64,000 nucleotides of DNA from an uncultured Acidobacteriota bacterium (GTDB lineage Bacteria; Acidobacteriota; Blastocatellia; RBC074), in NCBI GenBank assembly GCA_963796275.1, contig CAWCKY010000006.1, forward strand, positions 2,752,001-2,816,000, written 5' to 3'. Positions 1-64,000 of this stretch are shown piece by piece. The translations under genes and the position numbers were made by a program. Every line of letters starts with the position of its first letter. The first letter of the stretch is position 1. The notes beneath the pieces are model-generated. The model saw only the letters and a list, made by a program, of their open reading frames with translations, did no database searches and was not told the origin of the DNA.

Positions 1-699
1 GAGCAGGTAGATCAGCGCGAAGGGGAAATCATGCAGGTTCTCGGCGAGCGTGGCGGCGGCGGCGTAGCAAGCTTGTTCAGCGGTCTTCGTTTCTGCCAGA
101 CTACATTCTCCGAGGGCGCGCAGAGTTTTCAAACGCCGCTCGCCCAACACGCGCTTGGTGTCTTCGGTGACGGCGCAGAAGACGCCGCCCACGCCGCCCG
201 CGTCGTCCGGCACGGGGCTGTACGAGAAAGTGAAATAAGCTTCTTCGGTGAAGCCATACCGCGTCATCACGAGCAGGACGGACTCGTTCCAAGTAGATCG
301 TCCCTCATTGAGGACCATTTCGGTTTGCGGCCCGACCACCGGCCACACGTCGGCCCAGACGCGCGCCGCCGACTGGCCCAGCGCCTGCGGGTGGCGCGCG
401 CCGAGCATCGGACGGTAAGCATCGTTGTAGATGTTGGTCAGATCGCGCCCCCACCAGACGAACATCGGGTAGCGCGAATTGAGCACGATGCGGACGGCGG
501 TCTTCAAACTCTGCGGCCAGCTCTCAACCGGGCCGACCGGCGTTTGCGACCAGTCGAAGTCGCGCATCCGGCCAACCATCTCGTTTTCCCTTGGCAAGAT
601 GGCGCGCAGGAACGCGTCCGTCTCGCCGCCCTTCCGGAAATTCGCCTTCGCGGAAGCGGACGTTTTTTTCACCACACCAGACAATCGTTTTTTAGACAT
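1..699 (-). CDS. PAS/GAF sensor histidine kinase, N-terminal part (runs off the window edge)
   Basis: Not in the ORF track; hand translation gives MSKKRLSG...EMVGRMRDFDWSQTPVGPVESWPQSLKTAVRIVLNSRYPMFVWWG...IYNDAY...EEAYFTFSYSPV, the typical N-terminus of PAS-fold hybrid kinases. AAAGGAGG RBS precedes the ATG at 699. Confidence 0.85.
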   Translation of the reverse strand, partial: MSKKRLSGVVKKTSASAKANFRKGGETDAFLRAILPRENEMVGRMRDFDWSQTPVGPVESWPQSLKTAVRIVLNSRYPMFVWWGRDLTNIYNDAYRPMLGARHPQALGQSAARVWADVWPVVGPQTEMVLNEGRSTWNESVLLVMTRYGFTEEAYFTFSYSPVPDDAGGVGGVFCAVTEDTKRVLGERRLKTLRALGECSLAETKTAEQACYAAAATLAENLHDFPFALIYLL

Positions 700-1144
700 A
701 CGCCTCCTTTCCCATTTCACCTCGTTCGAATTCGAACGGATACCCCGGGGCCTCTCCCAGCCGGTGTCGGAGTGCGTTGAGCTCGATGATCAGCAAGAAA
801 TGAATGTTATCATGTTCTAATGAAAGCCTCCACGCCAGGTAGGCGCTTGGCCTTTATCTGAACTAATCTGAATATGAGGGGAAGGAGACAATTAGTCTGC
901 TTATGCCATATTGTCAGCGACATCCATTGAACACAATCTTGCCGCATGCGATATAAGCGAGCAGAAACTGGTTGTAGCGGACTTTGACTAGAGAGCAGAC
1001 GTAAGCAGATGTCCTTCCAAAGGTAAGTTTGATCTGGCAACGCGAGAAGGAAGTAGTTCGCTCAAGGAATGGAATCATGGGCCAGTAGATTCCGTAGAAA
1101 CCTCACAGTCTATTCAGAGGATTTATTAGGTCGGTTCTTGTTAA

Positions 1145-1510
1145 CTAAAGGACACGTTCTATAGGTTCTGCCCGTTCTATGGCTAGATACATCGGGCCGC
1201 TGCCGAATACATCAATCATCCATGAGCCGAAGCCGCGCTTGTTCCATACTCTGTAATACATCTGTTCGCCAGCCTCCACATCGAACTCCACAGTCTTAGT
1301 ATGTAGGGTATTGTCTATGAGCAGACGGTGGTGACCCGGCTCTACTTCCAATAAGATGTCCTTCCCGTTCTTGAGGAGCGTTAAGAATGTGCCGTCGAGG
1401 AAAAGCTTTATGCCCCTGGCCAAGTAATTGTCTTGGAACTTATGTGTCACCCTGAGCTGGCCTTTTAGAGCGCCGTCACCTTTTGTATGCTTGCTCATAG
1501 ATGCTCTCAT
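1145..1510 (-). CDS. small hypothetical protein (beta-sandwich-like)
   Basis: ORF with IKLFLDG...VEPGHHRLLIDNTLHTKTVEFDVEAGEQ pattern; start codon uncertain (1498, 1510 or 1540). Confidence 0.6.
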   Translation of the reverse strand: MRASMSKHTKGDGALKGQLRVTHKFQDNYLARGIKLFLDGTFLTLLKNGKDILLEVEPGHHRLLIDNTLHTKTVEFDVEAGEQMYYRVWNKRGFGSWMIDVFGSGPMYLAIERAEPIERVL

Positions 1511-1597
1511 TTCTCTTATCTTATCAGTCCCTCCCACCAAGGCAATAAAACGTCAAGGTAGAGCATTTGATCTGAAAAACTACAACTGTTTACCCCC

Positions 1598-4500
1598 TTA
1601 GAACCGCAGCCGCATGCTTACGGTATACATCCGTCCCATAGCGGCGCTCGTCACGCGCCCGAAATTATTGCTCGTCAGGTCCGTGGAAGGCGAATTCAGA
1701 TTCACACGATTGAACGCGTTATTCGACTCGATGCGCAGCGCGCCCGTGACCCGCTCCGTGAACTTGAGGCCCTTCTCCATGGAAAGGTCCACACGCGCGA
1801 AACCAGGCCCGCGGAATGTGTTCCTCCCGAGCGTGCCGTTCGTGCCCGGCGCCGGTCGTGGAAAGTCCGCCGCCGTAAACACGCCGGTCAGGAACTGCTG
1901 TTTGCTGAAACCTGTCCGGCTGATCGAGTCCGCCGGCGCATTCGGGCGGTCCGCGTTGGTCCCGTCTGCGTTGTAATCCCCGTTGGGATAGGACGCGCTG
2001 GTGAACACATTCAGCGGCAGGCCCGATTCGAGGATCCCGTAGCCCGAAAACTGCCATCCGCTCGCCACCCGGCAAACCAGGGAGCCGCACCCGCGCAGGA
2101 ACGGAAGCTCCCACACGCCAGAGAACGCCACGCGCTGCCGCACGTCGAAGCTCGCGACCGAACGGTCGAGATTGCGATTGTTGGCGTCGTAGTAACTTGT
2201 TGTCCCCTGCTCGGCCTCAGCGTCCGTCAGCACCTTTCCGAAGGTATAGCTTGCCTGAAAAGTCATGCCCTGGGAGAAGCCGCGGCGCACCGCAAACGTT
2301 CCGCCGTGATAGATCGAGTTCGACGTTGTGCGCGCCATGTTGATGCTCGAAAAACTGGGGTTGAAGCCGTCGAACCGGTTGTCCAGCATGTCGCCGTTGT
2401 AGCGATTGACGTTCGAAATGTTCACCAGGTGGTGGCCCGCCGAGCCGATCCAACTGACTTCCGCCACCAACTGCCCCGGCAAGGCCCGCTGCACGCCCAG
2501 GAACCAGTTCTGGCCGTAAGGGTTGTTGAACGCCGGATCGATCGCGGCGATCGCCACCCGCGCGCCCGCGATGCCGTTGCGCGAATCCAGCCCGAGCTTC
2601 AGGCCGGGATCGATCGGATAGCCGTAGAACGGCTGGTCCGGATCGCCGAACGCGTACGTGAACGTGGTCCCGAAGTTCTGCCCCAGTGTCGCGGTCGCGG
2701 CCAGCGGCGGATTGGTGCGGTACGTCGCGGTCTGCACCGTGGCCATGCGATCGTAGGAGAGCCCATAGCCGCCCCGGATCACGTTCTTTCCTTTCGCGCC
2801 GATGTCCCACGCGAATCCGAACCGCGGCGCGAAGTTCAACGCGTCGCGATCCCACCCGCGGGCAGTGAGATCCCACCTTTCCGCTCGCGAGCTGATCCAC
2901 ATACGATCCCGTCCCCGGCACGAAGTTGCGGAATCGATCGTGCGTATCCGTGTACGGGCCGAAGTAGTCGTACCGCAGCCCGATGTTCAGCGTCAGGTTG
3001 CGCCGCACCTTCCAATCGTCCTGGATGAACCCTGCGCCCTCCCAGATCAGCATATCTGCGCGCGTCGTGGTGGGCGTGCCGGTGCGTGGATCGACCGTAC
3101 GCATCATCTGCATGGGCTCATCGTCGATGAAGTCGAGAATGTTCGCGAAGCTGTATACGGGCACGTAGGACGCGGTGTGCCACAGGATGTTGATCGCGCG
3201 GCGGATCTCCCCGCCGATCTTTAACGCATGGCTTCCGCGGATCATCGTGAACGTGTCCTTCAACTGATATTCGGTGGGAAAGAACCCGCCGGGAAAGACG
3301 TTCACGTCGCGCACCGTGCCGAGGCCCGTGATGTTGATGCCCGGCACCTGCTTGTTCAGCATGTCCGGACAGGAAAGTCCGCCGCCTACAGGATTCGCGG
3401 GATCCTTGGGAGCGCAGTAGTGTCCGTTGAACCGCGTAGCCGAAAGACGCACCTCATTCAGCGCGCTGGCGCTGATCGTCTTGGAATAGACCAGATTGCC
3501 GAACAGACCCCACGTCGGGGCCGGCCGCAGGAAGTCCGGACGAATGCCGGGCGTGATCGTGCTCGCGTTCAGGCGATAAAAGTAGCCATACAAACGGTCC
3601 TTGCCGGGACGCAGTTCATGATCGACCCGGATCGTGTATTGATTGGAGCGCGAATCGGTCGAGGTCAGGTACTGCACGGTCCCGATATCTGGGATCCCGT
3701 CCGGCGTCGAGCTGAAGAGATTCACTCCGGGCTGCGGACCTCCCACGTCGCGGATGGCGCTCGTGGGGTCGGCCACCGGATGAAACGTCCGCATGAAGTA
3801 CGCCGCCAGCGAGTTCGGACGATTCTCCAGCACCCACGCGCGCAACTGAGGCGTTTCAACCGTGGCCGTCGCCGTGGTGGCGCCGGAGCGCCGCACGCCT
3901 TCATAGGTCGTGTAGAAGAAGGTCTTGTTGCGGATGATCGGCCCGCCCACGCCATAGCCGAACTGGTTGCGCCGGTTGACCGGGACCCCGCTCGTCGTAT
4001 CGAAGATGTTACGGGCCTGCAGCACGTTGTTGGTGTGGTAGTTCCAGACGCTGCCGTGGAACTGGTTCGTGCCGGACTTGGTGACGATGCTGATCTGCGC
4101 CCCCATGTTGCGCCCCTGCTCCGCGGAGAAGTTGTTGGTCGTGACCCGGACCTCGGCCACGGTCTCCACGTTGGGCGTGACTTCGGCGCGCCCACCGCGC
4201 GAGATGGAGTTGATGCTCGAATCGTCCAGCGTGAAGGAATTCCCGTCCGCCCGACTGCCGTTGGCGTTGAACTGCGGTGTGGCGTCGCTGCCCAACATTT
4301 CATTCCCCATATTGCGCCCGCTCACGCCGGGTTGCAGCACCATCAGGTTGACGATGTTGCGGTTCGGTATCGGCAGATTCTTCAACTGCGTGCCGGTGAT
4401 CTGGGACGAGATGCGGCCCTGCTCGGTCTCGAGCGCCCCCGACTGCGCGCTGACGTTGACCGTTTCGGTAACGCCCGACACTTTCATTTCGATATCCACC

Positions 4501-4808
4501 TTGCGGATCTCGTTGGCCGCCACATCCACCGAAGGCTGCGCGGCGTGCGCGAATCCCTCCTTCGTGGCCTTGACGGAATACGTGCCCGCGCCCAGGCTGA
4601 GCACGCGAAAGATTCCCTCGTCGGACGTGAGCACTTCGCGCGTTACGCCGGTGCTCAGGTTTGTGACCACGACCTGCACGTTGGGAATCACCGCTCCGGA
4701 ATTGTCTACGATCGTTCCCTGTATGCCGCTTCCGAATTGAGCAAAGAGGCCGGGAGTCAGGATCAGCAACGCAGAAACGCGTCTGAGAGAGGCTTTCATG
4801 GAATTCAT
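1598..4808 (-). CDS. Oar-like TonB-dependent receptor with N-terminal carboxypeptidase-regulatory-like domain; one +1 frameshift near 2872
   Basis: ORF 2217..4874 has a signal peptide, GTIVDNSGAVIP, TKSGTNQFHG and QDDWKV..LTLNIGLRYDY. ORF 1598..2902 continues NFAPRFGFAWD to a C-terminal LRF. Removing one G from GTGGGATCTC joins the two frames. Confidence 0.9.
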
Positions 4809-4900
4809 CCCCCTGTTTTCGGATTTTCGCCGAGCATATATCAGGCGGGAACTGCGTACAAGCATTTTCAACATTGCCCCAAGGCTGTAAAATCCGCCCC

Positions 4901-7168
4901 ATGAAAAATCCGATCAGTCGCAGAGCTGTATTAAGGAACGTGGCCACCGTCGGAGCCGGAGCGCTCTTCGCCCCGATCGCCGCCGCGCAGGACAAGCCGA
5001 TCCAGATCGCCGGAAAGCCCGTGGAAGTGACCCTCACGGCAGTTACTCCGCACACCGTGCGGATCGCGATCCAGCCCCTCGAAAATGGCCAGCCCAAGCC
5101 AATCCCCCAGGACGGCGCGCTGGTCAAGGAGGACTTCGGGAAGCCTAAGGCGAAGCTGCGCGCCCTCGCCGCAAGCCGCGCCGTGAAATGTGGCAACCTC
5201 ACCGTCAGGCTCACCGGTGACCCCCTCGCCATCCGCATCGAAGGCGAGGGCGGCCGTCTCCTGCAGGACCTGCGCTTCGACGCAACCGGGAAGATGACGT
5301 TCCTCACCGGCGACGCGCCCGTCCTGGGATTGGGCCAGGGCGGGCCGCAGTTCGATAAGCGCGGCAGCCTGGACCGCATGGGCAGCGGGCAGGGCGCGTT
5401 CCAGCTCGCCACGCACGGCGCCAAGGTGCCGGTGCAGCTTGCCATTGGGACCTCCGGGTGGGCCATGTTCGTTCACCAACCCGCCGGCGCGTTCGATCTC
5501 ATCGCCAAGGGGGCCGCCGTGTTCGAGGCGCGCGACGCGGAGAACCCACTCCCGCTCGATCTGTTCGTCATCGGCGCCGCCGAGCCGTCCGCCGTCATGC
5601 GCGAATACGCGGGAATCACAGGCCTTCCCGAGATGGTGCCGCTGTGGTCATTCGGATACCAGCAGTCCCATCGCACGCTCGATTCGCCCGAGCAGATCAT
5701 CCAGGAAGCCAAGACCTTCCGTGAAAAGAAGCTGCCCTGCGATATGATGATCTATCTCGGGACCGACTTTTGTCCCAACGGCTGGAACACCCACAACGGC
5801 GAGTTCACGTGGAATGAAAAGGCCTTTCCCGATCCGCCGGGAATGATCAAACAGCTTCACGATCTCAACTTCAAAGTTGTGTTGCACACCGTGGTCGAAG
5901 GCCGCCACTTCTCCGGCACGGTGCACGATCCCTGCAAGGTCGACCCCCTCCCCAGCGGACGGCTGGCGGACGGCCGCACCTGGCCGCCCGATCGTCAGGT
6001 CCCCTGCTACTGGCCCGTGCACAAGCCGCTGCTCGATATCGGCGTCGATGGCTGGTGGCCCGATCAGGGCGATGGCTTCGACGGCCCTTCGCGCCTGCTG
6101 CGCAATCGCATGTACTTCGAAGGTCACCAGATGTACCGGCCCAACGAGCGCGTCTACGCGCTGCATCGCAATGGCTATGCCGGCATGGCGCGGTACGCGG
6201 CCTTTCTCTGGTCGGGCGATGTTCGGTCGCGATGGGAAACGCTGAAGCAACACGTCGCCGTGGGAATCAACGCCGGGCTGAGCGGCATTCCGTATTGGGG
6301 CACGGACATCGGCGGCTTCGTTCCCACGCAGGAGTTCACGGGCGAACTGTATGCCCGCTGGTTCCAGTTTGCGGCGTTCAACCCGCTGTTCCGCTCGCAT
6401 GGACGCGAGTGGCGCCTCCGCCTGCCGTGGGGCTGGAACCGCGGCGAGATCGGCGGCTTCCGTGAGACGCCGTCGTATAATCCCGATCCCGTGGAACTGC
6501 ACAACGCCGCCATAGAGCCCGTTTGCAAGAAGTATCTCGAACTGCGCTACCAGATGATGCCTTACCTCTACTCCGCCGCGAAAGAGACGTGTGAGACGGG
6601 GATGCCCATCATCCGCGCCATGTGGCTGCACTATCCGGGCGAGGCCAACGCAGTCGGACGCGGCGACCAGTATCTTTACGGCCGCGACCTTCTGGTCGCA
6701 CCCATCTTCGAGAAGGGCGCGACCTCGCGATCGGTCTACCTGCCCCGCGGCAACTGGTACGACTTCTGGACGCGCGAAGTCACCGAGGGCGGGCGCGAGA
6801 TCACCCGCCGGGTCGATCTCGAGACGATGCCCCTATACGTGCGCGCGGGCGCGATTCTTCCCATGGACCCGGTGAAGCAGTACACCTGGGAAAAGGTCGA
6901 AGCGCCGCTCACCCTGTGGGTGTATCCCGGCGCCAATGGCGCGTTCTCCTGGTATGAGGACGATGGCACCTCGTTCAATTTCCGCAAAGGTGAGTTCATG
7001 CGCGTGAACATTGCGTGGAATGACGCGCAGCGAAGGCTGACCATGCGGCTGGCCAACGGCTCGAAGATGCTGGCGCCCAACAAACGGAATATCGAGGTCC
7101 GCGTCGTCGGCCAATCAGGCGTAAAGAGCGTGGTGTTCGATGGCAAGCCGATCGATATCAGGCTGTAG
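4901..7168 (+). CDS. glycoside hydrolase family 31 (alpha-glucosidase/alpha-xylosidase-like), Tat signal
   Basis: SRRAVL Tat motif; GVDGWWPDQGD nucleophile region, WSGD, GTDIGGF acid/base, ELYARWFQF, YLPRGNWYDFW, YEDDG. Confidence 0.93.
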   Translation: MKNPISRRAVLRNVATVGAGALFAPIAAAQDKPIQIAGKPVEVTLTAVTPHTVRIAIQPLENGQPKPIPQDGALVKEDFGKPKAKLRALAASRAVKCGNLTVRLTGDPLAIRIEGEGGRLLQDLRFDATGKMTFLTGDAPVLGLGQGGPQFDKRGSLDRMGSGQGAFQLATHGAKVPVQLAIGTSGWAMFVHQPAGAFDLIAKGAAVFEARDAENPLPLDLFVIGAAEPSAVMREYAGITGLPEMVPLWSFGYQQSHRTLDSPEQIIQEAKTFREKKLPCDMMIYLGTDFCPNGWNTHNGEFTWNEKAFPDPPGMIKQLHDLNFKVVLHTVVEGRHFSGTVHDPCKVDPLPSGRLADGRTWPPDRQVPCYWPVHKPLLDIGVDGWWPDQGDGFDGPSRLLRNRMYFEGHQMYRPNERVYALHRNGYAGMARYAAFLWSGDVRSRWETLKQHVAVGINAGLSGIPYWGTDIGGFVPTQEFTGELYARWFQFAAFNPLFRSHGREWRLRLPWGWNRGEIGGFRETPSYNPDPVELHNAAIEPVCKKYLELRYQMMPYLYSAAKETCETGMPIIRAMWLHYPGEANAVGRGDQYLYGRDLLVAPIFEKGATSRSVYLPRGNWYDFWTREVTEGGREITRRVDLETMPLYVRAGAILPMDPVKQYTWEKVEAPLTLWVYPGANGAFSWYEDDGTSFNFRKGEFMRVNIAWNDAQRRLTMRLANGSKMLAPNKRNIEVRVVGQSGVKSVVFDGKPIDIRL

Positions 7169-7195
7169 AAGCTTGTGGAAGAACCATCCGATAGG

Positions 7196-7265
7196 CGCCG
7201 ATAAACGCAGATCAACGCCGATTAGATATTGTTTGCAATCTGCCTACATCAGCATTCATTGCAGG
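7196..7265. repeat. degenerate REP-like palindrome built of AACGCAGAT / ATCTGC units
   Basis: gccgataaacgcagatcaacgccgat...atctgcctacatcagcattcattgcagg between convergent genes; tandem 10-mers with inverted counterparts. Confidence 0.45.
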
Positions 7266-7352
7266 AAGCGGCTGGCCGTGCGTTCTCAATGGCACTGGAT
7301 CCATACTCAGACAAGTCTTGGTAAGATCGATGCTCTCTCGTCGAAACGGATT

Positions 7353-10300
7353 TCACCAGATGAATCGTAGAGCTAGCTGAATGTCACGATTGTCCGCGAT
7401 GGTTTCTGTAATTGTGCCGAACTGAGGCGTGTTGAATGTCCTGTTGGGAATCTGAAATTGTGGTGTATTGAAAAGGTTGAAGAATTCTGCGCGGAATTGC
7501 AGCTTTCGTTTTCCGTCCGAGTCAAAGAAAATGTCTTTGAATACCGAAAGGTCGACATTTTTGAGGGATGGGCCTGTGCCGACGTTGCGGCCCGTATTTC
7601 CAAAGGCAAAACCTTCTGGAATCTTGAATGCTTCGGGATTCAGCCACTGATTAACCGAGCGCTCTTCGGAAGGAAGTTCAGGTGAGATACCGGTTGAGTC
7701 AGGCCGGATATTGGATGAACCTGAGTTGGAATGATCAAACGGTGAATTGATCGTGAAGGCGCGTCCGCTCTGATAGGAGACTATTCCGTTAATCTGCCAC
7801 CCACCAACCAGGCGATTCCAACCATGAGTTATGTTTCCGCCTAACGCACGTCCACGGCCAATTGGAAGTTCCCACAAGTAGCTCAGTATCAGGCGATGAC
7901 GGACATCTTGGAATGACCGTGAACGTTCAGCCCGATAGTTAGATTGATCTTGCAGGTTTCCCGTTCCACTTGTGGTTGCAAGCTGGGTCGAATCGGAATC
8001 GTCAATTGCTTTGGCCCACGTGTGTGACAGCAGGAACATATGGCCGAGTGAAAGTCTCTTCTCCACTTTCGTTTGCAGTCCGTGATAGATCGAGTTTCCA
8101 CGTGGTTCCTGGAATGTGATGCTGCCCCATCCTGGGAATATCCGGCGGCTGTTTACCGAAGCGGGTCCTGGGGCAGGTTGATTGATGTTGCGGTTCGCCA
8201 TCAATTTGTTGGCCTTGTTTCCGACGTAAGCTACCTCGAAGGAGAAATCACGGATTTGCCGGCCAAGAGTAAAGTTCCACTGCTGGCTGTAAGCCGCAGG
8301 GAAATCGTATGGACGGCCGTTTATATTCAGAAACAAATTGCTGAACACGCCATCGGCAAACCCAACTGGAGGGAAACCTTGCACAGGCCGGAGTGCCGTT
8401 GCGGGATCCAATTGATTACTCGGATAGGTGAAGCTACCAGAGAAAGGAGGATTGAACGCCGGATTATGATGTCCCGCATCTTCCAGAGTATAAAACACAC
8501 CGTAGCCAGCGCGGATTACTGTTCGCTGATTCAGTTGGTAGGCAATTCCGAAACGCGGGGCAAAATTGTTTCGATCAGGTCGAGCTAAGGCTCGATCCTC
8601 TAGTGAACCGGCTTTGGGGAGAACAATGCTATTCGTAGCAATGTCGAAGTTTGCCATTCTGTTAGCCACCTCCGTCACCGGGGTTGTGTATTCGTAGCGC
8701 ACGCCCATATTTATGGTGAGACGGCTGGACACCTTCCAGTCATCCTGCAGAAAGCCGCTGTAGTTGCGAATCCGGATGCCCGCTCGCACGTTGGTTCCAA
8801 TCGAGGCCGAATCCGGGAAACCTAACAGAAAGTCGGCAAATGGATTTCCCGTGTCTGTGCGAGAAAGCGGATCTTGGCTGAATACGCCAGTGTATGAGTA
8901 AGAGCCGCGTGGCGAACTGCCTTGGCCCAAGTTGAACTGTGTTCTGCGATGGTCAAAGCCCATCTTAAGGCTATGCCGTCCCAAAATGATGGTGATGTTA
9001 TCCAGAATGTGAAATACGGTCTGTCCCCGCCGCGTATCAAAGGCGTCCCCCAGGGCGGAAAACCCGGTAATATTGACAACCGAGAGACCGTTGGATTGAG
9101 GATCCGATGGAACGCCGCTAATTCCAAAATCGGCCGCAAGATTCTGCCCGTTGCTCTGCGGGGTTACCGTAGCATAGAGCCGGTTGAAGCCGAAGCGTGA
9201 TTCGTTCACTATCCGTTGTGAAAACGTGTGCGTATGGCTCAGCACTGCGCCGCGGTTATTAATCACCTGCGGAAGAAACTCTTGCGCAGCGAAGTATCCG
9301 TTGTAGGGCAGGTCGGGAATGTCGAGCGGAACAGCAAAATTGCGGTCTCCCCGGCTAAACCGGAACATAAACGAGTCACGCTCGCTCATTTCATGATCCA
9401 GTTTGATATCGCCTTGATCATTATTGTCGGTGTATTTCGGATTCAAAATGTAATTATTGGCAACACCTGGAAGGTTTGGTTCCGGATAGAGAGCCAGAAA
9501 CTTCTGCATGACGGGATCCAATCGATCTGCAGGGATGCGATTACCTTCGAATGGCTGCCGAATTGTTCGGCCCTCGGAATCAACCCTTGTCTTATCCGGA
9601 TCAAAAATGGGCGCAAGGCCGGAGAAATCGCCGTTACGCATCGCATTGGTTGGCACTGTGAAGATTCGTGTTAAGCCTTTGCGAATGCGTGTTCCCTGGT
9701 AGTCAGCGAAAAAGAAGGTCCGATTTCGTCCGTTATACAATTTCGGAATGTAAACCGGGCCGCCCATCGCCCCGCCGAATTGGTTCTGTTGAAAGGCTGG
9801 CCGTTCACGGCCCACGTTAAAGAAGTTGTTTGCGTCAAGTTTGTCATTGCGAAGAAACTCGAACAGCACTCCGTGAAATTGGTTGCTCCCGGAACGCAAA
9901 CTGATATTTATTGTTCCGCCCAGGCCTCTCCCGAATTCGGCGGATAGCAGGTTTGATTGCACCTTGAACTCAGCGATCGCATCGGGAGACGGCAATATCG
10001 GCGCCTGGTTATTATCAGTCGTGTTGTTGTTGATGCCGTCCAGCAGAAAATTATTATTCTGAATTCGATTCCCGTTGATTCCAATAAAAAAATCTTGATA
10101 AAGCGAATTGTTTTTCTGAGGTATATACGCACCAGGAGTCAGCGCGATGAGTTGAACAAAATTTCGGCCATTAAGTGGCAACTCTGAAACAGGCTTTGTA
10201 GCAATTACCTGGCCGAGCGAAGTCGTCTCGGATTGCAGTAACGGCGCCTTGGCGCTAACTTCGATTGTTTCCGATACCTGTCCTACTTCCATGAGGAAAT

Positions 10301-10613
10301 CAACTCGAATACGGTCCTGCACTCGCAGGAGAATATTTTCACGGACACTCTTCTTAAATCCGCTTGCCTCTACCGAAATCGTGTACATGCCGATCCGAAG
10401 TGGAGTAGCGACGAAGAGTCCATTACTATCGGTGTTAACCGTCATGCTGGCATTGGTTCCGGCATTCACCAATGCAACTGCCGCGTTTGGAATGGGAGAA
10501 CCGCTCGGGTCGGTGATAACGCCGGTGATAATCCCAGTGTCCTGCTGTGCAAAGCAGATCGAACCACACAGAAGGTAGATTGAAAGGAGAACGTTACTGC
10601 AAAAACGTGGCAT
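7353..10613 (-). CDS. Oar-like TonB-dependent receptor
   Basis: ITGVITDPSG, ELPLNGRNF, RSGSNQFHG, QDDWKV, NFAPRFG, C-terminal IQLALRFIW; about 1090 aa. Confidence 0.93.
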   Translation of the reverse strand: MPRFCSNVLLSIYLLCGSICFAQQDTGIITGVITDPSGSPIPNAAVALVNAGTNASMTVNTDSNGLFVATPLRIGMYTISVEASGFKKSVRENILLRVQDRIRVDFLMEVGQVSETIEVSAKAPLLQSETTSLGQVIATKPVSELPLNGRNFVQLIALTPGAYIPQKNNSLYQDFFIGINGNRIQNNNFLLDGINNNTTDNNQAPILPSPDAIAEFKVQSNLLSAEFGRGLGGTINISLRSGSNQFHGVLFEFLRNDKLDANNFFNVGRERPAFQQNQFGGAMGGPVYIPKLYNGRNRTFFFADYQGTRIRKGLTRIFTVPTNAMRNGDFSGLAPIFDPDKTRVDSEGRTIRQPFEGNRIPADRLDPVMQKFLALYPEPNLPGVANNYILNPKYTDNNDQGDIKLDHEMSERDSFMFRFSRGDRNFAVPLDIPDLPYNGYFAAQEFLPQVINNRGAVLSHTHTFSQRIVNESRFGFNRLYATVTPQSNGQNLAADFGISGVPSDPQSNGLSVVNITGFSALGDAFDTRRGQTVFHILDNITIILGRHSLKMGFDHRRTQFNLGQGSSPRGSYSYTGVFSQDPLSRTDTGNPFADFLLGFPDSASIGTNVRAGIRIRNYSGFLQDDWKVSSRLTINMGVRYEYTTPVTEVANRMANFDIATNSIVLPKAGSLEDRALARPDRNNFAPRFGIAYQLNQRTVIRAGYGVFYTLEDAGHHNPAFNPPFSGSFTYPSNQLDPATALRPVQGFPPVGFADGVFSNLFLNINGRPYDFPAAYSQQWNFTLGRQIRDFSFEVAYVGNKANKLMANRNINQPAPGPASVNSRRIFPGWGSITFQEPRGNSIYHGLQTKVEKRLSLGHMFLLSHTWAKAIDDSDSTQLATTSGTGNLQDQSNYRAERSRSFQDVRHRLILSYLWELPIGRGRALGGNITHGWNRLVGGWQINGIVSYQSGRAFTINSPFDHSNSGSSNIRPDSTGISPELPSEERSVNQWLNPEAFKIPEGFAFGNTGRNVGTGPSLKNVDLSVFKDIFFDSDGKRKLQFRAEFFNLFNTPQFQIPNRTFNTPQFGTITETIADNRDIQLALRFIW

Positions 10614-11154
10614 AGTACCTCCTAGGTATTGCCGGCCTATCATATGTCATATGGATGACTGGCGGTGCAGTAGCTGCACGGGCCAGCCTCCGGCTTAACT
10701 GATAATGAGCTTCGGAGAGCTGTGGGTATTTTGTGAAGACCTTACGCAGAACCTGTTCCGCCCGGTTTTATTCCTTCGTATCAATCAATGCCTGCCAAGA
10801 ACTTGCAAGAGATGCGGGTCAGGATCGATCTTGCGCCGTGTTCGAGCCGTTCGCGCGATTCATTGGGCTGACCGGCTTCCGCCACAATTTCGACCAGGCT
10901 CAGGAAAGCCCAAGAGTAGGGCTTTTTCGCCAACATACTTTCGTCAATGGTGGCGATTTAGAGCCTCACCTCGTGGAAACTCCACTTCGTACCGTAATCC
11001 TAAGTTGAACCATTAATAAAGAAAGATTGACCAAACACCTAGAAACTCTCGATTGGCAATCTATCTAGCAGACTACTACTGATTAGGCCCATCATAATGA
11101 TCATAATTAACCAACGTCAAGAAAAAATCTGCTAAAGTTGTTACATATGAAAAT

Positions 11155-11355
11155 ATGTGTTGTTTAATTCGCACAATAAAGATATTCGAAATAGAACTTG
11201 TATTCTGGCATCGGGAAAGGTCGGACTGGCCAAAAAGAAGAACTCTGAAGTTGTTTAGAGACTGGTTTGAAATCTTAGACCATTCAGAAGTAATAGATAT
11301 CGGCCAGGGACAAATAACGAAGGAAGAGTTTGACTGGAAAGCGGAAATTTTATAG
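11155..11355 (+). pseudogene. C-terminal fragment of a small conserved hypothetical protein
   Basis: FEIELVFWH...WPKRRTLKLFRDWFEI..HSEVID resembles the C-terminus of a widespread small protein; N-terminus missing; AT-rich context. Confidence 0.4.
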
Positions 11356-11514
11356 ACGACGGCAATGCGGAATAAATAGTACTACCGTGCGCAGTAGGCC
11401 AATATATGTCATGCGAACGCTTAACGAGTTGATCAACGAGAAAGAATCGGCGATACGGATGATCAGGGAACCTGTTATCCCTGTCATGAGATTAGGTTCC
11501 GTCGCAGGTAAGTC

Positions 11515-12393
11515 TTACCAAGTGGATCGCATCCACTCGACGCAACGTCGCAAATGTTCGCGCATCACTTCTCCCGGATCGTGATGGATGCGCCCGTGGC
11601 CGGGCAACACCCATTCGAACTTGTATCGCAGCAGCTTCTCCATCGAACGTGTTTGCTCCGAGCGCGAATACCAGTTCACGTTGCGAAACGCAGTCAGCGT
11701 CCGCTTCGCCGGCGACCACGCCAGGTGATCGCCGGTGAAGAGAAACTTCTCCCTATAGAGCAACACCAGATGACCGCGCGTGTGGCCCGGCGTAGGGATG
11801 ACAAGAAGGTCGTCATCCAATCGCTCCTCTTCTTCGCCTACGAGGACGCGCTCTATGCCGAGCTGAACCGCGCCGTCCGCCTCGCTCATCACGCGCGTGC
11901 AGCCGAACTCCCGGGCGAAGGCCGCGTGATCGGCAATATCGTCCTTATGCGTCAGGAACATCGTCCTGACGCCGCCGAGCTCTTTGATCCTTCGAACGAG
12001 CGGCGCGGCAAAGCGCGGCGAATCAACCAACACGTTACCGCCCGCTTCATCCGGGCGCGCGATCAGATAGCTCCACGCCCCATAGCTCGATTCGGAAGTG
12101 AAGCCGCAGAAGTAGACGTTTTCGGAGATGAGCGAGGGGAAAGAAGCGACGGTCCGGCTAAGGTCGTGTTTCGCGAGCGTACCGATGGACGCGGTCGGAC
12201 AGGAGACCAAAGCCTTGAGAGCCTGGCTGATCTCCGGCTCCGTCTCCGGCTGCAGGTAGACGCTTGATTGATCGCCGTGGTCGCGAAAATGCGTGGGCGC
12301 GATCTGGCGGCACGTGTCGCAGTCAATACACGAATCGTCAACGAAGAAATCGCCTGCGATGTTCTGCGGCAATCGCCGCGTCCGGTCAGCCAT
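11515..12393 (-). CDS. MBL-fold metallo-hydrolase with N-terminal ferredoxin domain
   Basis: CIDCDTC...CP ferredoxin motif; THKDD, TPGHTRGH, FTGDH, LPGHG. Confidence 0.9.
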   Translation of the reverse strand: MADRTRRLPQNIAGDFFVDDSCIDCDTCRQIAPTHFRDHGDQSSVYLQPETEPEISQALKALVSCPTASIGTLAKHDLSRTVASFPSLISENVYFCGFTSESSYGAWSYLIARPDEAGGNVLVDSPRFAAPLVRRIKELGGVRTMFLTHKDDIADHAAFAREFGCTRVMSEADGAVQLGIERVLVGEEEERLDDDLLVIPTPGHTRGHLVLLYREKFLFTGDHLAWSPAKRTLTAFRNVNWYSRSEQTRSMEKLLRYKFEWVLPGHGRIHHDPGEVMREHLRRCVEWMRSTW

Positions 12394-12662
12394 GTGCCCC
12401 TCTATAATTTACACAACTTGTCGGAAAGTTGAATTAACATTATGGGCTTGGGCCAGGCACGAGTACAAATTGGGTTTATCAACCATCGACTCATTATTGG
12501 AAGTGAACCGCCCAGGGCAATTCAGTTTGATTTCATCCCTATTCTTTTGCCATGCATCGCTACGCTGGAAAGACTGATCGGAGCGTGAGCAGGTGGCTAT
12601 CTTCGTGGAATTTAGTCTGCGGCTGACTTTGAGATTTCGGCTGTCACGCTAGTCCGGCGCGA

Positions 12663-12975
12663 TCATTTTTTCCGGATCAATTTTATTCTCCCATTTGCCC
12701 CCCCAGCTCTCATCTCTTTCCATGATCCTTCGAACTGATCATTCGTCAATCTCAGGTCCGCCTTGAAAGTCTGCTCTCCGTTGAATACTTTGAAGGAGTA
12801 TGTTTCGCGGTCTTTACCAACTTCCGTCTCGACATGCCTCCATTCTTTATGCGCGCCGTCGATATTGAAGATCGGCTTTCCGAACCCTCGATGGCCATCG
12901 ACGATCAACTCGCCCTTGGTTTCAGTTCCGTCGTTCGCAAGCAAAGACACAACCCAGGTGCCTGTGATCCGCGTC
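12663..12975 (-). pseudogene. probable C-terminal remnant of a BlaR1/M56-type partner gene
   Basis: Begins right after the BlaI stop with RITGTWVVSL... and has no proper start; the M56 domain expected after blaI is absent. Confidence 0.4.
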
Positions 12976-13344
12976 TCAACGCTCCTTGGCCTTGAGCATT
13001 CGATGGAGCCGCGCCAACTTTTCCGGTGTCGGGTGGTGCGATTCCACCAGGCTCATGACTCGGCTCTCAGACCATCCGCCGAATAACCGGTCTATCAAGT
13101 CCCTCCCGGCTGCCTGATCCCGACTCACCACCGGACGATAGTAATATGAATGGTCCTTAAGCGTGCGCTTGGCTTTTCTCTTCCGCACTATTTCGTTGAG
13201 AATAGTCTGTACCGTGGTATGGGCCAGCTCCAGTTCTAGCCGCTGCCCCCCTATCTGCACCGTCGCAGGACTGATCTTCCAACGCACATTCATGATCTCG
13301 GTTTCGAGAGGTGTCAGCCGGTCGCTCTGTTTTCTCGGCGCCAT
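12976..13344 (-). CDS. BlaI/MecI/CopY family repressor (possibly decaying)
   Basis: LTPLETEIMNV.W..PATV...LAHTTVQTIL...YYYRPVVSR...LIDRLFGG; several consensus positions substituted. Confidence 0.8.
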   Translation of the reverse strand: MAPRKQSDRLTPLETEIMNVRWKISPATVQIGGQRLELELAHTTVQTILNEIVRKRKAKRTLKDHSYYYRPVVSRDQAAGRDLIDRLFGGWSESRVMSLVESHHPTPEKLARLHRMLKAKER

Positions 13345-13349
13345 GGAAA

Positions 13350-13413
13350 TAGTCTCCTATATTTTTAGGAGACTACTTGCCTGGCGGAAGTTTGTCAACT
13401 AAAAATTTAGGAG
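13350..13413 (-). promoter_or_regulatory. sigma70 promoter (TTGACA-17-TAGTCT) overlapped by a palindromic operator
   Basis: Perfect palindrome TAGTCTCCTA-TATTTT-TAGGAGACTA at 13350-13375; related site CTAAAAATTTAGGAG at 13399-13413; -35 at 13398-13393. Confidence 0.7.
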
Positions 13414-13867
13414 GGGATAAACTACTGTCATGATCCCCGGAGAGCAATTTTGCAATGAGTTCTTTCGCCCGGTGGGAATGAGGTGGGATATCTCGGATGC
13501 CGGCCCACTTGTTATTCCGAGAAGACCTATGGCAAATGGGCCTTTTGATGTTTTCTCCTTCTGGAGACAATGACTCGATCGATGATTTTCCGGCCTGTGC
13601 TTTTTTGCCGAAGGACACGAAGTCTCTGGAAACAGCGCTAAGTGAAGTTCGAACTTAGCGGGTTAAGCTGGTACAAGTCAGCTTATAAACATACAAGACG
13701 CCGGGCTCCAATCAATGTATTACTAACGCGGTTCGCAGATTATCGGTTTGCGGCGCTGGATCACGGTGAAGGCGTCGTTCCAGCTTTCTCCAGGAAGCGG
13801 GCCTGACTACTTATCGTAGCGCGTCTGGCAGGCCTGAATGCTTGCAAATCGCAGCTGAGGAGGTGCT

Positions 13868-16166
13868 ATGAAGAAGAGCAGTCGGATTTACTTAACCAGC
13901 GGAGGACTGATGGCGATCGGCGTTCTGTTGTCCTTCTGCGGAGTCTATTTGCAGACCCCTATCGCGCAGACGCAAGGGCGGCAGGGGCCGGGACGGTCAA
14001 TCGGAGCGATCAGAACGCAAGAAAACCTGATCGTCATGACCCTGGATGAAGGTGTCCTCGGGAAAGCCAACTTATTCGACCTCGTGGGGCGCACACTGCG
14101 CTTCACACCGGAAGGAACTGGCTACCGCGCGGAGAATGTAGCGCTCAAGTGGGACCCTGAATTCGGCGCCGCGCTCACCGGCGCCCAGGTGGCGTTACGC
14201 AATTTCTCGTTCCCTTATTCCGGCAAGAATTGGGAATCGTTTTCCGTAGGCGTGACCGGATCGATCAGCTTCGGCGCAGTCCAAGGTAGCGGTGGCGAAG
14301 GCTCCGCTGGTATTAGCCGCGGCGGCGGCGTTGTCATTGACCGATTCGCTCAATTGCAAGATGCCTCGCGTTCGCTAATCAACAGGGTCCCGGCGATCTG
14401 TGTGTTCTTTAAGCCACGCATGACCGGCGCTCGCTACGTAAAGGAATTGGCTGACCGGGTTTTACTCACCTGGAGCCTGACCGAGCCGGTGGGCGGGATT
14501 CAGGACTTCACCTGGGTTCCGACGGTCAACCGCTTTCAGGCGGTGCTGTGGAAAGATGGGACGATTGAATTGTCATACGAGCAGGTGGCTGCGAAGGACG
14601 CGATTGTCGGCCTCTACCCGCTGGTCACTACCGGCTCGGAAAAAGAACTCGCGCAGATCAGCGACGAGGAGGAGTCGGCTGCCGCCGCGCACCTCGATCT
14701 CAAGGGCATGAAAGTAACGGTGGTGGACGGCCTCTTCTTGAAGATCACGTTAGAGATGCGCGGCCCCGTCTTGCCGGAAGGCGATCCAGAGTTGGTGGGC
14801 CTTACATACCGGATCGCTTTCGATAAGCACAAACCACCTCCCACAAGTGGGGAAAGCGCCCGCCCTGACGCCATCTGGACGATTCGAGGCTTTGGCCGCG
14901 GCGGTCGTAGCGCCGGTGTGCCTCGGTACACAGCCACCGGTCCCGGCGTCTTTCCGGTCGTGAAGACGAGCGGAAACAGCCTCTCGCTGCAAGGCATGCT
15001 GCCTGCAGCTTTCAGGGCAGGGGAGCAGATTGCCATCATCGCTGATGTCCAAACTCCGGGCGCCCCACCTTTGACTGCAGACCAAATTCCGCCGTGTATT
15101 GTGACGCTGGCCGGAATCCGTAGCCCCGAGATAGACCTCTCCTCGGTGAAGACGGCAGGATGGCCCGTTCGCAATGATCTACGAATCGTTTCACTACCTG
15201 GCCTTGCCCAATCCAAGGGATATGACTTGCACGGTCATCAAGGCTCTGGGCGACAAATTCGATTTTCTGGCGTATTACTCCGACTTCCGAGTGGACAATC
15301 AGGAGGCGGGAACACCCAGCACTGGCCCACTGGGTGGCGGCCCCGCGGGCGGCGCGGTGACCGGGATCGGCGCGACGCAAAGAGGACTGGAGAGTTACTG
15401 TAGCTCAGGCAGGTTTCAATGGCAGTTCGTGCAGCCGGTCTATGTCGGCTCCAATCAAATGCAGGAACGGCCACCCGATGGGACGACGGACTCCAGTAAC
15501 CGTAACGTTGCGTTCTACAATCAACAAATCGGCAAGCGGTCATATGATGGGAAGCTATTGCCGTACAACTATGCAATGTCGCAGCTTACGCATGAGATGG
15601 GCCATCGCTGGTCGGCCTTCGTTTCGGCGAAAGTGAATGACGAGACAATCCCTCTCGGCCCCACGCACTGGGCCAGAGGATTGCACGCGCCTGTGGCCTT
15701 TCCATATCAACGACCAACGGAAGCGTCGGCGATGGGTGGTGGAGTCTGGCAGGACAATTTCGATGGTACGTATACCCAGCTCGACGATGACTACTATGTT
15801 CCGGCTACCGGATGGTCGTACCTTGACCTCTACCTCATGGGCTTGATTGCTCCGACTGAAGTGCCTGACTTCTTCATCTTGAGGAATCTGGCTGCGGTCG
15901 GAAAAGATTCAAACGGCCACCCCATCTACAAGGCCGACCGGACAAAAGTGAGCATTAAGGATGTGATTGCAGCAGAGGGGCCGCGCATGCCCGATGTAGA
16001 TCACGCGCAGAAGAAGTTCAACACCGGCATTGTGGTGATCGTTGAACATGGAGCCAAGCCGAGCAAGGAGTTGATTGAGCGCGCCAACGGGATTCGAGAA
16101 AGATGGATTGATTACTGGGCGACAACCACCGGGCACCGCTCCTCAATGACCACGAGTCCCAGGTGA
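13868..16166 (+). CDS. secreted zinc metallopeptidase-like protein (HEXXH), split by a +1 frameshift near 15151
   Basis: Signal peptide; ORFs 13868..15403 and 15174..16166 join if one base is removed (VK-RQDGPFAMIYESF); HEMGHRW...HW motif. Confidence 0.7.
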
Positions 16167-16229
16167 GTTGTAACCGGCGGCGCCTTGCGGAGAAACTGTC
16201 TTCTGCCCGCTAGACGCCGTTTATTCGAG

Positions 16230-16530
16230 CGACCTGGCCGTACCTGCCGGACAGCCCGAGCGATAGTCAGATGTAGCGCCTTCAGTTCACCGTTGATGTG
16301 TCGGACGTTGCCGCGGTTGTTAAAAGCATCGGCAAAGCGCAGGTTAAGTTCGAGGGCGCTGTCGATGTCTTTCAGTGCTGTGCGAAGCTCGCCCATCATC
16401 TTTCGCAGATGCCACGATTATTTAAGCCTCGGCAAAATTCGGATCGAGTTCAATGTCACGGTTGGATTCTGAGAACGCGCCGTTCCTATCGTTCGAGCGC
16501 TCTTTCGCGATGCCACGATTATTGAACGCC
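16230..16530 (-). pseudogene. TPR-repeat gene remnant
   Basis: ALKDIDSALELNLRFADAFNNRGNVRH; the unit AATAATCGTGGCATC is repeated; frame broken. Confidence 0.55.
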
Positions 16531-16727
16531 CTGATAAAATTATGTGTGTAACGTGGCTGCGGGAAATAAAGATGTCATTGCTGGTTTATGAATGCACCGT
16601 CCCAGTGCCGCCTGTGATGTCAAAAATTTGGTAAGGGAACTTCAAACTAATTTTGCCAGTTGCCTTTGGTTAAGTGGTTTGTTTTTATTATTTTACAATA
16701 AAAGTAGCGGTTTAAATCGGATTGGGA

Positions 16728-16818
16728 TATAATTCAAGCAACTGGCAGCGGTATACCCTAATGGCTGAGGACGCTGCTGAATCGGCGGGAGCGAAAGCGC
16801 CCGCCATTACTATTTCTA
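16728..16818 (+). ncRNA. putative small structured RNA, copy 1, with TATAAT box
   Basis: 61 consecutive nt identical to the copy at 61.9 kb; stems GGCAGCG/CGCTGCT and GGCGGG-AGCGAAAGCG-CCCGCC. Confidence 0.5.
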
Positions 16819-16819
16819 C

Positions 16820-16968
16820 TACGAATAATATCAAAGATGATTCGTTCGCATCCGCTACGGATTACACTGATTAAGCCTCCACCTGGCGTGCCGCTTTGTT
16901 TGCAGCAAGGCAAGACGATCTTGTTCCCCCTACTTCCGATTTAGGAAAAAACGTCTCTTTTGATCTCA
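16820..16968 (+). pseudogene. 5' fragment of a DUF5990 paralog
   Basis: Aligns by eye to ~62322-62472 with many substitutions and a 1-nt deletion (CAAGAC vs CAAAGAC). Confidence 0.8.
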
Positions 16969-17264
16969 TGTGGGCATAACCACCCAAGACCAAACTGTCC
17001 ACTAAATCGGGTGAACCCCAGGTCTTGGCCTCTAGTGATTGAGCCCGGCTCGATCCTTTCGGCACGTAGAAAATACATTTGGCGTTAGGGCAGGGCATCG
17101 ATGGAATCGTGGTCACAATTTGCGCTCGGCGATCGAATTCTCCGCAGTTTAGTACTATCGCGAATTGGCCGAGCGAGCCGGCGGCGCTGTACCAAAATTC
17201 CGTTATCTGAGAAGATGTCGCCGAATATTCCCATCTCTACTTTGGCTCTGGAGAACAATTCACA

Positions 17265-18551
17265 ATGAATCAGGCACTCAAGAAGTATCTTGCGGTCGTC
17301 TCAGGCGCCCTGTCGTTGGTCTTGGCTGGCGCCGCGTTTGGGATTGCGAATCGATCGGCTTCGATGACCAGTGAACCATTTCTCAAATCGGAGATGATCT
17401 TTCCTCTCGAACACTGGCACAACCACGCGTCGTGCATAGTCGAAACGCCGAGCGGGGACCTGCTCGTTTGCTGGTTCCACGGGTCTGGAGAGCGGACCGC
17501 TGATGATGTGAAGATCGAGGGTGCGCGGAAGAGGCGCGGCTCGCGCGAATGGAGTCCGCGTTTCACGATGGCCGACACTCCCGGCTATCCCGACACCAAC
17601 TGCGCGATTTTCATCGATACGAAGCAGAGGTTGTGGCTGCTTTGGCCGACCATCCTGGCGAACGAATGGCACACCGCCTTGATGAAATACAGGATTTCAT
17701 CGCGCTATCAGTCCGACGGCCCGCCCGTCTGGGAGACCAACGAAGTTCTGCACATCACTCCCGGCCCGGAATTCGAGGCGATGGTGAAAGAAGCGATGGA
17801 CGCGCTGGAAAACAGGCTGCAAAGCGAGCCTGAAGAGCGCCGCGCCGCCATCCGCGCTTACATCGCCAGAACGCGCAAGAACGCCGCCGATAAATTTTTC
17901 CGGCGGCTGGGATGGATGACCCGCGCCCATCCTTTCGTTCTCGACGACCGCAGATTGATAGTCCCCCTCTATTCCGACGGCTTCTCGTTCTCGCTGATGG
18001 CCCTTACCGATGACTGGGGCAAGACGTGGAAGACCAGCACCCCGCTCGTCGGAGGAGGAAACATCCAGCCCAGCATTGTTCGGAAGAAGGACGGAACGCT
18101 TTTCACCTTGATGCGCGACAATGGCCCGCCGCCGAAGCGTCTGCACAAAAGCGAATCGCGCGACCGAGGGGAAACCTGGTTGCCGGTCACCGACAGCGAC
18201 CTGCCCAATCCAGGATCCGGCGCCGAGGTCATTTCTCTTCGCAATGGACACTGGGTATTGATCTACAACGACACCGAACGAGCCCGCAATAGCCTGGCGG
18301 TGGCGATCTCGGATGACGAAGGCCAGACCTGGAAGTGGAAGCGGCAGTTGGAATACGACCCTCCCGGCCCCGAGGCGGGCGCCTATCATTACCCTTCAAT
18401 CATGCAGGCCCGCGACGGTACATTACACGCCAGTTACAGTTACCACCTCAACCGCAAAGACGTCGAGAAGGACGCCGAAGGTAACCTGCGCCGTAAAACG
18501 ATCAAGCATGCCCATTTCAACGAGGAGTGGGTGATGGCAGGAGAAAAATAG
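17265..18551 (+). CDS. BNR-repeat / sialidase-like six-bladed propeller protein, secreted
   Basis: HASCIVETPSGDLLVCWF.GSGE, Asp-boxes TDDWGKTW, SRDRGETW, SDDEGQTW; YHYPS. Confidence 0.85.
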   Translation: MNQALKKYLAVVSGALSLVLAGAAFGIANRSASMTSEPFLKSEMIFPLEHWHNHASCIVETPSGDLLVCWFHGSGERTADDVKIEGARKRRGSREWSPRFTMADTPGYPDTNCAIFIDTKQRLWLLWPTILANEWHTALMKYRISSRYQSDGPPVWETNEVLHITPGPEFEAMVKEAMDALENRLQSEPEERRAAIRAYIARTRKNAADKFFRRLGWMTRAHPFVLDDRRLIVPLYSDGFSFSLMALTDDWGKTWKTSTPLVGGGNIQPSIVRKKDGTLFTLMRDNGPPPKRLHKSESRDRGETWLPVTDSDLPNPGSGAEVISLRNGHWVLIYNDTERARNSLAVAISDDEGQTWKWKRQLEYDPPGPEAGAYHYPSIMQARDGTLHASYSYHLNRKDVEKDAEGNLRRKTIKHAHFNEEWVMAGEK

Positions 18552-18890
18552 CGCGCGACAACCACATGATAGTGGTTGTGAAAGTCCGGGGTGGTAAGGT
18601 CAACTGCTCCACCTATAGCAACGTCAGCGGCTTAGCTGGAGTAGTTGACCTACTTACAGACATCCAGTGTTAACTTTTAAATTGCCGTTATTACCGACCT
18701 CTCCACGCTAGGATCAGAGTTGATCTCAACAATTTTAGGTGGGAGAAAGACAAGCGAAGTTTTTGAGAACGCAGATGAATCGAGTCTGGCGAGGGATAGA
18801 TTGCCAGGCTCCAGTGAGCGACGACTGCGAGTAGCCGGGCAGTGGGATTGCCATTCGGCTACTCGCAAGGAGCTATCCGCAGATGCGGGA

Positions 18891-20303
18891 TTACGGCAAT
18901 TGGGTTAGACCATCCAGGAAAGGCGCATGGTTACCGGAAAATTCAAAGTTGTTGAATCGGTCCCAGTTGATAGACCAGGTCATCACCCCCCTGAAATTGG
19001 GATAGCCAGCAGGATTACGGAGTACGTAGCGTCCGTTGAACGATCTGCCGTTTATCAGGTAGTCGAGCGCTCTCTGTACTTCTGACGGCACGGTATAACC
19101 GCTGCCGGCTGCCTGGGGAGACGCAGGCAGCCCGATGGCGACCTGATCCGGCCTCAATGGCGGGAAGAATCTGTTAGGGTCGAGTGCGACCGGAAACCCC
19201 ACCAACAGCATCTCAGCCATAGCCACTTGGAAATCGGCGGTCGCCGATTCATAGATCATGTCATCAATCCCGAAGACCGATCCGGTGTTGTAATGCTGCA
19301 CGTGGATGATGGTCAGTATATCTCTGAGACCGTGAATCACCGGCAAGTAAGAGCCCGGGCGAGGACCATAGCTTCTATAACCCGTTTGGACGAAGAAGGT
19401 TTCGGGAGCCATGGTCAAAATAAAATCGGGTCCGATATTGGCGGCGACGGCTCTGATCGCAGAGATGAGGTTGACGATACTCGGTGTAGTGGGATTTCTA
19501 AAATCGTTATCGCCGACGTTGAGTGTCACGGAGGTTCCTTCAAAATCGATGTCGATCCCATTAAATCCATATTCTCTGATGAGATCGGTCACGGAATCGA
19601 TGAAGTTCTGTCGATCGGTTTCGGTTTCGAGCACCACGTGCCCGGTGCCACCGCCAAGCGATAGAAGCACTTTCTGGCCTCTGCGTTTGAGGATCGCGAT
19701 ATCTGATTTAACTTCTTCCACGGAAGTGCGGAAATCGGGGACGAACTCGATGAATGAGGTGCTGCCCGGGATCGGTAATCCAAACGCGAGATTGACGATC
19801 GCGTAATCTCTGGAAACATCTTTCACCCTGATGAAGCCGGCGCCGTTTTCAAAGTTGTGCCAGTAACCGATGACTGCATGGCGGGGCAGCGGTTTGTTGC
19901 TGTCGTCCACAAATTTCCAGAGCGCGGGGACGTTGGCCGGCTCCCATGTCGGGAGCGAGACGTGGCTCTGGAGACATTCGTAGGTCTCGTCCCCATATTG
20001 GACCCGCACCCCGGCAACGTACGGCGTGACAGACGTCCAGGGTGAGGGATGTCTGCTGACGCCGAGAGGCCTCAGCCAGAGCGCGGGGACATTGGGCGGC
20101 TCCCATGTTGCGATCGAGGTGTGAGCCTGACGACACTCGTAAGTGATCCCCTCGAACATGACTCGTGCTCCTATGGCGTATGAAGTGCCTGTAGCCCAGG
20201 GTTGAACTTCTGACTGAGCCGCAATTGCTACTGGCATAAAAGTCAGAAGACCGATCATTCTAATCAGAGCTGACCATTGCTGATGTAACCTGTGTTTTGA
20301 CAT
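18891..20303 (-). CDS. GH18 chitinase with two N-terminal CBM12/ChtBD-type modules
   Basis: Two W....Y..G..V...G.TYEC.Q.H.S..TWEP.NVPALW repeats; SLGG, GIDIDFEG catalytic motif, MTWSINWD. Confidence 0.93.
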   Translation of the reverse strand: MSKHRLHQQWSALIRMIGLLTFMPVAIAAQSEVQPWATGTSYAIGARVMFEGITYECRQAHTSIATWEPPNVPALWLRPLGVSRHPSPWTSVTPYVAGVRVQYGDETYECLQSHVSLPTWEPANVPALWKFVDDSNKPLPRHAVIGYWHNFENGAGFIRVKDVSRDYAIVNLAFGLPIPGSTSFIEFVPDFRTSVEEVKSDIAILKRRGQKVLLSLGGGTGHVVLETETDRQNFIDSVTDLIREYGFNGIDIDFEGTSVTLNVGDNDFRNPTTPSIVNLISAIRAVAANIGPDFILTMAPETFFVQTGYRSYGPRPGSYLPVIHGLRDILTIIHVQHYNTGSVFGIDDMIYESATADFQVAMAEMLLVGFPVALDPNRFFPPLRPDQVAIGLPASPQAAGSGYTVPSEVQRALDYLINGRSFNGRYVLRNPAGYPNFRGVMTWSINWDRFNNFEFSGNHAPFLDGLTQLP

Positions 20304-20510
20304 TCGTAACTCCTCATCCTTTCGTGAAAGTATGGGACAGCTGTTAAATCGCGAAACATGCAAAATACGCGAACGGTTTCTATCCGCAACGGCTTCTTGC
20401 CGCAGTCGGACGATTTATCGTGATCGCTTATTTCACGTTGGTAAACTACACATCAATGTATTACCGCGCTTTTCGCTTGAGCGTGCAGTAAAGAAAGATG
20501 AAGAGAGAAG

Positions 20511-20580
20511 ACGGAACAAACGAAAGATAACGAAACAAACGAAAAACCACCGATTCTCTCGTCTGTTTCGTATTCTCCGC
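20511..20580. repeat. REP-like AAACGAAA / TTTCGT palindromic repeat
   Basis: acggaacaaacgaaagataacgaaacaaacgaaa...tcgtctgtttcgtattctccg. Confidence 0.4.
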
Positions 20581-20624
20581 CCAACCTCCAGAGCCTGCAC
20601 ATTCATGTGAAATTTGATCACGGG

Positions 20625-20857
20625 GTTGCAACAAGACCTCCCACTGTCGGTACGTGAGTGGGAATGCCCGCAATGCGGAGCGCACCACGAGCGATACGAG
20701 AACGCGGCGGGTCAACATCTTGCGAGCAGGGTAATACCTGCGAAAACTACCGGGTGGGACGCCCGGAAAGTAACGCCTACGAGATATGAGCGACGGCGCT
20801 CAGCGTCTGAATCCCCACCATACCGCGCTTTGGCGGTTGATGACGGGAGAAGGTCAA
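20625..20857 (+). mobile_element. tnpB: IS200/IS605-family remnant: TnpB C-terminal zinc ribbon plus right end
   Basis: LPLSVREWECPQCGAHHER..NAA matches the TnpB zinc ribbon/RuvC-III region; downstream GAATCCCC...GGGAG..GGTCAA is a typical right end. Confidence 0.75.
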
Positions 20858-21327
20858 AGATTTTTGCTGTGAGTAACAAATGAGCGTAGCCAGGCGAAGC
20901 GCTGGCATGCTCAAAAACTAAATAACCCTAACAGAAGAATAACATATATCACGTAGAATCGAGCGTACTAGACGGTCAAATCACAGCATTTTCCTTCCAC
21001 AAAATTATGGATCCCCGTTCAACGACACAGCAGAGCATATCTCCCGCCGTGGCCTGGAGTGGCTTGACTTCGAACGCAGTGCGGTCGCCGGAGTGGTGAT
21101 ATACACAATCGAAGAGGATTCGACGCCCACGGGCCTAGTTTCCTATTAGTGACCTCCATCATTACTTGTCCTCAGAAACACAACTCATCATTTTCGTGAT
21201 CCTGTGTACACCGAATCGTGTTCATATAGTCCTGATCGATCAAAGATTCTAAAGACATATCCTGGGACGTAAGGCTAAATAGCTGATGGCAGCAGGCTTA
21301 CTGAAGTCCTGTGCTTTATCGGCTAAG

Positions 21328-21343
21328 TGGCACGAGGTTTGTA
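21328..21343 (+). promoter_or_regulatory. possible sigma54 promoter
   Basis: TGGCAC-GAGGT-TTGTA about 70 bp upstream of the glycine-zipper gene; the -12 element is GT rather than GC. Confidence 0.4.
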
Positions 21344-21411
21344 AAGATAATTTGCGAGTAAAGATAATGTGCGAGGAATGATATTACGTGTTTCAAAAAA
21401 GGAGGAAAGGT

Positions 21412-21780
21412 ATGATGAAGAAGATACAAGCTAGCGCGGTTTTGATGGCATTGATGGTGGGTCTGCTGTTCGCTGCGGGGACGCCCGACGCGATGGCGCA
21501 AGGAAAGGGTTATCGTACACGGAGCAGCGAGAGCCGTTCCTATCACGACCGCAACTATAGTCGCAATGATCGCGGGCGCTTTTATGAAGAGAAGGAGGCG
21601 ACAAACGAAAATCTGATCAAGAGGGCTGGTATCGGCGCGGGTATTGGGGTATTGGGTGGCGCATTGCTCGGCGGGAAGACCGGAGCGATTATCGGTGGCG
21701 CTGCGGGTGCTTTGACCGGGTACATCTTTCACCGCAAAAAGATCGACGATCAGCACGACCGCATACTCGGACGTGACTAA
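21412..21780 (+). CDS. secreted glycine-zipper (YMGG-like) protein
   Basis: Signal peptide; GIGAGIGVLGGALLGGKTGAIIGGAAGALTG; GGAGG RBS. Confidence 0.8.
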   Translation: MMKKIQASAVLMALMVGLLFAAGTPDAMAQGKGYRTRSSESRSYHDRNYSRNDRGRFYEEKEATNENLIKRAGIGAGIGVLGGALLGGKTGAIIGGAAGALTGYIFHRKKIDDQHDRILGRD

Positions 21781-22154
21781 CAGAACGGGCGAGATTATCT
21801 GTAGCTTCGGGGGCGATGTTTTCAGAGCATCGCCCCCCTTGCATTTCCCATCGATCCAGTACCTCACTCATACTCATGATGAATGGTGAGCTGGAAGGGA
21901 AGCTTGGGCGAGGATGATCGGCTGATCGAAGCGGATCATCAGGGGATCGTTACGGCTTCGGACTCCTCCGAGTTGACCTTTAACGCTGTCGTAGACGATG
22001 AGGGAGTCTTCCGATTGGCTGACATACAAAACAGGCCCTATAGTCCGTTTGTCTATTCGCGATGTGAGGACGCGACATTTCCTAACGCAGAGGCGTATAA
22101 AATACGCCTCTGCGTTTTGATCATGCGCTGGCAAGTCAGGTACCGATCCTATTA

Positions 22155-23123
22155 TTACTGATTTATGGTCTTGAAGGTGCCCAGATTGCCTCCATCGAAG
22201 GCGCGCAGTTTGGTTACACTGCGGCTTCCGAAATTTGCAACCCAGATAGAACCTCCTTCCAGGATTAGATATGCCGGGGCATCACCAACAGGACTGGTTC
22301 CAACCAGAGCACCCGTGGAAATGCTGAGTTTGGATACGCTGTTGCTGAATTGATTTACCACCCAAACAAAGTCTCCGCCCGTGACCAGTGCTAATGGATT
22401 GTCGCCCACATCATAGATTCCGAGCGTCATCCCATCGCTTGCGCGCAACTTTGTTACATTGTCGCTCTGGGAGTTCGCCACCCAGATATTGCTCCCGTCA
22501 TATGCCAATCCCGCTGGAGCCTTACCTACTGCGTATGTTCCGAGCGCCTTCACATCGCTCGCGCGCAGCTTAGTCACACTATTGCTATTCTGGTTGGCCA
22601 CCCAGATATTTGCTCCATCAGTAACCAGCGCTCCCGGTCCGTCCTTCACCTTGTATGTGCCGATAGTCTGCCCGGTTGCTAACGATAGCTTCATCACATC
22701 GTCGCTGCCGAAATTGGCAACCCATATGTTTAAACCATCGAAGATTATCGCTATCGGGGAGCTGCCCACGGTGTAGGTACCGAGCGCCACCCCATCGCTC
22801 GCGTGCAGCCTGGTCACGCTGTTGCCATTCTGATTGGCTACCCAGATGTTATTCCCGTCATAGGCAAGCGCCCGCGGTGTCTTGCCTGTGGCGTAAACAC
22901 CCAAAGTCGAGCCAGTGCTTGCCGATAGCTTCGTAACGGTATCATTTCCGGCATTTCCCACCCAGATATGGGTCCCGTCAAATAGCAGGCACGAAGGTTC
23001 GTCGGCCTTCTCCTGTTGGGTCGCAAAGGAATTAAATGGAGCCGGCGCTGCCATGACCACCAGAAGCAGAGCAGCAAAGAAACTCTTACAATTAATATAC
23101 TTCTTCTTTTGCATTTCTATCAT
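22155..23123 (-). CDS. secreted seven-bladed beta-propeller (YncE-like)
   Basis: Seven 39-aa repeats DG.NIWVAN..S..VTKL.AS.G..LG.Y.VG..P; signal peptide. Confidence 0.85.
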   Translation of the reverse strand: MIEMQKKKYINCKSFFAALLLVVMAAPAPFNSFATQQEKADEPSCLLFDGTHIWVGNAGNDTVTKLSASTGSTLGVYATGKTPRALAYDGNNIWVANQNGNSVTRLHASDGVALGTYTVGSSPIAIIFDGLNIWVANFGSDDVMKLSLATGQTIGTYKVKDGPGALVTDGANIWVANQNSNSVTKLRASDVKALGTYAVGKAPAGLAYDGSNIWVANSQSDNVTKLRASDGMTLGIYDVGDNPLALVTGGDFVWVVNQFSNSVSKLSISTGALVGTSPVGDAPAYLILEGGSIWVANFGSRSVTKLRAFDGGNLGTFKTINQ

Positions 23124-23193
23124 CTCCTTTCACGCGTAAATACGCGTTAATCAGCGCTATCTCCGGCATCGCTATGCATTGCCGGAATCACGC

Positions 23194-23847
23194 TCAATTA
23201 ACTCTCTTCTTACCGCCAGGCAACTCGGCTTTCGTGGTTTCCACAGTATCCGGGCGATAGTCTTTAGGCGTCTCCAGCCAGAGAATGCGTTTGACAAGAT
23301 TGTGTGGTTTAGCAACCGCGGGATAGGCTATCCACACATCCGTCACTTCATTGCCGATGCGGACAATCCCTATGTGATTCGTTTTGTCTTTATCCAACTC
23401 AGGGTCCGGGTCGACGAAGCCAAGCTTACGCCGCAAGACCTCTATATCGGCGGGTTTGCCCGTCAGGTAGAGCCAGCCTTTTTTCACACCGTGCATATCG
23501 GCGTACTCCTTGAGCGCCTTCGGTGTGTCCTTTTCAGGCTGCAGGGTAATCGAATACATGAAAATGTCCTTGCCGATGCGGTCTTCGAGCAACTTTTGAA
23601 CCTTGACCAGATTTGCGGTCATCGGCGGGCAAAGCCCCTGGCAATCGGCATACATCATGTTTATCACCACGTGTTTTCCGTGAATCAGATCGTCGTAGAA
23701 ACGGACTTCCTTGCCTTCATGCGTGCGCATCAGGAAGTTCGGGAAGTATCTGGCTCGCGGGCCGGACTTCTTTGGCTTCGATTCGATCGCCTTCTCGTCG
23801 GCCAGCGTCGGGGTTAGAACATTGGCAATCAATTCTCTTCTTTTCAT
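23194..23847 (-). CDS. SCO family copper chaperone
   Basis: CQGLCP (CxxxC), SITLQPEKDTP, WLYLTG, downstream His (TNH). Confidence 0.9.
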   Translation of the reverse strand: MKRRELIANVLTPTLADEKAIESKPKKSGPRARYFPNFLMRTHEGKEVRFYDDLIHGKHVVINMMYADCQGLCPPMTANLVKVQKLLEDRIGKDIFMYSITLQPEKDTPKALKEYADMHGVKKGWLYLTGKPADIEVLRRKLGFVDPDPELDKDKTNHIGIVRIGNEVTDVWIAYPAVAKPHNLVKRILWLETPKDYRPDTVETTKAELPGGKKRVN

Positions 23848-23858
23848 GGTCGACCTCC

Positions 23859-25631
23859 TTAGGGTTGAACGATGTCCCACCTCAACATCATCGCGTGGTC
23901 TTCATGGATGGTATTGTGGCAGTGCATGGGATAACGGCCCACGAAATCCCGGAAGCGCATAAAGAGCTGTATCGTCTGATTGCGCCCCAGCCGCGCGACG
24001 TCCTTTCTTCCTCCTTCCACCGGAATTAATCCGCCAGTACGCGCGCGAATTTGAAACTCCTCGAAGTGGATATGGATGGGGTGCTCCCAGCCGCCGGAGT
24101 TGTTCTGCAGTATCCATTTCTCCGCGGTGCCCTGGATGACCGTGGCTCGAACCTCGTCTTCATCGAATATCTTGTTGTTAATCGTCCAATTTCCCGATCT
24201 GTCGAAACGCCACTCCCTTTCTTCAGCTACTTCTTCGAGTGGCGGGTTAGGACGGAAGGCATCCGGGATGCGGCTGTTGTCGCCGTTGAACGGCAGTTCT
24301 ACTCTGAACTGTATATTCTTCATCGCCTCGTTCTGTGGGAGTATGTCACCGGTCGGGCCGCGCCCGTCTTGCTGTTCCAGCCGATTCTGAAGAATGATTT
24401 CGTGCCCTTCTCTTCCGGTGAAATCCACGACGACGTCAATCCGCTCGGCAACCGCTATCCGAACGGAGGCCTGATCGTGTATCGGCATCGGGAGCAAGTT
24501 TCCGTCGTTTGCGATCACGGTGAACTTTATGTCCTGGTTCGCCGTTTTGTCGCGGATAAAGAACTGATAGAAGCGAGAAGGCCCGGCATTGAGCCAGCGA
24601 AAGCGATACTTGCGCGGGCGTACCCTGAAGAAAGGCTGAATCTTTCCATTGGCAAGGAATTTGTCGCCGAGTATCCCGTCGAGATTGAACTTGTCGAAGA
24701 AAAGCCGACCATTGTCTTCGTCAAAGACGCGGTCTTGAAAGACTATCGGCACATCGAACTCGCCGCTCGGCAGCCCGAATGCCGGGGGCGGTGCATTTTC
24801 GTTATTGTTATCAAGCTCGTCAAAAAGAATATACATCCCGGCCAGTCCCTTGTAGGTGTTCTGGGCCGTGAAATCGACGCGGTGATCGTGATACCAGAGA
24901 GTGTTCAACGTCTCCCTATGATCGCCGGCAGTTTCGAGGAACTGGTCATATCCTGCACGAATATTGGGGTAATGATGGTCTTTGTATTTGGGTGCAGCGT
25001 AAAAGTCGACCGGGAATCCGTCGCTTTCCGATGGAGTGTGACCGTTGTGAAGGTGAGTAGATATCTCTCCCCGACCGAAGCCGTCGAAGCCGATGAGGGG
25101 CAGATTATTTCGGTAACGAACCACAACCCGCTGGTTATAAAATGCACGGAATAGTGGGCCGGGGACCTGGCCGTTGTAAGAAAACAGCGTCTGCGGCGGC
25201 AGTTGCGGATGCAGAATGTGACCCGAAGTCTGAGCCGCAATGTTCTGATAGGTTACGGGCGGGCCGAAGCGCGCCGCAAACTCATCCCATCGCTGGTGGT
25301 CAGCGCGCGGCGCCTCACCGGCGGCAATATTGGCAACTCTTTGGGGCGCGGGATTGAGCGCCACCGTCGGCGCCAGTTGAAGACGCGGCATCTCTTCCAA
25401 CCAGGGATCAGTCGGCGGGCTTTCGGGGTCATCAAGCGGGATGCGGGCGTAGGGATCGCGGGCACGCGCGCTCAGCCCTTTTTTCGGAATGAGCATGCCG
25501 GAGCTTGCGATCAGCCCCATCTTGATCAAGTCCCGTCTGCTGAATCCCGCTTCGATAAGCTCGCGCCTGTTTTTTGTTGCATTGCGTCTCTCTTTTTCGC
25601 GTCGTCTATCTCTCTTTGAGATATATGCCAT
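23859..25631 (-). CDS. multicopper oxidase (CotA/bilirubin-oxidase-like), Tat-type signal
   Basis: HLH, WYHDH, HPIHIH and HCHNTIHEDHAMM copper motifs; SRRDLIK; AGGAGG RBS before the ATG at 25631. Confidence 0.93.
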   Translation of the reverse strand: MAYISKRDRRREKERRNATKNRRELIEAGFSRRDLIKMGLIASSGMLIPKKGLSARARDPYARIPLDDPESPPTDPWLEEMPRLQLAPTVALNPAPQRVANIAAGEAPRADHQRWDEFAARFGPPVTYQNIAAQTSGHILHPQLPPQTLFSYNGQVPGPLFRAFYNQRVVVRYRNNLPLIGFDGFGRGEISTHLHNGHTPSESDGFPVDFYAAPKYKDHHYPNIRAGYDQFLETAGDHRETLNTLWYHDHRVDFTAQNTYKGLAGMYILFDELDNNNENAPPPAFGLPSGEFDVPIVFQDRVFDEDNGRLFFDKFNLDGILGDKFLANGKIQPFFRVRPRKYRFRWLNAGPSRFYQFFIRDKTANQDIKFTVIANDGNLLPMPIHDQASVRIAVAERIDVVVDFTGREGHEIILQNRLEQQDGRGPTGDILPQNEAMKNIQFRVELPFNGDNSRIPDAFRPNPPLEEVAEEREWRFDRSGNWTINNKIFDEDEVRATVIQGTAEKWILQNNSGGWEHPIHIHFEEFQIRARTGGLIPVEGGRKDVARLGRNQTIQLFMRFRDFVGRYPMHCHNTIHEDHAMMLRWDIVQP

Positions 25632-26584
25632 TACATTTCCTCCTTTTAAAAGGTATTGTTTTGTGACGTCTGGAATCTTCTGCGAGGTGCGCCGAAACAT
25701 CGGGTGCAGCCTGAACTCATCCAGAGAAGTCTCAAAGAATGCCGTCCCGCAGAAGAGAGTGCGCAGACGGAGACCTCCCGGAGATGCATTTGCAATCTCA
25801 CGCTTCGGCACAGTTAATTGATTTAGAGAGAAACGGCCCTGAAAGTTATCGCTACTAGACCCCTACTGTTCGAAGAGGATCGAGGCAGTTGGGTGCTCCG
25901 GCCTAAAAAGACCATAGATAAGGGCCGATAACTTATAGAAGAAAACGAAGTTGCCGTCAGATGCTAAGCAGCTTCAGTGTGTATAGCTATTGAGGTGAAT
26001 AAATGTCTTCCGCTCTTAAGCCATTGCCATAGGAACTGGATGCTTCTGTCTCGAAGAAGAGGATCGAGACATCCAGGTACACAGCCATATCGATCCCGAT
26101 AACGACCAGATGTAAGGGGCCAAAAACCTATAGGAAGATTGTCAAAAGCGTTGTCAAATTGCGGGCAACAATAGAGTGTCAGCTTGTGAGATATAGTGTT
26201 TTTCGATACTTCTATTGTTTTACTGTGTGTGTTTGTTTGTAATTGCAGAACTACACTACACATGCTGTTATTTAAGGTTAATTGCTTGAGTCACTTTTAC
26301 CCTTAGTATTCCTTCCACCACAGTGATAGACGTAGAGCGCAACAAGAACATTGCGCGGAATGAAAACGAAATCTCCTTCCTGTATATAAGGTGATTAATT
26401 AATTGACAATCTTTCAGAATTAATTTTTCTAGGAGCTTCGCCAGAGAGAAATTTAGCTTGGTAGACATGATACTCAGTTGCGCGATGCAGGGCGGCTTTG
26501 TTAAACCCCGGCCAGTGTAAACTCGGATGGGCATGTTCTGCGGTTTGGGTCGGACCCGAAGGAAGAGGCCTGATCCAAATTGCT

Positions 26585-27454
26585 TTAACCGACAATCATC
26601 AACGCGCCGTTCTCTAGCGACTCTGAGAGTATCTCCTGAGCCCGTCGGGCGCTGGCACTTACAGTTCCCAGCCTCGACAGCAAACTTTTGATCTCGACCG
26701 CTCGCTTTGTCTCATAGAGGACGAGGTAGGAAGGCTTATCGAGGTTGGAGATCGAAATCCCCGTCGCCCCTGGGCCGAATAGCAGGTAGACCTTCTTCTG
26801 TTGATCGATCTCTGGCAGCCCCGTCAGCTTCGGCGCGTCATCGCAGAGCGCCATCGCTGGCATCAGGCTCATCTCGAAGAGATACCGTTCGACGTGTTGG
26901 ATGGTCTCGATGATATTCGCCTGAAAACTGCCCACGTCATATCCGGGGGCGAGTTTCACGCGCGCCCTGTCGCTGATCGTCGCCGGCAGTTCGCTGGCCG
27001 CATAGCTGCCCTCACGCGCAAGCGTTCTTCGGCAGCCGGCGATGGCAGCCTCTAGCCGGACCATGTCCGGAATATGCGGGGCCCTCCACGCTCCGTTCCG
27101 GCAACCATCGAGAAGAAATTCCGAGAAGGCCAGCCCGAGAGACCCGCGGTCGTGCACGGCGCGATGGAAGAATTGGCTTGAGAAGAATCGCTCCAGGGAT
27201 GCGAGCGACCGCGTCTCGGCCAGGATGATGGTGGTCGATACCTTGAACTCCTCAACCAGCGTCCTGAGCGTCCTTCTCTTTCTGAGGGGATCGTGACGCC
27301 AGGCCCTGCGGTCGATGGCTAGCAACTGCCTGCGCTCGGCCTCTGTCAGTTCGAGCCCGGCGAGCGCTTTGTCGGAATCGGTGTAGACTGCCGAGACGAA
27401 GCCATCATCGAAGAGCATCCGCACCAGCAGCTTCTGTAGGGTGTGGTGGCTCAT
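26585..27454 (-). CDS. MNIO partner protein (helical N-terminus)
   Basis: Its ATG overlaps the DUF692 stop by one base (TGATG junction at 27454); N-terminus LLVRMLFDDGFV..VYTD...ALAGLELTEAERRQL and MVRLEAA are typical of DUF692 partners. Confidence 0.65.
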   Translation of the reverse strand: MSHHTLQKLLVRMLFDDGFVSAVYTDSDKALAGLELTEAERRQLLAIDRRAWRHDPLRKRRTLRTLVEEFKVSTTIILAETRSLASLERFFSSQFFHRAVHDRGSLGLAFSEFLLDGCRNGAWRAPHIPDMVRLEAAIAGCRRTLAREGSYAASELPATISDRARVKLAPGYDVGSFQANIIETIQHVERYLFEMSLMPAMALCDDAPKLTGLPEIDQQKKVYLLFGPGATGISISNLDKPSYLVLYETKRAVEIKSLLSRLGTVSASARRAQEILSESLENGALMIVG

Positions 27455-28362
27455 CAGGCCGTCTCTTCCTTCAGTTCAGTCTCGGCGGGGAAGAGCGAAT
27501 TGAGCCGTTCGAAGACGTCGAGGCATTCCTCCGGCGCGTTGTGCTCGCACTCGAAAACGATGGCCTTCAGGTTTTTCGCCCTGGGGATTACATATTCGAG
27601 AATCTCCCAAGTCGCAGGGAGGGGGACTGGTGAGTGGCTGTCATCGATATAAGGATAGCCATCAATCTCGGCGTAAGTCCCACCTGCAACGTGCATCTCG
27701 ACGACGCGTTCGAGGGGATAGTTGTCAAGCGCTGTGAGCGGAGGAAGGTTGCGAGTTTGTTGGAAGATCGCGAGGTGTGCGCAGTCGAGCAGCAGGCCGC
27801 AGTCAGCCCGATCGGCGACCTGGGCAAAGTAGTCGAGGATATGCATGTCACCCAGATAGATGATCGCGGGCGGATTCTCGGGGAGGCATGTCATCCCGGT
27901 CTCGGCCTCGATCTGAACGATGCTCTCCGCCGTTTCGAGCGCCGACTCCCGGCAAAGGATCGGGGGCATGAGCATCCCGTGCCCGCGCTCGCGCATCCCG
28001 AAATGCCAACGGCCCGCGTCGCCGCAGAGCCACGCGGCCTTGATCTCTGACGCCAGCTCTTTGGTTTGTGTCAGCCAGTAACGGTCCAGGTCGATCTGTT
28101 CCTCGAGGTTGATGTCCAGGAAGTGATACGTCACCGGCAAGCCCGCCGCCGCCCACCGGCGGACGCCCTCATCCAGGCCGCGTTCCAGGTCGGAGCCGTA
28201 CTCGTAGAAATGTATGAGTTCAGGATAGTGCTCCTTCATCCAGTAAGCGTCGATGCCCTGGGCGGCTACATTGAACTCGCCAGATAGTCCGACACCAAGT
28301 CTCGGCAGGCGCGCTGCTCTTTGTGTAAACTTGATCATGATGAGGATTGTATCGGACGCCAA
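27454..28362 (-). CDS. DUF692 family multinuclear non-heme iron-dependent oxidative enzyme (MNIO)
   Basis: LGVGL, TYHF, PENP, GLLLDCAH, EMHVAGG, DDSH, TWEILE, FECE; likely ATG at 28338. Confidence 0.85.
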   Translation of the reverse strand: MASDTILIMIKFTQRAARLPRLGVGLSGEFNVAAQGIDAYWMKEHYPELIHFYEYGSDLERGLDEGVRRWAAAGLPVTYHFLDINLEEQIDLDRYWLTQTKELASEIKAAWLCGDAGRWHFGMRERGHGMLMPPILCRESALETAESIVQIEAETGMTCLPENPPAIIYLGDMHILDYFAQVADRADCGLLLDCAHLAIFQQTRNLPPLTALDNYPLERVVEMHVAGGTYAEIDGYPYIDDSHSPVPLPATWEILEYVIPRAKNLKAIVFECEHNAPEECLDVFERLNSLFPAETELKEETA

Positions 28363-28371
28363 AAAAGACTT

Positions 28372-29592
28372 TCAAGCGATCGTACAACCGCGCAGAATCA
28401 ATTCCTCGATGGCCTCGTCTTCATAACCCAGCGAGCGCAATATCTCGCGTGAGTGCTCGCCAACCCCGGGCGCCATTTGCGGCTTCTCTTTCGGTGCTCC
28501 CTCGATGTTGAGCGGATTGTTGACGGTCGGGATGCTGCCGAGTTGAGGGTGTTCCAGCTCGCTGAAGACGCCGTTGGCTTTCATCTGCGGGTCGGTCGCC
28601 ACGCGATCGACTGTCGGAATCGGCCCCCAGATGACACCCTGTTCCCGGAACAGGACTTCCCACTCGTCCAAATCTTTGCTGCCGATCGCCTCATCGAGCA
28701 GGGCGACCACTTCTTCTGTGTGTTGCGAACGGGCTTCCGCGGTGGCGTACCGGGAGTCATTGATCAGTTCCGTGCGGCCGATGGCGCGGCAAACCCGTCC
28801 CCAGTCGTTGGCAGTGTCGAGGCAGCAGAACATGAACCGCTGTCCGTCGCGCGCCTGGTACTGATTGACCAGCGGATTGAGGGCGGCGAAGCGGGGTCGC
28901 CGGATGGGAATGGTCGCGCCGACCATGGCGGCTTGAATCTGGCAACTGTTACTCCAAGCGCCGGTAGCCATCAGCGATGTCGTGACCTTCGCGCCCCGCC
29001 CGGTCAGCTGGCGCTGATAGAGCGCCAGCATAATCGAGCCGAAGAGTGCGAGCGAAACCGGATGATCGCCCGACCCGCTCGGCGTTGCTCCCGTCTGCAC
29101 CGTCAGATCATAGATGATGCTCGTCAATCCCGACCTGGCCCAATATGCCGTCGTGTCGTAGCCAGGCTTGTTAATGTCTTCGCCCTCTTCGCCATAGCCG
29201 GTGACGTGGGCGAAGATCAGGCGAGGATTGATCTTCGCGAAGTCTTCGTAATTGACCCGAAGCTTCTCTGCGAGCTCCGGCGGGTAATTGGTGATGAAGA
29301 CGTCGGACGTGGCGACCAGCCTTCGCAAAACTTCACGCCCGGCTTCGTCCTGCAGGTTGAGCGCGAGGCTCTTCTTGTTGCGCGCATCCAGCATCCAGCA
29401 ATAGTTGTGCTCCGAGTCGGGCATCCCCGGAAGAAAGGAGAGATAGCGGTAGGGGTCGCCGTGGGGCGGGCGTTCGATCTTGATCACTTCGGCGCCGAAG
29501 TCGGACATGATGGTTGCGGCTGCCGGCGCGGCGATGTAGGTGCCGCAGTCAATCACGCGCAGGCCGGAAAGAATGTTTGGTTGTTGATTCAT
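28372..29592 (-). CDS. family III CoA-transferase (CaiB/BaiF)
   Basis: LSGLRVID, FGAEVIKIE, RNKKSLALNL, GYD, catalytic GD, APGVGEHS. Confidence 0.93.
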   Translation of the reverse strand: MNQQPNILSGLRVIDCGTYIAAPAAATIMSDFGAEVIKIERPPHGDPYRYLSFLPGMPDSEHNYCWMLDARNKKSLALNLQDEAGREVLRRLVATSDVFITNYPPELAEKLRVNYEDFAKINPRLIFAHVTGYGEEGEDINKPGYDTTAYWARSGLTSIIYDLTVQTGATPSGSGDHPVSLALFGSIMLALYQRQLTGRGAKVTTSLMATGAWSNSCQIQAAMVGATIPIRRPRFAALNPLVNQYQARDGQRFMFCCLDTANDWGRVCRAIGRTELINDSRYATAEARSQHTEEVVALLDEAIGSKDLDEWEVLFREQGVIWGPIPTVDRVATDPQMKANGVFSELEHPQLGSIPTVNNPLNIEGAPKEKPQMAPGVGEHSREILRSLGYEDEAIEELILRGCTIA

Positions 29593-29706
29593 TTTATCTG
29601 TGGGATTCACTCTCTGAGGGCTTGGATTCAAGCTCCGAATAGGCCTGAAGCTTTCAGAGGCGTTTTTGCCGTCGTTTGAGCCGTGACTTTTTCTGGGGCG
29701 ACTAAT

Positions 29707-29848
29707 GCTACTGTGTCACAAAATTCTCGAATTTCCTTGGAAATTCGCATATGGGATCTGTTTAACGCCATCCTCTTGATATCAGTATAATATCAATGGT
29801 GCTTGTCTCGATTTCCTAAGAAATCGAGGAGTTTTGTGACACAGTAGC
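29707..29848. mobile_element. 142 bp MITE with long imperfect terminal inverted repeats
   Basis: GCTACTGTGTCACAAAA...TTTTGTGACACAGTAGC (17 bp perfect, about 40 bp imperfect); TA dinucleotides sit just outside CTGTG/CACAG. Confidence 0.75.
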
Positions 29849-29899
29849 TGGATAGCTTGCGCTACGCCTACCAATTACTTCGTTTTAGATCGAGACCCT

Positions 29900-31303
29900 T
29901 CAAGCCAAAGGCATCGGCCTCGTCGTGGCCTTCTCTCTCTTAGCGTCGAAATACATCGTCTGTCCCGAACGGTAGGCGTCAACGCCCAATCGAATCGCGA
30001 CCATCGCTTTGTACCCGAGCTCCGCATCGAAATGGACTTTCTCAGTCCCGCGGATCGCGTTGATGAAGTTGGCCATGTGGTGGGTTGTGAATTGTACGGT
30101 TGGGCGTTCGGCTTCGTCACCGCCGAGCGTGTTCCCGGAAACGTCAATCACCAATTCATTGCCGCCCGTCTTCTTGTTGAATTCTTCACGGAAGGGGCGT
30201 TCGGGAACGACGCGGATGGCGCGGTTGTTCTGGAACTCTCTCGTCTTCAGGTAAATCGAGCCCTTTGTGCCGCGGATCATTTCCGGGATACCGGTGGCGT
30301 TGAGCATTGACGATCCGAGCATCACGGCGTATTTCCCGGGAAACTCAATCGTCGTGAAGTAGGTGTCGGGCACTTCGCGGATGTCCCCTTCGACCGGGGC
30401 GAATATCCCGCCCTGCGCGGTCACACGAGTTGGGAATTCGGGCGAGCCTATCGAGAACATGAGCGGCGACAGGCGATGATAGAAGAGGTCTGTGGCGATT
30501 CCGCCCGAATAGTCCCAGTATTTGCGCCAGCGGAAGAAGCGGTCTTTGTCGAAGGGACGCTTCTTCGCATAACCGAGAAAGGCCTTCCAATCAATCGTCT
30601 TCTCGTTCGCTTCTTCGGCGGGGTCGATCTTGTAGTTCCACTCTCCGCTCGGCGCGTTGCGCGAGTAGCTCGTGCTGGCCCAGAGGACCTTGCCAATCAA
30701 GCCGCATTGAATCACTTCGCGCGCTTTCCAGTGCTGAATGTCGGACAGGTGCTGGCTGCCGACCTGAAGCTGCAAGCCCGTCGCTTTAACTTTGCGGGCG
30801 AGGTTGCGAGCCTCATCGATGGTATAGGTCATCGGCTTTTCCAAGTAGACGTGTTTGCCGCTGGTCAAGGCCTCCATCGCCTGCCGCGTGTGCCAATGAT
30901 CGGGCGTGGCGATGACCACAGCATCAACATCCTTGCGCGCGCACAGCTCGCGATAATCATGGTGGATGTCTTTGTCTGATACTTTCGTCTGCGCCTGGCC
31001 GCGCCGCTTGTTTTTCTCGTAGATGTCGCAGATGGCGACAGCCTGAACATCGCCTTGATTTTGGTTGCGAGTTGCGACGTATCCTGTGTGTGCGCCCATT
31101 CGACCGCCCATTCCGATGAAGCCGAAATTGACGCGGTCATTCGCGCCCAAGACGCGTCCTGTGGCGGGAGCCTGGCGCGCGTTGATCATTTCTTCAAGCC
31201 GCTCTTCGGTTTTGGCCGAAATCAATGAACCGCCGGCCGACAACGCTGCTGCGCCGGCAGTCGCTCGAGCGATGAATTCGCGGCGAGTGGATTTCTTCGC
31301 CAT
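29900..31303 (-). CDS. Gfo/Idh/MocA family oxidoreductase, Tat signal
   Basis: TRREFI, GANDRVNFGFIGMGGRM, IATPDHWH, YLEKP, WRKYWDYSGG. Confidence 0.93.
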   Translation of the reverse strand: MAKKSTRREFIARATAGAAALSAGGSLISAKTEERLEEMINARQAPATGRVLGANDRVNFGFIGMGGRMGAHTGYVATRNQNQGDVQAVAICDIYEKNKRRGQAQTKVSDKDIHHDYRELCARKDVDAVVIATPDHWHTRQAMEALTSGKHVYLEKPMTYTIDEARNLARKVKATGLQLQVGSQHLSDIQHWKAREVIQCGLIGKVLWASTSYSRNAPSGEWNYKIDPAEEANEKTIDWKAFLGYAKKRPFDKDRFFRWRKYWDYSGGIATDLFYHRLSPLMFSIGSPEFPTRVTAQGGIFAPVEGDIREVPDTYFTTIEFPGKYAVMLGSSMLNATGIPEMIRGTKGSIYLKTREFQNNRAIRVVPERPFREEFNKKTGGNELVIDVSGNTLGGDEAERPTVQFTTHHMANFINAIRGTEKVHFDAELGYKAMVAIRLGVDAYRSGQTMYFDAKREKATTRPMPLA

Positions 31304-31483
31304 GCGGATTGTCCTCCCTATTGTTTATTTACGTCGTTCGATCGGAGCGCAAGAAAAATTCGCGCAAAAAGTGAAAGAGTGTCCAATGACCAGGACGATT
31401 GATTTGATCAGGGGGTTACCTTTTTTTCCATCTGATGGAGCCGCGCGGCTCCGTGATAGGCTGCGACCTGCTGTAGCATCTAC

Positions 31484-31959
31484 CTATTCCCAGTCCTTCT
31501 TTAGCAGCAATTCTTCAATCCTGTAGGCATGAAACATCTCGTGCGTTCAGCAGATGCCGGAACATGATCCATACCGAATAATGACTGAATGCCTCATGCT
31601 CTGCCGTTCGCTGCCAGTCCTCCACCGATAGTTCCTTCAGCCTCTTGACCAGACCGGCTCGCTCTCTCACATACCGGTCGAGTGCTTCGTCTAAATCAAC
31701 GCTAAGTAGCGCTCCCGCTTCCTCCTCTGGAGAATTAAGGATGGACCTTATAAAAGGCGTTGGAGCAGATAACATCAAGTCGAGGCGTGCGAGGAATGGC
31801 TCCATCACCGGTGGAGAGATGACAAGCGTGTTCATGAGCGGACCATTTCGTCGGGCTGGGCCGACGCTTCAGGTACTGGGGCGGCACCTCACGAATAAGG
31901 CTAATAATAATATCAGGAGCGCTCTCTAAAGTAGCTATCAACGTTTGCGTATTATTCAT
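31484..31959 (-). pseudogene. DinB-family protein with two +1 frameshifts (cassette-like gene)
   Basis: KWSAHEHACHL, then FLARL..MLS, then after a second shift HEMFHAYRIEELLLKKDWE*; GGAGG RBS. Confidence 0.75.
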
Positions 31960-31992
31960 AATCTCCTCCGTGTTTCGTGATGCCGTTAAGCC

Positions 31993-32046
31993 GCCTAACG
32001 CTTGAGCTAAGCCGCGAGCGGCGTCGGCTTGAGCGAATTGTTAGCG
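31993..32046 (-). mobile_element. integron attC recombination site
   Basis: Minus strand CGCTAACAATTCGCTCAAGCCGACGCCGCTCGCGGCTTAGCTCAAGCGTTAGGC: AAC and GTTRRRY cores with internal arms carrying extrahelical bases. Confidence 0.8.
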
Positions 32047-32253
32047 TTCATGCGCGCGCAAAGCCGATCATAGGGGATGGCGACGACCACGCTGGCGGCG
32101 AACCAAACAGCCCAAGTGATACCGTCTCGCACGATAACGATGACGGAGAGTTGTGCGTACGCATGACGGGCTCTCTAATAGCTGTAGTTTCTTGGGGCTA
32201 AACGAATTAAATGCCGCAGAATCATCTCCATCGTTTTTCCTTTTGCGAACTCA

Positions 32254-32640
32254 TCACTGTCCCGGAGGTGGCTGCCAAAGTTCGACCTTGTTCCCCTCAG
32301 TATCCATGACCCAGCCGAACTTTCCGTATTCGGAGTCCTCCGTCTTCTCCAGGACATTGCATCCTTCGTCACGAAGCGACTGAAGCACAGCGTCCAAGTC
32401 TTCGACGCGATAGTTGACCATGAAGGTCGACTTGCTTGGTGCGAAGTGCTCACCATCGGCGGCACCGATGCACCACACGGTCGTACCCGTTGTCGGATTG
32501 CCCGCTGCATCGGTCCAGGTGAACGCGGTGCCTCCCCACTCCTGGACGTCAATGCCCAGATGCTGCTTGTACCAAGCTCGCAGTGCGACCGGGTCCTTCG
32601 CGTTGAAGAAGATTCCTCCGATACCTATGACTCTCTTCAT
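32254..32640 (-). CDS. VOC/glyoxalase family protein
   Basis: MKRVIGIGGIFF...WY..HLG...FMVNYRVEDL...YGKFGWVMDTEGNKVELWQP; GTTAGGC core 49-55 bp upstream. Confidence 0.9.
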   Translation of the reverse strand: MKRVIGIGGIFFNAKDPVALRAWYKQHLGIDVQEWGGTAFTWTDAAGNPTTGTTVWCIGAADGEHFAPSKSTFMVNYRVEDLDAVLQSLRDEGCNVLEKTEDSEYGKFGWVMDTEGNKVELWQPPPGQ

Positions 32641-32843
32641 TTGGGCCTCCTAAGTGCGGTTAAGTTAGAGCGTACTGCGTTTGTGAACGCCTAACGTATA
32701 AAAAAACTCGTGCGGAACGAATCCTGTTCGGCAAAATATTATAGGCGCTGCTTCCACTATCGTGAGACCATCTCACACATATATTTACACAATGGATCCC
32801 GGCATTTGGCGCCAACACTGAGAACTTCGAAATTGTCGGGAGG

Positions 32844-34610
32844 TTATTTTAACCAGCGGTCGAACCAGTCGAGCGTAGCCGCGCGCATCTGCGGCGTGTA
32901 AGTATGCCCGGTTTCGGGGTAGAGAACGCTTTTGAATTTTTCCGGAGCTCCGAGCGCTGAATAAACCTGACCGGCTTTCGTTTCAATCATCCTGACGCCG
33001 TCTGCGGGGGAGCCTGCGTCAAGCGCCCCGGTGAGCGCCAGGTAAGGTCGCGGCGCGATGAGCGCGACCACTCCCTCGCTGTCGAAATGACGGAGAAGCC
33101 CATTCACGAAGTAATAAACGCCATGCTGCCGAAGTTCGCCGTGACGGATCAGGTTTTCGTAGCGCGTCAGACACGCGACGCCGACGACTGCAGCGACGCG
33201 TTCATCCAGCGCGGCCAGCCACCACGCGCGTGTGCTGCCCATACTCATTCCGGTCGCGCCGATACGTCGCCGATCCACTTCCGGCCGGCTCGAAAGGTAA
33301 TCGAGCGCGATCTGGTCGTCGCGCACAAACATCCCCCACAGGGTGCGGCCCATCCACAAGTGGAACTTGAAGAGACTCTCGTGCTCGGCTCTGGTGGATT
33401 CAGCCGCGCCTGACGGCCCCGCGCCCGCGCGGTCGCCGTGCCAGTAAGCGTCGGGCGACAGCACTATATAACCTTTCCGCACGAGCGTTTCGCCAAACGC
33501 CTCGGCGCCGCCATTGGTGTTCGGCGTGATGATTTGCGTTTTGTCAGGAGTCGAGGAGTGCAGCCAGAGGACGGCCGGGGCCGGCCCCTGCAACCGCTCG
33601 GGGATGAGTGCCAGGGCCGATATTTCGCCGTCTATGCCGTTGTCAATCGCTATCTTTTCGAGCAAGTAGCCGTCACGAATCTCTCGCGTGATCCGCCGCA
33701 CACGCTGCGGCGAAGGGCGCGAAGGGAGATCGCCGAGCGATTCGCGAACGATCCGTATCACCTCAGGCCGGCGGCTCCGCCATTCCCCCTCGCTGGATGG
33801 CGCGCGAAATTCCGGGACATTGATTCGATAATTTGGCGGAACCAGCGCGTCACGTTCAACTTCAGTTTTGCGATAAGCTTCCGCGGCTTCGGCCCCCGAT
33901 TTGGGCGTAGGCAACGGTTTATACCGAAGCACGCTCAACTGCCGCAGGATGCAATCGGCGACGGCTTCGGCCAGACGTTCATAACCGGCTGGCGTGTAAT
34001 GCGTGCCGTCTTTGTCGAGCAGTTGTTCAGCGCCACCCTGCTCGACAACCCAGTGCAGATCGTGCGCGACAACACCGGCACGTTTCATCACGGCGACAGC
34101 GGCGGCGTTGTAACGCTTCACGTCGGCTTCAAAGCGATCAAATTCCGCCCCGCGTTTGGCGTGCCGGTCATCGAGGATCGGTGTCGTGCTGGCGAATACA
34201 ATGCTCGCCGATGTCTCCCGCCTGAGCCGCTCAACAATACGTCTCAGATTGACCTCGTACTGGTCCAGTGGCACCTGATGCTGTCCCGAAGATTTCCCCA
34301 GCTTCAGATCATGTAGCCCGCAGTTGAAATGGACGAGAACCGGCTTTTCGCCGATCACCCATTCGTCCAGGTTGCGGAGCACGTTAGAGCTGTCGCCGCC
34401 ATTGGCCGCCGGGCTGATGACGCGCGCCCGCCCGGCCAGCCGTTTCGCCACCAGCGGCGCGTAACCCAGGCGGATCGAATCGCCGATCAGCGCGACTTTC
34501 GGCAATTCAGCTTCGGCATCGGGGGTCTGAGCCTGCGCCGGATAGGCCGACGACAGGGCGATGAGCAGCGTAAGCGCAACCAATTCAGCAATGAGACGTC
34601 GTTTCTTCAT
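32844..34610 (-). CDS. secreted SGNH hydrolase fused to an alpha/beta hydrolase (dienelactone hydrolase/esterase-like)
   Basis: GDSI, FNCGLHD and DGTH in domain 1; GMSMG, LIAPRP and GH in domain 2. Confidence 0.85.
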   Translation of the reverse strand: MKKRRLIAELVALTLLIALSSAYPAQAQTPDAEAELPKVALIGDSIRLGYAPLVAKRLAGRARVISPAANGGDSSNVLRNLDEWVIGEKPVLVHFNCGLHDLKLGKSSGQHQVPLDQYEVNLRRIVERLRRETSASIVFASTTPILDDRHAKRGAEFDRFEADVKRYNAAAVAVMKRAGVVAHDLHWVVEQGGAEQLLDKDGTHYTPAGYERLAEAVADCILRQLSVLRYKPLPTPKSGAEAAEAYRKTEVERDALVPPNYRINVPEFRAPSSEGEWRSRRPEVIRIVRESLGDLPSRPSPQRVRRITREIRDGYLLEKIAIDNGIDGEISALALIPERLQGPAPAVLWLHSSTPDKTQIITPNTNGGAEAFGETLVRKGYIVLSPDAYWHGDRAGAGPSGAAESTRAEHESLFKFHLWMGRTLWGMFVRDDQIALDYLSSRPEVDRRRIGATGMSMGSTRAWWLAALDERVAAVVGVACLTRYENLIRHGELRQHGVYYFVNGLLRHFDSEGVVALIAPRPYLALTGALDAGSPADGVRMIETKAGQVYSALGAPEKFKSVLYPETGHTYTPQMRAATLDWFDRWLK

Positions 34611-34866
34611 GGCTTGTAGATAAGCTCCTCCGAAAAAAGCCTCGTAGTAACGAATTATGGTTTTTGGAAAATAAATGCAACAACAGCCTTACCTGTCGCT
34701 GAGCGACATTTGAGCCTAGCACGGCTTTGATGGTATTTGGAAATAAATGTAACCATCATTGTAGAACGTAAACTAAATCCTCGGGCTTTTTCAGGAAATT
34801 GAGGTTCAACATTTCTCTTCCGAAGTGTTCGGTGTATAGTGACTCCTGTCTCAACAAACAGTTTGG

Positions 34867-35065
34867 CTTCAGGTGCCCGTCGCCGTTTTCTTGACGACGG
34901 GAGAATAGGGAAGCGGGTGAAATTCCCGCACGGTCCCGCCACTGTGAAGGCCTTTTTATTCTCTCTCACCAATTGCGCCACTGCGTGAAAGCGCGGGAAG
35001 GCTTGGAGGGAAAGACACGCCGGTTATATTCGGCGTAAGGCTCAAGTCAGGAGACCTGCCTGAAG
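34867..35065 (+). promoter_or_regulatory. cobalamin riboswitch 1
   Basis: AATAGGGAAGCGGGTGAAATTCCCGCACGGTCCCGCCACTGT, GCCACTG...GGGAAGG, B12 box AAGTCAGGAGACCTGCC; P1 CTTCAGG/CCTGAAG. Confidence 0.95.
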
Positions 35066-35283
35066 TTGGATCATGTGAACTCTTCGTGGAATGGGAGAAC
35101 AACATCTTGCTGAATCTATTCTCTACCTACAATTCTAGACATCATTTCACCATAGCAGCGTCAGGCTCATCTGCCTTTGGCCGCTAAAGCTGAAAGGGCG
35201 CGTTCGTGTTGATAATCGCCCTTGTGTGTCCGGGCTTTCGCCGGACTTCATCAGGGCTATTTCTCAGCTTGGGAGGTAATGGA

Positions 35284-38200
35284 ATGATCGTCTTTATTTC
35301 CGCGGCCGCGACCGAGCGACAGATGGTCGCCGCCGCGGCAAAGGGCCTGCCGGTCGAATTCCCCACAGTGTGGGCGCTCGATAGCGGTAAACTGCAATCG
35401 GATGCCGAGATCGATAACCTGCTGGCCAACATGGGCGCGGAGCCATTTGTCTTCGTAGTCCGGGTACTAGGCGGGAAAAGTTATTTTGAGCGTGGATTTG
35501 CACGGCTGCAGTCGTTCTGCCGTGAACGAAACCGCCATTTGATCGCAATCCCCGGAGATCAGAATCCTGACGCCGAATTGGATGCTATCTCCAACGTCCC
35601 GCTAGCGGCGGCGGCGAAGGCTTTTCAATATGCTCTGTCAAGCGGCCTCGAGAATTATGGAAACCTGCTGCGATATCTGGCCGACGTCTTTCTTTCCACG
35701 GCGTTCGGCTTCGAAGGGCCCACGCCCATCCCCGGCGCGGGGCTCTACCATCCGGGCGCGAGCGACCGTGCGGTTTGCGCAAATCTGAGCCTGGCGGAAT
35801 TCAAGCGTCTTTATTGGCGCGACCAACGGCCCGCCATCGGCATTCTCTTTTACCGGGCGTACTGGCAGAGCGGGGACATGGCGGTCGTGGACGGGCTGAC
35901 GCGCGAGATCGAGGCGCGCAACTACAACGTCCTTCCCGTGTTCTGTTACAGCCTGCGCGAAGAGTCGGCAAAGGCCGTCTCCGCCAACATCTTTTCCAAA
36001 TATTTCGTGGATGACGCCGGGCCGACGGTCGATTGCGTGATCAGCCTGTTCAGTTACGCAGTGGCCGAACTCCTGCGAGAAGAGAGAACCACCACGGCCG
36101 GCGGCCAGATGGCGGACTACTTGCGGACGCTCGCCATCCCTTTCGTCCAGGGGATCACCACTTCGTTGACTGTTTCTGAATGGAAAGAAAGCGCCGCGGG
36201 GCTGCCGCCATGGGACGCGGCGACGAAAGTTGTCATGCCGGAATTCGACGGCCGCATCATCGGTCCGGTTGTCGGGTTTCGTCAGCAGGGCGAATACGGC
36301 GCCGCGAGTTCGGAAACGGAGTCTTACACGGTGATCCACACCGAGCGAGCGCGGGCATGCGTCGATTTGGCGACTCGCTACTCCACGCTTCGCCGTAAGC
36401 CGAATGCGGAAAAAAGACTCGCGCTCGTCCTGACCAATTTCGCGAATCGGCACGGGCGCATCGGGAGCGCCGTCGGATTAGATACGCCGGCCTCCGTCGT
36501 CCACTTGATGCAAGGATTGCGCGAGCGCGGGTACCACGTGGCTGATATCCCCGAAAGCGGGGACGCATTGATGGAGGAACTGATCGCCCTCGGCGGGTAC
36601 GACCGGGAGTATTTGACCGAAGAGCAGATGCGACTCTCGAAGGCGGGTTACACCGACGCGGAGTACGCAGATTGGTTCGCGCAATTTCCGGCGGAGACGC
36701 AGGCCGCACTGAAAGAAGAATGGGGCGCTCCGCCGGGCCGTGTGTTCCGGGGCGCCGATCGGATTTATATCGCGGGGAAGTTGTACGGCAACCTCTTCGT
36801 GATGATTCAGCCGCCGCGCGGGTTCGGGGAAAACCCCCTCGCCGTCTATCACAGCGGCGACCTCATCCCGACGCACCATTATCTCGGCGCCTATCACTGG
36901 CTGCGCCATGTGTTTCGGGCGGACGCACTGGTCCAATGCGGGAAACATGGGACGCTGGAATGGTTGCCGGGCAAGGGCATCGGCCTGACCGAAGGATGCT
37001 ATCCCGAACTCGCCATCGGCGACCTGCCCGTCTTCTACCCCTTCATCATCAATGATCCCGGCGAGGGGACGCAGGCGAAGCGGCGAATGCATGCCTGCAT
37101 TATCGACCACCTGATCCCACCTATGACGCAGTCGGAGACGTATGACGAGCTCGCGCGACTGCAACAACTGCTGGGAGCCTACGCCAACGCCGAGCGTATC
37201 GATCCCGACAAATTACCCCTGATTCAGCAGGAAATCTGGAACGCCGTGGTGGCCGCCAATCTCCACCAGGATTTAGGCGTCGACGCGCAGCCGGACGACG
37301 ACGCGTATGGCGAATTTATCCAGCACATTGATGGCTATCTGTGCGAGATCGGCGATCTGCAGATCCGCGATGGCCTGCACGTCCTGGGACAGATGCCCAA
37401 GGGTGAACAACTCATCAACCTGGCGCTGGCCTTAATCCGGCTCGATTCACCGGGCTTTACCGGAATCCGCCGCGCCATCGCCGAAGACTACTGTCTGGAT
37501 TACGACGCGCTGAGCGAAGTGGCCAGCCTCGGCGCCGTGTATCGTGGCGAATTCCCTCCATTTCCGTCACAAGTGGCGGACGGCGACCCGGTCCGCACGA
37601 ATGGCGATTTGCTTCTACGTCTGGAGAAGGCCGCGCGGTTACTCGTTACGCGTTTGTCGGAAACAGCATTTGCGTGGGAAGACATCGGCGCGGTTTTGGC
37701 CTACTGCAATCTGCCTTCCGAAGGTAAAACAAGCGAGACGCTCCGATGGCTGACCGAGAGAATCATTCCCGATTTGCGCCGCACGAATGAAGAGTTGCTT
37801 AACCTGTTCGACGGTTTAAGCGGCGTCGCCGTGCCCGCCGGGCCGAGCGGCGCGCCGACCCGCGGCATGACCAATATTCTTCCGACCGGGCGCAACTTTT
37901 ATTCGGTCGACGTCCGGGCGATTCCGTCGCCCTTCGCCTGGCAGGTCGGGCAGCGGCTCGGGGGCGATTTGCTGAAACAGTATCTGGAGCGCGAGGGGCG
38001 CTATCCAGAAGCCATCGGCCTCACCGTCTGGGGCACGTCCAATATGCGAACGCAAGGCGATGATATCGCGGAGATCCTATGGCTATTGGGCGTCCGCCCG
38101 ATCTGGCAGCCGGAGAACCGGCGGATCGTCGATCTGGAAGTCATCCCGCTATCTGAATTGAACCGGCCGCGAGTGGACGTCACGGTCAGGATGTCGGGCT

Positions 38201-39099
38201 TTTTCCGCGACACGTTTCCGGGGGTGGTGCGGTTGCTCGACCGGGCGATCAACATGGTCGCCGATCTGGAAGAGTCGGAAGACGAAAATTTCGTGCGCAG
38301 GCACGTCCGCCAGGACGAGGCGAAATTTACGAGAGATGGCGCGGAGCGGGCAAAAGCCAAAGCACGTTACCGGTTGTTTTCCAACAAACCGGGTTCGTAC
38401 GGCACGGGGATTTTAACGGCCATCACCGAGTCGAATTGGGAGACAAGCGACGACCTTGCGCGCATATACCTCGAGTGGGGGGGATTCGCCTACACCCGTG
38501 ACCTGTATGGCGAGCCCGCGCACGACGAATTTCAATACAGGCTCGCGGGAACGGAGATCGCGGCGCAGAACAAAGACAATTATGAGCACGACATTTTTGA
38601 CAGCGACGATTACATGCAGTTTCACGGCGGAATGATTGCAGCCATAAGATCGCTCGCCGGGTGCGATCCGATGGCTGTATTGGGCGATTCGGCGAATCCT
38701 GAAACGGCGAGGAATCGCGATGTCAGGGAAGAAGCGCGCCGTGTCTTTCGCGCCCGTGTGGCAAATCCGAAATGGCTGCGCGCGATCAGGCGACATGGCT
38801 ATAAGGGCGCGCTCGAGATGGCGGCGACGGTGGACTACCTGTTCGGCTATGACGCGACGGCGCAGGTCATTGACGACTGGATGTATCAACAGGTGGCGGA
38901 AAAGTACGTGCTCGACGAAACGAGCCGTGAGTTTTGCGAGCGTAGCAACCCGTGGGCGTTGCGGGAGATGACGGGGCGCTTGCTCGAGGCGGCTGAGCGC
39001 GGGATGTGGTCGGACCCGGACCCGGAGACGCTGGAGCACTTGAAAACGGCCTACCTCTCGAACGAAGGGCTTCTCGAAGCGAAAGGTGAGCGGCAATGA
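35284..39099 (+). CDS. cobN: cobaltochelatase subunit CobN
   Basis: PEFDGRI, GKHGTLEWLPGK, DHLIPP, LPTGRNFYS, RVDVTVRMSGFFRD, NPKW, VDYLFGYDAT; GGAGG before the ATG at 35284. Confidence 0.95.
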   Translation: MIVFISAAATERQMVAAAAKGLPVEFPTVWALDSGKLQSDAEIDNLLANMGAEPFVFVVRVLGGKSYFERGFARLQSFCRERNRHLIAIPGDQNPDAELDAISNVPLAAAAKAFQYALSSGLENYGNLLRYLADVFLSTAFGFEGPTPIPGAGLYHPGASDRAVCANLSLAEFKRLYWRDQRPAIGILFYRAYWQSGDMAVVDGLTREIEARNYNVLPVFCYSLREESAKAVSANIFSKYFVDDAGPTVDCVISLFSYAVAELLREERTTTAGGQMADYLRTLAIPFVQGITTSLTVSEWKESAAGLPPWDAATKVVMPEFDGRIIGPVVGFRQQGEYGAASSETESYTVIHTERARACVDLATRYSTLRRKPNAEKRLALVLTNFANRHGRIGSAVGLDTPASVVHLMQGLRERGYHVADIPESGDALMEELIALGGYDREYLTEEQMRLSKAGYTDAEYADWFAQFPAETQAALKEEWGAPPGRVFRGADRIYIAGKLYGNLFVMIQPPRGFGENPLAVYHSGDLIPTHHYLGAYHWLRHVFRADALVQCGKHGTLEWLPGKGIGLTEGCYPELAIGDLPVFYPFIINDPGEGTQAKRRMHACIIDHLIPPMTQSETYDELARLQQLLGAYANAERIDPDKLPLIQQEIWNAVVAANLHQDLGVDAQPDDDAYGEFIQHIDGYLCEIGDLQIRDGLHVLGQMPKGEQLINLALALIRLDSPGFTGIRRAIAEDYCLDYDALSEVASLGAVYRGEFPPFPSQVADGDPVRTNGDLLLRLEKAARLLVTRLSETAFAWEDIGAVLAYCNLPSEGKTSETLRWLTERIIPDLRRTNEELLNLFDGLSGVAVPAGPSGAPTRGMTNILPTGRNFYSVDVRAIPSPFAWQVGQRLGGDLLKQYLEREGRYPEAIGLTVWGTSNMRTQGDDIAEILWLLGVRPIWQPENRRIVDLEVIPLSELNRPRVDVTVRMSGFFRDTFPGVVRLLDRAINMVADLEESEDENFVRRHVRQDEAKFTRDGAERAKAKARYRLFSNKPGSYGTGILTAITESNWETSDDLARIYLEWGGFAYTRDLYGEPAHDEFQYRLAGTEIAAQNKDNYEHDIFDSDDYMQFHGGMIAAIRSLAGCDPMAVLGDSANPETARNRDVREEARRVFRARVANPKWLRAIRRHGYKGALEMAATVDYLFGYDATAQVIDDWMYQQVAEKYVLDETSREFCERSNPWALREMTGRLLEAAERGMWSDPDPETLEHLKTAYLSNEGLLEAKGERQ

Positions 39100-41153
39100 G
39101 CTCAGAAACCAGGATAGATGCTTTGACGGCGGCGGGCGCGGCGCATTTTCCGTTCTCCGCCATTGTCGGGCAGGACGTAATGAAACGGGCCCTGATCTTC
39201 AACGCGATCGACCCTTCCATCGGGGGAGTCCTGATCGCCGGGACGCGCGGCACGGCTAAGTCGACGGCGGCGCGCGCCATTGCGGCACTGCTTCCCAAGA
39301 TCGAGGTCGTTGACGGAGATGCGTTCAACTCCGCGCCTTCTCGCGGGGCGACGGAGAAAGTAGTTCGCGTCCCCGCGCCCTTCGTCAATTTGCCGGTCGG
39401 CGCGACGGAAGACCGTGTGCTGGGCGCGCTGGACGTCGAACGGGTCTTGCAATCGGGTGAACGGCGTTTTGAGCCCGGCCTGCTCGCCCGAGCGAATCGC
39501 GGCGTGCTCTATGTGGACGAGGTCAATCTGTTGCCGGATCATCTGGTCGACGTGCTTCTCGACACCGTCGCGATGGGCGTGAATCGAGTTGAGCGGGAGG
39601 GCGTTTCGTTTACCCATGAAGCGCGCGTCATCCTGATCGGCACGATGAACCCCGAGGAGGGAGAGCTTCGTCCCCAGCTGCTCGACCGATTCGGCCTGTC
39701 AGTCGCGATCGCCGGATATTTCGAGCCGGGGCTGCGCAAAGAAGTCGTGCGCCGTCGGATCGCGTACGAGGCCGGCCCTGACTCGTATCTTGAACACTGG
39801 AGGGCTTCGGAAAACGAGCTCTCTGCGCGCATCGATGGGGCCCGTGAGCGCCTCGACTCTGTGACGGTTCCGGATGGAGCGCTCGACGCGATTGTTGAAG
39901 CCTGCGCCGAGGCGAGGGCCGACGGCTTGCGCGCAGACATCGTAGCGTACAAAACCGCGCGCGCAGCCGCCGCGTTCGAAGGGCGCACGGAGGTAAACGC
40001 CTCTGACCTGGAAGAATCCCTGGCGCTGGCGCTCGCCCATCGCCGCCGCGCGCCGCGCGCCGCTCCCGAGTCGGGAGGCGGTTCCGAACCGCCGCCTGAC
40101 GACTCGACAGGTGAAAGGCAACGCGGCCGCAGTTCCAATCCGCAGACGTCGTCGTCGCGAAATCCTGGTTCACCTTCGGAGTCGGAAAAGACGCCCCGGC
40201 GCTTTGACCAATCACAGCAGAGTAAGGACGCGAACCAGACTCCTGGCGACGGGGCTCTGGCGGTCGGGGAGCGAGTCTTCTCCATCGGCGGCGGCTTCGA
40301 TCTGGGGCGAGTGATCTCGCGCCGCCAACCGCGCATGACCGCCACGGTCGTCGTCGGTAAAGGATCGTATGCCCCCTCGCGCAGGTCGGGACAGGTCGTG
40401 CGGTCCGTGACGCCGCGACCTTCCGAAAAGCTGGACCTGGCCATCGACGCCACGATTCGCGCCGCGGCGCTCGACGCGGTTTCCGGCGACGCGCGCAAGC
40501 CGGCGCGGTTATCGATAGGCCCCGCGCATTGGCGGCATAAACAGCGGCGGACTCGCACGCGCAATTTCGTTCTATTGCTTGTTGACGCTTCGGGGTCGAT
40601 GGCCGCGCTCGAGCGCATGCAGGCCGCAAAGGGCGCGATCTGCTCGCTGCTCGAAGACTCTTATCAACGGCGCGATGTGGTCGCGCTAATCGCCTTTCGC
40701 GGCGAGGTGGCGGAAGAACTCCTGCCGCCCACCCGCAGCCCGGTCTTCGCTTACCGTAGGCTCGCGCAACTCCCGACCGGAGGCAGAACGCCCCTGGCCG
40801 AAGGGTTGAAGCGGGCGCGCGCTGTGATTGGGCGGCAGGAGCGCAAAGGCGAACGAGTACGGCCATTTTTGGTTGTGGTTACGGACGGGCGGGCGACCTC
40901 GCCGGCAGCGGGCGCGTTCGAGGCCGCGCTGGCGGAAGCGGCGCGCCTTAGCCGGATGCAAATACGAGGCTTGTGCATCGATATGGAAGTCGGTCGGATA
41001 CGGTTCGGCATGGCGCGGGCGCTGGCGCGAGAGCTGAATGCCGCCTACGCGCATATTCATGACCTTCCGCCGAAAGATTGGGGTCAGGTGATACACGAAT
41101 GGGTCGCCGCCGAGAATCACGCTGGAGCCGCGAAAGGCACCAATAATTTCTGA
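39096..41153 (+). CDS. ChlI/ChlD-like AAA+ and VWA chelatase subunit (partner of CobN)
   Basis: FPFSAIVGQ, GTAKST, YVDEVNLL, NPEEGELRPQLLDRF, low-complexity linker, DASGSM, GGRTPL, TDGR; overlaps the cobN stop. Confidence 0.92.
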   Translation: MSSETRIDALTAAGAAHFPFSAIVGQDVMKRALIFNAIDPSIGGVLIAGTRGTAKSTAARAIAALLPKIEVVDGDAFNSAPSRGATEKVVRVPAPFVNLPVGATEDRVLGALDVERVLQSGERRFEPGLLARANRGVLYVDEVNLLPDHLVDVLLDTVAMGVNRVEREGVSFTHEARVILIGTMNPEEGELRPQLLDRFGLSVAIAGYFEPGLRKEVVRRRIAYEAGPDSYLEHWRASENELSARIDGARERLDSVTVPDGALDAIVEACAEARADGLRADIVAYKTARAAAAFEGRTEVNASDLEESLALALAHRRRAPRAAPESGGGSEPPPDDSTGERQRGRSSNPQTSSSRNPGSPSESEKTPRRFDQSQQSKDANQTPGDGALAVGERVFSIGGGFDLGRVISRRQPRMTATVVVGKGSYAPSRRSGQVVRSVTPRPSEKLDLAIDATIRAAALDAVSGDARKPARLSIGPAHWRHKQRRTRTRNFVLLLVDASGSMAALERMQAAKGAICSLLEDSYQRRDVVALIAFRGEVAEELLPPTRSPVFAYRRLAQLPTGGRTPLAEGLKRARAVIGRQERKGERVRPFLVVVTDGRATSPAAGAFEAALAEAARLSRMQIRGLCIDMEVGRIRFGMARALARELNAAYAHIHDLPPKDWGQVIHEWVAAENHAGAAKGTNNF

Positions 41154-41156
41154 CCG

Positions 41157-42161
41157 ATGTCACTTTTGATGGCCAAAATGAAAGTCGATCTGCGCGCCGG
41201 CAGGAGGGCGAGTCGACGGAGCCACGCCTGGGCTTTTCTTCTCTTTGCGATGTTGCTGATCGCGGCGTGTGGGACCCCCTCACGGCAAAACCAAACGACC
41301 GCGAGCAATGGGGCCTTCCCACGAACAGTGAAAGTGGGGGATATGGAAATCAGCATCCCGCGTAAGCCCGAGCGGATTGTTTCATTGACCCCCAGCAATG
41401 ACGAGATTCTATGCGCGCTGGTGGACGAGAAGCGTATCGCAGGCCTCTCGAAATTTTCTCAGGATCCGGCGACGAGCTATGTCGCGGAGGCGGCCCGCCG
41501 AATTAACGTCTTCGTCGACCGCAACGCCGAACAAGTCGTTTCGCTGCGGCCGGAACTGGTGCTGGCGGCGCGCTATACCAAAATCGATTTGAAGGCCTTG
41601 CTGGCGGAGACTAAGACGCCGCTCGTCGTCACGATCGAATTTCGAAACTTCGCGGACGTCGAATCCAACCTGCGCTTGATCGGCCAGGCGGTTGGAGAAG
41701 AAGGCCGCGCCGAGTCCGTGATCGGCGAGATGCGGCGTAAGTTGGCCGAAGCACGCTCCCGCCTGCGACCGGGAAGGGCAGGGCTGCGCATGCTATACCT
41801 CGCGTCGGGAAACTTCAGCGCCGGTTCCAGGACCTCGATCCACGAAATATTGGCCGCCGCCGGATTCAAAAACGCCGCGGCGGAAGCCGGGGTAAAAGGA
41901 CACGTCAAACTTGCGCCAGAACAAATCACCGAGATCGACCCGGATGTAATTTTGATCGCCTCCGGGTACGAACGCGACCGAGGCTTTCGGCAGGCGCTCG
42001 AAAACGACGCGCAGCTTTCTGCCATCAAGGCAATCAAAGACAAAAGAATTGTCGAGGTTCAGGCGCGCGGCGTGTTGACCGTCTCGCACCACGTAGCCGA
42101 CGCCGTCGCCGAGCTCATCGAAGCCCTCAATCAACTGCAAATGATTAAAGAAGGAGAATAG
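41157..42161 (+). CDS. BtuF-like substrate-binding lipoprotein (copy 1)
   Basis: LIAAC lipobox, PERIVSLTPSNDEIL, EQVVSLRPELV, IDPDVIL. Confidence 0.85.
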   Translation: MSLLMAKMKVDLRAGRRASRRSHAWAFLLFAMLLIAACGTPSRQNQTTASNGAFPRTVKVGDMEISIPRKPERIVSLTPSNDEILCALVDEKRIAGLSKFSQDPATSYVAEAARRINVFVDRNAEQVVSLRPELVLAARYTKIDLKALLAETKTPLVVTIEFRNFADVESNLRLIGQAVGEEGRAESVIGEMRRKLAEARSRLRPGRAGLRMLYLASGNFSAGSRTSIHEILAAAGFKNAAAEAGVKGHVKLAPEQITEIDPDVILIASGYERDRGFRQALENDAQLSAIKAIKDKRIVEVQARGVLTVSHHVADAVAELIEALNQLQMIKEGE

Positions 42162-42163
42162 CC

Positions 42164-42736
42164 ATGGCGGAATTGAAGCCGATCACGGGCGCGCGCGAAA
42201 GCCTCGAGGACTTGAGTGGGACCGTGACGGAATACAGCTACGTGACGCCGGGGGAAGAGACGATGCGCGAATTGACCAGGATTTTATTTGAAGAGCATTG
42301 GCGCGAGATCATCGTCGGCCCATGTATCGAAGGCGCGGTTTTTGAGATCCGCTTTGAGCAGGCTCCGAAGAAAGTCTCCTACCTCGACGGCTACCTGACG
42401 GTCGATCTCGGGCACTGGCATTTTCATCTCTGCGTTGGCGCGCATAAAGGCGCGCGCTCGGCCGAACTGGCCGCCAAACGGCGCGTGGCGAAGCTAGCTT
42501 TCTTTGAAACGAAGGACAATCGCTGTATTGGTGGCAACAGCTACGGCATTCGGATGTGGAACGGGTTCGGCGAGCAGATGACGACCGTTTTTCTGCCGAA
42601 CCCCCGTTTGTCCGATGAGATGAAGGTTTTGAAGGAGCCGCAATGGGATCGATTGCAGCTGTGGTTTGAGCTGCGAAACCGGTTTTTGGGAGAGCCGATC
42701 CCGGAATCATTTATGTCGGGAAGCGCTCCTGGCTGA
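42164..42736 (+). CDS. uncharacterised protein, possible HemS/ChuX-like fold
   Basis: GPCIEGAVFE, DGYLTV..GHWHFHLCVG, SYGIRMWNGFGEQMTTVFLPNP; AAGGAG RBS; 2 bp after the upstream stop. Confidence 0.7.
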   Translation: MAELKPITGARESLEDLSGTVTEYSYVTPGEETMRELTRILFEEHWREIIVGPCIEGAVFEIRFEQAPKKVSYLDGYLTVDLGHWHFHLCVGAHKGARSAELAAKRRVAKLAFFETKDNRCIGGNSYGIRMWNGFGEQMTTVFLPNPRLSDEMKVLKEPQWDRLQLWFELRNRFLGEPIPESFMSGSAPG

Positions 42737-42800
42737 CGGGCGGCGTCAAGTGGCGTCGCTTTCACGCTCCGCGCTGGTGACCTGCCAAGATGGTTTCTGA

Positions 42801-43628
42801 ATGAGAGGCAAAAATAGACATCGCCACTCCGCTCTGAGGGTGGCCACACTGATTATCACAAGCTTGGCCGTTTGCGCCGGTTATCTGTTGTTGCGGCGTC
42901 ATGGAATTGGTGTTCGCGAATTGCTGGTGACGGACGGTAATCCACATTCGATCACGGTGGTCTCGATTCTGGCTTACAGCCTGGTATTCGGATTGAAGCA
43001 CGCACTGGAGCCGGATCATTTAGCGGCGGTCTCAACTATCGCCGTCGAACATAAGTCATTGTTCGGCTCCTCGCTGGTAGGCGCGGTGTGGGGGCTCGGG
43101 CACACGCTGTCGTTGTTGCTGGCCGGACTGGTCGTGATTCTCCTAGGGTTCGACCTGCGCGAAGAATATCTTGAGCCCGTTGAGGTCATCGTGGCCCTCA
43201 TGTTGATCGGGCTCGGGGCCAGGGCCTTGTGGAAATTAGGGCGGGAGAGAAGCGCGTCGGTAAACGCCGGATCAAAGGAAGCGCATAACCACTCTCATGC
43301 ACACCACCAGCATTCGCACGGCGTCTGGGGGCGCATTGGCCTCCGACCGCTATTGATCGGGATGGTCCATGGGCTCGCCGGGAGCGCCGCCCTCTTGCTG
43401 CTGCTGATACCGGTCATTCCCTCAACGGTCTTAAAGATAGTTTACATCCTGGTCTTCGGCGCCGGCTCGATCGCGGGGATGGTCATTATGAGTTGCATGG
43501 TGGGCCTTCCCGCACACCTGATGGCGGAGCGATTTCTGAAAGTGAGCCTGGCCATCCGCGCGCTGGCCGGGCTGTTCAGCCTCGGTTTTGGAATTTGGCT
43601 GCTGCAAGGACTCATTCATGCAAGCTGA
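42801..43628 (+). CDS. UreH/NiCoT-like nickel/cobalt permease
   Basis: GLKHALEPDH, WGLGH, His-rich loop HNHSHAHHQHSH, GMVHGLAGS; multiple TM segments. Confidence 0.85.
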   Translation: MRGKNRHRHSALRVATLIITSLAVCAGYLLLRRHGIGVRELLVTDGNPHSITVVSILAYSLVFGLKHALEPDHLAAVSTIAVEHKSLFGSSLVGAVWGLGHTLSLLLAGLVVILLGFDLREEYLEPVEVIVALMLIGLGARALWKLGRERSASVNAGSKEAHNHSHAHHQHSHGVWGRIGLRPLLIGMVHGLAGSAALLLLLIPVIPSTVLKIVYILVFGAGSIAGMVIMSCMVGLPAHLMAERFLKVSLAIRALAGLFSLGFGIWLLQGLIHAS

Positions 43629-43786
43629 GCGAATTGAAGAATTTGAAAGATCCGAAATGAGTGGATGTGATTGTAGTTTGAATCTGGCTATTGATTGCAG
43701 GAGACGCCCCCGAATTTATTCAAGCCGGAGGGGGCTCGGAGCGAAGAGCTACAAGTCCCGGTTCCGGTCTGCCATTAACCTAGGAG

Positions 43787-43971
43787 GCGCTGAAAGTGAA
43801 CGGGAAGCGCGGTGTGAATCCGCCACTGCCCACGCAACTGTAACGGCGACTGACTCCGCAAAAAGCCACTGCTCGAGATGAGTGGGAAGGCGCGGAGGAG
43901 GGCTGTCAGCGACAAGGATATGGGCCTTTTCGCTGAGGAAAGCCGCAAGTCAGGAGACCGGCTCTCAGCGC
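43787..43971 (+). promoter_or_regulatory. cobalamin riboswitch 2
   Basis: AACGGGAAGCGCGGTGTGAATCCGCCACTGCCCACGCAACTGTAA, AAGCCACTG..GTGGGAAGG, AAGTCAGGAGACCGGC; P1 GCGCTGAAAG/CTCTCAGCGC. Confidence 0.93.
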
Positions 43972-44004
43972 ATCGCCACCGACTTTCGATGGGAAAGAAA
44001 GGAC

Positions 44005-46485
44005 ATGTTTTCTATGAAAAACAGTTATAGAGCAGGGAGGACAGCAATCGCTTTCGCAGTCGTCTGTCTCATATGTTTCGGCGCAGGAATGACACGGGTG
44101 TGGGCGCAATCGTCTGGAAGCTTGAGTGGCAGGGTCACGGATTCGCAAGGGGCGGCTGTGTCGAGCGCGACCATAACGCTCTATTCGCGCACCACGGACC
44201 TGCGCGCGATGACCGTGACCGATGAACGCGGGGCGTATCGTTTTGAGCGACTGCTTGAGGGGGATTATGTGGTTGAGGTGAACTCCGATGGTTTCGGTCG
44301 GATTTCGCGAATCTACCGAGTCGAAAGAGGTGCGGCCGGAACTCTGGATTTCGCCCTGGAGGTCGCGGGAGTCAGCGAGACGATATTGGTCACCGCCGCT
44401 GGGACACCGCAAACGGTTGACGAAGTATCGAAAGCGGTTTCAGTCGTCACGGCGGAGGAGATTGAACAACGTAATGAGTATGCAATCGGCGAGACGCTGC
44501 GTACCGTGCCTGGATTGCGAGTACAACAACTCGGCGGACCAGGAACATTCGCGCGGATACAGACACGGGGGTTGCGTGATTCGGACACCGCGATCCTGGT
44601 TGACGGGTTGCGCCTGCGCGACGCCGCGTCAACACAGGGCGACGCGACATCATTCATCGAGGAGATGTTCACGGTCAATTCAGACCGGCTCGAAGTGCTG
44701 CGCGGATCCGGCTCCTCACTCTACGGGACGAACGCCATCGGTGGGGTCGTGAACGTCATCTCCGACCAGGGCGGGGGACCGACCCACGGGCAATTGCAAT
44801 TCGCGGGCGGGCAATTGGGACTTTATCGCGGGCGCGCCCAACTTGCCGGAGGCTTTGACTCGAACCGGTTCATATACAGCGGCGGCTTCGCGCTGCTCAA
44901 CGTCACCGACGGGGTCAATCACACGCCGACGCGAAATTTCAGCGGGCAGGGGGTCGCGAAGTACAATTTCACCCCAAACATATCACTCATCGCGCGGTTG
45001 TTTGGGAACACCGCTTACCTGGCTTCGACGGATAGTCCTTTCACCGCTGCGAGCGCGGCCGATTTCGCAAGTTTTCTGCCCGGGTTTGTTCCGCCGCCGG
45101 CGGGCAGCGTGATTGACGCGGTCGCCCTCCCTCTGGATCAACAGCAAAGAATCGAGAATGGATTGGCCGTGACCGATCGAGGCGGCGCAAACTACATTCC
45201 GAATCTGCGCGATCCCGACAACCGCCGCGACTCGAATTACCTGACTGTTGCCGTGATCTTCAACCAGCGGCTCAATGACGCGTTCGGGTACCGCGCCAGC
45301 TACCAAAGGGTCAACACCAACCGGCAATTTGGCGATGGCCCCGGGGGAGGGCGCTTCGAGCCATTATTCAATAGCTTCAGTATTTTTGACGGGCGCATCG
45401 ACACATTCAATCTTCAGGCTGACGGGAGGCTCGGTTCACACAACCTGCTTGCGGTCGGGTACGAATTCGAACAGGAGCGATTTATAGGGGCGAACCGCGA
45501 CGAAGACCCGAACGCCGGGTTGCGAGCCAATTCAGGCACGGACGTCAGTCAGCGTAGCAACACATTTTTCATTCAGGATCAGTTCCGCGCGTTGGATAAT
45601 CGCTTACAGATTTCGGCGGCGTTTCGCGCCCAATCATTCTATTTGACGCAGCCCGAATTCTTTGGAGGGACCTCCGTTTATTCCGGACTGCCATACGAAT
45701 CACCCAGGACAGCTTATACCGGAGACGGTTCAGTCTCGTATTTCTTCAGCTCGACCGGCACAAAATTGCGCGCGCACGTCGGCAGCGGCTATCGCGCGCC
45801 TGCGATCTTCGAGCGGTTCGGTTCCTCTTTTTTCGACGGCGTTTTCTCTCCATTCGGTGACCCCCGCCTCAACCCCGAACGTTCGATCGCGGTCGATGGT
45901 GGGATCGATCAGAAATTAGCGGGAGATCGCGTGCAACTGAGCGCGACCTATTTCTACACCCGATTGCAGGATGTGATCGTCTTTGATTCGACCGGATTCA
46001 TTATTCCCGCTACCGACCCATTCGGTCGATTCGGCGGGTACCGCAACACAGGCGGAGGGCTGGCGCGTGGGGTGGAGTTAGCGGCAAGTACAAAGCCGTA
46101 TCGCACGCTCGACCTGAGCGCGTCATACACCTTCACCAACGCCGTTAACCGCGTTCCGTCTTCCGTGCCGAATTTCTTGCGAACCATCGTGCAGCCGCGT
46201 CATATGTTCACGATGCTGGCCGCGCAGCAGATCACGCGGCGACTGGACGTGGTCTTCGATTTGTTCGCTTACGGCAGCTACTTCTTTCCCTTCTCGAGTC
46301 GGGCCTTCAAATTCGACGGCCCGGTCAAAGCCGATCTGGGCGCGAGCTATACCGTGCCGATGAGCGACCGGGTCAGCATGAGGTTTTACGCGAAGGTTGA
46401 GAACATTTTCGACCGGGAATACTTCGAAAGCGGGTTCCGCACACCGGGGGCGGTCTTTACCGGCGGAATGGGTCTGCGGTTCTGA
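44005..46485 (+). CDS. btuB: TonB-dependent cobalamin receptor with N-terminal carboxypeptidase-regulatory-like domain
   Basis: LRTVPGL, ILVDG, RLEVLRGSGSSLYG..AIGGVVN, VENIFDREY, C-terminal F; directly downstream of riboswitch 2. Confidence 0.88.
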   Translation: MFSMKNSYRAGRTAIAFAVVCLICFGAGMTRVWAQSSGSLSGRVTDSQGAAVSSATITLYSRTTDLRAMTVTDERGAYRFERLLEGDYVVEVNSDGFGRISRIYRVERGAAGTLDFALEVAGVSETILVTAAGTPQTVDEVSKAVSVVTAEEIEQRNEYAIGETLRTVPGLRVQQLGGPGTFARIQTRGLRDSDTAILVDGLRLRDAASTQGDATSFIEEMFTVNSDRLEVLRGSGSSLYGTNAIGGVVNVISDQGGGPTHGQLQFAGGQLGLYRGRAQLAGGFDSNRFIYSGGFALLNVTDGVNHTPTRNFSGQGVAKYNFTPNISLIARLFGNTAYLASTDSPFTAASAADFASFLPGFVPPPAGSVIDAVALPLDQQQRIENGLAVTDRGGANYIPNLRDPDNRRDSNYLTVAVIFNQRLNDAFGYRASYQRVNTNRQFGDGPGGGRFEPLFNSFSIFDGRIDTFNLQADGRLGSHNLLAVGYEFEQERFIGANRDEDPNAGLRANSGTDVSQRSNTFFIQDQFRALDNRLQISAAFRAQSFYLTQPEFFGGTSVYSGLPYESPRTAYTGDGSVSYFFSSTGTKLRAHVGSGYRAPAIFERFGSSFFDGVFSPFGDPRLNPERSIAVDGGIDQKLAGDRVQLSATYFYTRLQDVIVFDSTGFIIPATDPFGRFGGYRNTGGGLARGVELAASTKPYRTLDLSASYTFTNAVNRVPSSVPNFLRTIVQPRHMFTMLAAQQITRRLDVVFDLFAYGSYFFPFSSRAFKFDGPVKADLGASYTVPMSDRVSMRFYAKVENIFDREYFESGFRTPGAVFTGGMGLRF

Positions 46486-46503
46486 GGTTCGCTGAGGAAT
46501 GCG

Positions 46504-47298
46504 ATGAGTATATTACTAACGGCTCAAGATATTTCGTTCGCTTACGACAGCCGGCAGGTTCTGAAAGGAATCTCGTTGGTTGTTGAGGCGGGCGAATTCG
46601 TCGGTCTGATTGGCGCGAACGGCAGCGGCAAAACGACATTGTTACGCGCGCTGCTCGGATTGCTCAAGGCTTCGGGCGAGGCGCGACTGTGCGGCGACTT
46701 GCTCTGGACTCTTGATCGGCAAGAGATCGCCAGGCGCGCCACAATGGTCCATCAGGATACGCGCGTCGATTTCGCCTTCACTTCGCGCGATATCGTGGCG
46801 ATAGGCCGCACGCCTTATTTGGGGCGCTTCAAACCTGAAGGCGCCGCTGATAAGAAAGCCATCGCCCGAGCGATGCGCGAAACGGGCGTAACAGAATTGG
46901 CTGAACGGCCGGTAACGGAGCTTTCGGGTGGCGAGAGGCAGCGTGTCCATCTCGCCCGCGCGCTGGCGCAAGAGACGCGCGTCATTTTGCTGGACGAGCC
47001 GACCGCAAATCTCGATTTGGCGCATCAATTCGAGGCGCTCGAACTCGTTCGCGGATTCACGCGCGCCGGCGGGGCGGCGCTGGCGGCGATTCACGATCTA
47101 ACCCTTGCGTCGCATTTCTGTGACCGGCTGTTGCTATTGTCGAGAGGCGAGATTGTGGCCGCCGGCGCGCCCGTCGAAGTTATAACTGAAAGCAACCTTG
47201 AAAAGCATTTCGCGCTCCGGGCGCGCGTCAAGTGTGACGACGAGACGGGAGCGATGATCGTCCACCCGCTTGCCGCGAAGTCGTCGTCCGTAAGCTGA
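46504..47298 (+). CDS. btuD: corrinoid ABC transporter ATPase
   Basis: GANGSGKT, LSGGERQR, LLDEPTANLD, IHDL. Confidence 0.88.
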   Translation: MSILLTAQDISFAYDSRQVLKGISLVVEAGEFVGLIGANGSGKTTLLRALLGLLKASGEARLCGDLLWTLDRQEIARRATMVHQDTRVDFAFTSRDIVAIGRTPYLGRFKPEGAADKKAIARAMRETGVTELAERPVTELSGGERQRVHLARALAQETRVILLDEPTANLDLAHQFEALELVRGFTRAGGAALAAIHDLTLASHFCDRLLLLSRGEIVAAGAPVEVITESNLEKHFALRARVKCDDETGAMIVHPLAAKSSSVS

Positions 47299-47326
47299 AT
47301 CGAGGCGTGGAGCGTGGTTTAAATCA

Positions 47327-48346
47327 ATGTCGAAAGGCTCTCTAATGGCAACTCCTGTTTCACAACCGCCGAATAAAAGCTTAAAAGGCTCGCCGATTTA
47401 CATAGCCGCGATCGTCACGACGCTGGCGCTGGTGGTCGCCGGAATCGAAATTACGCGGCGGCTGAAAGCCCCTGCGGATACCATCACCGAACTTCCCGCG
47501 ACCGCGAGGCCGTTTCCGCGTGAGTTGCGCGATGCCAAAGGCGAGACGCTCAACCTCCCACGCGAACCGCAACGCATTGTATCGCAGACGCTCGGCACGG
47601 ACGAGATACTGCTTGCCATCTGCCCGGCGGAGCGAGTCGTTGCATTGAGTCACCTGGCTGAAGATGCGAACTACAGCAATGTTGTCGAAGAGGCGCGACA
47701 GATTCCAAACAGGACAACCCAGGGGCCGGAGCAGATTTTGCAGTTCAAGCCAGACCTGATTTTCGTTGCAAGTTACAGCCGCGCCGAGACGATCGAATTG
47801 CTCCATGCTTCCAAGGCGCCGGTCTTCCGATTCGCGAATTTCGATTCTATCGCGGACATCAAATCGAACATCCGCACGATCGGTTACGCGACGGGGACGG
47901 ACGCCGCGGCGGAGAACCTTATCGTGCAGATGGATGAGGCGCTAATCGCCGTCCGCGCGCGCATTCCAAAAAGCGAATCGCCCGTGCGAGTGATGTCCTA
48001 TGACAAGCTGGGTTATACCGCGGGCTCGAACACGATCTTCGACGACGTCGTGCGAGCCGCAGGCGCCGTCAACGTATGCGCGGAGCGAGGGATCAAGGGC
48101 TTCGCCAAGATCAATTCGGAAAAGATACTCGAATGGCAGCCTGACTTTCTGATCACTGGGGCAAACCGGGGCACGGAAAAATCCGTGCGCGACCGATTGC
48201 TCGAAGACCCGGCGGTCGCAAGCAGTAAGGCTGCGCGCGCGGGGCGCGTCATTGTGATCGATAGCCATCATTATCTGACGGTCTCGCAACATGTCGTGGG
48301 CTTCGTTGAGGATTTGGCGAACGGACTCTATGGAAACCGGAAGTAA
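47327..48346 (+). CDS. btuF: BtuF-like substrate-binding protein (copy 2, membrane-anchored)
   Basis: N-terminal TM helix, PQRIVSQTLGTDEIL, EQILQFKPDL, WQPDFL. Confidence 0.8.
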   Translation: MSKGSLMATPVSQPPNKSLKGSPIYIAAIVTTLALVVAGIEITRRLKAPADTITELPATARPFPRELRDAKGETLNLPREPQRIVSQTLGTDEILLAICPAERVVALSHLAEDANYSNVVEEARQIPNRTTQGPEQILQFKPDLIFVASYSRAETIELLHASKAPVFRFANFDSIADIKSNIRTIGYATGTDAAAENLIVQMDEALIAVRARIPKSESPVRVMSYDKLGYTAGSNTIFDDVVRAAGAVNVCAERGIKGFAKINSEKILEWQPDFLITGANRGTEKSVRDRLLEDPAVASSKAARAGRVIVIDSHHYLTVSQHVVGFVEDLANGLYGNRK

Positions 48347-49439
48347 GATAATCGAAGCGCCTAGGGCCAGTACCGAGCGAGCCTCGCGCGGCCTCTTCAC
48401 ACAACGGGTCGCCGGGTACTTTGCCGTGGTCGCGATCGTGTTGCTCATCGCGTTCATGGCCGGGATCGCCATCGGGAGCGCGTCCGTGCCGGCTGCGATA
48501 GTCGTGCGCGTATTAGCTTCCCATGCTTTGCCGCACGGATGGGTTGACCTTAGTGATATTCCGGAGCCGCAACAGGTCATTGTCTGGTTGATTCGGACGC
48601 CGCGCGTCATCGTAGCGGCGCTCGTCGGCGCGGGACTGGCGGTCGCAGGCGTGCAGATGCAAGGTCTGTTCCGCAACGCGCTGGCTTCACCCGACATCGT
48701 CGGGACGAGTTCCGGAGGCGTGCTCGGCGCCGTCCTGGCTCTCGCGACGGGGTTGGCGATGCGATCGATTTTTTATCTGCCGGTGATGTCTTTCGCAGGG
48801 GCCTTGCTCGCGCTCTCTCTGGTCTACGCCATCGCCACGCGTCGCGGGCGCACGCCCGTCTCCACGCTGCTCTTGACCGGCGTCGCGTTCAACGCATTGA
48901 TCGGCGCGATCACGTCGTTCGTGATCAGCCTGCAATGGGTTCGGTGGGAGGTGGCGCAGGAGATTCTTTTCTGGATGATGGGCGGCCTGGACAGCCGCAC
49001 CTGGAAGCACGTCTGGCTGGCGCTGCCCTGTGTCGTGATCGGCTTGATCGTCGCGCTCGTCTATTCGCGCGATCTTGACGTCCTGCTGCTCGGCGAAGAG
49101 ACGGCGCTCGCGGTAGGCGCAGATATAGAGAAGGTGAAGCGGATCATCCTGACGAGCGCGGCCTTACTCACCGGAGCCGCTGTCGCCGTCAGCGGCCTGA
49201 TCGGTTTTGTCGGTTTGGTCGTGCCGCACATCGTGCGCCTGATCATCGGGCCAAAACACAGATATTTATTGCCAGCCAGCGCGTTGACGGGGGCGGCTTT
49301 TTTGATTCTGACAGATATTCTGGCTAGAACGATAAACCGTCCGGAAGAGATCAGACTGGGAATTGTGACGGCCATACTGGGCGCGCCGTTTTTTCTGTAC
49401 CTGCTGCTACGCCACTATCGCACCATCGGCATAGGATAA
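48330..49439 (+). CDS. btuC: FecCD/BtuC family ABC permease
   Basis: RTPR, QGLFRNALASP, LGEETA, GLIGFVGLVVPHIVR, GIVTAILGAPFF. Confidence 0.88.
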   Translation: METGSKIIEAPRASTERASRGLFTQRVAGYFAVVAIVLLIAFMAGIAIGSASVPAAIVVRVLASHALPHGWVDLSDIPEPQQVIVWLIRTPRVIVAALVGAGLAVAGVQMQGLFRNALASPDIVGTSSGGVLGAVLALATGLAMRSIFYLPVMSFAGALLALSLVYAIATRRGRTPVSTLLLTGVAFNALIGAITSFVISLQWVRWEVAQEILFWMMGGLDSRTWKHVWLALPCVVIGLIVALVYSRDLDVLLLGEETALAVGADIEKVKRIILTSAALLTGAAVAVSGLIGFVGLVVPHIVRLIIGPKHRYLLPASALTGAAFLILTDILARTINRPEEIRLGIVTAILGAPFFLYLLLRHYRTIGIG

Positions 49440-49462
49440 ACGCGAGACTGGGGGAGGGAATT

Positions 49463-50104
49463 ATGGAATCTGAAAATCATACAAATGTCGATCAATCCAC
49501 GAGAGAGGAGACAGACGAGCGCCACGCCGAACAAATGCGGCGCCGCAAAGCCTCCTATGACGCGCGCAAGGCGGCGGCGACGCAAGAAAAAGGTTTGATC
49601 ATCGTCAACACAGGCACGGGCAAAGGGAAAACCAGCGCTGCCTTGGGGATGGTCTTTCGCGCGCTCGGACACGGCATGCGCGTCGGCGTGGTGCAATTCA
49701 CGAAAGGCGCAATTGAAACCGGCGAGGCCGCTTTCGCCCAACAACTGGGAGGGCAGATTGATTTCTACACTCTCGGCGAAGGCTACACCTGGGAGACGCA
49801 GGACCGCGAGCGTGACAGCGCAGTAGCTAGTAAGGCCTGGGAGCAGGCCCGCGCGTTGATCGAAGACCCGCGCTATCAGATCGTCGTGCTCGACGAACTC
49901 AACATCGTCCTCAAATACGGGTACGTGCCACTGGACGAAGTACTAGAAACCCTGCGCCGCAAGCGCGAGGACTTGCACGTCATCATTACGGGGCGCAACG
50001 CGAAAGACGAACTGATCGCGCTGGCCGACCTGGTGACCGAGATGAAGCTGATCAAACACCCCTATAAGAGCGGGATCAAAGCCCAAAAGGGGATCGAGTA
50101 TTAA
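49463..50104 (+). CDS. cobO: cob(I)yrinic acid a,c-diamide adenosyltransferase (CobO/BtuR)
   Basis: TGTGKGKTSAALG, VVQFTKG, GEGYTW, LDELN, IITGR, AQKGIEY. Confidence 0.95.
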   Translation: MESENHTNVDQSTREETDERHAEQMRRRKASYDARKAAATQEKGLIIVNTGTGKGKTSAALGMVFRALGHGMRVGVVQFTKGAIETGEAAFAQQLGGQIDFYTLGEGYTWETQDRERDSAVASKAWEQARALIEDPRYQIVVLDELNIVLKYGYVPLDEVLETLRRKREDLHVIITGRNAKDELIALADLVTEMKLIKHPYKSGIKAQKGIEY

Positions 50105-50604
50105 TGGCGAATACCGACAGAAAGAGCGCTGAGAAACCTTTGCCCGAAGGTATACCGAATCGATTTGTGTTCGTGAAGCGCGCGGACGAGGAGGTGAAGA
50201 AGACTCGCGTCGTGGAAGGACAGCTGCTCGTCTGTCAGGGGTGCTGCTGCGGCAAGACAGAGCGCGGAATGCCGCCGCTACCGCTGGACGATTTTAAACA
50301 ACAATGGAAAGAGCGTGGAGTGCGTTTGCGCGTTCACCTGACCGTCACTGGCTGTTTAGGCCCATGTCCACTGGCGAATGTCGTGCTGATCCTGTTTGCG
50401 GGGGAGTCCGTCTGGCTTCATTCGATCAACACTCCCGAACACGTAACGGCGATCTACGACTATCTGGAAGCGATGCTGTCGGCTGAAAAATATCTTCCGC
50501 CGGGAGGGATTCTCGCCGATTGTCATTTCAACCGCTTCATTTTTGATACGGCCGCAGGCGACGCATGGCTGAACGATGACGATTGGAAGCAGGTAAAAGC
50601 CTGA
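50104..50604 (+). CDS. thioredoxin-like (2Fe-2S) ferredoxin-domain protein
   Basis: VCQGCCCG...TGCLGPC; start overlaps the cobO stop. Confidence 0.75.
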   Translation: MANTDRKSAEKPLPEGIPNRFVFVKRADEEVKKTRVVEGQLLVCQGCCCGKTERGMPPLPLDDFKQQWKERGVRLRVHLTVTGCLGPCPLANVVLILFAGESVWLHSINTPEHVTAIYDYLEAMLSAEKYLPPGGILADCHFNRFIFDTAAGDAWLNDDDWKQVKA

Positions 50605-50641
50605 ACGATGTTCATCAATAGCGATACTTGGTACTGAACGT

Positions 50642-52177
50642 ATGACGGCGAAAGCCTTAATGGTATTGGGTACAGCTTCCCACGCGGGCAAATCGCTCAC
50701 GGCGGCGGCGCTGTGCCGTATTTTGAAGCAGGACGGCTTCAACGTTGCGCCCTTCAAGGCTCAAAACATGGCGCTCAACTCCTTTGCCACGCGCGAAGGC
50801 CACGAGATCGGGCGGGCGCAGGCGATGCAGGCGCAGGCCGCCGGCATCGAGCCGCACGTCGACATGAACCCGATTCTGCTCAAGCCGACTTCGGAGGTGG
50901 GCTCACAGGTCGTTATCAACGGCAAAGTTTTTGGCAACTATCGCGGCGCGGAATATTACCGTCTCAAACCGATGTTGCTCGACGCGGTGGCCGCGGCGTA
51001 CCAACGTCTGGCGTCGCGACACGAAATCATCGTGCTGGAAGGCGCGGGCTCGCCCGTCGAGATGAACCTCAAGGACCGAGACGTGGTGAATATGAAAATG
51101 GCCGAGATCGCGGACGCGGCCTGCCTGCTGGTAACGGACATCGACCGCGGCGGCGTCTTCGCCTCGCTGGTCGGCACTTACGCCCTGCTCGAACCGCACG
51201 AACGGGCGCGTTTCGGGGGCTTCCTGATCAACAAGTTTCGCGGCGACGTGAGCCTTTTCACGCCCGGCGTTGAATATCTGGAAAACCGTCTGTCGCAACC
51301 TTGCCTGGGCGTAATCCCGTACCTGCGCGATCACGGCATCGATGATGAAGACAGCGTGTCGCTCGAACGCCGCGCGGCGAGGCCTTTGCTTGATAACGAA
51401 GACCAGTTGCGCATCTGCGTGGTCGGGTTGCCATACCTTTCCAATTTCACAGACTTTACTGCGCTTGAGAACATTTCCGGCGTAGTCGTTTATTACACGC
51501 GTAAGCCGGAAGAGTCGCGATCTGCCGACGTGCTCGTCCTGCCCGGGAGCAAAAACACCATTCCCGATTTGCTCTGGCTCAGAGAGAATGGGTGGGGGGA
51601 AAGGGTCCATTCCCATGTCGCAGCCGGCAAGCCGCTGGTGGGAATCTGCGGTGGATTCCAAATGCTGGGGCGTGAAATCCGAGACCCGCACCACGCGGAG
51701 AGCGACATCGAATCGGTTCCGGGGTTGGGGCTGCTGGATGCGACAACAACACTCGCCAATGAAAAGATCACTCGTCAGGCGACAGCGAGGTTACTCGCGC
51801 CGTCGCGCTTTTCTCAAAATGACGCGGGACCTATGTTCAGCGGCTATGAAATTCACCTTGGGGAAACGAGCCTGGGAGCCGGGATCCGGCCGCTCTTTCA
51901 ACTCACGCGGCTTGGCGACATCGAAATCCACAACGATGGCGCGGTCAATGATGACGGCCGTGTCATGGGCACATACCTGCACGGGCTCTTTGATTCGGCG
52001 GAAGGGCTGGCTTTATTGCTGACCCACTGGCGGAAACTCTGCGGGAAGAAAATTTCGGCGGCGCCGGTCGTCGACCCGCTCGCCGAACGGGAAAGGCGGT
52101 ATGACATCCTGGCGGAGCATTATCGGCGCAATCTGAGGATGGACGTTATTCACCGGATGATAGATGGAAAAAAATAA
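50642..52177 (+). CDS. cobQ: cobyric acid synthase
   Basis: GTASHAGKS, PFKAQNM, MNPILLKP, EGAGSP, SNFTDF, GICGGFQMLG, GYEIH, GTYLHGLF. Confidence 0.96.
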   Translation: MTAKALMVLGTASHAGKSLTAAALCRILKQDGFNVAPFKAQNMALNSFATREGHEIGRAQAMQAQAAGIEPHVDMNPILLKPTSEVGSQVVINGKVFGNYRGAEYYRLKPMLLDAVAAAYQRLASRHEIIVLEGAGSPVEMNLKDRDVVNMKMAEIADAACLLVTDIDRGGVFASLVGTYALLEPHERARFGGFLINKFRGDVSLFTPGVEYLENRLSQPCLGVIPYLRDHGIDDEDSVSLERRAARPLLDNEDQLRICVVGLPYLSNFTDFTALENISGVVVYYTRKPEESRSADVLVLPGSKNTIPDLLWLRENGWGERVHSHVAAGKPLVGICGGFQMLGREIRDPHHAESDIESVPGLGLLDATTTLANEKITRQATARLLAPSRFSQNDAGPMFSGYEIHLGETSLGAGIRPLFQLTRLGDIEIHNDGAVNDDGRVMGTYLHGLFDSAEGLALLLTHWRKLCGKKISAAPVVDPLAERERRYDILAEHYRRNLRMDVIHRMIDGKK

Positions 52178-53132
52178 CGCCCTTCTGATATTCACGCTGG
52201 CGTACGCGCTGGATCGGCTGATCGGTGATCCGGAATGGGCGCCGCATCCCGTGCGTTGGATGGGGCGGCTGATCCAGAGCGGTGAAAGCGTCCTTCGTCG
52301 ATTCATTCGTACACCCCGGGCCGAATTCATCGGCGGCGTGTCGTTGAGTTTGCTCGTGGTCGGGTCTTTCGGACTAGGGAGCTGGCTTTTGTTGGGATGG
52401 CTGAGCGGCCGTAATCAAACTCTGACATTTGTAGTGTCGCTCTATTTCGCCGTGACGACGCTCGCTACCCGGTCGTTGTTGGATGAGGCGCGCGCCGTAA
52501 GGCGGTTACTATTGAATTCCGATCTGCTCGGGGCGCGACGGCAGGTCGCACGAATCGTCGGGCGGGATACACAGGCGCTGGACGAGCCGGAAGTGACGCG
52601 GGCCGTGATCGAAACGCTCGCCGAAAGCGCTTCGGACGGCATCGTCGCTCCGTTGTTCTACCTGGCGATCGGCGGCGTCCCTGCCGCGCTGGCGTACAAA
52701 GCGGTCAACACGCTCGACTCAATGATCGGGCATCGGGATACGCGATACGAATTCTTCGGTAAGTTCGCGGCGCGACTGGATGACGTGGTGAATTTCATCC
52801 CGGCCAGGCTAACCGCTCTGCTGTTTGTACTGTCCGCATGGGCGCTGCGTCTCGACTGGCGCGGCGCATGGCGCGTCCTGGGGCGTGACAGTTCGAAACA
52901 CAAAAGCCCGAACGCCGGACGCCCAGAAGCGGCGATGGCGGGCGCGCTCGCTGTGAGGCTCGGCGGGAAGAACTATTACGACGGAGAGCCACATTACGGC
53001 CCATATCTGGGGGATGCCAAGCGTCCGCTCGATGATCGGGCGTTGGGATGCGCGCTGCGGATGACCGCATGCGCGTCTTTGTTGATGTTCGTGATCTGTC
53101 TGACTGCGCAGCTTTTCCTCTTCGGTTGGTAG
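52164..53132 (+). CDS. cbiB: adenosylcobinamide-phosphate synthase
   Basis: IGDP..HPVRWMG, IVGRDT, ETLAESASDG, YKAVNTLDSMIG, SPNAG.PEAAMAGAL. Confidence 0.95.
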   Translation: MEKNNALLIFTLAYALDRLIGDPEWAPHPVRWMGRLIQSGESVLRRFIRTPRAEFIGGVSLSLLVVGSFGLGSWLLLGWLSGRNQTLTFVVSLYFAVTTLATRSLLDEARAVRRLLLNSDLLGARRQVARIVGRDTQALDEPEVTRAVIETLAESASDGIVAPLFYLAIGGVPAALAYKAVNTLDSMIGHRDTRYEFFGKFAARLDDVVNFIPARLTALLFVLSAWALRLDWRGAWRVLGRDSSKHKSPNAGRPEAAMAGALAVRLGGKNYYDGEPHYGPYLGDAKRPLDDRALGCALRMTACASLLMFVICLTAQLFLFGW

Positions 53133-53184
53133 CGCGCATCAGGGTTGAGTTGAATCCCATGAGAAAGAAACCGAGCGAGCCAAT

Positions 53185-54300
53185 ATGGCAGTGAAAAAGG
53201 TGTCGAATAAGTTGGAGCCTGCCGAAGCCACCCATGGCGGGCGGGTGTATGAGGCTGCGCGGCTTTGGGGGATTGCGCCCGAAGAAGTGATCGACTTCAG
53301 CGCGAACATCAATCCGCTCGGGCCGCCGCCGGGAGCGCTCGCAGCGATCGAGAACTGTCTCGGGCCAGCCAGGCTTCGAGCTTACCCCGACTCATACGCC
53401 TTCATTTCGGCGCTGGGGGAGAAACACGGCGTCGCGCCCGATGAAATCGTTGTCGGGGCCGGCTCGGCGGCCCTGATGTTCGCCGCGTTGCGCGCGCTGC
53501 TGCCGGCGACAGCGCTCGTGCTGGAGCCGGGCTTCGATGAATATTTTCGCGCTTGCGCGGCTGTCAAAGCTCAAGTAACGCGTATAAGGCTTACGGAAAA
53601 GAACAATTTCGCGACGGACTTCGGCGCCTTGGTACGCCTCATCGAAACGCGTCAATGTGATCTTGTCATTTTGAACTCACCTCACAATCCGACCGGGCGT
53701 TCGTATGCGAGAGAGGACGTGCTGGCGCTCCTAGATGTGGCGGAGGCGAACGACGTCGCAGTGCTGCTGGATGAGGCGTTTATTGATTACGCCCCGCAGG
53801 CCAGCCAGCTCAGAAATGCGGTATCAAAAAAGCGGGTTGTCGTGTTGCGCTCACTTACCAAGTTTTACGCCATCCCCGGGTTGCGTGTCGGATATGCCGT
53901 TTGTGCGGCCGAAATGGCGGCGACGATAAGAAAGCAGATCGACGCGTGGCCTGTTTCTACCATCGCGCTGGAAGCAGGGCGCGCGGCCCTGGCAGCGGGG
54001 GAGTATGAGGCGGAGACCCGCCGTCTCAACACGCAGGCTCGGGAAGAATTCGCGGCGGCGTTGCGGGAAATCGGGCTATTCGTTTTCCCCTCCGAAGCCA
54101 ACTTTTTGCTGGTCAAGCTATCACAGGGTTCAGGCGCGGAACTGGCTCGATGGCTCGAATCCGCTCGAATTTTGATTCGGCGGTGTAACTCATTTTCGGG
54201 GCTGGGCGACGCTTACATCCGGCTCGCCATCAGATCGAGAGAAGACAATTTGCGTTTGGTTTCCCTGATAGAAGCCTGGCTGATGCGGAGCGAACCATGA
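53185..54300 (+). CDS. cobD: L-threonine-O-3-phosphate decarboxylase
   Basis: HGG, DFSANINPLG, PHNPTG, DEAFID, RSLTKFYAIPGLRVGY. Confidence 0.9.
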   Translation: MAVKKVSNKLEPAEATHGGRVYEAARLWGIAPEEVIDFSANINPLGPPPGALAAIENCLGPARLRAYPDSYAFISALGEKHGVAPDEIVVGAGSAALMFAALRALLPATALVLEPGFDEYFRACAAVKAQVTRIRLTEKNNFATDFGALVRLIETRQCDLVILNSPHNPTGRSYAREDVLALLDVAEANDVAVLLDEAFIDYAPQASQLRNAVSKKRVVVLRSLTKFYAIPGLRVGYAVCAAEMAATIRKQIDAWPVSTIALEAGRAALAAGEYEAETRRLNTQAREEFAAALREIGLFVFPSEANFLLVKLSQGSGAELARWLESARILIRRCNSFSGLGDAYIRLAIRSREDNLRLVSLIEAWLMRSEP

Positions 54301-54869
54301 TGACTCTAGTGCTGGGCGGGGCGCGCAGCGGCAAGAGCCGTTACGCGCAATCGCTGTGCGCTTCATCATCGAGTGTGACCTACGTCGCCACGGCGCGCGC
54401 TGAGGACGGCGAGGGCGATCAGGAAATGCGAGAGCGCATCGCGCGCCACCGCGCGGATCGCCCGGCCGAATGGCAGACCGTCGAAGAGCCTCTTTACCTT
54501 TCGCGAGCGATCCGCGAAGCGCCGATCGAAGCGACTTTGTTGATCGACTGCGCCACAATCTGGATCTCCAACCTGATGTGGGAATTCAGGGAGGAGTCGG
54601 CAGCGCAACAAAACAGGCTGATTTTTGTGGCTATTGATCAGCTGATCGATGATGTGCGGTGGCGCGCCGAAAACTCCGAAATCGCGGGTGAGGTGATCAT
54701 TGTCAGCAATGAGGTCGGCGGCGGTCTTGTGCCGGAACATCCCGTTGCGCGCGCATTTCGTGATCTACAGGGCTTCGCCAATCAACGCCTGGCGCAGGCC
54801 GCCGACAATGTAGTCTTTGTCATCGCGGGATTGCCTCTACGGTTGAAACCGGAGGCTCCCGTGACATGA
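54297..54869 (+). CDS. cobU: adenosylcobinamide kinase / guanylyltransferase
   Basis: GGARSGKS, RIARHR, LIDC, VSNEVG, FRDLQG..NQ, AGLP. Confidence 0.95.
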   Translation: MMTLVLGGARSGKSRYAQSLCASSSSVTYVATARAEDGEGDQEMRERIARHRADRPAEWQTVEEPLYLSRAIREAPIEATLLIDCATIWISNLMWEFREESAAQQNRLIFVAIDQLIDDVRWRAENSEIAGEVIIVSNEVGGGLVPEHPVARAFRDLQGFANQRLAQAADNVVFVIAGLPLRLKPEAPVT

Positions 54870-54900
54870 CCCTTCAAAGCAAGTTTTAGGAGGCGACAGA

Positions 54901-55479
54901 ATGAATAGCATTGCCACAAAACATGGCGACGGTGGGCAAACGCGGCTGATCGGAGGGGCTCAGGTTTCGAAATCCGATCTTCGTGTCGAAGCTTACGGTG
55001 CGATAGACGAACTCGGAGCGGCCATGGGGTTTGCGCGCTCCATCTGCGGCGACGAAGAGGTCAACCAGCTGACGAAAGCGATTCAGCGGGAGCTTTTCCT
55101 GGTCGCCGGCTCGACCGCCAATCCCCAGGCGCTTCAAAAACAACCGCCCGACGTGACGCCCGAAATGGCAGATCGTTTAACCAAAGAAGTTCATCGTCTT
55201 GAAAACCTCGAAGGCATTCTCGCAGACTGGGCGCTGCCCGGCGACCATGCGCCGGCGGCCGCCTACGACCTGGCGCGGTCCGTTTGCCGGCGCGCTGAGC
55301 GAGGCGTAGTTCGCCTGCGGGAAGCGGGCGAGGAGGTCAGTGACGAAGTCATTCGCTATCTCAATCGCCTTTCAGATCTACTGTGGTTGCTTGGGCGAAC
55401 GCTGGAGTTGCGCGCGGGAGTTGATTCCAGATTGCGCGACGAGGCCCGCGGCGGGAATCAATTTTCGAGGGCATGGTGA
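54901..55479 (+). CDS. pduO: PduO-type corrinoid adenosyltransferase
   Basis: TKHGDGGQT, RVEAYGAIDEL, ARSVCRRAER, YLNRLSD. Confidence 0.92.
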   Translation: MNSIATKHGDGGQTRLIGGAQVSKSDLRVEAYGAIDELGAAMGFARSICGDEEVNQLTKAIQRELFLVAGSTANPQALQKQPPDVTPEMADRLTKEVHRLENLEGILADWALPGDHAPAAAYDLARSVCRRAERGVVRLREAGEEVSDEVIRYLNRLSDLLWLLGRTLELRAGVDSRLRDEARGGNQFSRAW

Positions 55480-55727
55480 TGTTGCGCAAATTGATGAGGC
55501 TTATTTTTCCAGACAAACGGGCGCGGCGCGCCTGTGAGGCCTGCGGAAATTCATTCCGCTGCGGCGCCTCTCTCAAAGGTTGCTGGTGCTTTCAAGTGAA
55601 ACTCAGACCGGGCGCGAGAGAAGAGTTGCGCGGGAAATATAAATACTGCCTGTGCGCCGACTGCCTGGCGCCCTTCATAATAAATCACGCGCCCGAATCC
55701 GACCAATCTGGGGCGACTTCTCAATGA
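55473..55727 (+). CDS. cysteine-rich CWC family protein
   Basis: CEACG..FRCG....CWC...CLCADCL. Confidence 0.8.
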   Translation: MVMLRKLMRLIFPDKRARRACEACGNSFRCGASLKGCWCFQVKLRPGAREELRGKYKYCLCADCLAPFIINHAPESDQSGATSQ

Positions 55728-55850
55728 TTGACGAGACGATAAATCGCATTACCCCACCCGCTCAAGATTGGCTTGATCAGGGGCGACAAACCAGTTGACG
55801 GAAGTGGCGTTGTATATGACGGCCGTCATTCTGGCGCGCTTAAACTTGCT

Positions 55851-56486
55851 ATGAGCGAAACAAATTCTTCAAACCGGTTGCGCCTGTATTTGATTCGGCA
55901 TGGCGAGATCGAGTCATTGGCCGCCGGTAAGCTGATCGGGCATACGGATGTCTCGTTGTCAGACCTTGGCGTGGAACAGGCGCGGCTCATCGCGAAAAAA
56001 ATGGACCACATGCAATTGGACGCCATTTATTCCAGCGACCTCCGGCGCGCCTTTCATACGGCCGAAATACTAGCTGGAAGTAAGCGGATGACGGTGCGGT
56101 CGTCGCATATCTGGCGCGAGATCAGCATGGGGTCATGGGAAGGTCGCGCCCTCTCCGATCTAATCGAAGAAGCGCCAGAGCACGTCTCCTTGCTTTTCAG
56201 TGACCCGGGTTCATTTGTGTATCCGGGTGGGGAATCATTCGCAGGCTTCGCAACGCGAATCCAGGAAGCACTGGAACGATTGTTACAAACCCATTTGAAT
56301 GGCGAAATCGCGCTGGTCGCCCACGGCGGCGTTTGCCGTGCAATCATAGGCGGCGTTTTGGGAATATCCATGCAGAATTGGCTTCGTGTGGCGCAGCGTT
56401 ATGGCTGTTTAAACGTGATCTCCTGGTTTGACTCTCATCCCGTGGTGGAACTATTGAATTATAGTTCGGAGGAGTTTCCTGCGTAG
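55851..56486 (+). CDS. cobC: histidine phosphatase (alpha-ribazole / adenosylcobalamin phosphatase)
   Basis: LIRHGE, YSSDLRRA..TA, REISMGSWEG, PGGES, VAHGG; last gene of the cob cluster. Confidence 0.8.
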   Translation: MSETNSSNRLRLYLIRHGEIESLAAGKLIGHTDVSLSDLGVEQARLIAKKMDHMQLDAIYSSDLRRAFHTAEILAGSKRMTVRSSHIWREISMGSWEGRALSDLIEEAPEHVSLLFSDPGSFVYPGGESFAGFATRIQEALERLLQTHLNGEIALVAHGGVCRAIIGGVLGISMQNWLRVAQRYGCLNVISWFDSHPVVELLNYSSEEFPA

Positions 56487-56750
56487 GCTCATCGGTAGTG
56501 CTACCAATGTAATGTTGGATCGCCAAGCCCAATAACATCCCGGTTACAATGACAGTCGAAGTATTTGATTGCTCCCATATGATTCCTCAGGGTCTTCGAA
56601 AAGCTCAATGAACATCGGACCAGGATGCGAGACTCGTTGCCTTAAAGTGCAATTGAATCGTTCGATAATATTGGTATTTCCTGTCTTACTGGAGCGGTAT
56701 CTCATACCTTTATGAGGTGACCACTACCTTAAAGGCAATGGCTGATTATC

Positions 56751-57050
56751 TCACCTTGGCGTGTCCCAGACGCCGTTAGGCAAGTAGTGGAACCGAATCA
56801 AGTACACCTTGTCGCCGCTGCCGTGTCTTGCGATTCGCAGCAAATCAGCGACGGAGGTGAACCCCGATTCACGGGCCAGCTCGTTCGTGATGTCGGCGAC
56901 GGTAATCTGCGTAATTGAATCCACAACAATCTGGCCCTCGTCCATCTGGTAATGACCGCCTACCTTTACACGAGGACTCTTCCAGATGCGAATGCTGCAT
57001 GTGATTCTCCCGAGCCGGATTCCCATGCGAAGGCGTTTGGTGAACATCAT
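56751..57050 (-). CDS. ASCH-domain protein
   Basis: MFTKRLR..I..G.ITCSIR.W..PRVKVGG...DIT..LARESGF. Confidence 0.75.
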   Translation of the reverse strand: MMFTKRLRMGIRLGRITCSIRIWKSPRVKVGGHYQMDEGQIVVDSITQITVADITNELARESGFTSVADLLRIARHGSGDKVYLIRFHYLPNGVWDTPR

Positions 57051-57307
57051 ATTGAACCTCACCCAAGGGCCCAGAGGCATTGATCAGTGGCTCGCCCGCC
57101 ACGCCGTTGCCTCAACCGGTTCCTGCCGCTAAAATTCCCAGACATTATTCTGATCTTGTCAGCTCCCTCTGAACCGTTCGACCGCGCGGAGACGGCGCCT
57201 TTGGAAGCTGGTACAGTATATGGTCATTGAGTCAACCTTTCTTCATGGCAGAAGCACGCGCCTTCTATGCGCGCTATGGCATCGTAGATCAGATCGCGAA
57301 CTGTTTT

Positions 57308-57441
57308 AAGTCCCGCAAGGGGCGTGATAAATCATAGATTATTTCGTCCCTTACGGGGCTTCTCGCTAATCTCACAGCGACCAGGGGGGACTCGCTGCCG
57401 CGCTTGCCGCTGGTTATATCATTGTCGGCCCCTTCGGGACT
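57308..57441. repeat. REP-like composite palindrome
   Basis: TCCCGCAAGGGG, GTCCCTTACGGGGC, CCAGGGGG..CGCTGCCGCGCTTGCCGCTGG and GCCCCTTCGGGAC hairpins. Confidence 0.55.
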
Positions 57442-57806
57442 CAGGTCCGAGTTTTCTATGCGCTGATTGGAGCGAAGTACGGCGCCCAATCAGCTATTCA
57501 CTCTCCAGAACTGAAAATGGTTTATGCTAACATTCGCGTAGTCGGCGTTGAACGAACCAGACAGGCGTCAGATTTAGGACCAAAGACCAATCCGCCTGTG
57601 GCCGAGGTTGTGTGGCGTTTCCCAGCGGCAGCTTGACGCCGGTTTCACTACTGTGGCAATTAGTCGGATGCGGCTACAATTCCACATAGGTTGATCTCGT
57701 AGCGAACACACAAAGAAAAACGATTGGCGAAGACTCGCCGAAGGAAAGGAATGGGACGCGACCCGTCGCGTCGCGCTCCACAACACCAACCCGGAGTGAA
57801 CAGGTC

Positions 57807-58874
57807 ATGAAAAGAAGCGTTAAGCGCTTTATTGCGCTGATCGGAATCATGTTCGCGTTGAGCTTGTCGGGGATTGCGATCTTGCAACCTACGGTTGCGA
57901 TGCAATCTTCGCAAACGGACGCGCGCGCAGTAGTACAAAAAATTTGTGGCACCGCCTGCCACACGCTGGAGCGCGCCACCGTGTCGCCGCGCAGTCGAGC
58001 CCAATGGGAAGATGTCATCAGCAAAATGATTTCGATGGGTGCGAAAGGGACGGATGAGGAATTTGCTACGGCGCTCAATTATCTGGCGACCAACTATGGA
58101 CGTGACGCCACCGCCGCTCAAGCGAACCGTCCCGCGGGCAAACCCGTCGGCGTATTGGGCGCGGGCGCCAACGATAAACATATCGTAGACAACGCAGCGG
58201 CCGACCGCGGGCGCGCAGTCTGGGCGGCGCAATGTATTAACTGCCACGGCACGACAGCCCGCGGCACTGACAAAGGGGCCAATCTGGTGCGCTCGGACAT
58301 GATGTGGAGCGACCGATACGGCAGCGACCTTGGGCCGTTTCTGCAAAAAGGACATCCGACGCAAAGCGGCGCACCGAGCGCCGACCTGAGCAAAACGCAG
58401 GTCGAAGAGCTTTCGCATTTCATTCATCAACGTCTTTACGATACGTTGCGTGGTTCGCCGATTTTCAATCCGCAGAATGTGCTGACCGGCAATGTCAAAG
58501 AGGGCGAGGCGTATTTCAACGGCGAAGGTAAATGCAATACGTGCCATTCCGTCACTGGAGATTTGGCGGGTTATGGCAAAACCGCAAATCCCGTCAACAT
58601 ACAGCAGCGCTTTATGTTTCCGCGCGCTCGTAGACAAAAATTAACCATCACAGTAACACTCGCGAATGGCCCGGTCGTCACTGGAACTCCGATTCACATT
58701 GATGATTTTGATGTGTCGTTGCGCGATGACAAAGGCGAATATCATTCGTGGAAGCGCTCGGCTGCGCTCAAAGTCGTTAAGAATGATCCGTTGAAAGCGC
58801 ACATCGAATTGCTCGACAAAATCACCGACAAAAACATGCACGACATCGTCGCTTATCTGGAGTCACTCAAATGA
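57807..58874 (+). CDS. multiheme c-type cytochrome
   Basis: Signal peptide; CGTACH, CINCH, CNTCH; C-terminal HDIVAYLESLK. Confidence 0.88.
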   Translation: MKRSVKRFIALIGIMFALSLSGIAILQPTVAMQSSQTDARAVVQKICGTACHTLERATVSPRSRAQWEDVISKMISMGAKGTDEEFATALNYLATNYGRDATAAQANRPAGKPVGVLGAGANDKHIVDNAAADRGRAVWAAQCINCHGTTARGTDKGANLVRSDMMWSDRYGSDLGPFLQKGHPTQSGAPSADLSKTQVEELSHFIHQRLYDTLRGSPIFNPQNVLTGNVKEGEAYFNGEGKCNTCHSVTGDLAGYGKTANPVNIQQRFMFPRARRQKLTITVTLANGPVVTGTPIHIDDFDVSLRDDKGEYHSWKRSAALKVVKNDPLKAHIELLDKITDKNMHDIVAYLESLK

Positions 58875-60479
58875 AATTCATCAGAACGATTCTTTTCATT
58901 TCTCTTTGCGCCGCGCCGTTGTTCGCGCAAGGCAGTCTCGACCCCGCGAAAGTAGGACAACCGCCCACCGATTCGTGGACGTCGTATCACGGCGATTATT
59001 CGGGACGCCGTTACAGCTCGCTGAATAAGATCAATGCGAATAACATCAACTCACTCGGGCCTCGCTTGGGTCTTTCGCGCCAATGTCAATCAAGGCGCGA
59101 TTAAAGCTTCTCCGCTGGTAGTCAATGGAGTGATGTATTTCACGGTGCCCGATCACGTCTGGGCGATTGACGCGCGCACGGGACGCGAAATCTGGCATCA
59201 CGTCTGGAAATCTGAGGGAGGCATTCACATCGGCAATCGCGGCGTAGGCATTATGGGCGATGCGCTTTATGTCGAAACGGCGGATTGCAATTTAGTCGCG
59301 TTGAATTTGAAAGACGGCAAGGAGCGCTGGCGCAAAACGATTTGCGATCTGGATCAATTCTTTTTCGGTTCCACCGCGCCGATAATCGTCAAAAATCATG
59401 TGATCACGGGCATCAGCGGCGACGATTTGGACAGAGCCGGGTACATCCAATCGCACGATCCGGTCACGGGCAAATTGCAATGGCGCTGGTACGTCGTGCC
59501 GCAAAAGATGGGCGACCCCGGTTCCGAAACTTGGCCGAACGAAGAAGCGATGAAACACGGCGGAGGCATGACGTGGCAACCGATCACGTATGATCCCGAA
59601 TTGAACTTGATTTACGTCGCAACGGGCAATCCGCAACCCGTGATCGCGCACAAGAACAGGGCAGGCGCGAATCTCTATACCGAATCCATCGTCGCGCTTA
59701 ATCCCGACACGGGAAAGATGGTTTGGTATTTTCAGGCTTCGCCGCACGACACGCATGACTGGGATGCCACGCAGGTTCCCGTGCTCTTTGATGGCGAAGT
59801 CAACGGGCAGAAACGCAAACTGCTCGCGCAAGCCAGCCGCAACGGATTTTTCTTTGTGCTTGACCGGGCCACCGGCAAAAACATTCTCACCACTGAATTC
59901 GTCAAAACGAATTGGTCGAATGGACTTGACGCAAAAGGGCAACCGATTCCGAATCCGGCGAAAGAGCCGCAATTGGACGGAGCTCTCGTCACGCCTAATC
60001 AATACGGCGCAACGAATTGGCCTCCGCCCAGCTTCAGCCCTGAAACCGGCCTGTTTTACGTGAATGCATTTCGCGCGTTCAGCATCTATTACATTTACGA
60101 CCCTGACGACAATCCGCAAGGGTGGGGCGGCACAGATCGAGGCGGATGGCAGGAAGCGATGATGCAGGCCATTGATTACAAGACGGGCAAAATTCGTTGG
60201 AGCCACAAATGGGAGGGGGGCGGTTCGCGTTCAGGGGTATTAAGCACCGCAGGCAATCTTGTGTTCACAGGAGATGGCTCAAATAACTTGGTTGCGCTTG
60301 ACGCCCGCACAGGCAATGCCCTGTGGCACGCTAATTTGGGCGGCGGCGTCGGGAATGGCCCGATAACATATGAATTAGATGGGAATCAATATGTGGTCGT
60401 AGGAGCAGGTGACATGCTGTTTGGCTTTGTAATGCTGGCAAAAGAGCCCTCCCGCCAGCTCTCGCAACGACCTAACTGA
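58871..60479 (+). CDS. PQQ-binding-like quinoprotein (acido-empty-quinoprotein type), +1 frameshift near 59058
   Basis: WTSYHGDYSGRRYS, PLVVNGVMY, NRGV, TGNP, PHDTHDWDA, GATNWPP, ITYELDGNQYV; removing one G from CTCGGGCCTC joins the two ORFs. Confidence 0.85.
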
Positions 60480-60683
60480 ACCCAACTAAATATTGTGCGG
60501 TTCATACGGAAGGGACGGAACCGAGACAAATGCGGGCGTCTTTATAAAGTAAGATTTCGGTAAGCCTGCAACCTATCAGATTAAAAGAGACGAAGGATAC
60601 GTGCGGGCGAATGTGACCGGTTCGTACGGCAAGGTCGGCTGGACGCAACCCGTCATGATCGGTAAAGCATGAGGACTAATTAA

Positions 60684-61610
60684 ATGACAAAGAACCTTTA
60701 CAACACCCATTCCAGACGCTTTTTTTTGAAACAAGCCGGATATTTCTCGACGATGGCCATCATGGCGCCCTCCGCTTTAACGGCTGGTGCGCAGGGGAAG
60801 TTCAAGCTAGGGCTTCAGCTTTACTCCATCAGGGATGCGATGGCAAAAGACCTTCGCGGCGCCTTTAAACGCATAGTCGAGTTTGGGTATCAGGAAGTCG
60901 AGACCTATGGATTCAACTATGGCAATAACAAATATTACTGGGGCTTTGAGCCGAAACAAGCCGAACGGTTGCTCGCCGAATGCGGCCTTACGACGTCCTC
61001 AGGTCATTACGATCTGGATAGGTTTTTCGGAAAAGATCAGCAGGATGAGCTAAAACGCTATACCGATGAGTGCATCAATGGAGCTACGGCGCTCAAACAG
61101 CGTTATATTGTTTGGCCGACCCTGGCGCCTCAATACAGAACGATCGATGAATTTAAGCGGCTAGCCGCCACGCTGAACTCAATCGGCGAGCGGATCAAGC
61201 GGGGAGGATTACAGCTTGCCTATCACAATTTTGGTTATGACTTTATCGATCAAGGGGGCGTCATTCCCTATGACATTATTTTGAATGAAACGGATCCGGA
61301 GCTCGTAAAAATGCAACTGGATCTCTATTGGTTCAACTACGGTACCCGCTCAAAACCGCTGGATTGGTTCAAAAAACAACCCGGCCGTTATGTTATGTGG
61401 CATATCAAAGATATGGATAAGCGAAATAGGGAATTGCATACCACGGTCGGCGACGGGCAGATCGATTTCAAACCGATTTTCAATGATTACCAAATCGCCG
61501 GCGTCAAACACATGTTCGTCGAGCAGGGAAATAATTATGTTCCGGATTCTATGAGTTGCGTGCAACGCAGCGCGGCCTACGTAAAAAAATCGTTGTTTAC
61601 TGGCATATAA
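60684..61610 (+). CDS. sugar phosphate isomerase/epimerase (xylose-isomerase-like TIM barrel), Tat signal
   Basis: SRRFFLK, GLQLYSIR, AYHN, QLDLYW, WHIKD, GDGQIDF, FVEQ. Confidence 0.88.
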   Translation: MTKNLYNTHSRRFFLKQAGYFSTMAIMAPSALTAGAQGKFKLGLQLYSIRDAMAKDLRGAFKRIVEFGYQEVETYGFNYGNNKYYWGFEPKQAERLLAECGLTTSSGHYDLDRFFGKDQQDELKRYTDECINGATALKQRYIVWPTLAPQYRTIDEFKRLAATLNSIGERIKRGGLQLAYHNFGYDFIDQGGVIPYDIILNETDPELVKMQLDLYWFNYGTRSKPLDWFKKQPGRYVMWHIKDMDKRNRELHTTVGDGQIDFKPIFNDYQIAGVKHMFVEQGNNYVPDSMSCVQRSAAYVKKSLFTGI

Positions 61611-61927
61611 TCGAGTTTTCAATCAGGCGTTGCGGCGCTTTCTACGTCATGAAGCCACGATGGAATATGGGTGAGTGCTCAAAGCTTCATATCGATCCTC
61701 AAAAGCTTAGTGATCCTCGCAGGTAATCGCAAGATGCACCAAGATCGGGCGCGCCTGATCAAGGTCTGCTGCGCGCCGGTCCCCCCGGTGCAGTTGGAAG
61801 GTGCGCCTCTCCACGCAAGTTTAGGTCCGAGCAGACATTTATTTCGGCATGAAAACCGACTGCCTTTGCTCTAGCGCGCTTGCTACCAACGTTTACAAAC
61901 AAGGTAGCCGCCCGACCCGGATTGAGG

Positions 61928-62015
61928 TATAATTTAAACAACTGGCAGCGGTAACTAATGGCTGAGGACGCTGCTGAATCGGCGGGAGCGAAAGCGCCCG
62001 CCATTACTATTTCTA
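61928..62015 (+). ncRNA. putative small structured RNA, copy 2, with TATAAT box
   Basis: Near-identical to 16728-16818; within the presumed RNA the only difference is a short indel in the loop of stem 1. Confidence 0.5.
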
Positions 62016-62314
62016 TGCTGAAGAGCGTTGCGTGCGAAGATAACTTTGTCGAAGACGCTCAAAAATTCTCGTGAAACGGGCCAATATTGAGTTGAAGGAT
62101 CGAAACCTTAAGGCGTAAACCCTCCATAGTTCAAATGGTAAGGGACACAGCAACGATGCGGGCGTTTGGTGATTTAGGTCTTCACGCGGTTTGGTAGTAT
62201 TTGGGTGATTCTGGGCTCCGCTGTCGTTTGCCTGATGGCGAATGCCATTTCTTGTAATCCTTAGCTATGATTTTTCAGTGACACTTCTTCAGCTTGGACA
62301 GAAGGGTAAGGGGC

Positions 62315-62791
62315 ATGTCTAATACGAATATGTCAAAGATGATTCGTTCGCTTCCGCTACGCATTTCGCTGATTAAGCCTCCACCTGGCGTGCTGCTTTG
62401 TTTGCAGCAAGGCAAAGACGATCTTGTTCCGCCAACTTCGGATTCGGGAGAAAAGGTCTCTTTTGACTTTACGGTGAACATTGCCAATAACCAGGCTGAT
62501 GGGCCACCGAATTTTCGCGGCCCATTTGTACAGGGACCTACAGGCAGCAGATTCATCTATATCAACTCTGGAACCTATGCGGGACATTCGGATTCCTGTT
62601 GGTCGAGACGCGCCAAGGTCCCGCTTTCGAGTATCACATGGGAGCTGATCGATGGGGCGCTGTCAAAATCAAGCGTTTTATTGGAGGCGCGCATCGCAGG
62701 AACTGCCAAGGATGGCGGTCCGGCGTGTGCGACTGTCAGGTTCCTGGATGACGGTTGGATTGTTCGAAAGATACAACAGAAACCAGACTGA
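62315..62791 (+). CDS. DUF5990 family protein
   Basis: PLRISLIKPPPGV...LQQGK...FRGPFVQG...RFIYINSG...WSRRAKVPL...DGGPACATV. Confidence 0.75.
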   Translation: MSNTNMSKMIRSLPLRISLIKPPPGVLLCLQQGKDDLVPPTSDSGEKVSFDFTVNIANNQADGPPNFRGPFVQGPTGSRFIYINSGTYAGHSDSCWSRRAKVPLSSITWELIDGALSKSSVLLEARIAGTAKDGGPACATVRFLDDGWIVRKIQQKPD

Positions 62792-63021
62792 ATCGGTTTC
62801 GGTGTTAGGGATAGATGCGGTCTTCGATCTCTGTGATATTGGATATCAACTCATTCGATTTTACTCTGAGCTAACGGAAGTGAGAGTTTCGGTCGCGACA
62901 TCTTCGGTGTTCCTTCATAGATCAGTAATCCAGAACAAATTAACCAAAGGATCATCTGGCGGCACTAATCCGGCGAGACTGTAATTTTAGGGCCGTGCCG
63001 GCGCTGGTGGTATCCTGCGAC

Positions 63022-63098
63022 GCATAACGGCTGTGTTCACCGGGCCTCCGTGTACCCTTGGTTTTCAAGAAACCCTGGAACCGCCGGCTCCGGTGCAA
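63022..63098 (+). mobile_element. truncated attC-like site
   Basis: GCATAAC core followed by arms TTCACCGGGCC / GGCTCCGGTGCAA with two unpaired bases; the closing GTTATGC is missing. Confidence 0.5.
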
Positions 63099-63179
63099 TG
63101 GAATCCCCGCCGCCTTACGCTACCGCCATAGACACAATAGCCTTTCAACGGCCTGCATTTTAGGCAGCCTGAATGCCAA

Positions 63180-63560
63180 CTATGCTGACGCCCGGAACAG
63201 CAGCTTGTAGCTATCTCGATGAAAATATGCAATGAAAATGTTAGCCAGCACCAAAAAGGCAGCCACTGGGAGTCCCGTCATATCCAAGAAAGTATGAACC
63301 AAGAAAATATTCACAATGATTGGGGCAATCAATATACTCGCGAGAGGAACGAAACGTCCAGACACGAATGCCAAACCGCAAATGAGTTCGATCACTTTTA
63401 CTGTCGGCATGATATAGACAGAAGCTTCAAGACCATCCCCAAAAATCTTCATAGCGCCTTCGGGCGGAGGCGGTGTGATAAGCTTGAAAAAATATGTGAT
63501 GGATGCAAAAAGGAAAAGCAGCCCCATCAGAGTACGCACGATAATTGCGGCAATTTTCAT
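63180..63560 (-). CDS. DoxX family membrane protein
   Basis: RTLMGLLFLF, VKVIELICG, PLA..LIAPIIVNIFLVH; GGAGG RBS. Confidence 0.85.
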   Translation of the reverse strand: MKIAAIIVRTLMGLLFLFASITYFFKLITPPPPEGAMKIFGDGLEASVYIMPTVKVIELICGLAFVSGRFVPLASILIAPIIVNIFLVHTFLDMTGLPVAAFLVLANIFIAYFHRDSYKLLFRASA

Positions 63561-63942
63561 TAACTTGTTCCTCCTGTGTTAGCATCCCCAGATCGGAGAT
63601 GCGTGCTCAGTCCAATCTACTGAAAAGTAAAGAAGTCTTTCATCGCTCTCCCGCGAGCTTGGCTGGCGAGGTTCCGAGTGAATAGCGCAAGGCTTGCTTA
63701 ACCCAAACTCTTATTATATCTGATAGGAGCCGAAATGGTTTACTAAATTTTCTGCAGCGAGTGTTCGCCTATTGCATAAAGCACGCGACGCATAGGGATT
63801 GAGTGCTTGCACCGTCACAGACATAAGATATTAACCACAGAGAGAGTCTAGGATCAGGGATGATGACAGACTCATCTGATCAGATGACTTACTATAGAAA
63901 TATACGCTTGATGATTATGGACAAATTCCGGAGGAGGAACCG

Positions 63943-64000
63943 ATGAGTGAAATTCTGGTTATTGCCAGGCTCAAGATCCACGATGGCAAACTTGAGGAAT
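63943..64000 (+). CDS. start of an ABM-like (dimeric alpha/beta barrel) protein, partial
   Basis: GGAGGAGG RBS then MSEILVIARLKIHDGKLEE. Confidence 0.55.
   Translation, partial: MSEILVIARLKIHDGKLEE

Follow-up and report, generated by a model that had tools for sequence, protein, structure and literature searches.

A B12-controlled CobN chelatase operon beside a corrinoid importer in an acidobacterium with a predicted cobalt-early cobamide pathway

Why should a bacterium place a late cobaltochelatase under B12 control next to a corrinoid importer, in a cluster that starts at cobalt insertion and holds nothing to build the corrin ring? We examined this question in the genome of an uncultured soil Acidobacteriota bacterium (G000), a member of class Blastocatellia by the names that its close protein relatives bear, beginning with a 64,000-nucleotide stretch, here called the window, that carries the cluster. 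Profile searches of the window recovered every gene named in a preliminary description (CobN, ChlI/D, the Ni/Co permease, the importer, and CobO through to CobC), all on the forward strand, and the two B12 riboswitches that it had reported are both real (Table 1). Operon 1 encodes, in order after riboswitch 1, CobN, a ChlI/D fusion, a binding lipoprotein, a DUF7676 protein and a NicO-type Ni/Co permease, while operon 2 follows riboswitch 2 in the order TonB receptor, BtuD, BtuF, BtuC, CobO, ferredoxin, CobQ, CbiB, CobD, CobU, PduO and CobC. Both operons are predicted to be B12-repressed. It was also rightly stated that this stretch has no ring-synthesis gene; tblastn searches of the window with ten ring-operon proteins as queries returned nothing at E <= 1e-5. 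The importer is likewise present, with the correction that two BtuF-like proteins exist. The DUF7676 gene was absent from the earlier gene list.

Table 1. Features of the two riboswitch-led operons in the window.
Feature	Position	Strand	Evidence
Cobalamin riboswitch 1, leader of CobN operon	34854-35077	+	RF00174, 118.5 bits, E 4.2e-29, model 1-189 (full)
CobN, class I (late) cobaltochelatase large subunit	35206-39099	+	TIGR02257, 1183.6 bits
ChlI/ChlD-type AAA+ fusion, presumed CobN motor subunit	39096-41153	+	TIGR02442, BchD/BchI models
BtuF1, cluster-A periplasmic binding lipoprotein, chelate-binding type	41157-42161	+	PF01497, 98 bits
DUF7676, cytoplasmic, predicted ChuX/HutX/HemS-type tetrapyrrole-binding fold	42164-42736	+	PF24724, 190 bits; predicted model
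NicO-family six-TM putative Ni/Co permease	42801-43628	+	PF03824, 31.8 bits (cut-off 27.7)
Cobalamin riboswitch 2, leader of import and late-pathway operon	43777-43980	+	RF00174, 108.5 bits, E 3e-26
TonB-dependent receptor, BtuB role	43882-46485	+	Plug, barrel and N-terminal CarboxypepD_reg domains
BtuD-type ABC ATPase	46504-47298	+	NF007082 (corrinoid ABC transporter ATPase), 281 bits, under cut-off
BtuF2, membrane-anchored binding protein	47327-48346	+	Binding-protein models; N-terminal TM anchor
BtuC-type permease	48291-49439	+	NF007081, 327.7 bits, under cut-off
CobO/CobA-type corrinoid adenosyltransferase	49463-50104	+	NF004637, 277.9 bits (cut-off 185)
Fdx166, thioredoxin-like [2Fe-2S] ferredoxin-fold protein, 166 aa	50104-50604	+	Motifs; predicted model
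CobQ, cobyric acid synthase	50642-52177	+	NF001989, 609.5 bits (cut-off 273)
CbiB, adenosylcobinamide-phosphate synthase	52164-53132	+	TIGR00380, 251.6 bits (cut-off 165.9)
CobD, threonine-phosphate decarboxylase	53185-54300	+	TIGR01140, 297.2 bits (cut-off 290.55)
CobU, adenosylcobinamide kinase/guanylyltransferase	54297-54869	+	NF004469, 182.5 bits (cut-off 161)
PduO-type adenosyltransferase	54901-55479	+	TIGR00636, 143.8 bits (cut-off 108.45)
CobC-like alpha-ribazole phosphatase	55773-56486	+	TIGR03162, 156.1 bits, narrowly under cut-off (162.9)

Most of operon 2 encodes a B12 importer and the later steps of de novo synthesis; its predicted products would take up corrinoids and convert cobyrinic acid a,c-diamide into adenosylcobinamide-GDP. 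The TonB receptor matches TonB-B12 and haem-receptor models under their cut-offs, and its true start probably lies downstream of position 43980 because the open reading frame as listed overlaps riboswitch 2. The gene previously labelled a ferredoxin has no Pfam match and is matched weakly by NF041613 (28 bits against 195); its predicted model (pLDDT 78.6), however, bears the label out, having the fold of Aquifex Fd4, Azotobacter FeSI, NuoE and HydC. Invariant motifs CxGCCCG and GCLGPC (invariant C44, C47-49, C84 and C88) supply four conserved cluster cysteines, and on fold and cysteines together Fdx166 is a predicted thioredoxin-like [2Fe-2S] ferredoxin. Its counterpart is fused to CobN in a single open reading frame in the acidobacteria G191 and G151.

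By sequence, the large subunit encoded in operon 1 is a member of the CobN family TIGR02257, passing the equivalog cut-off of 822.05 bits along its full length (profile positions 27-1222 of 1226) with an AAA+ partner encoded alongside. It is the sole CobN/Mg-chelatase H gene in the genome. Translation probably begins at the ATG at 35284 rather than the GTG at 35206, and the protein is about 1271-1297 aa long; a sequence scan detected no TM segment beyond a doubtful N-terminal extension and no Met-rich insert, no 120-aa stretch having more than 6 Met. The ChlI/D gene overlaps the CobN stop and is translationally coupled to it. Its product scores 689.9 bits against the TIGR02442 'putative cobaltochelatase' model, under the cut-off of 779.45, and is matched by the BchD and BchI models too.

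Operon 1 encodes three further proteins. BtuF1 has an N-terminal lipobox (LIAAC), and its orthologues adjoin CobN/ChlID in the same-genus genome G001, in G035 and G115, and at locus L054; given that it is the only binding protein of the G001 cluster, BtuF1 may be a general corrinoid binder. The predicted model of DUF7676 (pLDDT 87) has the fold of the ChuX/HutX/HemS haem-binding superfamily (Foldseek E 1.6e-5, probability 1.00, TM 0.52-0.62). Among PDB structures, ChuX, HutX and unnamed structural-genomics chains make up the 17 listed matches at E <= 0.001, with HemS, PhuS and ChuS next at E 1.8e-3 to 7.6e-3. DUF7676 shares with these haem binders the fold and a gene location next to a tetrapyrrole ABC importer, but it is 13-18% identical to them in sequence, its setting is B12 and not haem, and a conserved WHFHLC motif is its own feature. 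Moreover, BtuC lies within 10 kb of DUF7676 in 47 of 80 loci and CobN in 13 of the 80, and since BtuCD is far the commoner company DUF7676 may handle any imported corrinoid. An HX4DH motif, a His-rich loop and six hydrophobic segments are visible in the NicO protein, a build that would fit RcnA-type exporters as well as importers.

The preliminary description had gone on to propose that the organism lacks ring synthesis, and this proposal falls by the standard it had set itself, because a riboswitch-led ring operon sits on contig C7 of the same genome. The whole-genome HMM search that it had recommended for cob/cbi ring genes did not find the expected absence: six of the eight PF00590 matches in the genome are on C7, as are PF02570, CbiC and CbiA. 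Ten genes named by NCBIfam lie there downstream of a cobalamin riboswitch that scores 102.5 bits, namely cobA, cbiE, CbiX-CbiC, CbiD, CbiL, CbiF, CbiG, CbiH-CbiJ, a CobW-like GTPase and, adjoining it, CbiA; the CbiX-type N-terminal domain (CbiX-long) is fused to CbiC (L010:12565-14253). Nine members of the anaerobic set of ten (CbiL/H/F/G/D/J/E/T/C/A) are thus found in G000. The missing one, CbiT, stays under its cut-off of 78.3 bits in G000, where the best match reaches 44.7, and is not over it in G001 either. Neither CobG nor CobZ, the oxygen-dependent enzymes of aerobic-type, cobalt-late ring contraction, was found in G000; the best CobZ match reaches 23.6 bits, and the best CobG candidate (207 bits, under the cut-off of 234.8) was rejected since the NirA-type nitrite reductase model gives it 468 bits. 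Because CbiX is present and CobG and CobZ are absent, we assign the C7 operon, from its predicted genes, to the cobalt-early type. A SirC-like gene adjoins a second CobA in G000. Contigs C6 and C7 are alike in composition (tetranucleotide r = 0.997; GC 54.8 and 54.6%), and G001 holds both the importer-chelatase and the ring loci at similar divergence, which points to a single organism. Since a pure precursor salvager would lack ring methyltransferases, CbiC/CobH and CbiA/CobB, the ring operon on C7, together with the presence of both loci in G001, implies a predicted gene content that is not that of a pure salvager. With operon 2, and with CobT and CobS at C6:871-873 kb, outside the window, this gene content indicates that the organism very probably makes cobamides itself.

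What, then, would operon 1 do? Its five genes appear surplus to the de novo route, because CbiX would insert cobalt at the sirohydrochlorin stage, so that a cobalt-free corrin would never arise. The most likely job for operon 1 is the salvage of cobalt-free corrinoids, an assignment that we make tentatively. At low B12, hydrogenobyrinic acid or its a,c-diamide, shed by cobalt-late producers, would be taken up through the TonB receptor and BtuF-BtuCD and held in the cytoplasm by the ChuX-like DUF7676. The NicO permease would bring in Co(II), CobN with its ChlI/D motor would insert it, and the metallated product would enter the same late pathway via the ferredoxin and CobO. We count in favour of salvage the haem-chaperone fold of DUF7676, its place beside BtuF/BtuCD genes and the ferredoxin-CobN fusion. 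The explanation as a whole, in which the cell's own cobamide synthesis is joined by a surplus operon for such salvage, we put at a little under an even chance; the CbiT gap, unexplained in both G000 and G001, counts against its de novo part. Salvage of cobalt-free corrinoids has already been speculated on in print, and we know of no measurement of these compounds in soil.

Relatives lend the salvage idea some support, as far as gene content goes. CobN is over cut-off in 7 of 201 genomes of the phylum and CbiC in 3, and four of the seven CobN holders (G035, G086, G115 and G151) have no CbiC. A riboswitch precedes the CobN operon in three of these four, and the operon includes importer genes in G086 (L043) and G151 (L045) and cobQ in G115 (L044), where btuC lies just upstream of the riboswitch; in G035 no riboswitch was found in the 20 kb surrounding CobN. 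The genomes with CobB over cut-off are G039, G086, G115 and G151, a CbiA homologue lies 5 kb from CobN in G035, and CobS and CobU occur in G035, G039, G115 and G151. Neither CbiD nor CbiC was found in G035 or G039, each of which has one TP_methylase that scores like the RsmI-type gene of G000. All four CobN holders without CbiC keep CobB, and three of them keep CobS and CobU too. Ring-less relatives retain CobB, CobN, CobO, CobQ, CobU and CobS.

The original proposal in its full form, that no ring is made and the organism lives wholly on imported cobalt-free or under-amidated corrinoids metallated in the cell, is very improbable: against a window without ring genes, a missing CbiT and two ring genes that are frameshifted in the assembly stand the ten genes behind a riboswitch on C7, intact in G001. 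The frameshifts fall in cobA and cbiE, the two genes with which the operon opens, each a single extra C relative to the intact G001 genes. The extra base is missing from near-identical Logan contigs in four of four soil runs at one site and three of three covering runs at the other, these contigs being only 90-99% like G000 and hence from a close population, not the G000 strain. Frame breaks are abundant elsewhere in the same assembly, where 5 of 12 RND genes are interrupted and about 37 kb contain 8 or more breaks, and the two in the ring operon look like assembly errors. It is accordingly quite unlikely that the ring operon is decaying, with real frameshifts and CbiT lost, in a lineage that is giving up production for precursor salvage and keeps CobN, the importer and the late genes as its core; the soil contigs and the broken assembly oppose this, as do G001 and the 74-88% protein identity across aligned ring genes, even though CbiT is absent in both genus genomes, few genomes of the phylum show ring synthesis and some CobN holders lack it.

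Oxygen-independent ring contraction requires cobalt in the ring, which counts against placing CobN-ChlI/D within the de novo pathway, where it would be a further cobalt insertion point, of high affinity and supplied by CobW, while CbiX did other work or acted only when cobalt is plentiful. Such a role is rather unlikely. It would have neither CobG nor CobZ to contract a cobalt-free ring, it sits badly with CbiX-long fused to CbiC within a B12-controlled operon, it leaves CobN in ring-less genomes unexplained, and the CobW-like protein was not found with the G000 query in 6 other CobN holders; nevertheless, it would suit the CobW-like GTPase next to CbiA, locus L060, where CobN-ChlID directly adjoins a CbiX-CbiC ring operon, a Synechococcus control with CobN, CbiD and CbiC, and the report of Shelton et al. 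that neither chelatase type is confined to one route (PMC6461909). The preliminary description had also raised removal or exchange of the metal in the manner of HmuS/BtuS. In such a reading cobalt would be harvested from imported corrinoids or other tetrapyrroles, with NicO moving the metal. This fits the sequence poorly and is hardly likely: the CobN passes the equivalog cut-off, has neither a TM segment nor a Met-rich stretch, and is coupled to an AAA+ gene, although its homologue HmuS is reported to remove iron from haem (PMC12583661), NicO resembles RcnA-type exporters and DUF7676 has a predicted haem-chaperone fold. There is equally little to recommend operon 1 as a redundant leftover or recent transfer with no distinct role. 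Within the family CobN is indeed scattered: a search of 24 other family genomes gave no match over cut-off, and G001 has just two fragments of the gene, at contig ends. Operon 1 nevertheless stands behind a full-length riboswitch, none of its five genes is frame-broken relative to L054, in an assembly where breaks are common, and CobN, ChlID and BtuF1 recur in this order in several families, at 55-78% identity. Salvage of cobalt-free corrinoids, freed from the premise of missing ring synthesis, is plausible and is the best reading of operon 1.

Among known systems, operon 1 shares with class I late cobaltochelatases an equivalog-level CobN, a coupled AAA+ ChlI/D and B12 control; it differs in a partner under the TIGR02442 cut-off and in a host whose predicted ring pathway is cobalt-early, so that the textbook substrate would not be made in the cell. 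Cobinamide salvage (BtuBFCD with CobU/CobS/CobT/CobC), as outlined by Shelton et al. (2019, PMC6461909), resembles the present case in its importer and B12-controlled nucleotide-loop genes, but it needs neither CobN nor CobQ, both of which are present here. The same authors report cbiA/cobB in 46% of precursor salvagers and regard chelatase annotations in ring-less genomes as a likely overlap with other metal chelatases (PMC6461909). The HmuS/BtuS proteins of Bacteroidota and of related B12-regulated clusters have in common with this CobN a homologous large subunit and a tie to TonB-dependent tetrapyrrole uptake. HmuS, however, is described as a membrane-anchored, ATP-independent dechelatase of >1400 aa with a Met-rich insertion (PMC12583661), whereas the shorter CobN here appears soluble by sequence, without anchor or such insertion, carries the CobN signature and adjoins ChlI/D. 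Also comparable are the green sulfur bacteria cited in PMC8620254, where cobalt/magnesium chelatase genes likewise lie beside a B12 TonB receptor in a host with a cbiK/cbiD/cbiG route, the partners there being BchI/BchD of a phototroph, and the haloarchaea of Pfeiffer and Dyall-Smith (2021, PMC8305020), whose account presents the same paradox, a cobalt-early route in the company of the large subunit of a late chelatase and a neighbouring ChlID-like gene. Unlike in haloarchaea, the host here is a bacterium; its chelatase genes share a riboswitch-led operon with those for a binding lipoprotein, a ChuX-like protein and a Ni/Co permease, and an importer lies next to them. Surplus CobN-ChlID in cobalt-early producers has thus already been noted, in these accounts, for both groups, and a B12-repressed CobN beside a B12 importer in a cobalt-early acidobacterium is a further case of a known puzzle.

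Rfam matches in the window comprise two full-length cobalamin riboswitches (see the table). Five genes lie downstream of riboswitch 1 (operon 1, from CobN to a NicO-family permease), and riboswitch 2 is followed in operon 2 by genes for a TonB-dependent receptor, BtuD, a membrane-anchored second binding protein (BtuF2), BtuC, CobO, a 166-residue protein, CobQ, CbiB, CobD, CobU, a PduO-type adenosyltransferase and a CobC-like phosphatase. Every gene named in the preliminary description is borne out, although that list had lacked two genes, those for DUF7676 and for BtuF2, and tblastn (E <= 1e-5) finds no homologue of a ring-operon protein in the window. The true start of CobN is probably the ATG at 35284 because the TIGR02257 match starts only at residue 27 and the stretch before it, residues 1-26, resembles read-through. 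G000, the genome studied, in which the window spans C6:2752001-2816000, also carries a further NicO-family paralogue, which shares 51% identity with the window permease, and a second PduO-type gene. Downstream of the cluster lie genes for a di-heme cytochrome c and a PQQ-dependent dehydrogenase beta-propeller, which appear to be unrelated to B12.

Features of the CobN cluster, the ring operon and related loci (window positions unless a contig, C, or fetched locus, L, is named)
Feature	Location	Strand	Remarks
Cobalamin riboswitch 1	34854-35077	+	118.5 bits (Rfam)
CobN	35206-39099		TIGR02257, 1183.6 bits (cut-off 822)
ChlI/ChlD fusion	39096-41153		TIGR02442 'putative cobaltochelatase', 689.9 bits (under 779.45 cut-off)
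BtuF1	41157-42161		Peripla_BP_2 binding protein with lipobox
DUF7676 protein	42164-42736		PF24724, 190 bits
NicO-family protein	42801-43628		six TM, HX4DH motif, His-rich loop
Cobalamin riboswitch 2	43777-43980	+	108.5 bits (Rfam)
166-residue protein	50104-50604
Cytochrome c and dehydrogenase genes	57807-60479
Ring-operon methylases and CbiC	C7:1036501-1043608
Riboswitch heading ring operon	L010:15770-16009	minus	102.5 bits
CobT and CobS	C6:871045-872798
Second CobA, NirA-type reductase, SirC-like dehydrogenase	C6:729980-734910
CobG candidate	C6:729980-731566
CbiT candidate	C6:671926-672765		44.7 bits
Second NicO-family gene	C6:1111644-1112327
Second PduO-type gene	C1:948494-949039
Split RND pump genes (examples)	C3:917935-920992, C3:391501-394583, C6:94440-97518, C6:1346165-1349304, C2:575088-578169
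Ferredoxin-CobN fusion, G191	L047:9439-13797		1452 residues
Ferredoxin-CobN fusion, G151	L045:7855-12570
Acido-Lenti-1 RNA, G001	L039:9555-9599 and 9691-9735		inverted copies
DUF7676-CobN-ChlID beside ring operon	L060:5936-16456

The organism was initially held to be without ring synthesis, a claim refuted on its own terms by a riboswitch-led ring operon on contig C7 of G000. Six of the eight places in the genome that match PF00590 (tetrapyrrole methylase), and its one match to PF02570 (CbiC/CobH), fall within the same stretch of this contig. In order, the operon, which spans L010:5141-15627, encodes CobA, CbiE, a 562-residue CbiX-CbiC fusion, CbiD (380 bits), CbiL, CbiF (339 bits), CbiG (408.8 bits), a CbiH-CbiJ fusion and, at its end, a CobW-like GTPase (179 bits, under the cut-off) and CbiA/CobB (427.8 bits). 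CobT and CobS are encoded on C6, as is a cluster of a second CobA, a NirA-type reductase and a SirC-like dehydrogenase that would supply sirohydrochlorin. CbiT was not found in G000, where the best score lies below the cut-off of 78.3 bits, and no recognizable CbiT was found in the same-genus genome G001, and so in neither genome of the genus; the best-scoring candidate in G000 was rejected because it has a hydrophobic N-terminal leader and resembles an exported methyltransferase. CbiT does occur in G191 and G227, the two further genomes with CbiC that were tested, where it is fused in CobL-like frames, and in G000 and G001 the gene may have been replaced by a non-orthologous one.

The G000 bin is 94.7% complete and 5.2% contaminated. 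We take C6 and C7 to come from one organism because their compositions agree (GC 54.8 and 54.6%; tetranucleotide correlation 0.997) and because the CobN cluster and the ring operon (L041, L042) both recur in G001, at protein identities of 65-82% and 74-88%, respectively. Contigs C1 and C3 have a GC content of 53.4-53.5% versus 54.6-55.0% in C2, C6 and C7, and a tetranucleotide correlation to C6 of 0.973-0.979 versus 0.997, a gap that could reflect regional heterogeneity or a mixed bin. In the G000 assembly, cobA and cbiE each contain one frameshift that breaks the gene; both genes are whole in G001, and alignment to that genome places each break at one extra C, near L010:15388 and L010:14365 (L010 being C7:1028000-1047999). 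The extra base at L010:14365 is missing in four of four soil runs (Logan contigs), and that at L010:15388 in all three runs covering the site. These four runs, from one study, share 0.31-0.37 of sampled words and served for the two indel sites only; runs X5-X10, with shares of 0.10 or less, were left out of the comparison. In a control, 21 matches to RND pumps (PF00873) correspond to 12 genes, five of which are broken, with at least eight frame breaks in about 37 kb, so that the two ring-operon frameshifts match the level of assembly error. The soil contigs are 90-99% like the L010 stretch and represent a close population, not the G000 strain; with this reservation, we treat the cobA and cbiE frameshifts as assembly artefacts. 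In both genes a CATG directly precedes the extra C, a pattern that may reflect systematic errors in base calling.

According to Shelton et al. (PMC6461909), the cobalt-early and cobalt-late routes cannot be told apart by annotated gene content, and the presence of CbiD and CbiG would not by itself settle which is used. The G000 ring operon points to the cobalt-early route because CbiX is present, as a CbiX-long-type chelatase domain fused to CbiC, and no oxygen-dependent ring-contraction enzyme is: CobZ is absent from G000 (best score 23.6 bits), and the CobG candidate, which scores 207 bits on the CobG model versus 468 on that of NirA ferredoxin-nitrite reductase, lies beside the second CobA and a SirC-like gene and so fits siroheme supply. 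Cobalt-early synthesis makes no hydrogenobyrinic acid a,c-diamide, and such a route would therefore leave the single CobN of G000 without a home-made substrate.

Among 41 genomes of the class, G000 included, CobN exceeds its cut-off in three (G000, G035 and G039; in G001 it is present as two contig-end fragments), CobQ in five, and CbiD and CbiC are each found in two, G000 and G001. In a phylum sample of 201 genomes, each at least 90% complete, CobN is over the cut-off in seven (G000, G035, G086, G115, G151, G191 and G227) and CbiC is present in three (G000, G191 and G227); four of the seven CobN holders lack CbiC, as does G039 of the class sample. The G035 and G039 assemblies comprise two contigs each at 99% completeness, and their one TP_methylase match apiece scores like the RsmI-type gene of G000. 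CobB/CbiA is over the cut-off in G039, G086, G115 and G151, and G035 has a CbiA homologue at a distance of 5 kb from its CobN; CobS and CobU are found in G035, G039, G115 and G151 and not in G086, for which every statement rests on a genome flagged as unpublished. One replicon of G035 carries CobN-BtuF1-CobO and the other riboswitch-CbiB-CobD-receptor-ferredoxin-BtuF-BtuC-BtuD-CobQ. G151 has CbiA, a weak riboswitch (31.6 bits) and then BtuF-BtuD-BtuC-ferredoxin::CobN-ChlI/D, G086 has riboswitch-receptor-PduO-CobN-ChlID, and in G115 BtuC and two riboswitches precede CobQ-CobN. Across the Acidobacteriota, CobN, often riboswitch-led, keeps company with CobB, CobO, CobQ, CobU, CobS and an importer more often than with ring synthesis; judged by the genes that accompany it in these genomes, the chelatase of the ring-less holders is not a stray one. 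We infer that G035 and G039 are Chloracidobacterium-like; the source name of one DUF7676 homologue is 'Chloracidobacterium sp.', and the cultured species of Chloracidobacterium, C. thermophilum, needs B12 in defined medium (PMC4376005).

Several relatives hold CobN-like genes split into two adjacent frames (about 580-640 plus 670-785 residues; G008:C33, G014:C60, G028:C7, G029:C23, G033:C22 and C90 on two contigs, and G037:C10), which score far under the CobN cut-off and appear to be a different family. The Acido-Lenti-1 RNA motif occurs in G001 as two inverted copies that separate BtuC from CobO; in the window this junction comprises only 23 bases with no match to the motif. On a single contig (L060), DUF7676-CobN-ChlID adjoins a cbiE / CbiX-CbiC / CbiD ring operon, and these genes are 60-81% identical to G000 proteins; the label of the contig as a gammaproteobacterial MAG suggests mis-binning or transfer.

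The AlphaFold model of the DUF7676 protein, built from 28 sequences (pLDDT 87.1), has ChuX as its best match in the PDB (E 1.6e-5; TM 0.52-0.62); the matches listed at E <= 0.001 are ChuX, HutX and related unnamed chains, and HemS, PhuS and ChuS follow at 1.8e-3 to 7.6e-3. Proteins of the ChuX/HutX type are cytoplasmic heme binders that act downstream of heme ABC importers. The DUF7676 family shows strong conservation, the motifs DGYLTV and WHFHLC being invariant, and it occurs in five of the 201 phylum genomes, four of them CobN holders, and at 421 places in a species-level genome collection. The best 120 relatives, 55-90% identical to the window protein, include Acidobacteriota, Binataceae, Gammaproteobacteria and Methylococcales records. 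DUF7676 genes adjoin those for BtuCD/BtuF, PduO or CobO. Within 10 kb of the best 80 loci (L054-L133), many of them on short contigs so that all counts are lower bounds, BtuC is found at at least 47, BtuD at least 46, PduO at least 17, CobN at least 13 and CobO at least 12. A CobN-specific role was rejected on these counts; because BtuC and BtuD neighbors outnumber those of CobN, the modeled protein appears to handle corrinoids in the cytoplasm, in association with import generally and not with CobN alone, and is a candidate corrinoid chaperone or processing enzyme. The name 'DUF7676' was not found in the literature searched.

The 166-residue protein encoded between CobO and CobQ carries invariant CxGCCCG and GCLGPC motifs, has no Pfam match even at E <= 5, and is modeled (pLDDT 78.6) with a thioredoxin-like [2Fe-2S] ferredoxin fold. 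In G191 the ferredoxin, N-terminal, and CobN form one open frame; the same fusion is seen in G151, and a 1470-residue frame in G227 suggests a third instance. Gene fusion ties the ferredoxin to the chelatase, and we infer that it feeds electrons to the Co(II) to Co(I) step preceding adenosylation by CobO.

As its gene content shows, operon 2 would, with CobS and CobT, complete the cobalt-early de novo route and also import corrinoids, and B12 should shut off both operons via their riboswitches. Operon 1 may provide a second entry into the late pathway: a cobalt-free corrinoid (hydrogenobyrinic acid or its diamide) shed by cobalt-late producers would be imported, NicO would bring in Co(II), and CobN-ChlI/D would insert cobalt in an ATP-driven step, with DUF7676 as carrier and the ferredoxin as link to CobO. 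Salvage of this kind had been proposed in the preliminary description for a ring-less cell. That premise falls with the C7 operon, but a narrower function remains plausible given the cobalt-early operon and the ring-less relatives; the gene set then imagined is present, together with CobB, in these relatives but not in G000 itself. We regard it as possible, although short of probable, that CobN, ChlI/D, the binding protein, DUF7676 and the Ni/Co permease form a B12-repressed module that imports and metallates cobalt-free corrinoids. Counting against such a module, the G001 cluster encodes BtuF1 and no other binding protein, a finding that weakens the case for dedicated binding of the CobN substrate, DUF7676 is not CobN-specific, and the build of NicO is common to RcnA-type exporters. 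CobN-ChlID also adjoins a CbiX-CbiC ring operon in L060, and the ring operon encodes a CobW-like GTPase, although this protein was discarded as a CobN companion, being found only in G001 among seven genomes (E <= 1e-30, with this query).

If correct, the proposed salvage would constitute a third class of cobamide-precursor salvage and explain the 'orphan' CobN of cobalt-early producers and ring-less B12 auxotrophs, including G035 and G039; were cobalt-free corrinoids traded, they would have to be added as a new currency to models of B12 cross-feeding and of cobalt limitation in soils and mats. The literature searched yielded no experiment that tests whether cobalt-free corrinoids are salvaged. 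Feeding experiments are within reach, since the genus of one or more ring-less CobN holders seems to be a cultured one that requires B12. Useful by-products of the analysis are ring-less CobB-CobN-CobO-CobQ genomes for testing salvage and a pair of candidate accessory proteins that emerge as partners, namely the ChuX-like DUF7676 protein and the CobN-fused ferredoxin.

The costly, ATP-driven late cobaltochelatase of cobalt-early or ring-less organisms is an old loose end of B12 biology; the window leaves this puzzle unsolved, and comparison across the relatives sharpens the question. HmuS, as described in a portion of PMC12583661, is membrane-bound and ATP-independent and has a Met-rich insert, whereas the window CobN has none of these features and is of a different type from the HmuS/BtuS line. 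Passages of Shelton et al. (PMC6461909) describe chelatase types as exclusive to neither route, record chelatase annotations in ring-less genomes and place cbiA/cobB in 46% of precursor salvagers. Published work already notes a surplus late chelatase in green sulfur bacteria and haloarchaea, and large surveys flag such genes as an oddity of annotation. In green sulfur bacteria, according to PMC8620254, chelatase genes lie beside a B12 receptor and had earlier been speculated to load exogenously acquired corrinoid with cobalt. The arrangement is already known and unexplained, and the window is an additional bacterial case of it.
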